Source of the DNA: Vermamoeba vermiformis
Lineage: Eukaryota
NCBI GenBank assembly: GCA_045837725.1
Contig: JBEWZL010000136.1
Location: 124,001-188,000 of the forward strand
Length of the DNA stretch: 64,000 nt
Direction: 5' to 3'
Below, in pieces: positions 1 through 64,000 of the stretch. The notes below the pieces were generated by a model, which ran no database searches, was not told the origin of the DNA, and worked only from the letters and a program-made list of their open reading frames with translations. Both the position numbers and the translations under genes were made by a program. How positions within the stretch are numbered: the stretch's first letter is position 1; each line of letters begins with the position of its first letter.

Positions 1-1808
1 TGGCAGCCAAAAAGTGAATTTGCTTCCTTGATCCGACCCGGCACTTTTGAACCGAGTTAGTACGATCACGAAATAATAGGGAATGGTGATATATATACCT
101 TTTAATACTGATAGCGCCTTCCATAAGTTTGACAATCAAGACGCAAATGTTCAAACCAAGTCCCGTGCCCCCGACCAAAATATCTTTTTTCTTGTTTGAC
201 GCTTGTTCGAAGGCTGAAAATATCGTTTTGAAATCTTTCGCGTTAACTCCAACACCAGTGTCTTTCACTGAAAACTGAAGATATTTCTCGTCCCCTGATG
301 ACTTGGCCCAATTGATCATCATCGTGTTGGACTTTGCACCGGCAGTTTTGATCTTGTGTTGGTTCGATAATTTCACGGTGAGCGTGATATTTCCTTGCGA
401 TGTAAATTTCACGGCATTTGAAAGTAAATTGACGAGTATTTGTTTCACTTTTGTTTTGTCGCCGAAGAACATATCGGGAAGATAGCCTTTCAGTCTCGAC
501 TCGAATTTGATCAGTTTCTTTTGGTTCAATAGCGGTGATATCACTTCTGATGCTTCATTCACTAATGCCTCAATTTTTATGCAGCTTTCTTCGAGCTTCA
601 TTTTGCCGGCCTCAATCTAAAGTCCAATCGTTAGGATAGAGATTATACGTAGAGTTTATATGAGGTACCTTTGAAAAGTCGAGAATGTCATTGATAAGCT
701 GCAATAGATTCGTGGAGCATGTCTTGGCAATGTTGATGAGTTTGACGTATTCATCAGTCAGTGGTGCGAACTTGAGAATGTCGATTGCTCCAATGATGCC
801 CGATAACGGCGTTCTATAAATAGAAAAGATTCAGCGAACCAAATATAGAATTGATAAAACTAATGTCCGTTCGTAATTATGCAATGCCAAGTGTGAATCT
901 ATCCAAATTAGCTAATTTAGGGAATATTGTTCTATTAGGGTGGTTTAGCATCCGCGGCAAATCTAAAATTAGTATTATAAAATAGTACCTTAATTCATGG
1001 CTCATGCGCGCTAAGAAATCAGTCTTGTGCTTGTCCGCTTGTTCAAACCTTGCGAAGATCTCGTGTAATTTTCTGATGGCTATCAACATCAATAAGCCCT
1101 CCGTTATTGTGCGGGATAAATATGGTACGCTATAGTTTCGAGGAATAATTAAATATGGAAGGTAAATCCTTTCACGTACAGTAACACCGACAGATCCCGT
1201 CCACTTGTTTCATAAATTCGTTGCTGATAATTCGTTAAATAGCCGACTATTAAGTTGCCTATAGTACTAAGCAAAACACCTTCGGATCCTATTAGACAAA
1301 CGGTTAGATCTGTTTTTAGGACGCGAAATCTTACCCATCGTAACTCCATTTAGCATTACATAGGTTCCGCTATGCATCACCATCATGTCAAACGATACTT
1401 CTTTTTTAGTGCCCATATAAATTAAGAAGTACATTGTTAATAGGGACGTGTAACCAGCTTTTCGTTCCGAATCCGTTCGGCAAAATATGTATGTACAAAT
1501 AATCCGGATAATTGGAGCTGTAAATGCCAACATTCGAAACCGAGTTGGGACATTGTAAATTAGCCCTAAAAAATAATTTAGAAATAATAAAATTAATTTT
1601 TGGTCATTTTACCTGCTGAGGAGACTATTGAGAGCATGAATGAAACCAAAAATATTCTAAAATAAGCTCTAATAATTAAATCTGCCTTTGCTTTGCTCGA
1701 TCCATCGGTTCTTCTAGGGCGCCAAAATTTGGTCGTGATCCACGAGATTATTCGCTCTTCTATTCGCCAATAAATCTCGCTAGGATGAAAAACATCTTCA
1801 CGGGTCAT
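1..1808 (-). CDS. Hybrid sensor histidine kinase, array copy 1 (multi-exon; receiver end runs off the window edge)
   Basis: ATG at 1808 (MTREDVFHP..). TM exons carry FCRTDSERKAGY; H-box FLARMSHELR|TPLSGIIGAIDIL; N-box QILVNLLSNAVKFT; G1 SVKDTGVGV; G2 GGTGLGLNIC. Introns are GT-AG. Confidence 0.93.
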
Positions 1809-2128
1809 GGTTACGTCATATCAAATTTTATTAAATCAATGTTACTTCGCATTTTGTTTTGTTCAACGTTCGTGAACAATATCCATTTTTGGAACCAACG
1901 AAAATTGTTCCGCTTCTCGTTTTGCGTCGTAAATCTTTTTGAGACGAGCTGATAAGTAAGTTGGCCTTGGTTTTGCTAAACCGCCAACTTTTTCGCCAAA
2001 AGTTGAACGTGATTCACGATGTAATCCGCACTTCGGTTGCTAATTCTACCAATCCAAGATTGTAGCTCCAAGGTAAGATTGCGGGAAATTTTGGACCACA
2101 CTAAGGAGTCGTGACGAAGGGGGTGGAT

Positions 2129-4463
2129 CTACTCGCAAAACCGATGACGGTACTTGTCCAAGCACTGCTTGAGAGTATCAATAGAGCACGGTTTCATCAA
2201 GAAATCGTCCATTCCTGCTTTCAGTGCCATTGTTCTCTTCTCTTCCACTGCATGTGCTGTCAGTGCGATGATTGGTGTTGTCACGCCCATTTCACGCAAC
2301 TCTGTCACCGTTGCGATACCATCTACGCCATAAATTATTATAAGACATCAATTAGACCGGCAAGCTTACCCATCACAGGCATCTCCAAGTCTAATAGAAT
2401 CACGTCATAGTGCGGTTTCGGGGTCGACTTTAGCCTCTGAACCGCGATCTGCCCATTTGACGCCTGATCAACAAGACAGCCTAACTTCGTCAATTGGCCT
2501 CTATCGTTATAATCTTCATTAATATACAAGTACTATGCAAATCTTGGCGGCGATCTAAAGCCTTACTTGATCACCAACTGATTGACCGCGTTATCTTCTA
2601 CCAAGTACACTTGCAATGGAGTCTTCGACAATGGTTCAATGACGCTAACTTCAGGGTCTCTCGGAGACTCGTCCTTTGGCGGTGACAATTCCTCTACGAA
2701 CGGGATCCAGAAACTGAACTTACTTCCTTGATTCACTCCTTTGCTATTATCGAACATAGATTAGAATTATACAAATACGATTATTCATTGCATACCTTTT
2801 AATGCTTATTGCGCCTTGCATCAGCTTCACGAGCAAGAGACAAATGTTGAGACCAAGTCCGGTGCCGCCAACAACTTCATCTTCCTTGCGATTGGCGAGC
2901 TTAAAATTTCATCAAAAGCTATCCTTAGGTGAGTATTATAGAACGTTTTACCTGCTCAAACGCTGAGAATAATCTTTTGAAATCTTGGGAACTGACTCCA
3001 ATGCCGGTGTCTTTCACTGAAAATCTGATGAACTTGTTCCATCGATTAGCCGTCCAATTATTAGTCATTGTGTCTACTGCGGTTGATGCGCGCTTAATAT
3101 CTTCGAAGTTTGTCAACTTAACGTTCAACTCGATACTGCCTTGATTGGTGAACTTGACTGCATTCGACAAGAAATTGACGAGAATTTGCTTCACTTTCGT
3201 CTTATCTGCCACAAAGTAGCTGGGGACTTCTTTCATTACCGCGATTGATTTGAATTCAATCGATCTTTTTTGGCCTAATAATGGTGACACAACTGATGAC
3301 ACCTCACTGATTAATTCTTTCATTTTGATCGTTTCTGGCATCAACTTCATCTTTCCAGCCTCGATCTAGTAATAATAGCACAAATTAGCGAGCGTCTCTC
3401 AAATAAATTAGCAACTGCCGTACCTTCGAAAAGTCGAGAATGTCGTTGATGAGCTGCAGTAGATTCGTGGAGCATGTTTTGGCAATGTTGATGAGTTTGA
3501 CGTATTCATCAGTCAGTGGTGCGAACTTGAGAATGTCGATTGCTCCGATGATGCCTGATAACGGCGTTCTAAACAAAATGAATCAAAATACGTCGTGTCA
3601 AAAACGTCAAATTTTTCGCTTTCGAAGGAGCAAAAGGCGATATTATCGTATTGCCGTACCTCAATTCGTGGCTCATTCTGCATAAAAATTCAGTTTTGTG
3701 TTTATCTGCCTCTTCAAATCGGGCAAAGGTCTCCGTGAATTTCCGGATTCCAATTAACGTTAAACCCGCTTCCATGATTGTTCGCATAACGAAAGGTGCC
3801 CTAAGTGCCTGTTAATATCATATTTGAATCACGATTCATAATAGACATTTACCAGAGCAGAGTTAGATCTCGAGATGTGTTAACCATTTGCTGTCGATTG
3901 TAAAAAAGAGATCCAAGCAGAATATTGGCCGATAGAGCTACGTATACGCCTTCATTTCCTATAATTAAAAACATTTAGTCAGTTTTACAAAAGCTGTGGA
4001 TTTGTATCCGTACCCATGACAATTCCACTCAGCATTGTTAGAGCGGATCCTTGCATCATAAACATTTCAAAGCATACGTGCCTAGGACTCCCCAGATACA
4101 ATAATGTATAAACGATCGCCAGCGAAAAATAACCAGCTTTTCTTTCTGAATCCGTTCTACAAAAGACAAATGCCGCCATAATTCGTATTGTGGGTCCAAC
4201 CAAGGACAATAAATAATATCTAGAGTTTGTTCCAGTCGGGATATAACCTAATACTCGATTAAAATTAAAATAAATATTACAAGAGTTTTCTTACCCGTCA
4301 TCATGACTAAACATTGTGTAAATGATAGCAAAAATATTCTAAAATAGGCACGAAGTATTAAATCGGCTTTGGCTTTGCTTGATCCACCAACTCTCTTCGG
4401 TCGCCAAAATTTGGCAACCCACGAGACGACCAGTTCTTCGCATCTCCAATAAATTGGTTCCAT
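2129..4463 (-). CDS. Hybrid sensor histidine kinase, copy 2 (about 6TM-HisKA-HATPase_c-REC)
   Basis: MEPIYWR.. start; MSHELR|TPL; NAVKFT; DTGIG; GTGLGL; receiver VEDNAVNQ / ILLDLEMP / ALTA / FLMKP; ends CLDKYRHRFCE-TAG at 2129. Confidence 0.93.
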
Positions 4464-4464
4464 T

Positions 4465-5209
4465 GAGGGAATTAAAAACTTAACTTACGCGGCATAAAAT
4501 TTTTTTTTCGCGCTTAAGTTATGCGGCGTAAAAAATTATTCCTCAAATGCGTTTCAAACTTAACTTATCTTTTTTCTCAAATCAACCGCGACCTTGAGCG
4601 ACGCTCAAAAATTATAGTATTAATAATATAATTAAGTACCAAGGTTATATTAACGTAAGCCACGAAAGTGGTTATGAAAGAAAATTTCAAATAATTCAAG
4701 TTCGGATCTGAAAATTAGATCCCGCTTTCTCTCGTGCGAGTATGTGTCGACTGGCTCATTTAGCGTTCATAATTATCGTTAGACACTATGAGAGCCTTCG
4801 TCTACCATACTCAGCATTGTGGTGCCTCACTGGAGTTGAGAATAGACTGCGTGACTCAAAAAAAATCATTCGCTTTTCTCCTCAACAACGAGCACCACAA
4901 GAGTCGCACCACTCCAGTTCCATATTATATATGCAGTAATATAACTATATATATTTTTAAGAATTTTTCTGCCGTGCTAAGCCACCGATCAGCACATCAT
5001 CTGATCTACAATTTTTTTGTCTCTCGTGTCGAGAGCTAGTTCTTAGCCAACGACATAATGTCCTTGTAGTATTTTGTATTTTGAAATGAAAAAATAAACC
5101 TTGGCATAACTTTACAAAAGAAAAGATAAGTTAAGTTTGAAACGCATTTTTTGGCATAACTTAGCGATTTTTTTTTTTATGCCGCGTAAGTTAAGTTTTT
5201 AATTCCCTC
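4465..5209. mobile_element. Non-autonomous TIR DNA transposon (MITE-like), ~745 bp
   Basis: GAGGGAATTAAAAACTTAACTTACGCGGCATAAAA (4465-4499) is the exact reverse complement of 5175-5209. A second inverted block pairs ~4545-4574 with ~5121-5150. ATT flanks both ends (4462-4464 and 5210-5212), a candidate 3-bp TSD. No transposase ORF inside. Confidence 0.8.
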
Positions 5210-5489
5210 ATTGGCGCTCGTAATTTTTTTAAAATACAAAATATTGTGTCGTCCATGATGATTTACTGTTGATTTACCGATAACACATGACAGGTGTGTC
5301 ATTTTGAATTTTAAAACTCTTGCAAGCTGATTTAGTTACGAAGATGAATAATGAAATCCCGGAAGTTTTTAACATAGTAGACCTGTTGTTGGCTTGCTTA
5401 AGCACGCTCTGTGGCGAGTGTTCTGTTCAACGTTTCTCCATCGGATCTGCAGCGAGGACAATTTTTGTTTGCGCAGATTTTCAACAAGC

Positions 5490-7329
5490 ATGGAGCACCC
5501 TCCTTATAATATCGGAGATAGCCTACCGTTGGAGGTTATCGAGACAATTCTTATCAGCCTTGACACGCACTCTCATTTTCTTAGGTAAACTAATACTGGC
5601 TGTATAATTCGAATTAAGAACTTTTATTATTTAATTAATAGCGAACAATGGAATGTTCACCATCAATTAATGATATCACCAGAGCTCGATCCGTTTCTAA
5701 AACTTGGTTTTTTGTTGTCGATGCATTAATTGAGCGTTCTAAAATACCCTCCGTACGTAAATAATTTTAGTATAATTTTTGGAATTAATTTTATTGTTAG
5801 AGGACTCCTGCAGAGCGAGTTCGATTTGCCGTATCTAAATTTCTATCCCAATATCGAAATCTGCTTGATCCACCAAAGAAGGATGAGAAAGATCAATCTA
5901 ATAAGACGGAAAAAAACAAGAAAATATCTAAAAACAAATCCAAAAAGAACGAGATCCAGCCACAACCAGCTCAAGAACCCGAGCCAAAAAAAACTCGATG
6001 CAATATCGATTGGCTACGAAAGAGCTTCGAGACTATATTATTGGCACTTCCTCTGTCAGACGAATTTCTACCGGTCAGTGAAGAAAAGATCTTGCTCTAC
6101 GTGTGGCTGTTTGCTGAAGAAGAGGACACTCTCAGACGCTATTTTGCATCCGTATTTAAACGTAAGTCATGCAGATTATTTTCTGTTATCATTTTAACCA
6201 GGGGTTGGTTTTTAAAGCCAAGATCGGATGCCGGATGCCGCTATTTGGAGGATATTTCATGATGATTCGGCCGAATAAATTCGTGTTCGAGCTTGAAAGA
6301 GAATTGCTGGCCCTATTGCATCCTTATAAGTACAACAGATTAGAGGTACGTAACACGAACCTTTATTTGACACGTGTCAACTCACATTACTGACCTTTAT
6401 TTGACACGTGTCAAACTCCGTTCACTAAATTAACACGGCGTTAACAATGTTGTACGGCCCGTATGACGTTTATGACATTTTGACACGACAAAACCAATCT
6501 GACACGTGTCACTTTTGACACTTCTTTTGCAAGCCCCGCTCATCATTTAGTTCAGTAGTACGATTTTTATTAATGAAGGTGTTCAGACTGACAATGCTAA
6601 GCAAGGCTATCAACCGAAGCACCTCGACATACTGATTGAATTGTCACGAAAAGTTGCAACATCCACGGCACAATTGTTAAAGTTATTACCTAGGTAGGTA
6701 TACTGTAATCCTTGCATTGAATAACTATACCACAGTATTAACTTTTGATATGAATGATAATAGTAAGATAATCTACACGTTGAAATCAGTCCAGCGGATC
6801 TGCGTCTATGATTCTAGCGCAATTGTTTAGGAAGTTTATTATCCCTAGTGTCACTCGAACGGCGATGTTTGGTCCAACAGTAAGTACCTACTAATTATAG
6901 TACTCATAATGTATATGCGTATTTGCATTCCTTTTAATAAAACCAATTAATTTACTGAGATCGCTTTGTAGCGAAAAGGCAATAGAAATGGTCTAAAACC
7001 ACAACTTGCAACACACTTCCACACTGTGGCCGTGATCATTACAGCGAACTTAGAAGGAAGTCGTTTGCGAGAGGCTTATTTGGATCAAGCAAATTACCTC
7101 GGAGAAGATCTCAAAAAAATTCTCATTCCAGCATTTGAAGAGTTAATGGTACCTTACTAATTTAACGCCTAGCTCCTTATATAATTAATTTTTTGTTTAA
7201 ATTTAGAAAATCGAGATTGATATGGCAGAAGTCAAGAAGCCGTTGGCGATCAATGTTCGTGGAGATGAACTTTTATCATTATTATTGAATATGAAACAGC
7301 CACAGAAATTCGCTCCGCAGAAAAAATAG
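5490..7329 (+). CDS. F-box-like protein, multi-exon, with an apparent frame break between exons 1 and 2
   Basis: SLPLEVIETILISLD (exon 1) and DITRARSVSKTWFFVV (exon 2) resemble the two halves of an F-box. Exon 2 splices in frame to TPAERVRFAVSKFLSQY.. The 3' end is approximate. Confidence 0.55.
6362..6520. repeat. Cluster of TGACACGTGTCA palindromes (with a direct repeat) inside an intron
   Basis: Palindromes at 6368, 6402 and 6500; ACCTTTATTTGACACGTGTCAA is duplicated. Confidence 0.8.
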
Positions 7330-7522
7330 TCATTTGAATCGACTTGTGAACGCTCTTATCTGGATTAGTGACACGTGCCAACACCAACTTTGGATCGAAA
7401 CTCAATCTCCCTTTCGGAGAAATTTGTTATGACCGGGTAAAAAGGTGATTCAAAAAGCGAATTGGAGATTCTTTCCGTTGTTTCTGATTCAAAAAAAAGA
7501 CCTTTTAAATCAACGCTGCAAC

Positions 7523-8832
7523 ATGAAAGCAACAATTGCCTTTAATCTTTTAGTGTTGCTGAGTCTTTGCTGCTATGTAAAAGGTACCGTACTTAAGTTG
7601 CAAAAAGGTCTTACAAAACAATTCTTAGGTGACTCGCAATGCAACTTGGGTCAATTCGCCGTTAGAAGTGATAAAGAAGACTATTTGGTAATTAACTCCC
7701 CTAAAGACGTCCAATTGTGCGGAGTCAATCTTTGTAATGCAATCAACGCCAAGCAATCGTTGTCGCTCTCAGCGGACGGTGCAACTCTTCAAATATCCGA
7801 CTCCAATTCCGTAACGCTTCAGGATCCTAGTCCCACAAACGAACTTCAGACTTTGTCGTTGGATGCGGCAGGCAAACTGTCGATCTCGCAAGGGAATTCC
7901 GTTGACATCCCCGACATGAGCTCAACAAACGAGATTCAAAGTCTATCTCTCACGCAAGACGGAATCTTATCAATTTCGAATTCCAACTATGTAACAATAC
8001 CTGATGTGAGTCAAACGAACGAAATCCAAACTCTTTCGTTGGATGCGTCTGGCAAACTGTCGATCTCACAAGGGAACTCAGTCGACATCCCCGACATTAG
8101 CCCAACAAACGAGATTCAAACTTTGTCTCTTAATGGCAACTCATTAGAGCTCTCCAATGGTGGATCTGGCGTTACTCTTCCCGATGTTTCAGCAACCAAC
8201 GAGCTTCAAAACTTGACACTAAGCAACGGTGTCTTATCCGTCACTAATGGCAACTCAGTCCTGCTTCCCGATACCAGTGACAAGAACGAACTTCAAAATT
8301 TGACGCTAACCAACAACGTCTTATCCATCACTAATGGCAACTCCCTAGACATTTCGTACTTGAGCAGTAAGAATCAAATGCAACGAGAAGTAAAAGTTAA
8401 TTTTTGAAATCAGAGCCAGTCCTATTCCGAGTCTCCTTGTCGGCTAGCCTCACCATTCCGCAAGCCCAATACACTACAGTAGCCTTTGATAGCATTACTG
8501 TTGATACTGCCCAAGGATTTGTAGCGGGAGGCATTTATAAGGTTGTTACTCCAGGATGGTACCAGGCCTCCACGATGTTTACTTTTCACGTGACAGCATC
8601 ATCCACGTACTACATCGAAACTCACTTTTACGTGAACAACAGCCCATCTTTCCACTGCACAAATAATGCTGCACTCAGTGGCTACACTTTGTTAGGTACG
8701 CAGTGCACGGATATCTTCTACTTGGGGAAAAACGACGCTATTTCCGTTGTGTTATGGTGGTCCGGCTCTGGCAGTAGCCTGGAAAATCTTGTCGGCAACA
8801 GTTCATGGACCTTACTCAAAGTCAGTGACTAG
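7523..8832 (+). CDS. Secreted protein: signal peptide + 7 x ~30-aa TNE(I/L)QTLSL..G.LSIS.GNSV.(I/L)PD repeats + C-terminal C1q/TNF-like domain
   Basis: MKATIAFNLLVLLSLCCYVKG signal peptide. Repeats are readable in ORF 7445..8407. After an intron (~8367-8414), PVLFRVSL..TTVAFDSITVDT..GIYKVVTPGWYQ matches the C1q pattern. Confidence 0.85.
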
Positions 8833-9028
8833 AACGCATATGTAATCAGTGTTTAAATGTCTCGACAAATAAACAAGAAAAAGTTTATTCAGCCCGCGTA
8901 AATGTCCGACAGCCCATCGTATTTAAAGTGTTTTCCTCTTCGAACGTTTCTTCAACAACTTTGCGCTAGCTCTTCTTCTAAGCGCTGCGGGTTCAATTCC
9001 CTTGAACGACAGCCAATCACATCAAGTT

Positions 9029-11475
9029 CTATTTCGGCGCTGCGACGTTCTTCTCGAGACATTGTTTGAGAGTATCAATAGAACACGGTTTCATCAAGAA
9101 GTCATCCATTCCTGCTTTCAGTGCCATTGTTCTCTTCTCTTCCACTGCATGTGCTGTCAGTGCGATGATTGGTGTTGTCACTCCCATTTCACGCAACTCT
9201 GTCACCGTTGCAATACCATCTACGCCATAAATTAATATATATAATCAATTAGACCGGCAAGCTTACCCATCACAGGCATCTCCAAGTCCAACAAGATGAT
9301 GTCGTACTTCAGTTGTGCTTTGTCTTTGAGCAGATCCGTAGCGAGTAAACCATTTGACGCGAGATCAACTTGACATCCGAGCTTCATTAGTTGACCCCTG
9401 TTATTGAAACAATATTAGCCTGAGTATTAATCCGCAACTATATTATAATATGACTTACTTGATGACCATCTGATTGACGGTATTATCTTCAACGAGCAGC
9501 ACGGATATTTTCGGGCGTTCAGAATCAACGACATATCGCGTGACTTCTTTGCCATTCGTTACAACATCACTATCGATGCAGTCTTTGCCGTCATATGGAA
9601 TCCAGAACGTGAATTTAGTGCCTTGATTGGCCCCGGTGCTGCAAAACACGATGACATTAGTTGACACGTGTCATAGCTACGAGCGAGTTGTACGTACCTC
9701 CTGATGCTAATAGCGCCTTGCATGAGTTCAATAAGCAACAGACAGATGTTCAGACCAAGGCCAGTGCCACCTGCAATCTCGTTCTTCTTTCGCAACGTTG
9801 CCTATCGAGTGCAAAGGTGAGCACTTGTGTTGAGTGTCATGAAAGTGACACGTGTCAAAAAAAGTTGAATTGTACCTGTTCGAAGGCTGAAAAGATCTTC
9901 TCAAAATCGTTGACATCCACACCAATGCCCGTGTCTTTCACTGAAAACTTGAGGAATGTTTTGCACTCTTTGGTCCACGAATTCATCAACGAAAATGTTC
10001 TGTTCGCTGCTTTAGCGATACTTTGATCAGTATCGAGTTTGACTTTCAATTTGATGCTGCCAGTGCTCGTGAACTTGACGGCATTCGATAACAAATTGAC
10101 GAGGATTTGTTTCACTTTCGTCCTGTCTGCCATAAATGCCTGGGGAGTATCGGCAGGAATGGACTTGACGAATGTAATGCCCTTTTTTAGATTTAATAGC
10201 GGTGAGACTACTTCAGCGGCTTCATTCATCAAATCTTTCACGTTCACTGCCTCGATTATTAGCTTCATTTTACCGGCCTCAATCTGTCACAAATTATTAA
10301 TATTATATCGTTTCATTAAGAATATTCAAAAGTAATAATGATAGCATGATTATTAAAATGACAGGTGTCATTCAGGTACCTTCGAAAAGTCAAGGATATC
10401 GTTGATTAATTGCAATAGATTGGTAGAGCAGGTTTTGGCAATATTAATAAGTTTGAAATACTCGTCTGTTAATGGCGCAAATCTTAGTATTTCAATGGCA
10501 CCAATAATTCCGGATAACGGCGTTCTAAAAATAACAATTATTACGAGCTGATAATGACACTTTGACAGATCGCGTTTCAACTTTAATCTCTTTTGAAGTC
10601 TGTCAAATCATTTCTAAATATATCATGTCTTAATTATAATAAGGTATAATATCGTACCTTAATTCGTGGCTCATACGGCAGAGAAATTCTGTCTTGTGTT
10701 TGTTGGCTTGCTCGAGACGAGAAAACGTTTCTGTGAACTTTAAGATGCTAATACTAATCATTATAGCCTCGGTAATATTACGGGCAACAAATGTACTCCT
10801 ATTTAATCAAATTAAATTCGATTGCACGCGATCTCGATTTCATACCACATAAGATGCGTTTCACCGCTGGCAGTTTGAAGGAATATATAGCCAATAGTAA
10901 AGTTTGCGAGTACTCCGAGACATAAGCCTTCAAATCCTAAAAGAATAATAAATTACTGATTCATTCTGTGGTCTAAAAATATACATCCGGTATACCTAAC
11001 ACGACTCCGCTTGTTAATAGAAACGAGGAGCTTCGGAACGAGAACTTGTCGAACCCAGTATCAGGGTGCTCGAAAATGTGCGTGTAGATAGTCACATACA
11101 TAAATATAATGGCGAAATAACCAGCTTTTCGTTCCGAATCTGTCCAGCAAAATATCATCAACGAGACGATGCATGACATTGGTGATAATAGCGAGACTAG
11201 TTTATGAGGTCCACTCTCGCCAAAGCTGACGTCTAAACGAAGAATATACAATTAGATTTTTTAATTGCGCATCTTGGAGGTTAAAAAAAGATATTATGCT
11301 TACCAGCTACGATTAATATAAACGATGACAAGCATAATAAAGTTAATCGCACAAACATTCTAATAAATATTTCTGCTCTTTCAAGGCTCGATCCCTGTTG
11401 CTGGCGCCAATAGTTCGCCACAGTATACGCGACCATGCGGTCCTCTAAATTTTTATAGGCGGCAAAATAACCCAT
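9029..11475 (-). CDS. Hybrid sensor histidine kinase, copy 3
   Basis: MGYFAAYKNLED start; FCWTDSERKAGY; all HK boxes and receiver motifs present; ends CLEKNVAAPK-TAG. Confidence 0.92.
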
Positions 11476-11722
11476 GGTGACGTTGGGATCAATCAGATTA
11501 TTGATTGTAAATACAAAATTACACTGGCGTAAGTTTATTATTAGCACGTGAAAAACTGCTAAATTTGGCGAATCCAGATCCGGAGCACGAAGTGGCCGTT
11601 TTCTTCCCGCTATTCAATTATAAACTCGAACCCCCCACTAGTGTGCACCATTAATCAAGGGACCAACAATTCCGAGCCACTTCTTTAAACGATTCTTCCC
11701 TGCCAAACGAGTGAATCTGGAT

Positions 11723-14151
11723 CTACTTGGTGGAGTACTTATCCAAGCACAGTTTGAGAGTATCAATAGAACACGGTTTCATCAAGAAGTCATCCATTCC
11801 TGCTTTCAGTGCCATTGTTCTCTTCTCTTCCACTGCATGTGCTGTCAGTGCGATGATTGGTGTTGTCACGCCCATTTCACGCAACTCTGTCACCGTCGCT
11901 ATGCCATCTACAACATTACATTAGACATATCCATATTAAAGACGTCCATCTTACCCTTGATCGGCATCTCCAAGTCCAACAAGATGATGTCATACTTGGA
12001 TTGTTCCTTGTCTTTGAGCAGATCCGTTGCGAGTAAACCATTTGACGCCACATCAACTTGACATCCGAGCTTCATTAGTTGACCTCTGTTATTGAAACGA
12101 TGTCAATGTGAGTAGAATATACGAACTAGATTATGACTTACTTGATAACCATCTGATTGACGGCATTATCTTCAACGAGTAAGACCGAAAGCTGCCGACA
12201 GTCCGAATCAACGACAGTTCGCGGGACTTCTTTGTTCGTGGCGCCTTTATCGACACAGTCTTTTCCATCGTGCGGAATCCAGAACGTGAACTTGCTGCCT
12301 TGATTCGTCCCGTTGCTATTAGAAGGTTAGCTTTGTGTATTCAAAATCGACGCGAAGCCCGTACCTTCGGATACTAATGGCGCCATGCATGAGTTCAATT
12401 AACAACAGACAGATGTTCAGACCAAGCCCAGTGCCACCTGCAATCTCGTTCTTCTTTCGTAACGTAGCCTATCGAGTACAAAGGTGAGTACTTGCGTTGA
12501 GTATCATGAAAGTGACACGTGTCAACAACGAATTTGTGTTGAAAGTCATCAAAGTGACACTAATAAGCATGACACGTGTCAAAAGGAGTTGATTCGTACC
12601 TGTTCGAAGGCTGAAAATATCTTCTCAAAGTCGTTTACGTCCACACCAATGCCCGTGTCTTTCACTGAAAACTTGAGGAATGTTTTGCATTCCCTCGTCC
12701 AAGTCTTCGTCATCGAGAAGTTTCCAATCATTGACTCTACGATGCTTTTGTCAGTGTCCAATTTGACTTTCACTTGAATCTTGCCGCTGCTCGTGAACTT
12801 GACGGCATTCGATAACAAATTGACGAGGATTTGTTTCACTTTTGTTTTGTCGGCTGTAAATAACTCGGGTGTTTTGGGGTCAATATTTTTAATGAAATTG
12901 ATGCCTGTCTTTTGGTTCAGTAGCGGTGATACGACTTCAGCAGCTTCGTTCATTAATTCTTTTACGTTCACTGTCTCCATTATTAGCTTCATCTTGCCAG
13001 CCTCGATCTAATAACGTAATTATAGCACCGTTGTTTCGATAGTATGGACTGCCGTACCTTCGAAAAGTCGAGAATGTCATTGATGAGCTGCAATAGATTC
13101 GTGGAGCATGTCTTGGCAATGTTGATGAGTTTGACGTATTCATCAGTCAGTGGTGCGAACTTGAGAATATCGATCGCTCCGATGATGCCTGACAACGGCG
13201 TTCTGTGAAAATTTGTCGGTAAGTGTCATTGTGGCACGTGTCAAATTAAGCGTCAGGTTCGCGGACGACCTTTCGTATACTAACGACCAAACTACTTCAA
13301 AGCTATGTTTACCATATTAAAGTATAATATTGTACCTTAATTCGTGGCTCATACGGCAAAGGAACTCCGTCTTGTGTTTGTTGGCCTGCTCGAGCCGAGA
13401 AAATGTCTCTGTAAACTTGAGGATGCTGATACTAATCAGAAACGTCTCGGAGATATTCCGTGCAATAAACGAGCCCCTATAGAATCAATTATAAGCTCGT
13501 TTAATAAAATTGCATTTTTGGGATCTGAACGTACCAAAGGTTTGTTTCTCCTACAGCTTGGAGAAATATAAATCCTAAGGTAAAATTCGCTATCAAACCT
13601 ACGAATAATCCCTCGAGACCTATAGAACCTTAGATTAATAATGATTGAATTTCGCAATAACTGCAGTAATAAGTATACCTAATATCAGCCCGCTTACAAC
13701 GAGAAAGCCTGAACTTTGAAAGGCAAATTTTTCAAAGGCAAATTCCGGAGAGCCGACAGAATGAGTATATACGGCCACGTACATCAGTAGAATCGAAAAA
13801 TAGCCAGCTTTTCTTTCTGAATCTGTCAGACAAAAAATGGCAACGCTGACAATGCAAGACAAAGGTGATAAAATCGATACTACTTTGTGTGGCCCTGATT
13901 CGCCGAATATAACATCTATTGAAAATAAATTATGACAATTTTAAAATTACATCTGAAATTATACTTTACTTACCGGCAAGAATTAAAACAAATAACGAAA
14001 GGCACAATACTAATAATCGTATATACATTCGAATAAATAGCTCTGCTTTTTCAACACTAGATCCATCAATCCGTTTCTGTCGCCAAAACCGAGACACAAT
14101 ACAAGAGACTATTTGATCTTCTCGGTATTTGTACGTTGAAAAACATGTCAT
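11723..14151 (-). CDS. Hybrid sensor histidine kinase, copy 4 (closest paralog of copy 3)
   Basis: MTCFSTYKYRED start; FCLTDSERKAGY; HK boxes and receiver present; ends CLDKYSTK-TAG. Confidence 0.92.
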
Positions 14152-14365
14152 TGTTGTATTGTGCCAAATATTTAATTCAAATACAAAATCTCACTGTGAG
14201 GAATTTTAAATTTTAGCGGATCGTTAATCCCAATTTGGCCTTATTTCGCTATGGACTTGATTTCTGTGATTCATTCGCCAATTCTGAAACCTTCGATGTG
14301 TCTGCGCGGTAACAATCTCATCCAGTCGTTAGCTGTTCCGACGTCCGTTCACTGAACCAAGCAGA

Positions 14366-16638
14366 TTACTTAAACTTGTGTCGGTATTTGTCCAAGCATT
14401 GTTTGAGAGTATCAATAGAGCACGGTTTCATCAAGAAGTCATCCATTCCTGCTTTCAGTGCCATTGTTCTCTTCTCTTCCACTGCATGTGCTGTCAGTGC
14501 GATGATCGGTGTTGTCACGCCCATTTCACGCAACTCTGTCACCGTAGTAATACCATCTAATACAATGTTAGTCTACTTGTAGGCATTGAACTTATAGTAA
14601 AATATTACCTTTAACGGGCATCTCTAAGTCTAGCAAAATCAAGTCGAACTTGGACTTGGACACGCGGCTCATTTTATCAACGGCAATTAGACCGTTCGAT
14701 GCCACCTCTACGGTGCATCCGAGCTTAGTTAATTGACCCCTAATAACATAACATATTAGACAAGTCCTTGTACTAACGTATTATCAGGGACTTACTTGAT
14801 CACTGTTTGATTGACCGTGTTGTCCTCGACCAAGAAGATGGCAGGAGGCCGTGTTGGAGTGCCATTTTGCACTGCTCCGTTAGCCTCGGTCTCCTCATCG
14901 TCCATAATAACCTCTTCGTAAGGCACCCAGAACGTGAAAGTACTGCCCTTGTTCAAACCAGGACTAACCAGTACAACATTAGCACGTTGATTTTAGCTTA
15001 GTCGAACGAGTATACGTACCTCTTAATGCTGATTGCACCTTGCATCAGTTTGACAAGCAAAAGACAAATGTTGAGACCAAGGCCCGTGCCACCAATAATC
15101 TCGCCTTCCTTCTTATTCGACGCCTGCTCGAATGCGGAGAAAATCTTCTCAAAGTCGCGAGAGCTGACGCCGACACCAGTGTCCTTCACAATGAACTTCA
15201 AGAACTTTTTGCCAACGGCCCAAGTCTGCGTGTTCGAATTTGAGTGGTTGATAGTCTCTAAAATGTCCTTCAAATCTGAGCTTTTGACGGTGAGTGCGAT
15301 GCTGCCGGAGGTTGTGAACTTCACCGCATTGCTCAACAAATTGACGAGGATCTGTTTGATCTTCACCAAGTCACCTGAGAAGTACTCTGGTGCGTCCTTC
15401 AAAATCTTAGCCTTGAACTTGACATCTTTCTTCTGGTTCAATAGGCCTGAGACTACGTCCTTCGCTGCATTCACGAGCTTTTCCAATTTAACAGCCTCAA
15501 ATTTCAAACGCATCTTGCCGGCCTCAATCTACATTACAATAATCGTGGTTATATACTTGACAGTAGTCAAATAAAGGAAGTGTAAAGTGTAGTGGTACCT
15601 TTGAGAAGTCGAGAATGTCGTTGATGACTTGGAGCAAGTTCTTCGAGCACTCTTGCGCGATATTGATAAGTCTCATATTCTGCTCAGAGTGCGGTGCAAA
15701 CTTTAATATTTCAATAGAGCCGATAATACCAGATAAGGGCGTTCTAAAAAAAGGAGCTCGGTTAAATCACAAAGAAATACACAAGAGTATTGTACAATAC
15801 CTCAATTCATGGCTCATTCGGCATAAAAACTCCGTTTTGTGTTTATCTGCTTGCTCTAGGCGCGAGAAAGTTTCAGTAAACTTCAAGATGCCGATCAACG
15901 ACAAACAACACTCGGCAAAGGTTCTGGAATGGAATGCAGCCCTTTAAAGCAAATAATAAGTTTCACGCTGCTATGAAGTGCGACTTACCACAGTATCTCA
16001 AGGTTTGGCTCGCCGTGGCTCGCATGGAGGTAGGCAAATCCAAGCAGAGTGTTTACAATAAAAGTTATTAAAACTCCTTCATTGCCTAAATAACATTCGT
16101 AAGATAGTTTGTTCGATGCTAGCTAAAATTAACTCGCTACTACGAAACTAAATCAAAACTGGATGTGATCTTACCTAACACAAGACCGCCAAAAATTATA
16201 AATATCGAGCTTCTCGCGGCAAATGTCTCAAAGTTTCCAAATACAAATACGGAAACGCATATTGTTGAATAAACGACCAGCATTGAAAAATAGCCCGTTT
16301 TGCGCTCCGAATCTGTCCGACAATAAATGTAGATTGCCATCAGCGTTGAAAATGGCGCTAGGATTGCTAGAAGTCGATACGATGAGGCGCCAATGTTCAT
16401 AGCTGAACTAAATGGTTAGGAGCTTGGTCAATTGTTTAAAAATCGAATCCCTACCCACTAGTGTTTTGATAAAAAATAATACTGAGAGCATAAATATTCT
16501 AAAATATGCCCGTATTAACAAGTCTGCTTTTACAATGCTGGAGCCTTCTAATCTTTTTTTCGGAGTCCAATAACGAGAGCAGATCATCGTTACTATCTGA
16601 TCCTCCTTCGCCACGTATGCATTGAACAAAGCCTGCAT
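14366..16638 (-). CDS. Hybrid sensor histidine kinase, copy 5
   Basis: MQALFNAY start; YCRTDSERKTGY; HATPase exon 14998..15513; receiver; ends CLDKYRHKFK-TAA. Confidence 0.92.
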
Positions 16639-17072
16639 TTTATTCGTAAATATATAATGAATTACACAGGCTTGTTGCGGTTAACATCGGGACATTAATA
16701 AATGAATACGCAAAATTGCCCAATTTTAGAATATCTCCTGTAAGATCAAGTTCAGGGCTTTAATCGTTGTTTGCGCTCCTAGAACTATATATGACAGAGT
16801 AGTTCATGCAACAGCTTTATTCAGATTTGCCAACCGTTTAGCCTGATCTGATATCTGAACCCGTACATTTGCCAATTATGGTAATTTAAATGTATGGCGA
16901 GGTATGGAACATCAATATCGGTTAAATTAACGCCGTTGTTAAACGTAAATCCTGCTCGTAGTAACTTGCTTGATTCTGTTCTTAATCTCCCGCAATCTCC
17001 ACGGTAGATCCACGTCTGTGCGTTGTGAATCGTACACAGCAAGTATACGAACCGCAAACTTCGGTAGGAACC

Positions 17073-19280
17073 TCACTTGGGTGCATACTTATCCAAGCAT
17101 TGCTTGAGAGTATCGATTGAACACGGTTTCATCAAGAAATCGTCCATTCCTGCTTTCAGTGCCATTGTTCTCTTCTCCTCCACTGCATGTGCTGTCAGTG
17201 CCACTATATGCGTCTTAATTCCAATCGCCCGCATCTCCATAACAGTCGTTATTCCATCTGACCAATGGATCAATTCCCAATAAAGACTTGAAATAGCTTG
17301 ACGTACCTTTAATAGGCATTTCTAGGTCTAAAAGGACCAAATCGTATCGATCCTTACTGTTTTTAATCATATTTAGTGCTAGCTGGCCGTTCGGTGCCAC
17401 ATCCACGTTACATCCAAGTTTTACGAGCTGACCTCTATACAACGGCAATTGTTAGCGTTGAAAATCATGCTAACAGCCTCTTACTTTATAACCAGCTGAT
17501 TGACGGCATTGTCCTCAACTAACAAGATGCTTCTAGTGTTGGAAGTTGATCTGTGGAGAGGGACTAGATCTTCCTTCATCACGTAACTGTTCTCGAAATC
17601 TTGATACGGAACCCAAAACGAAAATGAACTGCCCTTGTTAATGCCTAGACTCTTAACGCTAATAGCACCCTCCATGAGCTTTGCCAAGAGAAGACAAATG
17701 TTCAGTCCGAGACCCGTTCCACCAACGACTTCTGCTTTCTGCTTAGAAGTAGCCTAATATTTCTAACTTAGAATCTACTCCCTAGTATCAAGACAGCTAT
17801 CTTACTTGTTCGAAGGCCGAGAATATCTTCTCGAAGTCGCCAGAGCTGACTCCAACACCCGTGTCTTTCACGGTGATCTTGATGTGCTTATCCGATCGTG
17901 CCCAGGACTTAGTCAAGGTACTCCTTTTGTTGGTTTGATCAACGATGTTCTGAATTGTAGTCGGCTTCACTTTCAGAATGATACTACCGTGGTGAGTAAA
18001 CTTTACGGCGTTCGACAAGAAGTTCACCAACACTTGTTTGATTTTGATCTTATCGCTTAAAAACACATCTGGCAACTCTGTAGATATGATACTCTTCATC
18101 TGTACTTCTGGTTTTTGAGATAACAACGGCGCGACCACTTGTGTAGCGGCATTGATAAGCTCACGAAGCTTTACCGTCTCGATCGTCAACCTCATCTTTC
18201 CAGCCTCGATCTACAAATATGTGAGTGATAGAACTTGGGCTCAATTAGGAAATATTCACACCTTCGAGAAGTCTAGAATGTCGTTGATTATTTGCAATAA
18301 ATTCTTCGAGCACGTCTGCGCGATGTTCACCAACTTGCTGTACTCGTCCGTCAACGGCGCGAACTTTAGAATATCAATGGAGCCAATAATACCAGACAAC
18401 GGCGTTCTGGATCAAAGTTAGTTAGTTATAACGTAATGTTGCATATTCTAATATTACCGTAGTTCATGGCTCATTCTGCATAAAAATTCAGTCTTGTGTT
18501 TATCGGCCTGTTCGAAGCGGGAGAAAATTTCGGTGAACCGTATTATACCGATAACTGATATTAATCCCTCGACTAGATTTTTAGCGAGAAAGGCTGACCT
18601 GAAAAATCTATTAGACTGGCGGTGGCTAACTACGGATCTTACCATAACACTGATAAGTCAGGCGAGTGTGGACGATGCTTCAGCTCCTCGCATAGCAAAA
18701 TATATCCCATAATATTATTCAGGATGAAGGTAGCAAAGACCCCTTCCACACCTAAACGGCTCTGAGTAAACTTTTTTCGATCGGATGGGACTTACCTAAA
18801 GTCATTCCTCCAACCATAAATAATACTGAGCTCTGAACAGCGAATAGATCGAATGCTTTTGGAGAATCGATTGAGGACCAATAAACTATTTGATAGAGTA
18901 CAAAATAAGCGAAGTACCCGACTGATCTTTCTGAATCTGTTTTGCAATAGAGATAGATTCCAGTAAAGCAACATGGAACCGCTAATATGGTAAGATTTTT
19001 ATAAGGTCCGTATTGGTTAAACACCTCTACAAATAAATCACAATTAATTATCATTAAAAAAAAACTCGTTATGAATTAAATATGAAATGATCGTACCTAA
19101 ATAAGTCAAGATCGATGGTATTATAGCGAGCACTATCACTCTAAAATACATTTTAATATTTAGGTCGACTCTTCTGATGCTCGATCCATCGTCGACTCTT
19201 CTCGGTTGCCAATAAGCCGAGTATATCCTCGATACGAGACGATCCTCTTTTTCGCGGTACCAATTAATCCATTCTGCCAT
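17073..19280 (-). CDS. Hybrid sensor histidine kinase, copy 6
   Basis: MAEWINWY start; YCKTDSERSVGY; MSHELR; NAVKFT; LLDLEMP; ends CLDKYAPK. Confidence 0.92.
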
Positions 19281-19476
19281 GGTCGCGTTTGGTACGCTCT
19301 GTTGTTCTTGCCTTTAGATTTGAGATTGCCAAATTTAGCTACTCCATTAATCGGCTCCTGTGAACAAATCGATGTAAGTGTCATTGCTTAGACATTGATT
19401 AGTATACTTACTGTCTTGTAATCCAGAGTAAATTGCCCTCCTATCATAAGTTCTGGGACTGATTCCACATCTGTTA

Positions 19477-21755
19477 CTATTTTTGGCGGTATTTTTCTAA
19501 ACATTGTTTGAGCGTGTCCATAGAGCATGGCTTCATCAAGAAATCGTCCATTCCTGCTTTCAGTGCCATTGTTCTTTTCTCTTCTACTGCATGCGCCGTT
19601 AGAGCTACAATGGGTATCGTTACGCCCATTTCTCGCAGCTCTCGACAAGCAGTAATGCCATCTGCAATCATATAAGCATCAAAATGTAATTAATATTGCT
19701 GTACTGACCCATTACCGGCATTTCCAAGTCCAACAAGATCAAGTCATATTGCGAAGGGGTTGCCACCGATTTGGATCTCTTGTCCTTTTTAAACTTTTTG
19801 ACCGCGATCAAGCCATTTGATGCTACATCTACGGTACATCCAAGCTTGACTAACTGTGCTCTAAATTAATAATATTAGAAACCTCGGCTAGAATAATGTC
19901 ATCGTACTTTATAACCAGCTGATTGACGCTGTTATCGTCCACAAGCAGTACCGAAGGCGAGTTAGTAGCAAGTCTGCCTATGTCAATCAACTCCTCTTCG
20001 CTTGCTTCACAGTCGCCATCCACGTGTACTTCACACGGGATCCAGAAAAAGAACGCGCTGCCCTTGTCGCGGCCAAGACTAGAGAACCACTCCGTTATTA
20101 ATCCAGGTTGATTGAATATTAAGTATCACGCGTACCTTCGAACGCCGATGGCGCCTTGCATTAGTTTCACAAGCAATAGACAAATGTTTAATCCTAGGCC
20201 TGTTCCACCGAGCACTTCTCCGTCTCTTCGATTCGACGCCTGTGCTTTAGCGTTAGTACTTGTGCCTGTTGAAATATTACGTCGTCGTACTTGTTCGAAT
20301 GCCGAGAATATTTTGTCGTAATCTTCTGGCTCAATTCCTCTGCCAGTGTCTTCAACAGTGAATTTGATGAAATTGTTGCTGTTAGCCCACGACTTCATAA
20401 ACATCTTCGGATCAACTGAGGCATCGAGAATACGTTGTGAAGTATCGACACCGACTCGTAGTGTGATACTGCCTCGCGTTGTGAACTTTACCGCGTTTGA
20501 CAAGAGGTTAATTAACACTTGTTTGATCCGCGTGAGATCGCCTGAAAAGCTCTCAGGCACTTCATTAGCAAGAACGGTCTTGAACTCAATCTCTGCTTTC
20601 TGCGTCACTAATGGCGTTATTACTTCAGAAACATCTTTGACGAGGTCACGTGGTTTGATCTTGTCGAACTTCACTTTCATCTTCCCGGCTTCAATCTGCG
20701 ATAAACGTAAGGATCGAAAAAGGAGATAGGATTATTACCGTACCTTTGAGAAGTCTAGAATGTCGTTAATAACCTGCAAGAGGTTCTTAGAACACGTCTT
20801 GGCAATGTTGATGAGTTTGACGTATTCATCAGTCAGTGGTGCGAACTTGAGAATATCGATTGCTCCGATGATGCCTGATAACGGCGTTCTGTGAAACGAA
20901 TTAACGACTCGTATCGCCGGCAGATTTTCCGATTCGATGCATCGTACCTTAATTCATGGCTCATTCTGCATAAAAATTCTGTTTTGTGTTTGTTGGCTTC
21001 TTCGAGGCGGGAAAATGCCTCGTTGAATTTCGCAATGCTTATTAAGGTAATGCAGCACTCGGAGATTGTTCTGGCTTGGTAAACAACCCTATGAAAATGT
21101 AATTAATAACTTTCGATCGATTAGGAGCCGTACCATAAGCCGGTTAAGCGCGTGGCATCCGCTGGATCCGCTGCAATTTGGGTTTTTGAAAATATATAGC
21201 CCAAGATCGAATTTAATATAGTCGATATTATTACTCCTTGCTTGCCTGAATAAAATTCTTGTTATTTTAAAATTCCGCGCATACTTTGCTTACCGAGACA
21301 TAAACCACTATAGATGATAAATGTAGAGCTTCTTATAGCAAAAGTTTCAAATCCAACTGCCCCTCGTATTGTTGGGACGCTTATTAATGCGTACAAGAAC
21401 GAAATAGCAACGCTACCCGTCAATAATTCCGAATCTGTACGACAGAATAAATAAATTGAAAAAATCGAAGCTGTAGGCCCAATAGCTGCAATATATTTAA
21501 ATGACGGTTCTTTATGGAGAGGAACTAAATTAAAATTGAATCATTAGATCACGAAACCGGTTTATAATTTAAATTCCACTTACATAATACTGCCACGATA
21601 AATAAGGATAAAGACAATAAAAATAAACGAAAATACACTCGAATAGCTAGTTGCGCTTTCGTTGTGCTTGATCCATTTACTTTTCTTGGTCTCCAGTACC
21701 GAGAATAAATTGCCGTCACTGCCCTGTTTTCTTGCTGCTGAATAAATTCGAGCAT
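19477..21755 (-). CDS. Hybrid sensor histidine kinase, copy 7
   Basis: MLEFIQQQE start; FCRTDSELLTG variant motif; HK boxes and receiver present; ends CLEKYRQK. Confidence 0.92.
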
Positions 21756-22032
21756 CGAGGCATGTTATACTATTGGTATTTACAAATAGACTGAAATTAC
21801 ACTCGGAATATTGCATATTTATGCAGTTTTTATACATTCGTCCAAAAATGGAAATGTGGGCGGGAAACTATTCTACGTGGATCCATCCTGTTAAACCATT
21901 CTGTCGCAAACTCTCCATACCCAAAAACTTTGGGTTGTTCAAACGTAGATTATATGACTTGAAGCAGATCTGATTTCCGTTAAACCCTTCGTCCGCGTGT
22001 CTTGAGTCGTCAGCACAAAGAATTCAAGCTAA

Positions 22033-24424
22033 TTACTTAACTACGTGGTGCTCGAGACACTGTTTGAGAGTATCAATAGAGCACGGTTTCATCAAGAAGT
22101 CATCCATTCCTGCTTTCAGTGCCATTGTTCTCTTCTCTTCCACTGCATGTGCTGTCAGTGCAATGATTGGTGTTTTAACGCCCATCTTGCGCAACTCAAT
22201 CACTGTCTCGATACCATCTGAAACTTGTCAGTACAGCGACGTTGCTATTAGCCGATGTTACCTTTTACTGGCATTTCTAAATCGAGCAAGATGATATCAT
22301 ACGATGGCTTTGGCTTCGTTTTGAACTTTTGAATGGCTAGTAATCCGTTTGAAGCGATATCAACTTGACAACCAAGACGTGTCAACTGACCCCTGAAAAC
22401 AGCCTTAGTAACGCAATTATACTCAGCCAGTATGTTTACGCACTTAATAACCATTTGATTGACGGCATTATCTTCCGTGAGTAGAATCGACAACGCTCTG
22501 TCTCCAACACTGACCGACGCGGATCTGCTACTTGAAGTTGAGGTAGGTCCAACCAGCGGTACTTCCTCTTCGTAGCTCTTCGTGTAAGGTATCCAGAATG
22601 TGAAGGTGCTACCATGTCCGATGCCGTCACTACATATTTGTCAGCCATTTTGTGCTTCAGACGTCACAAAGGTACGTACCTCGTTATACCTAGCGCACCC
22701 TGCATCAACTTCACTAACAGCAAACAGATATTTAACCCTACAATGCGTTAATAGGCGTCTATTTAATACTCTTTCGATTGATCCTTACCCAGCCCTGTTC
22801 CAGTTTTGACGTGTTCCTCAGGTCGATGCGATGCTTGTTCAAAGGCTGAAAAAATTGCTGCAAAGTCTTTCCTAGCGACGCCAAGGCCTGTGTCTTTCAC
22901 TGAAAACTTGATAAATTGCGTGTTACTAGCCCAAGTTTTCACGAATGAATTGCTTTGAGTTAAGGCTCGTGTAATATCTTGGTTGGTTTCCATGTCAACT
23001 TGCAATGTGATGCTGCCTTTGTTCGTAAATTTCGTTGCATTTGACAGTAGATTAACGAGTATTTGCTTCAATTTGGTCATATCGCCAACGAAGAACTCTG
23101 GTGCGTCCTCTGAAATGATTACTTTTGATTCAACGTCAGGCTTTTGACCAAGCAATGGCGAGACTACTTCGAGTGAAGACATGACAAGATCGCGTAATTT
23201 AACGCGACCGAGGATTAATTTCATTTTTCCGGCTTCAATCTGCTCCAATTCATTAGCGAAACTGCCGTGGCGGAAAACTTTGCGATTTACCTTCGAAAAG
23301 TCCAATATATCGTTAATAACTTGCAATAAGTTCGTCGAACATGCTTTTGCCATCTCTATTAACTTCAAATATTCGTCTGTCAAGGGCGCAAACTTCAGAA
23401 TGTCAATGGATCCGATGATACCGGACAAGGGTGTTCTGTGAAAATGAATCAATAAAAATCGATAGCTTGGTATATATTCTATATGAGCCGAACCTTAACT
23501 CGTGGCTCATTCTGCATAAAAACTCGGTCTTGTGTTTGTCGGCTTGTTCGAGCTGGTTAAATGTCTCTTGGAATTTTAAAATATTGATCACCATAATCAA
23601 GCTTTCTACTATTGATCGTGTTTCGTACGATGTCCTAATTTAAAGATAATTAATTATTGACGGTTTGTAATGGATTTGTGAGCGATTCAATTTACCAAGT
23701 ATGGATCAGACGTTGTTTCTCGTTCATGCCTAGAGCTGGAGGGTAATGAACGACTCCATTGTATTCTGATTGCATTAATATGAAGCCTAATGTGCTGCTT
23801 ATGATAAATGACGCCACTAAGCCTTCAACACCTGAAAATTCGATAATTACTATTTTAGTTTAATTTCAAATGGTAAACATCGAGAAACATTATTAATCAT
23901 GAATAGTATTATATTGATAATCAGGATTGAATCGATAGCTGTAAATTTCTTACCAAGTAGCATCGAACACAGAATCAAAACGGTGTGACTGCGGATGGCA
24001 AACACGTAAAATCCGCCGTATCGGAACGTAGCGATGAATACAAGCATATAAAATATTGATATGAGGAAATATGCTGCTCTGCGCTCTGAATCCGTGCGGC
24101 AAAATATGTACAAAGCCAGGGCTATGAAAGACGGGACCAAAATCGTTATAAACGGGAAGAATATTTCTCCTATTATCGGTGCTGTGAAAATAAATTAATA
24201 ATTACTTGTAATTACGCTGGTGAAGTGGCAATAAACCTCTTACATGAAATGAAATTCAGCAGGAAGTACGTCAAGCCGAGAAACAATAGCCTGATATAAG
24301 TCTTGATTACTAAGTGTGCTCTTCCTATACTCGAACCGCCTATTCTGGATCTCCAATAACGAGATGAGATCTGTTTAATAATTTGATCTTCCGTTTGTTG
24401 GTATATTCCAGCCCATGCTTGCAT
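22033..24424 (-). CDS. Hybrid sensor histidine kinase, copy 8
   Basis: MQAWAGIY start; FCRTDSERRAAY; MSHELR; SNATKFT; extra intron inside the G2 box; ends CLEHHVVK-TAA. Confidence 0.92.
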
Positions 24425-24933
24425 CGCGTATAATAATATAATAAAAACGCAACTCCTTGCAAGGAATATTGCGCAGCTCTTGTTGTGCACACACAGCCGT
24501 TTCAGATTGTAAACTGTCTTTTTAGGCACGGAACAATTTAGGAGTCGCCGGCCACTGCCGACCGAGTAACTATTAACGATAAGCTACATGTGAGTTGCAC
24601 AACGTGAACGAGAACAACTTTGCCTACAAGGATCCAGAACCAAATACTAAGCGGATAGCAACCTTTCTGTTTACAGGCGCAAGGCTTAAGTAGAATTGAA
24701 GGTGAAGCTGTTTCGAATACATAAGAGGGTTAATTTTAATTTATAAAATATTTTATTGTTAACCTTGCAAAATGAATAAACCACTATGAGTCATATTCTC
24801 TTACAAGATCTATCAAAACAGTCGATTTTTTATATCGTTATTGTGATCTGCGTGAGTATTAGAATACAGTACAATTTTTCTTTGTTTTAAAGAAATTAAC
24901 CCACGCAGATCTGAATCCGAACACGAGCAGAAC

Positions 24934-26917
<1,984 letters not shown>

Positions 26918-27153
26918 CTCTTCCTTGTTCGTATAATTTGATAAAAGATTATCCCAAAAAATCAGCCAAAGATTTTCGCTGGTTTGAGCGATCACGTGCT
27001 CAAAGTCAAAAAATAAAATTGATAAAATTTTGCGTGCTGTTGAAACTGCTTAGCGACCGCCAGTGAGGCTGTTTTTCTTTGGTGATTGATAAAAGCAACA
27101 CTGTAAATAACTATATATTTGTATATTAATTAGTTTGCTTTTAACAAGACACG
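26918..27153. promoter_or_regulatory. Short bidirectional promoter region between divergent ARP3 and SF3B1
   Basis: Only 236 bp separate the two head-to-head start codons. Promoter function is inferred from gene orientation. Confidence 0.5.
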
Positions 27154-30100
27154 ATGTCGACTGGTAAGATCCAGAAATATTACAATAACGTGAACAGCCC
27201 TATTCAACTTCGTTATACAGATGACATAGATGACGAAATTAAGCGACAAAGAGAGGAACGAAAACGCCAAGCTGGAGAGCTGGTATGTATTTTTTCTTCA
27301 AGACGAATCTAAAACAAAAAATTTATCAAATAATACTAAACTTTATTCATGAAGCGCTTTTAGCAAGGCAGATGATTATAATATTTATTTTGGTAATTAT
27401 GGAACGAAATACTGACGAGTAGGAATTTATAGGTTGGTTTTGCTTCATCGGGAGGTTATGACGACGATCTCTATGGTGGATCGAGCTCAGGCTTCTCAAG
27501 ATCAATTCCAATGAATGACGATGACGAAGATGATTCAGGACGTCGATTACCAAGTTACACAGCACCAGATTCGCTTCGCGAGGAGTTAGCTTACGGCGAA
27601 GGAGAAGAGGAGGATCCGTTTAAAGACACAAGACGACAGAAAATTATAGATAGAGAAGATGAATATCATAGACGAAGGCAGAACAGAGATCTGTCGCCTG
27701 GTCACCGTAGCTACAAAGAAAAAATGGCAGAACAGTTGGTCGTCCAAGAAGAACAAGAATTACAGAGAAAAATCGCTCAAAAGAAAGAAGAAGAGAAGAA
27801 ACGAGAGCGCGAGGACCGCGAGAGCCGCGAGAAAGAGAAGAAAAAGAGAAAGCGCGAGGACGATGATGAAGACAGATCGTCTTCTTCTAAGAGAAAGAAG
27901 TCAGAGTGGGACGATGATGGTGACAGAAAGCCTTCGTCTTCGTCGAACAGATGGGATCAGACACCTTCTTCAGAAACTCAGACTCGTTCCAATCGCTGGG
28001 ATCAGACTCCTCAAGGTCCCGCAACCACGAAGTCACGATGGGATCAGACCCCTGTCGCCAGCAGCGGAACTCGTAACAGATGGGACGAGACACCTCAAAG
28101 CGGTGCCGAGACACCGTCACGAAAGGGCAAGTCCCGTTGGGACGAGACACCTGTCAACGTCAATGCTGGCATGATGACTCCTGGTGCCACTCCTCTCGGC
28201 TTCACTGGTGCTGAGACTCCTTCGTTCGCTCAAATGCGCGGTTATACTCCCGAACAAATGCAGGCTATGCGTTACGAGAAGGACATTGAAGAGCGAAACA
28301 GACCTCTCAGTGACGAAGAGTTGAATGACTTATTGCCCGCTGATGGTTACGAAGTTATGGTCCCTCCTCCTAACTATCAACCTATTCGCACACCTGCCAG
28401 AAAGTTGACCGCTACCCCGACTCCTGCTCAAATGGGCGGTTTCATGATGCAAGATGATGTCAAACCTTCAGACTACGGTGTTTCTACCCTCAAGACTCCC
28501 GAAGGTTTGCCCGAGATGAAGGTTGAAGACGAGCCTTTCTTTGGCAAGCTCTTGGACGGCAAGGACGAGGCTAGCTTGAGCACTGAAGAGATTAAGGAGC
28601 GCAAGATCATGAAGCTTCTGTTGAAGGTCAAGAACGGTACTCCTGCTCAACGTAAACAGTCGCTTCGTATGTTGACCGACAAGGCGAGAGAATTCGGCCC
28701 TGGACCTTTGTTCAACCAGATCTTGCCCTTGTTGATGTCTCCTGCTTTGGAAGACCAAGAACGTCACTTGCTCGTGAAAGTCATCGACAGAGTCCTCTAC
28801 AAGCTCGACGATCTCGTCCGACCTTACGTGCATAAGATTCTTGTCGTCATTGAACCTCTTTTGATCGACGAGGACTACTATGCTCGTGTCGAAGGTCGTG
28901 AAATTATTTCCAACTTGGCAAAGGCAGCTGGTTTGGCTACAATGATTGCAGTCATGCGTCCTGATATTGATAACACGGACGAGTACGTGCGTAACACTAC
29001 TGCCAGAGCCTTTGCTGTCGTAGCTTCTGCCCTCGGTATTCCTTCTCTATTGCCTTTCTTGAAGGCCGTCTGTCAGAGCAAGAAGTCATGGCAAGCTCGC
29101 CACACTGGTATCAAGATCGTTCAACAGATTTCTATTCTCATGGGCTCCGCAGTTTTGCCTCATTTGCGCAGCTTGGTCGAGATTATTGATCACGGTTTGA
29201 ACGATGAACAACAGAAGGTTAAGACGGTTACTGCCTTGGCCCTCGCTGCTCTTGCCGAAGCCTCAGCTCCTTATGGTTTCGAATCTTTTGGCAGTGTCTT
29301 GAAGCCTTTATGGGAAGGTGTCAAGAATCAACGTGGCAAGACCTTGGCTGCTTACTTGAAGTCCATCGGTTACATCATTCCTTTGATGGACGTCGAGTAC
29401 GCTAGCTATTCTATCAAGTCTATCATGCCTACTTTGATCGCTCAGTTCCAAACACCCGAAGACGAAATGAAGAAGATCGTTTTGAAGGTCGTCAAGCAGT
29501 GCGTCTCCACTGAAGGTGTTGAAGCTTCTTACATCAAAGAAGAGGTCATTCCTCCATTCTTCAAGCACTTCTGGGTGCGCAGAATGGCTCTCGATCGCCG
29601 AAACTACAAGCAACTCGTCGAGACCACCGTCGAGTTGGCCAACAAAGTTGGTGTCACAGAGATTGTTGGAAGAATTGTGGACGATCTGCGCGATGAATCC
29701 GAGCCTTACAGAAAGATGGTCATCGAGACAGTTGATCAGGTCATAACTGCTTTGGGCGCTGCCGAGATTGACACGCGCTTAGAGAAGCGTCTTATCGATG
29801 GTATTCTCTATGCCTTCCAAGAACAAGCCTCTGATGACTCTGCTGCCATTCTCAACGGCTTCGGTACTGTTGTCAACTCACTGGGCTTGCGTGTCCGACC
29901 TTACTTGCAACAAATCGTTACTTTGGTCAAGCTGCGATTAAACAACAAGCTGCCGAAGTACCGTCAACAAGCAGCTGACCTCATCACTCGTATTGCCGTT
30001 GTGATGATGAACTGCAATGAAGAGAAGTTGATGGGTCACTTGGGTGTCATTCTCTACGAGTACTTGGGAGAAGAGTACCCCGAAGTTTTGGGCTCAATCT

Positions 30101-31035
30101 TGGGTGCTTTGAAGGCTATCGTCAACGTCATTGGTATGACTAAGATGACACCGCCCATCAAGGACTTGTTGCCGCGCTTGACTCCCATTTTGAAGAATCG
30201 TCACGAGAAGGTACAAGAGAACTGCATTGACTTGGTCGGTCGTATTGCTGATCGTGGTCACGAGTACGTCTCTGCTCGTGAATGGATGCGTATTTGCTTC
30301 GAGTTGTTGGAGTTGCTGAAGGCTCACAAGAAGGCTATTCGACGTGCTGCTGTCAACACGTTCGGTTACATTGCCAAGGCTATCGGTCCTCAAGACGTCT
30401 TGGTGACTTTATTGAACAACTTGCGAGTACAAGAGCGTCAGAACCGTGTCTGCACAACTGTCGCCATTGCCATTGTCGCTGAAACTTGTTTGCCCTTCAC
30501 TGTTTTGCCGGCTTTGATGAACGAATACAGAGTGCCCGAATTGAACGTCCAAAACGGTGTTCTGAAGGCCTTGTCGTTCATGTTCGAGTACATTGGTGAA
30601 ATGGGTAAAGACTATATTTACGCCGTTACACCTTTGCTCGAAGACGCGCTCATGGATCGAGATCCCGTGCATCGTCAAACAGCTTGCACAGTCGTCAAGC
30701 ACATGTCACTTGGTGTTGTCGGCTTAGGCAACGAAGACGCCATTCTGCACTTGCTCAACTTTGTCTGGCCCAACATCTTCGAGACTAGTCCTCACGTCAT
30801 TAACGCCGTGATTGAAGCGATCGACGGATGCAGATGTGCTATCGGCCCTGCTGCTACCATGAAGTACTTATTGCAAGGCTTGTTCCATCCTGCCAGGAAG
30901 GTGCGAACGATCTACTGGAAGTTGTACAACAATCTCTACATTGGCAATCAAGACGGATTAGTGCCACAATACCCGCGACTGCCCGACGACGAGCGAAACA
31001 CGTTCTCGCGACCTGAGCTCGACATTGTGCTATAG
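27154..31035 (+). CDS. SF3B1: Splicing factor 3B subunit 1 (SAP155)
   Basis: RWDQTP/RWDETP ULM repeats, [14 protein letters not shown] region [37 protein letters not shown]. Two short 5' exons (ATG 27154) precede one ~3.6-kb exon. Confidence 0.98.
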
Positions 31036-31070
31036 ACGCCATGGTTGGGTAATCCGCCCCTTTTTTGTGC

Positions 31071-31159
31071 GAGGGTTGGTTGACTGGTTAAGGGAGTGAG
31101 GAATTAAAACAGCGGATTTGATCTGCTGAATCCCACTTCAGACTGGTCGGACCACCCTC
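31071..31159 (+). other. Long G-U-rich RNA hairpin just downstream of the SF3B1 stop
   Basis: Nested pairings read by eye: GAGGGUUGGU/ACCACCCUC, UGACUGGUU/GACUGGUCG, GGAGUG/CACUUC, CAGCGGAU/AUCUGCUG. Confidence 0.55.
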
Positions 31160-31638
31160 CTTTTCAATTATAAAAATTGCCATTACAATCGATATTCTAG
31201 TTACTACAACCATATTAATTACGGCTTGTTCAATCTGAACTTGACCAATAACCTTTCAAGATCCACCTCCCGCCAGGCAAGTGATGAGGACGAATCGACG
31301 ACCGCTCGAACGGGTGCCTATAATGACACGTACTTATTATTACTGTTCGTTGTTGTTTTTCTAATGCTTTTTTTGTATGACTCTCGTTCGTACGCGTTTG
31401 GGATCTGATCGATCTAGCTCTTGAGGGCAAATTGCTTTCTTTATTTGAGTCTAGCTAATCTTTTTATTCAAGATCTCAATATAGTCATACTTAGCATAAC
31501 GGTACGTTAGTAGGCGCTTTTGGGTGAAAATTAAACAGATGCGCGTGGATTCAGCGGAGTTGTCCAATGCGGGGTAAGCGAAACAACCGCTGTAATAAAT
31601 AAATAAATCTAGTGCTATTTATTTAGTGCCGTAATCTA

Positions 31639-32729
31639 CTAAGGAAAACCGAGAATAGTGTATGTGCCAAATGCGGAGGGAGCAGTATTCTCGGGTTGGG
31701 CAGCATCGTAGGCTGGTAAGAATAAACCATTACCAGGATCGACGAATGCTTTAACTTGAATCACGTGATTGCCAGGCGTAACGTTTTGAACAATGCCGTG
31801 CCTAAAACATTGTTATTATTGCTTCGAGAAATGATGGAATTTTTCTTACAAATAGACTGGTAACCACACTAATGCGGCTTGATTCATCATTGTAAAATCA
31901 CAGATGGAAACACCGTCGAATGCGAGTTGAATTCTCGCTCGTTTATCTAAAAATGTAAGTAACGCAGCGCAACAAGAAAAGTACGTACTAGCGACGGTAT
32001 GACCAGAGTAAGGGATGTTGAGTGAGATCTGGACTGTCGAAAAGTTGCTTGGAAATTGGAGATAAAGCTCGTAGAGCGGAACAGAAGTCCAAGTGTTTGC
32101 GGAGATGGCTACTCCTGCTGTGTACGTAAATACTTTTCTGTATGACCACACGGAAGGCAATTGGACAGTGTTGCCGTTACTAATTGACATTTGATTGTTA
32201 TTTACTGATAACGTTTGGATTTCATTTGTGGCAGATGCGTCCGGCAGGACAACGCTCCCTCCATTCGAGAGCGATATTGTGTCTGAATTAGTAAGCGACA
32301 ATGTTTGGATTTCATTAGTAGGACTATTGTCAGGAATCGTAACGCTGTTTCCACCGGAAATAGACAACTGTCCCGAAGGATCGTAGTTCAGAGTTTGGAT
32401 TTCGTTCGTGGATGAGGTGTCGGGAATCTGGATTGAGTTACCATTGCTAATAGATAAAGTACCATCGGTCGCTAGTGCTAATGTTTGTTTCCCTTGGCTG
32501 ATTTCGTTGCAAATATTTACTCCTCCGCATGTTCTCACATCCGTTGCAGAATTGATCGTCAAATAGTCCTCCCCCGCATTATTTCGAACCGAAAATTGAC
32601 GGGAGTCGCAAGTCTGACCTGCAACAGAAGAGTATAAGACGGGCGAGAATGAGGAGAAAACAGTTTCTTACCTGAAGTGCCAATCGCTAGATAAAGCAGA
32701 GTGCCGAAGATGAAAAAGGTTCGTTGCAT
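31639..32729 (-). CDS. Secreted paralog of 7523..8832: signal peptide + 4 x TNEIQTLSL repeats + a different beta-rich C-terminal domain
   Basis: MQRTFFIFGTLLYLAIGTSG signal peptide; shared N-terminal C..QF.VR...EDYL.INS..DV..CG.N.CN.I segment; repeats in ORF 31846..32562; ends TYTILGFP-TAG. Confidence 0.8.
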
Positions 32730-33236
32730 TGTTGTTGTTGTGAGGATTTCAGATCTAATTAATTCGGAATGATGAAGAAAAAAACCAATTCGCTTTTTGC
32801 TGACAAGTTTGACATTTCGATTTAATTAAATTCCAGCTTGCGTCAAACGAGCTGCACGTAGAGGTATGACCGCGACCTGTAATGATTTAATTGGGCTCTT
32901 CTTCCCTATACCGGGGAGGTCTGATTCGTACACTACCACGAATATAACTAATTATAAATTGTAATTGCACCATATATTTTCAGGTTAATTTTCTGTAGTG
33001 CTGGGTCCTGCGAAAATTGTGTGTCCGAATGTAACATCAAATCTGATCTTGATCTTGATTACCTTTTGGCAACAGTATCCTTTCGGAAGTTGATACTCCA
33101 AGACTTGTCCAATAGAAATAAATGAGTGACTACCTAATAAAGGTCTCTTGGTCAAACAACAAAGCGAAACAGAAATTATTTGCCAGACCAGTTTTGATTC
33201 AGAAAAGAACATTATTATCATTTATTCAATCTAATA

Positions 33237-34899
33237 ATGGAAGCAACAGCTGTTCCTAAGAGAAAAATTGGCGACTCGCTCGAGATTGCGAGCATTGTTA
33301 ATGGATTATGGCAAGTAGCCGGTGGACACGGCAAAGTAACGGCTGCTGATGCGCAAAAACATGTAAGTAGCATATTATCAATAATAGTATAATATTATCG
33401 AGTATTATTGCAACGACAAGATCTTTTTCGATCGGAAGATTTTCTGACTTTCATTTAATTAATGTGTCAATTTTAAATAGATGAAAGAACTTATTGACAT
33501 CGGTCTTACAACATTCGACGGCGCAGATATCTACGGTAAGGTTTAAAAAAATATTTTATGAATAGATGCGCCATTAAAATATTTACTTTTATCAATTTAG
33601 GCCCCGCAGAGGATTATATGGGCGAGGTTAATGCCCAACAAACGGAAAAGAAGGCTCAATTCTTGACTAAATTCGTTCCACGCCCGGGATCAATGACACG
33701 CGAGGTCAGGATCAACCCAAATTTTTCCTTTTTTGGATATTATATCATTCTGACTTCTTTAATGTTGACTAATAGTTTTTTATAGGCAGTAGAAGGAGCT
33801 ATTAATAAGTCAATGAGAAGAATGAAAACTGATAAATTGGATCTCGTTCAATTTCATTGGTGGGGTAAGTACTATCCATAGTGTAATTATTAGAAATATA
33901 AAATTAATCTATTTGATACAAATAGATTACGAGGATGAAGAGTATTTGAACGCATTGAAGCATCTTTTTGAATTGAAAAATGAAGGAAAAATTCGCGAAG
34001 TTGGTGTACGTCATTAATACTGTTATTTTCAATAATAACAATATAATAATAATACCTTTCTATAGTTAACGAACTTTGATACTGAGCGAATGCGTATTAT
34101 GTACAAGAACGGCTACAAAATTGTCTCGAATCAAGTATCTTACTCAATTATCGACAGAAGGTATGTTATATATATGGCTACTACATGTGCTTAATATGAC
34201 CTATATTTAGACCAGAGAAGCAAATGATTGAGTTCTGCAAGCAACACAATGTTAAATTATTGACCTACGGAACCGGTACGAAACTATATTTTTCTTAGAA
34301 ATGGGATTATAGAGCTAACGATTATTTCTATAGTACTCGGAGGTCTATTGAGCGAGAAATATTTGGGCGTACCCGAGCCAAGCGCGACAGATCTGACTAC
34401 GACTTCGTTACGAAAGTACTTGCCGTTCGTTAAGCAATGGGGCGATTGGGACACTCATTTTCAGCCTTTGTTGAAAGCAATGAAGACTATTGCCGACAAG
34501 TACAACGTTTCTATCGCTAATGTGGCTTGGTAAGTAGATCGTGTAACGAAATTTTTATCATTTTTATTTTGTCTTGAGAGCCGCCGTAAATCAAGCGAAG
34601 CATTTAAATAGTAATTATAATAATAATCGCTGACTATCAACTATGCTGAGTTATAGTTTAGTGCTAGTGCGATCCAAACAATACCTAATTTTCATCTTTT
34701 ATTATTTAGCCAGTACATTCTTCAAAAGCCATGTGTCGGAGCTGTGATTATTGGTATAAGACCAGGTCATTCGAACCATATTCAAGACAATTTGAAGGTG
34801 TTTTCATTCCAGTTGAGTCCTGAAGACGTCGAGACATTGGATGCGTTGGCGAACAAAGGCAAGATGTTGGACGGTGATTGCGGCGATGAATATCGTTAA
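33237..34899 (+). CDS. Aldo/keto reductase family protein
   Basis: IVNGLWQVAGGHG, TTFDGADIYG(PAED), LDLVQFHWW, GKIREVGLTNFDT, SNQVSYS, C-terminal GDCGDEYR-TAA; about 10 exons. Confidence 0.9.
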
Positions 34900-35196
34900 T
34901 ACTTTGAGCGATAAACGGTTCCATGGTACCCTGTTTGGCTTTATTATTTACAAGTTAACTCACGTCATACTAGTAATCAATTCGCAAGTCACGTCTTAAA
35001 ATTTAATCAAACAAGTCACTTGATCGGTAAGAAAACAAAAAGACGGTATCGCGCACGTGTTTTTGGTTTGTAGTTTGGTTTTCCTTTTTTTTTTTGTTTT
35101 TTTTTTTTGGTTTGGTTTGGTCGACAAATAATTCGCGACCCATAAGCAAACCAAAGTTAAAACTATCAAAGGAGGTACCACAACCACGTAGGGTAA

Positions 35197-37417
35197 ATGG
35201 AAGAGTTAGCAACCGCCGCCCAGTCACAGATGCGGAACGTAAGTTTCAACAACAAATAACAATAATAATTATAGTTAAGTATCCAAAGTAAATATATGGC
35301 ATATTATTTTATCTTACAGCTAATTTAGGCGACGGATTTTGGTATGATTGTTCGCACGATCCGAATGAAAGACGTGGGAACCAGATTAACTGGTGATATG
35401 CTCTACAACTCTATTATTACTAAAAGTGCAAAGAACAACTTCACCGGCCACCTTCGTGGTCGCTCAAAATATTGGTTAGTCATTGTTGCTAGTGAAATGC
35501 CGAAACCGAATCTGTCACCTTCGGATGTGCCAGTGGAACGGACTGTTTACGAAGGCAACACCCTTTTACTGCTTGACTTATCAAAAATTGGTTCAGATAA
35601 GTTAATTCGGTTAGAGTGGCCACATAACCAAACTTTTCTTCCCATCCAAGTCACGAACGCACGCCCAAAAGTCTCAGAACGGCCTGCCAAACGACGCCGA
35701 ACCGGAGAATCTCCTTTGCAGCACCTACCAAGCCCGGCACAGAGCCCACTACTGCTAGATCCTTCAGCCAATGCACCTACAATGTACCTAACAACTGACC
35801 GGAGCTCAAGCGGTGACCTAATCCCTTCACCATCTTCTCGTGCGATTGGTTTCTCTGGCAACACACCACCTTCTTCACGTTCGATTTACGACTTTTTGCC
35901 ATCCCCAAGTTCTATCTACGACGGGCCAGCCAATTCTTTTCCAACGCGGATTTCTCAGCATACCGACGACGGAATTCCCTCCCCTTCAGCGCATTCAACT
36001 TACCAATATGGCCTCTCATCTCCGCCGTCGAGTCTTGAAATGTTCCTGGAATCTTCATTCTTTAGTGATATTCCCACGGTTATCTCACCAGGTTCGATGA
36101 GAGAGAGACGCATTTCCCCCATCAGACGGCCACGCAGTATTGAGGAAGCCATGCCCTCAACAAATTCGATGAACCCTTACAATGCCCCATTCAACTTCAA
36201 GCCACCTGGGCGACTCATTTGGAATGGAAGCCTCTCTGAGCACACGAACAAGGCTGCATCTAGCAACATCTTACATCTTCGCAATGACTCGAACAACACA
36301 ATACTTGAAGAGCGGGCTAGGTAGTACTCGTCTGCGTCTATTGACCAAGATGTATTAATGTAGTTCGTAGTAATCACAAAGACGAGAGACAGGCATGGTC
36401 CCACATTCCAATTTACGCAAAGACTGGAATGGGTTTCGCATGATATGGCGTGCGGTTCTATGGCCTCTGCCGACGTCAGGACCAGAATGGAGTATTTGCA
36501 AAATAAGTGCGCAGTTGTTGGTCAACATCTTAATTATGAAGGTCTTGACAATAGCCTGTGCCAGGCGGTATGTCTTAAACAATGCTTCAATTAAGGATTT
36601 GTATGCTCATCTTGCCTACAGATCGTTACTGGACTAAAGGACCCGGACAGCCGTGTCCGAGAGGAGGCTTGCAAATTATTAGCGAGTGCCAGTGGGAAAG
36701 TTGGCACGTCCCTGAAAGAGCATTGTCCAAAAATACTAGATCTCTTAATACAAGGCATTTTACATCCAGGAGCAACTTCAAAACGAGCCGCTCTCTTGGC
36801 AGCTGAACCGTTTCTAAGAAATGAGGCACCTGCATCACTCATCGAACAACACTTTGAAAAGCTAATGAGGCAAATGCTGTTTACGTTGAACGAGCCGTTG
36901 CAATATTATCGTGGCCCTTGCGCAGATCCGGATGAATTTCGCTCAATCGTCTTCGAAATAATATCCTCTGTGATTAGAAAGTGTCCTAACATCAAATGCG
37001 ACGAGTACTTGAATGAGCTCATCCCGCACATTAGAACCTTTTTGAACGGCAGTCCCTACTGGCATCAAAAAACCATGCGGCTGATTCAACAACTTTCAAC
37101 CGTTGTGGAACCAAAAAATTATCAAGTAAGTGCACAAATATAGGTATATTTAAATATGACATTGCTAATGTTACCAGACACTGCTCAGTAACTTGACAAC
37201 CAGTGCGCTCAGCTTTTGTGGTTTGGTTCTAAAAGCTGCAGCAGAGGTAATGCTGCGCGGCTATTATATCAAGTCTAATATAATTAAACAGAGCGGCAAC
37301 CACGAAATTGCAGAAGATTTCAAAACAAAATTAACTCAAATCTGCCCGACGGATCTGAGCAATCACCCCTCGTCTTCAAAGCAACAATTCATCCACATAC
37401 GACATGCTGATCTCTGA
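35197..37417 (+). CDS. Hypothetical protein with Ser/Pro-rich region and basic NLS-like RPAKRRR
   Basis: 326-aa ORF 35344..36324 plus downstream exons. The first exon MEELATAAQSQMRN splices in frame. No family recognised; 3' end uncertain. Confidence 0.55.
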
Positions 37418-38029
37418 AACTCTGTCCAGTTTGGACTCCTGGAATGAGAGTAACAGCAAGTTGTCTTCACTAAGAACCTGACGGAGCAGATCGGCGACAA
37501 TCATGTCCGCAGCTTTCAAGAAAGTATTGGCAACAAAAAAATTGTATTTGGGTGCGCTAGGAATAGTCAGTGACGATATGCAGTTGATTTGTAGGATTAT
37601 CGGTATGTGAAGACGATTCAAATTCGTCGCTCAGAGCTTGGAAATTTTACCATAAAAGGAAAAGCAATAAATTGGTAAACATTGGTTACTCTCACCAAGA
37701 AGTTACAATATAAAGGATCATCGATTTGTTGGGAAGTTTTCGTGGTCTCTCAATCTCAAATGATTTTCGTTTGATAGCATTACAGCTCGCCTCAATTTTC
37801 ATTATTTTATGACATTTCTTAGTTTATCCCGCCAATTATCGAACGATCAAGCCTTGTTTTGGTATATTTAACTAGTATGGCATTGTTATCAAGATCCAAA
37901 CCGAAAACGAACTCAAATTTCATTTGACATTCATTAGTTTTCTATAAAAATATCGAGAGCAAATTATAAAAGACAAATTCATCGTAGTCTTATCTTACGA
38001 ACGCATCACAAGAACAAAACAACATCGAA

Positions 38030-38457
38030 ATGGATTTGAAATCGCTGATCAAAGAAAACAAAGTCGTACTGATTGGCTATACTGACTGCCCTTACACCAG
38101 CGAGTCTGCGAGACTTTTGGACTCCCTTGGCATCGCTTACAAGCGAGTCAATCTCAGTAAGTACCTACATCCGATCACGATCCAAAACTCTTTCATTTTC
38201 TGATGGGCACTTTTGTTGTAGAGGCCAATGACCCTCTTCATAATGAACTGGCTAAGGAGACTAATCGCCTGACTACGCCTTATTTGTACATCGATGGCAA
38301 ATTCATTGGTGCGGAGAGCGATCTCGACATGCTTTTGAATACGCGCAAGTTGTTCGACATCCTCACCAAGGCGAACATCAAGTACGAGCAACCTGCAAAG
38401 GACCTCAAATTTGGACTTCAACAAGGCGTTGAAGGCAAGAAGGTCGAGAACGCGTAA
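38030..38457 (+). CDS. Glutaredoxin, monothiol CPYT active site
   Basis: LIKENKVVLIGYTDCPYT.. | TTPYLYIDGKFIG; one intron. Confidence 0.85.
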
Positions 38458-38599
38458 CGAGCTCCATCTGCTTTGTTTTTAAAGCAAGTCTTGCTCGAGA
38501 TTGTTACATATCATATCATCAATACACCCATTGTTGATTAATAAAGCTCTTTAACATCATCTCTCGCTCCGGATGTAACAATTTATCACCGCGCTCCGT

Positions 38600-39641
38600 T
38601 ACAAATGTACATCTTTAGAAGGTTATTTTAATATGCAATGGATGACTGTAATCTACACATTTCTTTTCTTGAAAAATTTGCTCGTAATGATCATTGCTGT
38701 CGATATTGCAGACTCGAATTGAACGCAATTTAAAAAGGCCATCGTTTCGACCTACATTATCTTTAATACGATGGTAATATAGTATTAAGGAATATAATAC
38801 GTACCATAATCATAAAAGCTAAGGGTAAGATAATACTTCGTACCGTCTTTTTGTATGATAACGGAGGAGATCTCAGGCCAGGTTTGGTTCGAAAATTCTA
38901 CTTTTGATTCTTTGTAATTTTGACTACATTCCCTAAATAACTTCTTAGCATAGTCTATAGTCGTATCGGAGTTGAATCCTAGCAGTTGCCATTTCCTTGT
39001 AAGGCAGATCGAGGTCAGTACAAAAATGAAAAAATGTTTCGATAATAATCAAATTTAAATTATGGTGGTGATATTACATACTCTGGTAGTTCGGATGTTT
39101 TCAGATTGACCTTACAATTGGTGATAATGTCCGTATCCGTGTCGAGCCAAAAGTCTATCCCGTTGATGTACACGGCAGGTCCCTCAATCTCGCTTACGAG
39201 ATCGCGGTTCTCTTCAGTAATCTTAATGATATCGTCTCGGGTCGTTTTTCCGATTGAGATGCCCCATAGAGGAAACAGACACAATGGATCTGTAAATGGA
39301 TTTAAATAACCAAATTTAAAACTAATTGTCTTCGACTTTCGATAATTTTAAAAATTATGTTAAGATGATATTGAATTTTTTCATTTGTTTGTAATATATT
39401 TAGAGGTCTTACCAGAAAAATAAAATTGTTTCCACGTCTGCAGATCCGATTTCTTATTCACACCTTCAATCGTGTACCGTTGAGCCTTTTCACTGCTCTT
39501 CTTCAACCATACATTGCCGTTATCGCTGCAGTAATTTTTGAACAATTTGCAAACGCAAGGAATCGCCGTCGAAAGCGGATCCTCAACTTCGGCCACGATC
39601 AGCTCCCAGAGCTCCGTCGGCAAGGTATTCATGCTATACAA
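38600..39641 (-). CDS. F-box protein
   Basis: MNTLPTELWELIVAEVE..IPCVCKLFKNYCSDNGNVW is F-box-like. Downstream exons include LFPLWGISIGKTT. The 3' end is approximate. Confidence 0.65.
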
Positions 39642-39921
39642 TGCTAATCAAATATTATTGTCGCAACATTACACCTCTGCTATAGTTATCAGAGTCAGAT
39701 AAGCAAAGTTAGAAAAAATTTGTAGTAAACTAAAGACTTCATGATTGACCATACGAGTGATATTGAGCTGATTATAACGGTGCTTATTAATAACTTACCT
39801 CAATGTAAGATAGACTCCCATTAGTTGATCTGCTTTGCTGTCGGATGTAGCGAAACAAGGACTAATTTAAAACTAGAAAATAATAAATAAATAATTTATT
39901 ACCGTAGCTAACACCTAGGGT

Positions 39922-40581
39922 CTATTTGAGGCATTGGAGGTGATATAATTTGCCTTCATCGTCGGTAAAGCCACTTTGATCGAACTCTTTGTTGCATCCC
40001 GCGCACTTGAAGCACCCTCTGTGTACGGTCCATTTTTGAGCACCAACCGTTAAATACTCGCCAGTAGCTTGTGTTTTGCTAATAGAAAATAGCATTAGTA
40101 TAGAAAAGCGGCTCCAAATTCAAATTTGAAATTGAACTCTAAAGATCGAGCTTCATCAGCGATAAATTGAGAAAAATTGATAATAAATATTATTGATATG
40201 TATAATTGTGCGCTGAACAGGAATTGTTTTTTCGAAACAAATAATTGAACCACAAAATCTTTTCGATTATTTACCAGACCCAGCATTGAGGACCAGATTT
40301 GTTATGGCAAGTGGCACAAACAGCAAAGCCTTCCATTATAATAATTAATAAAATTATAATGATTAATTTAGGGTGCAGAATATTATCGAAATATTTATAG
40401 CCGTTGAAATCTGGCATAGTATCTTACCAGTACCGTCTTCAAAAAACTTGGAAAAGCTAAATAATCTAATATTGCATTTTTTGCAAGTGAAGCACTCTTT
40501 GTGCCAATTTCTACCGATTGCTTGGATCGCGTAGGCTTGACTTTCAATTTGCTTATTGCATCCGTTACAGAACAGCGACAT
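39922..40581 (-). CDS. Small two-LIM-domain protein
   Basis: CNGC..WHKECFTCKKC..CATCH and CWVC..VHRGCFKCAGC..HLQC-LK-TAG zinc ligand patterns across 3 exons. Confidence 0.88.
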
Positions 40582-40759
40582 TGCGTACTATTACTAGTCT
40601 TCTATTGTATAGTGGAGTTGTGTTATAAGAAAAAAAGATTTTAAAATTGATTCAACGCTTGGCAAAGAAAAAATCACGTTGGGAGATCCAAGGCTGGAGA
40701 TCGAACACCACAATTCCGCTAGATAGAAAGGAACAGACGATATTAATTAAAATATTATT

Positions 40760-41494
40760 TTATTTATCAGGCGAAGTTCCAGTACACTGTTCAAGCGTGA
40801 CGCTGTCGGAATGAACGACGCACTGGTTCGCGAACATAAACATATTGTGTGGCTGAACATTACGCGTCTGGCAAGGCGTAGTGTTGCCCAGAGGGCTATA
40901 TGTATATATGGAATTATAACCATGGCATATTGAAGCCTCACACCAGACTTTGAAGTAAGGGGGTCCGTCCTTGATAATGATCGAGTGACCAGGAGGGTAC
41001 GCGTGAACAATCGGTGCTGTATTCCAATCACATACCGTCGTTCCAAGGGGGTAGTTAACTTTCATGTGCCAGTGGTTTAGTTTAGAGTCTATCGGCTCTG
41101 AATAATCGTTATGATCTGGAAATTTGTTCTGATCCAAATAAATCCAATATTTTTTTTCAGCGCGATCCTTGCACGGCATCTTTTTATACGTATCATTGCT
41201 AAGCTTATTCCATTGGTGTCCTTTCAATAGACAGTAGTTACAATTCGGATCAAAACAACTCCATTCGTTCCAATAGCCTGGTGAGCTCTGATTTATTTTT
41301 AAAAAGGTATTTTTGTCAGAAGTTATATCCGGTACGCAATTGCCGTTCATGTACATTAGCACTGGATACGTTTGGAAATTGGCCATGTTATCGCCATCGT
41401 AGCATTGTTGCCAAACCAACCAATCTGCATTACATGCCGCTATAAACCATAATAATAATACTAAAATACTATTATTGTGCACCATGTTGTTCAT
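40760..41494 (-). CDS. Intronless secreted cysteine/tryptophan-rich hypothetical protein
   Basis: Uninterrupted ORF; hydrophobic signal SILVLLLWFIAACNA-DW; many Cys; no family recognised. Confidence 0.7.
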   Translation of the reverse strand: MNNMVHNNSILVLLLWFIAACNADWLVWQQCYDGDNMANFQTYPVLMYMNGNCVPDITSDKNTFLKINQSSPGYWNEWSCFDPNCNYCLLKGHQWNKLSNDTYKKMPCKDRAEKKYWIYLDQNKFPDHNDYSEPIDSKLNHWHMKVNYPLGTTVCDWNTAPIVHAYPPGHSIIIKDGPPYFKVWCEASICHGYNSIYTYSPLGNTTPCQTRNVQPHNMFMFANQCVVHSDSVTLEQCTGTSPDK

Positions 41495-42063
41495 TGAATC
41501 AAACCTAAAATTTGTAGCGGCTATTTTGAACAACAACTTTCCGACTTTATTCCAGGGACGCACTTTCGGAGAAGTGTTCGGAAAAAGTTACACCGACCAT
41601 TCCCTATACTATCTTATGCGAGACCGTCTTTGGTGACCGTATTCGAAAAATTTTCACATCCTGCTAACGCTTTTTGCATACTATTCTTACCTTCCTTGTG
41701 CTCTATTTCTTCTCATTAATTTGAATTGCGATACAATAGCGTGTGTTCCGATTATGGCGAGTAGCCTTCTTTCTATGGTACGGACCGAAAACGTGACCAG
41801 AGATCTACGCAGCGGTTTACACTTTAAATTGTTATGATTTCCTTCTTAGTAAAATTCCAATTCAAGAACTGAAATGCATGACCGCGTACTCTTGCAATAT
41901 TAACTGGAGCTCCAGCAGCCAAGTCAGATCTTGGACCACATCCGTTTTTTTTGTTTTTGAAAGATGGTTTATTTTGTATTAATTTCGCAACAAACTAAAC
42001 ACCTTACAATACTAAAAATATTTCTACCTAATTACTTTACGCTGCAATTATATTCATCTGATT

Positions 42064-44144
42064 TTACTCAGGAATATCTGCATCGTCAGTAAATAAACTT
42101 TCGTCGATCGGAACATTACTGTTGTTATTATTTTCACCGTCTTCCTCCCCTCCACCGTCTTCGCCATCTTCACCGTCTTGCTCATTATTGTTATTGTTGT
42201 TAGTCTCGCCCTCCAATGAAGCTTGTTTCAGTCGCTCGACCAGATCGTCGTCGTGATCTTGCTCGTTCGGATCGTAGTTAAGAGGAGCGTCTTCAGGCTT
42301 AGTTTCTTCTTCGACTTCTTCCTCAACGTTTTCTTCCTTGAAGGCTTGAATGTCCAATGTTTCATCGTCGTCCACGAACAACTCCGGTCGGAAATCCAAC
42401 AACTCACGACCACTCATTTGAGCCTTGCCTTGCTTAATAGACTCTTGGCGTTCTTTTTCTTCTTTCTGTCGCTTCTCTTCTTTTTCTTGCAATTTCTTTT
42501 CTTTCCAGGCCTTGAATGTTTCCGGTGTGACAGGTGTCAATGGACCAGTCAGCTTCGAGCGCTATAATAACAAATCGTATTAATATATGGTACCACGTTA
42601 TGTACTAGGCATCTAGCATCATATAATAATAGTAATGCATTCAATTCAGCCTGAGATATTGTCCTTCAGGTACGAGATCTGGATCGCGTGCCAACTTCGG
42701 ATCCATTTTTTATAACGACTAATAGTATCTCTTATAAGCCTTACCAATTCTTCCAAAATCTCGTCGAGAGGTCTCTCTTCAACAGCTTCTTCTTTTTTAG
42801 CTTCTTTTTGTTTCAACACATAACCAGGAGGCAAAGCATGTCTGTACACGCACTAAAAATGGAAAGAGATCCGGTTAGTATATAATATATAGGAGCCTTA
42901 TAGTGTCTTATTTACTCACCTTTCCTCCGTTAGGGCACTCCCAAAACCAACCGTATTTCTTTTGTTCCAAAGCTTGCAAAAAGTGATTGCAGATCTGCAC
43001 CATGAAAAAAAATAATTAATTAGTTCATCCGTCAATTAATTAACAACCCAACAAATACTGCTTTAAGTAATATATATGCACATGTAATAATTTTTTAAAG
43101 CGTACCTTCTCGCTCTTGCCGTGCTCTTTGTGTTTCTGACCGACGACTTGTTCGAGGGTGGTCTGATCCCACGACTCCATGCCGCCCTTTTGCAACTCAC
43201 GCGGGTCACTGTACACATCAATAGTCGCGGCCTTGCGTTCAATAGCCATGTCGTGCGAGAACTTGCACTTGGCGCCCTTCGTGCACTGACCTTTCTTGAA
43301 GAATTCGCACACTACGGACTTAGGGTCGGCGCCTGCGTAAAAATAAAGGAAATATTAATAAAATATGCAGAATTATTATTATTGATGCATTTTAGCGCAA
43401 CGATCCGACAAACAAAAAATATTATTCCTATCGTATTATACAGCAAAATACGGTTAGAATTATTATATAAATCAAGTTGAAATAATATTAATTATTATTG
43501 GTTTTAAAATTAACGAATGGTACGGGAAGGAAATGAGAAAAACGATACGTACCTACAGGGACCTTCTGTTGCTTAATAACTGGTTTGAACAATTCAGCGA
43601 GCTCCTTTTCTCGTTGTTCCTTTTCTTTCTTTTCAGCCTAATCGATATTGGTTAGATTCAAATCCTGAATCAGAAAATGGCGCTTATTTCAGAATAATCA
43701 TAATACTACGTGCATAACCATATTAAATTATTTTCATTTGCGTAATGCATATTTTTATGCGATTGGCGGTTATTTCTTAATTTTTTGTGGATTTGGACAC
43801 GTATATCCGTTGAGTAATATTCAATAATTACCTTCTTTTGTTCTTTAAACAAGTCTGGGGGAGGTGCTTTCTATAATAAATAAATATTAGCCAAGTATTC
43901 CTTTTACAAACCAGAATCTAGCGCTGATCGTGTAGATAAGAGAAAAATTTGTTTAATTCTACAACGATAAATTCAATAATTATCCTCAATAATTATTTAC
44001 CTTATTCACCATGCTACTTTTTAAGTTCTGCACGACTTTTTGAGCCTTGGCTCCCTTCTTATTTTTCATACCGAAGGTCTTGTCTTCAACGGCCTTTGCT
44101 TTGGCCTTTTGTTGAGCTGCGTTAACTTTAGCCTTTGGTGGCAT
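42064..44144 (-). CDS. ZC3H15: CCCH zinc finger DRG-regulatory protein (ZC3H15/DFRP1/Tma46)
   Basis: [76 protein letters not shown]. Confidence 0.93.
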
Positions 44145-44561
44145 TATGTGCTGCTATTGTACAAGAGCTGTGGTTACTTGCTTTTTAAAAAAAAAATAAA
44201 ACGAAAATACTGCACGCGATCCAAAAAACTGAAAAAAGCGCGAACCGAGAATAACCGTAGAAATATCCGAATTTATGGAACTGATAATAATTGTATGATA
44301 GAGTTGAGATTCAGTCATGCTTTTGGATGTGTTTGTGTCATCATGCTCCAGAGTATTCCCACGGCAAGATTGATGTTTATTGTGGGCATGAGGCAATACT
44401 ATATAATGACTAATATTCTTGGACGCAATTGCAAGCACGTGGCTGAGAGCTGTCACAACCTCGCTTCGAGATTTTTTTCACTCAATCGAAACCTTGCACA
44501 AATCAATCGCGGTGCTAATAATAACGAATTTATTAATAAATTCGTTACTACACCACACATC

Positions 44562-46918
44562 ATGTCGAGTAAAGGTACGGGCATCGAATTCCGTGTTGAG
44601 TGGTTATTAACGCTTGCGGATGCATCATCCGTCCCGATAATTAATGCAACAATTGATTATGTGCATTTCTATTGATTATATTGCTAGTATAAATAGTAAT
44701 TAATTGAATTTCTAGGCAAAGACGAACATTCAGGCGAAGAAGTTGAACTTGCGCTAGATAAGGACGGCAAATTGTCGTTATTTAAGAAAAAGAAATGGAA
44801 GGAATATTACGTTGCCCTTAGTGGTGGTGCTCTCTACGTTAAAAAATCAGAAAAGGTAAAGTAGACTTATTTATTAAATATTTAATCAAAAAAAAGTTAT
44901 GGATTGCGCAAATCTGGTGCTACGCACGCCAGTTTCAATTTACAATGAGCATAGTATTATCGTTTACTGCTAAACATTGAAGCCTAAAGCGCGAATACCG
45001 GATTAATTGTCAATTTCGGCATAATTTTTTGAACCATCTAATCCATAAAAAGAAAACTCCGGATTCAACTTGGCTAAAATTAGCCCACGCATCTAATTCT
45101 ATTATACATATCATATTAAATATTTCAACACCGCCAAAGGCGTAAAATCGAGCGATGCCGGCTCACAAAATTTAATTTTATGTTTTAACTGTACTCAGTG
45201 CCTTCTATTGCTTGATAATACGAAAAAGCATCTAAATATCGCGCAATATACTTACGCCTTATATTCTTTGCGCTTTTTTCGTTTCAAGAACAGATCCGAT
45301 TCGTGGGTTTAAACTTTACGATCGAGCAGTCTCAAACCTTTTACCAGCTAACTGATTTTGCTTATATTACTAGGACAATACTATTCAAGTGATGATCAAG
45401 CTTAAAGGCGCTAGAGTCGAGGCTACAACAGACAAAAAGAAAGAGCACTGCTTAGTGGTTGAATCTGACGGCGAGACATACCTGTTCTCCGCTGAAAATG
45501 ATGCTAGTGTTACCGAATGGGTGGCTTCTATTAAGGAGAACTTAAATAAGGAGCCTGGTGAGGCTGGCAAGGGATCTAAAATGGTACGTGGATCGAGACA
45601 ACGAATTACTTAATTTAGCTTTAATTACCGCAACCGATTCATATAATAAGTCTAGCATTATGACGGTGATTCAATATTAATACCTTATTTAGAAACAAAC
45701 ACGAGCCATGAAGGCTAAAAAGAGCATTGGTGGCAAGGTCGCAACTTCTCAAGCTGGCAAGGTAAATTTATTATAAACATAATATTATTTTAAAAGCAAT
45801 TATATTTGTTGTAATTATGCATTAGTTTTATCTCGCGGTCCCCTATCAAATTTTTTGCTTGCAATTGCCGTTGGCTTTAAAAGCTAAAATATTCGGTTGA
45901 AATAATCAATTTTTTTCAGAATACTATTGATATAGTAGTATTATACTATAATAGATTTGCTAACGCACGTTATTCAGGCCATGATCCGCGACTTCCTCGG
46001 TCCCGATATTGAAGTTATTCTCAAAGGCCTGAAGAAGGCTTGCGGTCTCGTGGAGAAGAAGAAGTCGAGCGAGATTGAAAGCAACATTATCAGATTGAGC
46101 GTCAAGGTCATCATCTTGTACCGCGATAAGATTGTCAGCGATGCTGGTAAGTATTTAGTGTTAGAACTGCTTTAAAGAGTAATACGCTCGAGTATATATA
46201 ATATCAGTGATGATAGCACTAAGTGTATGCTATATTTAATATAATATTCAAAATAGCAATATTTTTGTAACGGATCAAGTTCGAACCAGATCTCCAATCG
46301 AGGAGGTTTAAATTAGTTAGCTAATTATATTAAGACTTTAATTATTGTTAAAAAGAACAATAATAGTATTTAATTCGTTATATACGCATTACTAAGCAAG
46401 ATTTTTTTCTAGAGTTGTTGAAGATCCGAGACAGCGGCAAGGAGTTGTGGATGGCTGCGCTAGACATGTTTGAAATGAGCTTTGCTTACGATCAAGCCAA
46501 ATTATCAAATATTTTGGAGAAGTTGTCTGAGGATATTTACAAGACTTTGAAGATCCATATTTCTGACGAAAACTTGGCTATGTAAGTACTCTTTTCTATT
46601 TATATACGATATTCATAAGCTATATAATATAATTAGCATGTATCTTCAACGATAGAAGTATTCTTTTGGTAGATCTTGCTACGTTTTAATTTTTTTTGCG
46701 AGATCTTCGAAGATTTTGTTCTCTTTTTATCAAATTTCAATGCTAATACTAGTTATAGGTTGAAGGAGACATTCGATTTCCTGAGCTCCATTCCTGTTAT
46801 TGAAAAATTGTTCGTCGCTGAAGAGACGGAGAAGATGCGCTCAGAAATGTGCGAAGCTTTAAGAAGAATGTGGAATAAATTCGTCTTGGGCCAGCCTGAT
46901 GAAGAGAAGAAAAAATAA
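44562..46918 (+). CDS. PH domain + TIPE/TNFAIP8 (DUF758)-like protein
   Basis: PH: KKKWKEYYVALSGGALY..TYLFSAENDASVTEWVASI. TIPE-like: AMKAKKSIGGKV..SEIESNIIRLSVKVIILYRDK..FEMSFAYDQAKL..HISDENL..LKETFDFLSS. Confidence 0.8.
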
Positions 46919-47158
46919 GAACAATTAATGGCAATTTCAACTCTATTTATGGTCGAATCTGAAAGAAAAAACGAGCCAAGTTTAGCGATCTTGCTTTGCT
47001 GTTTCAAATTCAGATTTAACCTCAAAACGTTTTATTTAAACAACTTGTACTTTATATATCATAATATAAACCATTTATTTAAAGTTAAAGGCAGGCGAAA
47101 GCGAGATCTCGAAAAATTTTGCTTTTACAAATTTGTTAGCGACTTAAGTACCACTAAT

Positions 47159-48766
47159 ATGGCGATAAATATAGCACTCATAGGAGCTGGTTTGTTTGCA
47201 AAGGATGCACATATTCCTGCACTCACCAAACTTAAGGATTGTTTCAATCTGACGGCAATCTGGAGCAAAACGCAAAAATCAGCCGAGGAAGCAGCGAAAT
47301 CGATTGAAAAGTAAGCATTATATTAAAATTGATCCATATTTTCTGTTTAAGATTACTTTTGGCATTGCAATGTCAACAAAAATAATTCAAAATTAAATTT
47401 TCAATTCAAACGGAGCTTCTTCCGATTATTGAGCTTCAGAATAGTCATTATTTAAATAGGTTACCCCTAGAAAAATAATTAAAATCATTCTTATGTTTTT
47501 GACAGGGAGATCAGCATTTACTCTGACGATGATGGCCTTACAGAGCTATTAAAGCGAAGCGATGTTCATGCAGTCGATATATTAGGTAATTTAATTAATT
47601 ATAATTGATTTAAGTAATTACTTAAAATACGAACCTTAATGACGAGATCTGACGCTTTTTAGTACCACCGATGAATATGGCGTCAGTGGTCGAGCAATGT
47701 CTTCGCGCAGGCAAACACGTCATCAGCGAGAAGCCAGTAGCAGGTACTTACGAGGATGCAGTCAAATTGAACCAGCTCTATCACGACGAGTTTCAATCGC
47801 GCGGACTGGTCTGGGCTGTCAGCGAGAACTGGGCTTTTGAACCCAATTTCTTGCGCGTAAGTCACTCTTTACCATTCAAAATTTGCATTGGTAGTGCAAC
47901 AACCTTGCCTTGGAAAAGTTTTTTTTGGAGTCATGTTTAGTCCCTAAGCAGATAATAATAGTATTGTTTTACAGGTCCGAGACATGATTCAATCTGGTGA
48001 GTTGGGCAGATTAGTTGCAATCACATGTCAAATATCGCTACACGTGTCACCTGATGATCGGTACTTCAATGCTTTTTGGCGCAAAGGCACGCACCAACCG
48101 GTACGAAAACAACATTGTACGTGCTTCGAGATGCTTAAACAGTTTTTCTATATAGGGAGGCTTTGTAACCGATGGTGGAGTACATCATATTGCGGGACTG
48201 CGAGCTATGGGCGGAGAAGTGACACGTGTCAAAGGCTCTGTTGCGCACTTCAAAGTAAGCGCCGTGATTTTAGGTTTATAACTTAACACAGCTTTCCATA
48301 GGACTTTATCCCTAAATACGACACTTATGCTGGCACGTTCGAGTTCGCTAATGGAGGTAACAACGAGCACGTGACTAGACCTCAGTACTAAACACCTTTG
48401 CACTAGCTATTGGCACGATGCTCGTCACCTTTGCAGCGAGTAAAGAAGCAGCCGAGAACAAATCCGTGCCCGAGTACATTGTCATTTGTGAGAAGGGCAC
48501 TGTCTTCGTGAACAGAAGCAGGTAAAACACTAAGCACTTGATTAACATGAACGAGTTATTGTAACTTAGTTTACGATAGTTTGAATGTCATCGGACCTGC
48601 TAGTAACAATTATAAGCCTATTGAATGGCGCGAGTCACTAGCCATCGAAGATTCGTTGCGCGCGTTCTACGAAGGAATTGCCAAAAAAGGACAATCGTTT
48701 TACAAGCCTGAACAGGCGTTGAAAGATTTGGAATTAGCGACGGAGCTTATGAAAGACAAGCAATAA
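47159..48766 (+). CDS. Gfo/Idh/MocA family NAD(P)-dependent oxidoreductase
   Basis: INIALIGAGLFAKDAHIPAL, AGKHVISEKPVA, VSENW, GGFVTDGGVHHIAGLR. Confidence 0.92.
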
Positions 48767-48941
48767 ATGACCACGTGATCGGGTTGTAGGGGCTGGTCCC
48801 TGCCACGTGATCGGACAGCGGAACGGAGTTTGACACGTGTCATCTAGATTGGCACGTGCTTCTTTTCGATTTTGTGATTCTGTCCCCTCGCGATCTGGCA
48901 CGAATGTTTCATTATTACTTAACTATAAGACCACTATAACT

Positions 48942-50505
48942 ATGTTGTCCGGACATCGCACAAGACAGATCTCTGAAAATTTAATCGTGTTAACCAAAGA
49001 AGAATGGAAGACTATGAGTATGGGTACTTCGCGTACAAAAGATACGAGTCAAAGTGGCACCGTGGAATTTAAAGTGATGAAATTAGCTGGAAATAATTTG
49101 GTAAGCAAAAAGTATCCTGGATTTGTTTACCTACCTGAGGTTGGAATTTACTACGAAAATCTTAATTATCGGTTATTACATTCCTATTATTAAAGCTTTT
49201 GCGTAATAACAGTACTATATTTTAGACTCAAATTGCAGCCATGAACTTGGAAGTTTGGCCGAGCACCTCATCCGGAAGCGATTACTTAGCAGCAAGTACG
49301 AAAAGAAGATTCCCAATTATATGACGATGATTAATATATTTTTAGTCACCGGAAGCCGCTTATGCGTTGCTTATACGAAGCGTCCTAATGAATCACTTTT
49401 TGAACTCTTCGAGATCAGCGAACAAAACAAACAAATTCTGTTAAAAGCCTCATTAGTACTTGACAAGCCTCTCCGGCCATCATCCATTATAGCAATTTCT
49501 GATCAAGTCTTCTTGGTAAATAGATCTGATCCAGTTGACACGTGTTACCAGATCCGGACTTTGTGCGATGTCCTGATGCTTATTTTTAGGGATTCAATGG
49601 GCAAGTTGGCTTGATAAATTTGGCTGAACGCAAATTATCCTTAGATTTGTTCCACAATTGGCACGAAATGGTCGAAGCAACGGATGTCAACAAAGCAGGT
49701 ACGGATCTTGGCCATTAAGCGATATGTTAGTACTAATATATTTATATATAGTCGATGTATTTGCATATGACTCCGTTACTGCCGCAAAGACATTAGTAGC
49801 TATTGATGGCTTTGTTTCAAACAAGCACGCGTTCAACTACGATTTGAGCAAACACCCACCAAAGGTAAAGCCCATAATTTTATGGATTTTTATCAATTTT
49901 ATTTAAAACTTAGAACATGGGACACTTTGATTTGCCACCTGGAACGAATGAACATTATCATAGCGCTGCCAAACACGGCGAAACACTTTTACTATTAGCC
50001 AGTTTCTTCCATCACGACGGAAAAGGTAATTTTGATAATCACGTGTTTATCGAGCTTAATTTCTATTTTAGGAAATCGAATTGTCGTGATGAACGGATCC
50101 GAGGTGAAACATTCAATTTATGAAAATGCAACTTGGCAGTCACACGCGACAGGATTATTCGACGAGATTTACACCAATTTCTCATCAATAGGACTGCTTA
50201 ATAATAACATTATGATCGTTAGTGCCGGTGAACGAGGAGTCATCGCAATTCCGCTCGAGTCGCTCGGTGCGACACGTGATGTTGACTGTAAAAAATTGGA
50301 CAACGTCAAACGAATCAAAATCGGCCAATTGGCTCATCGCTTTGTGACCGCCAAGGACAAGACATATGCACTAGTTGTGGCGTCAGACGAGAATAACAAC
50401 ACGATATTAGCTCAGTTGAAGTGGTCGTCAGACAAGACTGATTTCGAGCTCGTTCAATCTCATCAAATTACAGGAAATTACCAACGACTATTCATCGAAG
50501 ATTAA
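48942..50505 (+). CDS. Hypothetical beta-rich protein, possibly a beta-propeller (LVIVD-like segment)
   Basis: Chain of plus-strand exons with GT-AG junctions. IMIVSAGERGVIAIPLE resembles propeller blade repeats. Family not established. Confidence 0.45.
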
Positions 50506-50630
50506 ACTCAGTGGATTGATATAAATGCATGTACATTAGAACCACACCTGATTAATTCGCGGCGTTTATTGTTCCGTTTGAACTTCTTACCTATTTTGGT
50601 AACATTACATTTATTTACAACTCTAACTAT

Positions 50631-52623
50631 TTACATATTTACTGATCTTGCCGAACTAATATCCGATGCGTATCTAGCGCTAGACATATGCACGCTGTTG
50701 TGGCTGTTATTCGATGAAGTATGATTGCTCCTGCTTGAGGAGCTGACTGGCAATTCAAACGCCAGAATATTCGTTAATGAAGCTGCATTGATGACACAGT
50801 ACGCGATGTACCATGATAATGGGAAGCCTATAGTGTGTACATTAGTCCGTTACCTCAAATTTTTTTCTGAGAATTAATTTTTGTACTGACCAATTGGCGT
50901 GTAAACCAATCCTGTAGCGAAAAGTACGGCCAAAATGACGAATATGAACATGAAACCGCCGTTAACTAATGTTCGAATAGTACTCTAAAGATATAAATTA
51001 GAAGATCAGGTGCAGTTCTTAGGCGCGATCCACGTACGCGTTTCAAACTAGCGGACTTCTTTCCGGTTTTGCTATCCTTCAAACGCTTCAACAATTTAGC
51101 GCCAGTGATAGTAAAGAATACAATAACGAAGACTAGAGACACCAAATAGAACGCCGCTGTGAGATCAAGGTCAGTACTTTTTTGGTACATCCGGTAATTT
51201 CGAGTTGCTTACCAGTAACAATATTAATACTAATGAATGTAGTTAAGTTCTGCACCGTATTTTTGGTGACTTGAAGTGCCAAGAAGAACGATGAAATGAC
51301 GAAGAATGGAATTCTCATTTTGATGATGAACGGATGCACGATGATCGACTCGTTTGTCATCAATTCGTGCCAGTATAATATGAACAATAAGAACGACGAT
51401 ATGATGAATGGAAAGCAGAGCTCGCCGAGCATAATTACAGCCCAGTCCGGGTACCAAAAGTTTGATCCAAAGAAATCGATGTCCGCTACAATCCGTACTA
51501 ATGCAAAACAGTATTAATTTCAGATTATAAGGCTATTCTTAGTATTTTGATATATGCTTACTTAAGTTAGAGGCTATTTCAATCGATAAGACCCAGTTCG
51601 CCATTGACTCGGTGCATCCGCCGTAATAATCGGTGAACTTGCGCAACTGTATTATAGCCATGACAATATTGACGACAGAGAATGCGATCATTGAGACTAT
51701 ATAAGGTATTAGTAAGTTAAGTCAGCCTAAGTTTAATTACCAATCCACGCGACAATCCATCCGGAACTCATGACGTCTACCCAAGGATTTTTTTCAGCTA
51801 AAATGGAAATTAAGTAACGGAATATTTTCTTAATTAAGTATTACCGTCAGGAAGAATAGAAATTGAGACTATTTGATCGTCAGTGGCCAATTGCACGATC
51901 AGATCGGCTCCATCGTTAGCGCCGTAAATGACGTAGCCAACTTCAATAACGGTAATATTAACTTGACTAGCAGCTTCCCTATTATTCATACGATACTGCA
52001 TGTAACCTCCAACAGCTAAAAATAAACCAGTCAGCATCCGGATTTGTAGTGGGATCCTACCGATTGTACTGGAGGCACATATAACTCCAATAGCGCCTTT
52101 ATTTTGAGCAATGACGACTTGTTCTTCTATTGGAAGCGCGCTGTATATCAGCAGGAAGTTGTTGTCGATCGAATCTGGATCCAAAGTCACTGAAGCGGTC
52201 AGAGTTTCAGTTAATGGCTTAACTGAGCTTCCTGATAACAAAATAGTTAGATATCTATCGTATGCTCTTTTCATGAAGCATAGTTAGCGTCTATTTTTGG
52301 ATCCGGCAGCTGGAGATTAAGTAATGGCCAGGTACAATGATTATATTATTAAAAATGGCAATGATGTAAAAAAAATAGCGCACGATAATTATATTTAACT
52401 CGATTCGAGCTCAATTCTTTCAAGTCTATTATTTGCTTGGATCGAAAAAAAATGGTGCAAATCCTGTGAATCCGTTTAACGCCTTACCTTGATAGAATAT
52501 TTGATAACCTTCGACTTCTTTAAATTCTCCATTTTTTGTATTTACAATTATATTTGCCGTTACTGCCTGCACGATTAAAATAACCGCGTAAAGCAAAACT
52601 GGGCTGGTGGATCCGCTTCGCAT
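50631..52623 (-). CDS. Signal peptide + PA (protease-associated)-like domain + 7 TM receptor-like protein, copy A
   Basis: PIEEQVVIAQNKGAIGVICASS..VNITVIEVG (PA-like); NPW linker; seven hydrophobic segments; Ser-rich tail. Confidence 0.75.
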
Positions 52624-53062
52624 CACAGTACCATCGTATACGCTGCAAATGTGCTGTTAATTTATGTTCTGCTGTTTTAGACGTAATTGGTTAATCAGTA
52701 AAATTGCCTTTGGGAAGTTAAACCGCATCTCGGAGTGCGGAAATTCTTAAAACATTTACTTATTAGGAAAGTCGCACAATAAGTGCCATGTTTTTTGAAA
52801 CATACCTAGCTGGCAACGTTGAGGCTTGGCAACGAACGTGGGACAAATGCTTCACCGCCGGGACGTTCCGCCGTTGTACGGCATGCTTTAGAAGGAACCT
52901 TTTAATTAAATAAATATAGTACAATTGGTTCGCTGAAAAGTAAATTTATACAAGTCACTTGCTAACGCAATTTCGGCTGCGTCTATTTTTGCTGCCTCGT
53001 CTAAAATTAGATCTTAGTACACACCCAGATGCAACTCTAATAAATAACAAAACTTACTATTT

Positions 53063-54913
53063 TTAAGGCTCGTTAACTTGATCAGGCTCGACAGCAATAC
53101 TCGTAGTCTTGAGGGAAGAGGTTCCATGACTTTTGCTCTTGCTGGACCAGTTTGTCGGCAGCTCAAACGCCAAAATATTCATTAAGGATGCGGCACTAAC
53201 TACCGCATAGGCGATGAACCACGTAATAGGCAAAACTAACAAGATTAGAGATTAGCGATTTACGGATGCATGGGTAGCACTTACGAATAGGGGTGTATGG
53301 AATGCCGGTAACGAAGATTAAAGCTAACACTAGGAATACCAAGATGAAGCTGCCGCTAATAAGAACTTTTATCGTGCTCTGATAAGAAAGTTAAAGTTGA
53401 GCGTAAAAATGAACGAGATCTCGCACCTTTGTGAGGTTGACGGTTCGACCAAGATTCTTGCTTTGGCGCAATCTCAACAGCAATTTAATGCCAGTAACAG
53501 CATATAGAACAATGATAAAGATGAACGAGCCAAGGTAAAAAGCAGCTGAAAAAAAGTGCGTCAGATCTTGGATTCGCTCCCGCGTTGTTGACTTACATGT
53601 GATGATATTGCTCTCGGCTAGTCCCGTCAGATTTTGTACAATAGTTTTAGTCACTTGAACGGCCAGAATGAATCCAGAAATGACGAAGAAAGGAATCTTC
53701 ATTTTGACGATGAACGGATGCACGACGACCGAGGCACTTGTCATCAATTCTTGCCAATATAGCGTGAATAACAAGAACGAAGCGACTACGAATGGAAAGG
53801 AGAGCTCGGCTAGCATTCCTGCAGCCCAGTCTGGGTAGAGGTAATTCGATCCGAAGAAATCGAAGCAGCACACAACCCTAACTGAAGCACGTGTTAGAAA
53901 AAACACAATTTCTTGACTTTAATATAAATTGATAATTTGTAGACCTTACTTAGGTTGGAGCCAATTTCGATTGAAAGAACGTAAATCGCGACTGCCTGAG
54001 TGCATCCACCGTAGAATTTACCGAACTTGCAGAGTTGAAGAATGGCCATGACTATATTCGCCGAGGAGAAGAGTATGAAGAATACTACAAACTGTTAATA
54101 CTATGCCGTGCTTTAAAGCATAAGCTTACCGTTCCAGGCGTGAATCCAACCAGACGAATAAACAACCACCCAGGGATTCGGTTTATCTATCTACTGATTA
54201 ATTTTTTGATCGTATGTCATAAATATCCTGCGCGTACCGTCGGGCATCAAAGTTATATTGGCGATCTGATTGTTTGTTGCTAAATTTAGCAATCGCTCGG
54301 AACCAAGTCCAGCTCCAATTTCGACGTAACCAACATCGATAACAGTAATATTAACCTCACTGGCCAATACCCTATCGTTCCATCGATATTGCAACTCTCC
54401 TCCAACAGCTGAAAAGTTCTAATTAACAACTGAAATTTCCGCAAGAGAATCGGAATCGTACCTGCACCGCTCGAAGCGACGACGACGGCAATTGCACCAT
54501 TATTTTGTGCTTGCACGACCATGTTCTCGACAGGACTACCACTATACACTAAGAATATGCTTTGGTTTACCGACGACAGATCCATCGAAACGGATGCTGT
54601 TAAAATTTCGCTTAGCGGTTGAACTGAGCTTCCTGTGGACATAATAATCAAAATTATGCTAAATATCGTCTTGAAATTGATATAGACGTCGTATTATTGC
54701 TGCTTGTATTATTATTCGATTGCCAATAATTTTTGTGTTGGTTTATTAATCGTTAATGATTATAATGGTACACTTACCTCTATAAAATATTTGATATGCT
54801 TCTAGCTCTTCAGAAGTTCCATCGGTCAGATTGATAACGATATTGCCCCATGTCATGGAGTTGTTTGACATTAATAGTAACACCAACACGATGACATATA
54901 ATTGTGCTGGCAT
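53063..54913 (-). CDS. PA-like domain + 7 TM receptor-like protein, copy B
   Basis: MPAQLYVIVLVLLLM signal; PVENMVVQAQNNGAIAVVVASS; FLLFTLYWQELMTSASVVVHPFIVKMKIPFF; NILAFELP. Confidence 0.75.
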
Positions 54914-55234
54914 TATTCGAATTGTATATAATTGGTATAATTCTTAGCACCAGTTGTGGTTTTAAGCTTATGGAGTTATAATTAGACTGACACATTTGCA
55001 ATTTTACAACTCGGAAACACCTCCGAGATTAAAAATTTGGATTAATATGGCAATGATAATCTAACCCGGGAGAAATAAATGGCCATCATTAATTCACGGC
55101 AGCTTTAAGGGAATTGTTCCGTACTTTATTTAAACGCAATGCGAAATTTTAATCATTGCCACTATATATGTCGGTAAATACAAATACTAACTAACTAACT
55201 ATATACAAAAAGAAGTAATGCTCGTAGTGTGAAT

Positions 55235-57174
55235 CTACTTAGCTGAGGCCGAGGACTGATTTGTCGCACTGGCAGTTTCCGCCATGGCGCCAGAGCTGTT
55301 ATTTTGCTTCGACGACGAATTTTTGCCTTGACTGCCGCTCGAGAACTTCGATGGCAGTTCAAATGCCAAGATATTCATCAAGGAGGCGACATTAATGACA
55401 GCATACGTGACATACCACGTGACGACGTATCCTGATAAAGTGTCAAAAGTGTCACAAAAGCACGTCAATCAACGGACGTACCAATCGGGTTCATTGTAAT
55501 GCCAGTGGCGAATAGAACGGCAATGATCACGAAGGCGAAGATAATACTGCCGCTGACAAGGACTTTGATCGTTGTCTAAAAATAGAAATTAATTTTAGTA
55601 AAACAGATCCAAAAGTGCGGTTACGTACCCTTGTCAACCGGACAGTTCGGCCCATTGACTGGCTTGCTTTCATACGCCTCAACAGCTTAATGCCAGTGAT
55701 ATTGTAGAATATTACAATGAATAAGAACGAGGCCAGATAAAATATAGCTGAGAAAAGTTGGTCAGATCTGCGTGAACGAAGGGCGGTTGATGATACTAAT
55801 GCAGACTTACAAATGATCAAGTGAAAGCCACTGAATGATGTTAAGCTGCGCGTGATTATCTGGATGATTTGGAAGGCTAGGATGCATCCAGAAATGACGA
55901 AGAATGGAATTCTCATTTTGACGATAAACGGATGCACGATGACCGAGGCACTTGTCATCATCTCGTGCCAGTATAACGTGAATAACAAGAACGATGCAAT
56001 GACGAATGGAAGGCAGACCTCGGCAAAGAAGACAAACACCCATTCTGGGTATAAAAAGTTCGATCCAAAGAAATCGATGCTGGCCACAATGCGGACTGAA
56101 ACAAGTTGGGTAAGAGACGGTAAACAAATAAAGTATTGTAAGTGACTTACTTAAATTAGATAATATCTCTATCATGAGAACGTAGATCGCAATTGCTTGG
56201 GTGCATCTGCCGTAGTAAACATAGAACTTTCGGAGTTGAAGAGAAGCCAAAACGATGTTCACCGTCAAAAATATAATTACACTTACTACAATAATAACGT
56301 TATGACTAAGATAGCCTTACATCATTACTTACTGCTCCAAATGTACATCCAGCCAGAAGAAAGGACCGTCTCCCAAGGATTTTCAGCCTCTAAATTTCAA
56401 TTATTTTGAGTTTAAAATTAATTGATTATCAAGAATTCGTACCATCAGGAAGTATAGTTACATTGGCAATAAGATCATTCGTTGCCAACCCTCTAAGCAA
56501 TTCGGAGCCAAGTCCGGCGCCCAACTGAACGAAGCCAACCTCGGCAACGGTGATATTCACTTGACTAGCCACATAAAAGTCGTTCTTACGATATTGCAAG
56601 TTTCCACCAACCGCTTAAAACAAAGGTTAGCATCCGAATCCGGAAATTTTGGGGCGTTGGTATGAGCTTACCGTAGATGCTAGAGCCGTATATAACGCCA
56701 ATACATCCTTTTTGTTGCGCTTCAACAATAATTGTTTCAATTGGCGTGTCTTGAAAAACAAGTAAAATACGCTGGTTTGACATGCTGATATCCAACGTGA
56801 CGTTAGAGGTCAATGGCTCGGTTAGAGGCTCTACCGAACTTCCTATATCGTCGATATATCAGTATTGATTAAGTTTGAATTCATATTGGCAAATCCAGAA
56901 AATTTCTATCGGCATTTTCCGAAGCTAAATTTGATGAGACTATAAAAGTAGTAGAGTAGTAGTACTATGAATCGATTTATTCCTGAGAGAATCACTACTA
57001 TTAAGTTGAAAGAAACTTACCTCGATAAAATATTTGATAAGCTTCCAGTTCAATTTGGTTTCCGTTATTGAGATTAACGACTATGTTGGCATCCGCCGAT
57101 AATAATAAACCAGCGATTGTAAGGATAAACGTTGCGCATTTCCAAAAAGTTCGGAGGCGAGAAGTGGTTGCCAT
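55235..57174 (-). CDS. PA-like domain + 7 TM receptor-like protein, copy C
   Basis: MATTSRLRTFWKCATFILTIAGLLLSADA signal; PIETIIVEAQQKGCIGVIYGSS; same TM exons and intron positions as copies A and B. Confidence 0.75.
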
Positions 57175-59189
57175 TAGATCCGGTCGAAAAGTAGCTTGTT
57201 GTGGTGTCTTAGTTTAAGTGGTTCTAAATAAAGTGTCAATTCGGTAAACCAGTTTTTCGGGCACCGTGACAGTTGATAAATTTCCCACGCAAGAATTTTC
57301 CAAAAATAGTTAACGCTGTTAATACCAGGACATATATGGTAATGGAATCACAATTAATACTCGCTCACTTAGAAATAAAATTATAACTGTATATTTATTT
57401 AGTACTGTTACATAGAAGTATTTAAATCGTTATATAAAAATGATGTTAATAATACGAAATATCAAGTTAATAATACTAAAAAATTATTCAATTAATTCCT
57501 CGTCATCGCACATTGAGAATGCCTTTACTTAACGACAGAATTAGAAAATAAATTTGAACAGAATACTTTATGTCGGCTATATACTTACTGGATGAAAGTT
57601 GTGCCGTATTAGATGGTTCTGCAGCCTCTACAACGACGCAGGTAGTTTGCGGGAGCGATCCGCTTTTGCCTTCACTGCAGCCCGATAATAATAAATACAG
57701 CTCTTGCGGCCAAGATATTCATAAACGGAGACGCATTGACGAGAGCTATACACGCGAAGCGGTTAAGAACGCAGCCTGGTAAAGTGTCAAACGCGTCATC
57801 AAGTACTGTCTTCAAAGGTCTTACGAAAGCGACAAATGACATATGTCATTGGAATGCCAATGGCTTTGAGAATGGCGAATACGCTCGCAACCAACATAAA
57901 ACTGAGATTACATATCTGATTGTCATCTAATCAATACACAGCATTAGTAGTGTTGTTGGATCGATTCGATCTTTATACCGATCCAGAAAGAAAGGCCTTT
58001 CCGTGTTCATCGACGACGTTGAAACACCTACCTCCAATCTGCTTACGGGGGTTAAAGGAATGCTAAAGTAAATATTAAGGTGCCTTAATTCGATAGCAAT
58101 TCTACGCGTGATGCACCCGAGACCGTAAAATTTATAGATGTGATTCAGATTGGTTCGAGAACGAACCGTTAAACCAATGTAAAGACCTACTATTTTATGG
58201 AGTGGAACGACCATGAAGGCCCAGAGCATCACGTAACTTTTGGATGCAAGCAATCATCGCTCCATCACTTCAAAATATAATATACAATAACGTACTGTAT
58301 CTGTTCACGTGCCCGTTTCGTTGGCTGTTGCAGTGGTGCTCGTCGGGATAGCCAAATGCCCAAATCCGCTCTCTACCGATAAAAAATCATTACTAAGGTA
58401 AAATAATACAGACTATAATGTATGTAATAGTGTGGTTTGCACCTTTTTGGCACAATTGCCCAAAAAATGTAATTTAAATTATTAGGTTGCATTTAACATA
58501 ACTTACGTTGGAATTTGGTTGCACGATCGTGTCGCGACTGGTAATCATTCCGCATTCAATCCAATACCGACAATAACACATTATTATTAACACGTCAATG
58601 AGTTGGCTTGCTTTTGATCTCTTTCGTGCTCATGTTCATTGATTTAATAAATAAATAATTCACTAACAAGTTTTGCTGCGTATTGCACCCCGCAAAACGG
58701 AGGGCAATAACACAATATTAGCTCGCGCTCTATGTCATAATATTAATGGATACACGTAAAGTAAGTTCAAACCAACAACACGTGCCAATTAATGATTTTT
58801 TTGCATACTGAGATCACTTAATTACAAATAGCCAAAAAAATTTGGAATAATAATAAATATATTATTAATAAATATATTTGAACTTTAGAAAATAGTTTCT
58901 GACGTGATCCTGTTAGCCCGCAATCCACACGGTCGATAGCACAGCAAAGACCAGCAAAACTGACACACGCACATACGGTATGTGTTATATATATGATAAT
59001 ACGGCGATCAATTGCACCGGTCTGTTGCATAACACAGTTACTGATTTCTATTAATTGTCAGATCTTATCAAGTGATGCCGCGGCATCAAGCACCGCAGCA
59101 ACGATCGGCGAAGAGGCCACGCGAACAATTAATGCACGTTACATTATATACAACTGTAGTATTATCAGAGCAATCGATTGCTCTTGTTA

Positions 59190-59630
59190 GGTTACGGATG
59201 TTGCGAGCGTCTGACAGTGCGTATCAAATGAGCGAATTGTTCAAGAACGTGAATATTTACCGCGTCAACTACAACACTATCGGGAAGTACTCGCAGAGAT
59301 ACGTGGCCAGCTGGTTCGGTCTTCGTCTCGATTGGATGGGTGCGTGGTCTTCGTCACCATGCTTGTTGTTACACGCACTGTCAGTCCTAGCGATATCGAT
59401 GCTGGCTGTGCTGGTTTGACGTTGACGAAACTTGGGCGGTCTCACTTTCATTCTGAGTTCAATCAGTTCGAATGCTGCTGAGACTCGAGTAAGGGAATTA
59501 TTTCTGACTAGAGAGATGCTCGTACTAATAATGAAACAGATGAACTCAGTAGAGTGTATCAAAGAGTACGAGTCCTTGCCGCAAGAGAAACCAGTGCTTG
59601 TGGAAGAGAAGCGACCACCCGCTTACTGTG
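59190..59630 (+). pseudogene. Degraded fragment of an ABCC/MRP-type ABC transporter TM domain
   Basis: AYQMSELFKNVNIYRVNYNT..VASWFGLRLDWMGA and MNSVECIKEYESLPQEKPVLVEEKRPP match the end of ABCC TMD2 (RWLGVRLD..; MNSVER..EY..LPQE.P....RPP). Frames are broken and no NBD is nearby. Confidence 0.7.
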
Positions 59631-60523
59631 CGCGCAGTGTCGATCAGTTTGAAACAACTGTCAAACAAAAGCTTGCGTGCACTTTTTGTTTTAATAGTCA
59701 GGTCTGCAGCTACACCTCGCAGATTACTGCCTCTTGCGACACTACTGGCAGGTCCTTGTAAGTCACAGTCAACGGAGCTGTTCAATCTGACAACATTCAG
59801 AGTTATACCACGGCTAATCCACCCACGCCTCACACGTCTAAAGTACAATCGGCTGGAGTTACCACCGTGCTGTCATTCAGCGGAGCAGTGGGTGCCGTGG
59901 CTTGTGCTTGGGACACGGGTAGCGTCAATGAGGTTGACAACGCGTGGCAGCGACCATCTTTTGTAAGATCGGATCAAGTAGACACCGACCAGCAACAGTT
60001 AGCGAAACAAACACGCCAACAGCTACGGTATGTCACTAGGTATAATGTGGCAGCGATCAATTCCTCCCATTCAATTTAGCGGAAGCTGTGCTCGTTGGGC
60101 ACATCCGCACTCAAAATTATTGACTTGCATCGATGCCTTATGGCTTTGATGTGCAATTAATGTGACTACAATATCACATGTCATATTTATTTATTCGGTA
60201 GTTGGTGCTTACTAATGTTTATTTTCGTTAGCAGATACGATCGAGCACGACGCCAAGGTGGTGCACCACAGCAACAAACGGTCAAGTGGCCACGTGATTG
60301 CCCAAGAATGGTTGCAACGCTACACGCCCTGTCCCTTGCCACGTGACAAACGACAGTCGTTGGTCGATCACGTGGCTGCACGGTGCGAAGAAGAAAGCAC
60401 GGGAGTTCGTGACCAGCTGCGGTAAGTTAATATACACGTGGCAAAAGCCAAAGAATCTTCTTGCGAATCGCATGAACAAACGAATTGATGCATCATTTAT
60501 TCTTCTCGCCATTGCTACAACAA

Positions 60524-63500
60524 TTATTTTTTCTTCTTTTTGTTCGCTGGTTCTTCACTTTTATCCTCTTCTGTTATAATTTCTTTCACCTTTCGTTTTT
60601 GCTGTTTGTTTTGTTTCTTTTTCTGCTTTGGCTCAGTGATCTCAATGTTTTCATCATTTTCCACTTCACGGCTTCTTGTTGCGAACAAAAATAATGGAGA
60701 TAGCCAGCCATCACCATTAGAAATAATAATGCGCCCTTCTTTTTCAAGTTCTTCCAAACTCTTTGCTGTGTCCGTATCTTGGATGTGACTACTCAGATTT
60801 TCAGTGATTGTGTTTGGTGACATCAACATCCAAATTAGGTGTGGTTGTGAATTCAACCCAAAATTACTTATCTCCTTCCACAAACTCCATGGTTTTATCT
60901 GCAAAAATAGAGTAAATGATTGCAAAAAAGGGAAGCAACTTGTTACCTTCAAGTGATTTACAGCAACATTTTGACATTGTATGCAGAGCACTTTGGTAAC
61001 AGAATACCTGTCATCCTTCTTTGTAAATAGTGGCACCATAACATCAGCAAAGGAGACTTTCTGTTTGTTGATATAAATGGCAGGATTTTTTTCGAAATCA
61101 TTCAGGCTGTGGTCTTGCGTAACCTCCTTCCCTTGCACAACTCCACTCAGGGAAATCTATGCCATTGTGTTAATTCAAAACATTGTCAAGTAGTTACGCA
61201 CATAATACTGAGGGTCTGCCCATGAAATGATGCTTGATAATTGTACAAATTGGCCTGGATTGGCGACAAGTCTATAACGTGCCCACAAGGAAGCAGCTGT
61301 TGCATATTCCAAATCATTTTCTTGCTCTATCATATCAGTGCTCATGGTGGAAGTTCCAATAATATGTAATAATGTGATTGGGAAGGAGTCAGGATGCATA
61401 CTTGACAGCAAATCAATCTTGTATGTCTTAAAAATAATGTGAGTTGATTGACTTTTTGCAATAACTGTACCTCAAATAGATTCAATGTGAAAGGCATTGT
61501 GTATGATCTTGTGGTAATCGATGTTGGAGTTTCTGATTTTGTGAAGTTAAAGGGCAAAAGAATGCCAGCTGCCTCCAAGTCTGCATAACTCAGCTTCTTT
61601 CCTTCTGTCCTGCAATTAAACAATTGAGCTCTCTTTTCTTGTGAAGAAATGCTTTGAGAAGGTACATACGTAAGAATTATTGTTGTGGGATCTTTTTCTA
61701 AGCATAAACTTGCAGCAACAATAATTTTTTGCCATTCTTGAGGATCAATCTTGTAGTAGTCTGTTCCAACGTCTAACTCCATCATATTTGGGTAAAAATA
61801 ACATGTGATTTGTGCACTCAAACTTGCCAAAATCTCTGTGCTTTGACTGTGTGAAATACTTCCACTTTGCAACTCTTGCCTGTATCTGTGCATTGCAGTG
61901 AATAGAAATTCAATGGCTCGTGGAATACCAAAGGTCTTAATCCAAAGAGAATTGATAATTTTACGAGAGTCTGCTGGCAGTACAGAGCTGGCTGGTTTAG
62001 AGTTTTGTAAGTAATGTTTGCCAAGGACAGATGAACATAGATCATCAAGATAGTCAAGTTTCAAGAGTGGATCCAAAGGCAAATTCACCCTTAAATAGGC
62101 AATTGAAGGGTCCTGCAATTCATGTAGTGGCCCAGATTTCAACCCAACCTGACGTCATATGAGTTATCAGTTATTAAATAAAACCATACTTACCATTAAT
62201 AACAAGGTGCAATCTGTTTTCTCGATGAATTCTTTATAAACAAAGTATGCAAGATTGCGATCCTGCTGCTTAATGTCTGTGAAACTCTAGGAAAGATTGT
62301 TAGCAAATCCTTGGGTTCAGAATTTCCTTACTTGACATTCATCAATATTCAGCAATGTGATGGGTCTATCAGAAAGTTTAACATCCTTAAACACAGGTTT
62401 GTATGGAATCTGATCTTTTCCTACTTGATAGAATTTCCATAGTGATGTAAGTCTTGACCCTGCATTTACAGCTGCAATCCAGTCCTCAGCAGTTGTTTCA
62501 TCCACATTAATGCTTTGGCTTTTGATCGTTACTGTTGATAATTGATCTCCAATTGCCCTTGTTAACATTCTTTCACAAATTACTGCTGGAGTGAAAGACG
62601 TGTTGTATTGAGCAGCTGACGTGGATATAACTCGAACTTGAATGAGAGTTTTGTGTAGTTGTGCTAGAAATTCAAGTCGCTTTTCAATGTCCTGTAATTT
62701 GCTGTGCTCAAAGTTGTATTTTTGAGTAAACAATTGCTTTCTTTCCACTTTTGTTAAATCTATCCACTCTAACTCAATTTCTTCAACATTTTGTTTGCCA
62801 AGCAGAAATGACACCATAACATTTGGCAAGTGAAACACTCTTATGGCCCATTCAAGAGCCAATCTTGTTTTACCAAATCCTGGTGAAGTCACTGCTATTG
62901 TGTGCATTGGCTTTGAACATGCACCAGTGTAGTTATTATAACAGTCGTTAAGCAGGCTGAATATTGCTGTCTGATGGTTGTAAAAGGGTGGGTGGGATAG
63001 GCCTTGCCATGTACTGAGCCATAGAGTGCCCATGGGAACAAAGAAGGTAAATCGGTTGTCTCTGTGCTCCACTTTTGGTTTGTCCATTATTGCTTGTAAC
63101 ACATTTAATGCTCTTTGCACTTCTTCTGGGGGTGCGGTGTTGTATAGCCCATGCAAAATTCGAACCTTGGAATCTGCAGACAATTACTATACATTCAATA
63201 AATTGTTGTATTGCCTACCAGGGGATTTTTCTGCGTTCTTCTGTTGCTCTGTAATAGTAAACGTTAGTTGCAATTTGTTTTAACATAAAAAAATTTACTA
63301 AACAACAGAAAACTGCCAACGTTTTAGTTATAATAAAAATGGTAATACAATCGTTGATTGTAATAAGAATACTACATACCTGGTTCCTTTGGAAGTCTCG
63401 ACTTCTTCAGCTTTTCGATCTCAGCCCACAACGTTTGCAGAGCTGATTTCGAGATCTGCTTCTGCTTTAGTTCTTCTTCAAAATCACCAAAGAGGTCCTC

Positions 63501-63778
63501 GACTTTTTGGTAAGCAAGAAGCGACTTTCCAGAAACCTCTGCTTCGATCAGAATTTTGGCACTTTTTTCGGAAAACTTCAAGACTTTTCGTGCCCAATCA
63601 GCCACTTCTTCCCTTGTCCATGTTGCGTCTGGCTCAGTCACCTTATTTGTGCCTGAGCTCAAATTATTAATCAGTCAATATTTGCAGTTCGATTAAATCG
63701 GAAATGAAATAAAAATTAACACCTTTGGCAATTAATTAAAATCGATCAATTACCGGTAATTTGGTCATTTTTCTCCAT
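60524..63778 (-). CDS. Crinkler/RHS-type (CR) effector-like protein: SAM header + P-loop NTPase + restriction-endonuclease-fold domain
   Basis: SAM-like WTREEVADWARKVL..LIEAEVSGKSLL; Walker A TSPGFGKT; Walker B LLNIDECQ; GIPRAIEF; REase-like YIN...FAD...LCIQCQ; Lys-rich NLS-like tail. Confidence 0.72.
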
Positions 63779-64000
63779 GTTTATAGTTTCTCGTTTAACT
63801 CTGCTTGAATTGCTATTTCAATTTTGTTAAATTAGTTCACTATCCTTTAAATAGGTTCGCTTAGCTTACTACTAACTGTGTTGCGTCCTATGCAAGTTGT
63901 TGCTAGGACCTAAGTTGTTGCTTTTGTTGCAAAACCGCGTTACACTTGTGGTCGTGGTTAATGGAATTAAATAAAAGCAGATCGTTCACAAAATCGGTTT

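Follow-up and report, generated by a model that had tools for sequence, protein, structure and literature searches.

The membrane modules of the bacterial kinase CqsS and of adenylyl cyclases are described as six-helix (6TM) units with short helices and loops that bind their ligand inside the membrane and are coupled directly to the H-box (PMC4821796). Sensor histidine kinases (HKs) and phosphatases of Amoebozoa have as their established target the cAMP phosphodiesterase RegA, controlling encystation, and sensor HKs are presented as the main known environmental inputs to this cAMP/RegA encystment switch (PMC4399386). For other protists, 201 histidine-type transmembrane kinases are given for Paramecium and 51 for Tetrahymena (PMC10463195). 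The locus described here is a row of hybrid HK genes in a 64-kb window, by which the whole stretch of Vermamoeba DNA analysed is meant. Vermamoeba harbours intracellular bacteria and giant viruses and, as their host, is of relevance to ecology and medicine. We know of no identified encystment-switch sensors, nor of their signals, in free-living amoebae outside the dictyostelids.

Layout and splicing of the array

Bases 1-24424 carry, on their minus strand, eight intron-rich hybrid HK genes arranged head to tail, in the order six genes, an unrelated gap of 4.6 kb and two genes. The features are as follows.

1..1808, minus strand: g1, hybrid HK, 3'-most copy; by spliced alignment 461 aa in 7 visible exons (1808-1613, 1565-1335, 1288-1180, 1129-989, 813-669, 616-99, 43-1), window edge after the ATPase domain; TDSER 1476-1462, His codon 999-997
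2129..4463, minus strand: g2, complete hybrid HK, 604 aa, 10 exons; TDSER 4155-4141, His codon 3670-3668, receiver Asp codon 2391-2389
4464..9028 (4565 nt): array gap, no HK sequence, no tblastn match with g2
7433-8407 and 8401-8832, plus strand: gap ORFs, unrelated gene for a repeat-rich protein
9029..11475, minus strand: g3, complete hybrid HK, 599 aa, 10 exons; TDSER 11143-11129, His codon 10668-10666, Asp codon 9288-9286
11723..14151, minus strand: g4, complete hybrid HK, 595 aa, 10 exons; TDSER 13826-13812, His codon 13346-13344, Asp codon 11976-11974
14366..16638, minus strand: g5, complete hybrid HK, 597 aa, 9 exons, without intron 6; TDSER 16316-16302, His codon 15811-15809, Asp codon 14630-14628
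17073..19280, minus strand: g6, complete hybrid HK, 598 aa, 9 exons, without intron 7; TDSER 18940-18926, His codon 18468-18466, Asp codon 17328-17326
19477..21755, minus strand: g7, complete hybrid HK, 605 aa, 10 exons; variant TDSELLTG 21438-21424, His codon 20958-20956, Asp codon 19730-19728
22033..24424, minus strand: g8, complete hybrid HK, 613 aa, 10 exons, first of the row; TDSER 24095-24081, His codon 23504-23502, Asp codon 22283-22281

A six-frame motif scan of the whole 64 kb found 8 H-boxes (SHELR), 8 G2 boxes (G[ST]GLG), 7 receiver DLEMP motifs and 7 TDSE[RK] motifs on the minus strand of 1-24424, g7 having TDSEL, and none of these motifs elsewhere. With the g2 model, tblastn gave eight collinear minus-strand match sets from 1 to 24406, while outside them just two chance-level matches (E 0.062 and E 1.9) and no further receiver were detected in the window. 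Both searches bear out the eight same-strand hybrid HK genes proposed in an earlier, sequence-only reading of this DNA. That reading also had the array continuing past base 1. The genes are indeed in tandem, but the row is interrupted at 4464-9028 by the unrelated plus-strand gene; and what runs off at base 1 is the 3' end of g1 itself, since a row on the minus strand ends with the copy at base 1. The protein of the gap ORFs had no Pfam match. Four sequencing runs gave zero depth over 4430-8431, and one of them gave 0.03 in the adjoining bin, 8432-9098, which takes in the end of g3.

Spliced models gave seven complete ORFs of 595-613 aa with 9-10 exons each, and neither a frameshift nor an in-frame stop had to be accepted in any of the seven. 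For the remaining copy, g1, the window stops after 461 aa, where the ATPase domain ends. Introns are of the GT..AG type and span 44-133 nt in the complete copies, with one of 175 nt in the partial g1. Their positions and phases are common to all copies, apart from the introns lacking in g5 and g6 and a shift in g8, where intron 6 lies, at its model-based position, 16 codons downstream of the site in the other copies; exons 2 and 3 of g8 were set by hand (24181-23954 and 23831-23696). Since intron positions and phases are conserved, the array originated by tandem duplication at the DNA level.

Contigs of a close relative (X5), taken as RNA because they are in spliced form, supported these models: 14 of the 14 intron-like joints listed coincide with modelled introns, three in g6 (17753/17806, 18406/18458, 18598/18643), all nine in g7 and two in g8 (23239/23291, 24181/24244). 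In addition, the spliced proteins P0002, P0003, P0010 and P0017 are available from other records. Three RNA-seq runs labelled as the species of the window (X15-X17, about 46-48% of each run being read) yielded 85, 70 and 144 reads over 20 kb, which with few exceptions were 95-99% alike, lay on the stretch for only part of their length and fell on the conserved last exon. It was only through the close relative's contigs that genes of the array type were shown to be spliced and transcribed.

Kinase core and six-helix sensor

Pfam found HisKA (E 4e-18), HATPase_c (E 5e-19) and Response_reg (E 1e-24) in P0002, P0010 and P0017, and no PAS, GAF or HAMP domain, in agreement with the domain order first proposed. 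The phospho-accepting His (SHELRTPL) is kept in 8 of 8 copies, as are the N, G1, F and G2 boxes in the alignment (LSNAxKFT, DTGxG, FxxFEQ and G/TGTGLGL). Receiver phospho-Asp, Thr and Lys were aligned in 7 of 7 testable copies, and the receiver motifs (E/D)DN, LLDLEMP, ALTAH and FLMKP are present in all seven complete copies, g1 ending before the receiver. The claim of an intact His in all copies and of the receiver Asp in copies 2-8 is therefore confirmed by the alignment. Judging from these sequences, the array proteins are eukaryotic class I (HisKA-type) hybrid histidine kinases, the eukaryotic origin following from the spliceosomal introns.

The AlphaFold2 model of the sensor (mean pLDDT 82.9) has helices at 2-23, 34-60, 67-90, 93-114, 118-137, 139-163 and 165-214, and in the full-length model (mean pLDDT 73.0) a single helix, 165-235, runs through His219; both models rest on a shallow alignment of 42-47 rows, of which many are fragments. 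The family-averaged hydropathy profile has six peaks, and K+R averages 10.3 on predicted inside segments against 2.9 outside. In the models, a helix at the N terminus, predicted to be cytosolic, precedes six membrane helices that are joined by minimal loops and packed into a compact bundle, and helix 6 is continuous with DHp helix 1. On this point hydropathy and models agree with the sequence-only reading, in which an N-terminal helix and six hydrophobic segments were joined directly to HisKA. From the membrane exit (K195) to His219 of P0010 there are about 24 residues in the model, so that no space is left for HAMP or PAS. Outer loops 1-2 and 3-4 have only 3-6 modelled residues and the outer link between TM5 and TM6 has 12 to 29 residues across copies; with all outer loops tiny except this link, any ligand would act within the membrane.

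When conservation was mapped on the model, the motifs WRP-GSS, TDSER and GxEG were located at turns on the cytosolic (inside) face, and the sensor motifs conserved at 90% or more were all at inside turns apart from a few helix residues. A mid-membrane polar cluster is formed by S126/S127, N149, R181 and E185 (P0010 numbering); together with G153 these residues are within helices 4-6 and conserved in 77-100% of 13 family sequences. The sensor motifs had been described as shared by the copies, which is correct for the family as a whole, with the variants WTP in g5, WQP in g6, WRS in g8 and TDSELLTG in g7.

The sensor was also searched for relatives. Seven family proteins and two exon translations gave no Pfam match at E≤10 in this region, and phmmer against 1.84 billion representatives returned, at E≤0.001, nothing but fragments of the family and two spurious repeats. 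Searches of 1.8 and 5.8 billion proteins gave family fragments as the only relatives by sequence, one of them from Vermamoeba vermiformis; prokaryote and viral contig scans contained none, and Foldseek gave nothing at E≤0.001. The sensor is therefore without an assigned family, as first noted, and the best reading of the sequences is a known design, the hybrid kinase, that appears to carry a new, lineage-restricted sensor family. The three outcomes that the earlier reading had set against itself, namely a sensor match to a described HK class, fewer than about five TM helices and lack of expression of most copies, did not occur.

Divergence of the paralogues and possible function

Amino acid identity between paralogues averaged 36% in the sensor (range about 27-62%), 85% in DHp, 55% in CA and 85% in the last receiver exon, so the sensors are as divergent as had been claimed. 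The pN/pS ratio between paralogues was 0.55 for the sensor and 0.11 for DHp; since synonymous sites are saturated (pS about 0.8), these values are only relative measures. Sensors far more divergent than DHp and receiver fit varied inputs on a common output.

Sensor identity was 57-80% to orthologues but 29-46% to other copies. The tree gave strongly supported pairs of g7 with the full-length P0010 (sensor 80%, core 82%), g2 with the spliced P0002 (sensor 72%, core 86%, no indel at any g2 exon junction) and g1 with P0017 (sensor 57%, core 74%). Among the other copies, g4 is 69% identical to the exon-1 fragment P0027, g5 is 79% identical to the fragment P0019 over 138 aa and g6 is 98% identical to P0004 over 116 aligned aa, P0004 reading through an intron, while the nearest paralogue of g3 is its neighbour g4 (sensor 63%, core 85%). 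Among the 35 differences listed between g7 and X5, 25 are synonymous and 10 non-synonymous; omega for the sensor is about 0.06-0.08, with about 0.06 over 87 codons for L054 against L001. Since synonymous sites are saturated and individual copies have orthologues in another organism, the duplicates are old, and each has been conserved. Sequence comparison thus places each sensor under purifying selection and indicates a stable set of specialised old paralogues, not a rapidly diversifying repertoire. The lineage-expanded, diversified repertoire first proposed holds for the presence of paralogues with varied sensors but not for ongoing diversification.

The reading that we prefer, and consider rather probable, is a lineage-restricted family of membrane hybrid HKs, CqsS-like, which sense within the membrane and feed a shared phosphorelay. 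The proteins would act as homodimers, as in other class I histidine kinases. A signal inside the membrane bundle, either a property of the membrane or a small molecule that is lipophilic or partitions into the membrane, would shift helix 6 and so switch autophosphorylation or phosphatase activity; phosphate would then pass from His to the receiver Asp, to a separate HPt protein and to response regulators. Counting against this reading, neither an HPt nor a separate response regulator is known from the window, where tblastn with g2 gave no receiver beyond those of the array. The cytosolic-face motifs (WRP..GSS, FCxTDSER, GxEG) and the mid-membrane polar residues may form the common transducing core, with the specificity of each paralogue coming from the helix faces that diverge and from the outer TM5-TM6 link, which varies, and the near-invariant DHp and receiver surfaces would direct all copies to one relay.

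It is unlikely, in our estimation, that the bundle is mainly an anchor or dimerisation scaffold, with a cytosolic or membrane partner docking on WRP-GSS, TDSER and GxEG and with helix divergence as relaxed drift. The inside position of nearly all the best conserved motifs and the shortness of outer loops 1-2 and 3-4 would suit such a scaffold, and residues conserved towards the cytosol could equally mean binding of a cytosolic partner and not ligand transduction; the structurally similar ImcA is reported to need its TM region for interaction with its partner IsmP (PMC10904736). However, the conservation of orthologous sensors, at the identities and omega values given above, means that the helices are constrained in each paralogue line, unlike pure drift, and the conserved polar residues in helices 4-6 are unusual for a plain anchor. 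These same residues, together with the lack of an extracellular domain, would agree with all copies sensing one cue of a physical or ionic nature (the thickness, fluidity or potential of the membrane, pH or a cation) through the shared polar cluster, with paralogues differing in set-point, expression or localisation. Membrane-state sensing is established for multi-span kinases such as DesK, which counts in favour of such a cue. Nevertheless, eight or more old, long-kept paralogues with sensors this divergent seem to be more than set-point tuning needs, and the length of the TM5-TM6 link varies among copies; a single cue is thus likewise held to be unlikely.

An amoebal counterpart of CqsS/LqsS, in which each paralogue binds a different lipophilic microbial signal in its bundle and all of them drive one HPt-RegA feeding/encystment relay, is a more specific proposal and a distinctly improbable one. 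Bacterial alpha-hydroxyketone signals alter amoebal behaviour. If the proposal were true, the array would be a eukaryotic repertoire eavesdropping on bacterial chemistry. Such signals could include autoinducers or the membrane lipids of bacteria, whether prey or intracellular. Finally, a dead or artefactual array (decaying pseudogenes, bacterial contamination or assembly duplication) is hardly credible. Although there are almost no same-species-labelled RNA reads on the copies, all seven complete copies have open frames interrupted by GT..AG introns, every catalytic residue is kept, spliced contigs exist in the relative and there is a synonymous excess. Moreover, about 80% of synonymous sites differ between the copies, which therefore are not assembly duplicates.

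The array reveals no new signalling principle. What the locus does define is a sensor family that is compact and has clear limits, sharp motifs, a confident 6TM model and at least eight old paralogues. The preferred intramembrane reading could be addressed there, as the family offers concrete residues to ask if hexahelical membrane modules are intramembrane receptors, a question that is also presented as unsettled for adenylyl cyclases and their 6TM anchors (PMC4821796).

Comparison with known systems

For the core, the best NCBIfam matches were bacterial hybrid kinases of the TorS/BarA/LuxQ/RcsC/ArcB type, from residue 196 onward (E 1e-90 to 1e-74), with scores far under the curated cut-offs (e.g., 305 bits against 676.5) and the sensor unmatched. 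Metagenomic bacterial hybrid HKs are 32-38% identical to the core, and 77 of the 80 fetched loci matching it had no sensor similarity.

In a fold search with VIA-align, which does not depend on Foldseek, the membrane proteins matching the largest part of the sensor model were human AC5 TM1 (Z 9.0, 183/215 residues), the diguanylate cyclase ImcA (Z 8.6, 179 residues) and Rv1625c of M. tuberculosis (Z 7.0, 125 residues), at rmsd 3.7-5.5 Å and 8-12% identity, all three within the chance range of the tool for helical bundles. These anchors share with the array sensor a 6TM bundle that continues, by its last helix, into a dimeric signalling enzyme, but their outputs are cyclases and that of the array is a kinase. 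The likeness, at noise-level scores, is no demonstration of common descent. In a protein-language-model feature search, which makes no alignment and whose figures are not calibrated for parts of proteins, the clusters nearest to residues 1-195 of P0010 were MASE2, 6, 7, 8 and 11 (scores 0.94-0.96). MASE domains are likewise integral-membrane modules fused to signalling enzymes; membership was rejected, no MASE Pfam model matching at E≤10 in P0002, P0010, P0017, P0005, P0007, P0019, P0020 or two exon translations. A kinase of the ethylene-receptor type, in which a GAF domain comes after three N-terminal TM helices with the ethylene/copper site, was also rejected, the sensor having six TM helices and not three, and no GAF in Pfam.

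Multi-TM hybrid HKs of other protists (Naegleria, the '6-TM histidine kinases' of Tetrahymena/Paramecium, Capsaspora and Thecamonas) are described as having, like those of the array, several hydrophobic helices at the N terminus but no sensor domain that is known, and they often form large families specific to one lineage (PMC6324907, PMC10463195). No sequence relation of the array sensor to them was detectable by phmmer against the library, and Vermamoeba and Tubulinea have 0 occurrences in the main text of the published protist HK surveys (PMC6324907). The dictyostelid and amoebozoan kinases of the DhkA-DhkM class belong to the same supergroup and share the hybrid HK-receiver output and the expected relay to RegA (PMC4399386), but their sensors are CHASE, PAS, GAF or others, and none is reported with the 6TM module of the array in the survey of PMC6324907.

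The closest design is that of CqsS/LqsS, the alpha-hydroxyketone receptors of Vibrio and Legionella. As these are described in PMC4821796, they and the array have in common six short TM helices linked by very short loops, the lack of an extracellular domain, a helix 6 that reaches the H-box with neither HAMP nor PAS in between, and a receiver after the kinase that needs an HPt relay. The sensors are likened by design, the phmmer library being nameless and without a confirmed CqsS entry. Unlike CqsS/LqsS, the array proteins carry an additional cytosolic helix at the N terminus and motifs of their own, WRP-GSS, TDSER and GxEG, and the family is eukaryotic, intron-bearing and tandemly multiplied.

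Organisation and expression of the kinase array

The window is eukaryotic DNA of about 40% G+C with many short introns. In a motif scan of all six frames, every match fell on the minus strand within 1-24424: the H-box and the G2 box eight times each, the receiver DLEMP and the TDSE[RK] motifs seven times each. tblastn with g2 across the remaining part of the 64 kb gave nothing comparable outside the array. One starting gene model, made from open frames and GTA..YAG introns, served as the guide for a custom protein-to-genome spliced alignment; in g8, one intron was corrected by hand (exons 2 and 3). Seven complete genes were obtained, coding for 604 (g2), 599 (g3), 595 (g4), 597 (g5), 598 (g6), 605 (g7) and 613 (g8) amino acids, with 9-10 exons apiece and neither frameshifts nor stop read-throughs required. 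The remaining gene, g1, is truncated by base 1 of the window after 461 amino acids. The eight same-strand hybrid kinase genes proposed for 1-24424 by the sequence-only reading were thus borne out by both the motif scan and the spliced models.

The genes stand head to tail and are 196-434 nt apart, except at the g3/g2 gap, which measures 4565 nt and contains an unrelated plus-strand gene. Nine intron positions and phases are common to the copies, with few exceptions (g1, g5, g6, g8), and g1-g8 therefore arose by tandem duplication at the DNA level. The sixth intron is absent from g1 and g5, and the seventh from g6. In addition, the model-predicted intron 6 of g8 (22680-22789) lies 16 codons downstream and has phase 1, where g2, g3, g4, g6 and g7 have phase 0. 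These shifted or absent introns would indicate intron sliding, or loss and gain, inside the family.

Other features in the window and in L079, a low-coverage metagenome contig, are as follows.
7433-8832 (+): ORF in the gap that splits the array, with a hydrophobic N-terminus, many copies of a ~21-aa repeat, PDxSxTNE[IL]QxL[ST]L, and a C-terminal domain of ~140 aa
31846-32667 (-): related ORF with many copies of the same repeat
27433-31035 (+): splicing factor SF3B1, a 1200-aa ORF without interruption, near kinase genes with 8-9 introns each; its closest atlas clusters include Evosea and Tubulinea (Amoebozoa), the ground for the taxon assigned here
51834-53918 (-) and 54286-56316 (-): second tandem pair of paralogous genes, each with an N-terminal ORF (SGSSV.PL.E.LTASV...GAIGV) followed by a multi-span membrane ORF (DFFGSN.LYP.W...LFTLYW.E.MTSASV)
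L079, 2-112: kinase last exon in antisense, abutting a sensor exon at its middle
L079, 2378-2551: first exon of a second family gene, after the first gene

Pfam matched none of ten neighbouring ORFs; the two repeat ORFs and the two membrane ORFs of the second tandem pair have no Pfam match. The antisense junction in L079 reflects a rearrangement or else an assembly chimera. In this contig the first gene has a second family gene behind it, so another organism shows the tandem arrangement too.

Transcript evidence was sought in contigs of a close relative (X5) and in RNA-seq runs labelled with the species of the window (X15-X17). The X5 contigs, labelled as another, closely related organism, are 95-99% alike to the window and cover 22 of 30 bins, every one within g3-g8. 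They were taken, as a guess, to be RNA because they are intron-free. Of 40 joints, 15 were listed, and 14 of these leave out 44-62 nt bounded by GT..AG on the minus strand; they coincide exactly with modelled introns, namely all nine in g7, three in g6 and two in g8. At the fifteenth (12317 / 9703), the contig jumps back 2615 nt and joins g4 to g3 where both neighbours are almost identical; most simply, this is an assembly chimera between paralogous transcripts.

Very few reads of X15-X17 fell on the kinase stretch. Nearly all of them lie on the conserved last exon and show fixed differences and loose ends or foreign flanks, so they give no verdict on the expression of g1-g8. Other paralogues or a divergent strain are their probable source, and their pile-up on last exons points to further expressed paralogues elsewhere. 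In another source, spliced orthologues of g2 and g1 occur together on single contigs that are intron-free, P0014 with P0017 on one of 3699 nt and P0002 with P0003 on one of 4512 nt; the frame of P0017 is open through the upstream spacer, and the g1/g2 spacer in the window is 320 nt. Read-through or co-transcription of neighbours could explain this, as could merged assemblies.

Kinase core and sensor topology

Pfam identified HisKA, HATPase_c and Response_reg in the full-length relatives P0002, P0010 and P0017 (orthologues of g2, g7 and g1, respectively). No PAS, GAF, HAMP or any sensor family matched these three proteins even at E<=10, in agreement with the initial description of a sensor devoid of such domains. 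In the alignment of the copies, the phospho-accepting His and the N, G1, F and G2 boxes are kept in all eight, and the acidic pair, Asp, Thr and Lys of the receiver in all seven complete ones; the sequence-only reading had likewise given His as intact in every copy and the receiver Asp in copies 2-8. In NCBIfam, the core was nearest to TorS, BarA, LuxQ, RcsC and ArcB, with scores far under the cut-offs and a match starting at residue 196. Kinases of this type act as dimers.

The sensor was modelled with AlphaFold2 from residues 1-215 of P0010 and a family alignment of 42 rows, giving seven helices at a mean pLDDT of 82.9.

Helices of the AlphaFold2 sensor model (P0010 numbering)
Cytosolic N-terminal helix: 2-23
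Six membrane helices: 34-60, 67-90, 93-114, 118-137, 139-163, 165-214

The family-averaged hydropathy also shows six peaks, so that the about six hydrophobic segments first seen in each sensor correspond to six predicted membrane helices, and not to fewer than five. Predicted inside segments carry 10.3 Lys+Arg against 2.9 outside, which fits an N-in, C-in topology. In the full-length P0010 model (mean pLDDT 73.0), helix 165-235 is a single rod running through His219, in a monomer whose DHp region reaches a pLDDT of only 52-60.

In the predicted topology, the three conserved motifs face inside: WR(P/Q)..GSS immediately before TM1, FCxTDSER in the TM2-TM3 turn and GxEG in the TM4-TM5 turn. Conserved residues within helices are S126/S127 (TM4), N149 and G153 (TM5), and W175, R181 and E185 (TM6). 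Of the outer segments, only the TM5-TM6 link is of notable length, with 12-29 residues depending on the copy.

Relatives of the sensor and divergence among copies

Word-index searches of 5.8 billion proteins, including one with an exon-2 profile, returned only a handful of family members, including P0002, P0003, P0008, P0010, P0006 (named by its source as a Vermamoeba vermiformis transcript) and several exon-sized fragments. P0004, another related protein, shares 98% identity with g6 across 116 aligned amino acids and reads through an intron. A phmmer search of 1.84 billion cluster representatives, with a single sensor sequence as query, returned 12 matches at E<=0.001, 10 of them family fragments; P0024 and P0025 were discarded on inspection as repetitive, unrelated proteins. 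Among the 80 metagenome loci retained of 315 relatives, the sensor was present only in L001, L054 and L079, all with introns, and the remaining 77 matched the kinase core alone. Pattern scans gave seven matches for TDSER in prokaryote genomes and 12 matches in viral contigs, none of which was confirmed.

By language-model features, the nearest neighbours of the sensor are bacterial membrane sensors of the MASE type; the MASE HMMs of Pfam did not match the family proteins. Foldseek with the sensor model found nothing in the PDB at E<=0.001 (best hit TMEM45A, E 0.19). With neither a Pfam match nor a non-family relative in the phmmer search, the sensor is unassigned, as first described. Among the hits of an exhaustive structural aligner, three membrane proteins span most of the model.

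Matches of the sensor model in the exhaustive aligner (Z of 7.0-9.0 is within the chance range for helical bundles, per the aligner's own warning)
Human adenylyl cyclase 5 6TM bundle: Z 9.0, 183 residues
Diguanylate cyclase ImcA: Z 8.6, 179 residues
M. tuberculosis Rv1625c: Z 7.0, 125 residues

Since these values are within chance, the likeness is one of design and not evidence of kinship.

Mean amino acid identity between the eight copies, by region
Sensor: 36% (range 27-62)
DHp: 85%
CA: 55%
CA-receiver linker: 19%
Receiver, first part: 69%
Receiver, last exon: 85%

The sensors are thus as divergent between copies as had been supposed, at 36% against 85% for DHp. Except in the last exon, pS between copies is about 0.8 and saturated. 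It follows that the duplicates are old and that DHp owes its strong conservation to selection, not to recent gene conversion. In the proposed comparison of sensor with catalytic exons, pN/pS was higher in the sensor (0.55) than in DHp (0.11); with pS saturated, the ratios are relative measures only.

The last receiver exons (e.g. 9029-9219, 11723-11907, 14366-14556 and 22033-22217) share 77-95% protein identity between copies, and their mean pS is 0.47 (minimum 0.19). This low pS suggests partial gene conversion or nucleotide-level constraint.

Identities for the sensor and the core were 72% and 86% between g2 and P0002, 57% and 74% between g1 and P0017, and 80% and 82% between g7 and P0010, compared with sensor identities of 29-46% to non-orthologous copies. 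By these values, another organism has orthologues of single copies. The same three pairings are supported in a maximum-likelihood tree of 13 rows, as are the neighbour pairs g1+g2 and g3+g4. Of 197 differences between the window and X5, 40 were listed; among the 35 listed for g7, 25 were synonymous. The sensors of L054 and L001 differ with pN 0.12 and pS 0.70 over 87 codons. By the orthologue identities and this synonymous excess, every sensor is conserved inside its own paralogue line.

Working model and comparison with known receptors

CqsS-type receptors and cyclase anchors likewise consist of a hexahelical bundle, have no outer domain and couple their last helix to a dimeric enzyme. Since the architecture found here is the same, the family is read here as probable intramembrane sensors; for the hexahelical bundle design, published evidence points to ligands binding within the membrane and to direct transmission (PMC4821796). 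Beyond the architecture, we infer a working model in which the signal would move helix 6 and thereby set the kinase/phosphatase balance at His219, with the phosphate passing from His to the fused receiver and then to an HPt protein. The inside-facing conserved motifs and the mid-membrane polar residues would form a common transducer, specificity would come from the divergent helix faces and the outer link, and the invariant DHp and receiver surfaces would be the shared interface to a single relay. In Amoebozoa, such kinases are described as acting on RegA, and hence on cAMP/PKA control of encystation (PMC4399386), which would also be the end target here.

Multi-span hybrid kinases with unknown sensors are reported as common in protists (PMC6324907), and '6-TM histidine kinases' as the main type in ciliates (PMC10463195). 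The main texts of these two surveys, as distinct from their supplements, make no mention of Vermamoeba or Tubulinea. Judged by titles and the starts of abstracts, no literature was found on the histidine kinases of Vermamoeba vermiformis itself, and 'TDSER' as a whole word was absent from the literature searched. The significance of the family would rise sharply only with paralogue-specific ligands, for example bacterial lipophilic signals, if found. With multi-span and 6-TM kinases already described, and neither the family nor its motif present in the literature searched, the sensor of g1-g8 represents a new, clearly bounded family of a known receptor type, with no new principle.
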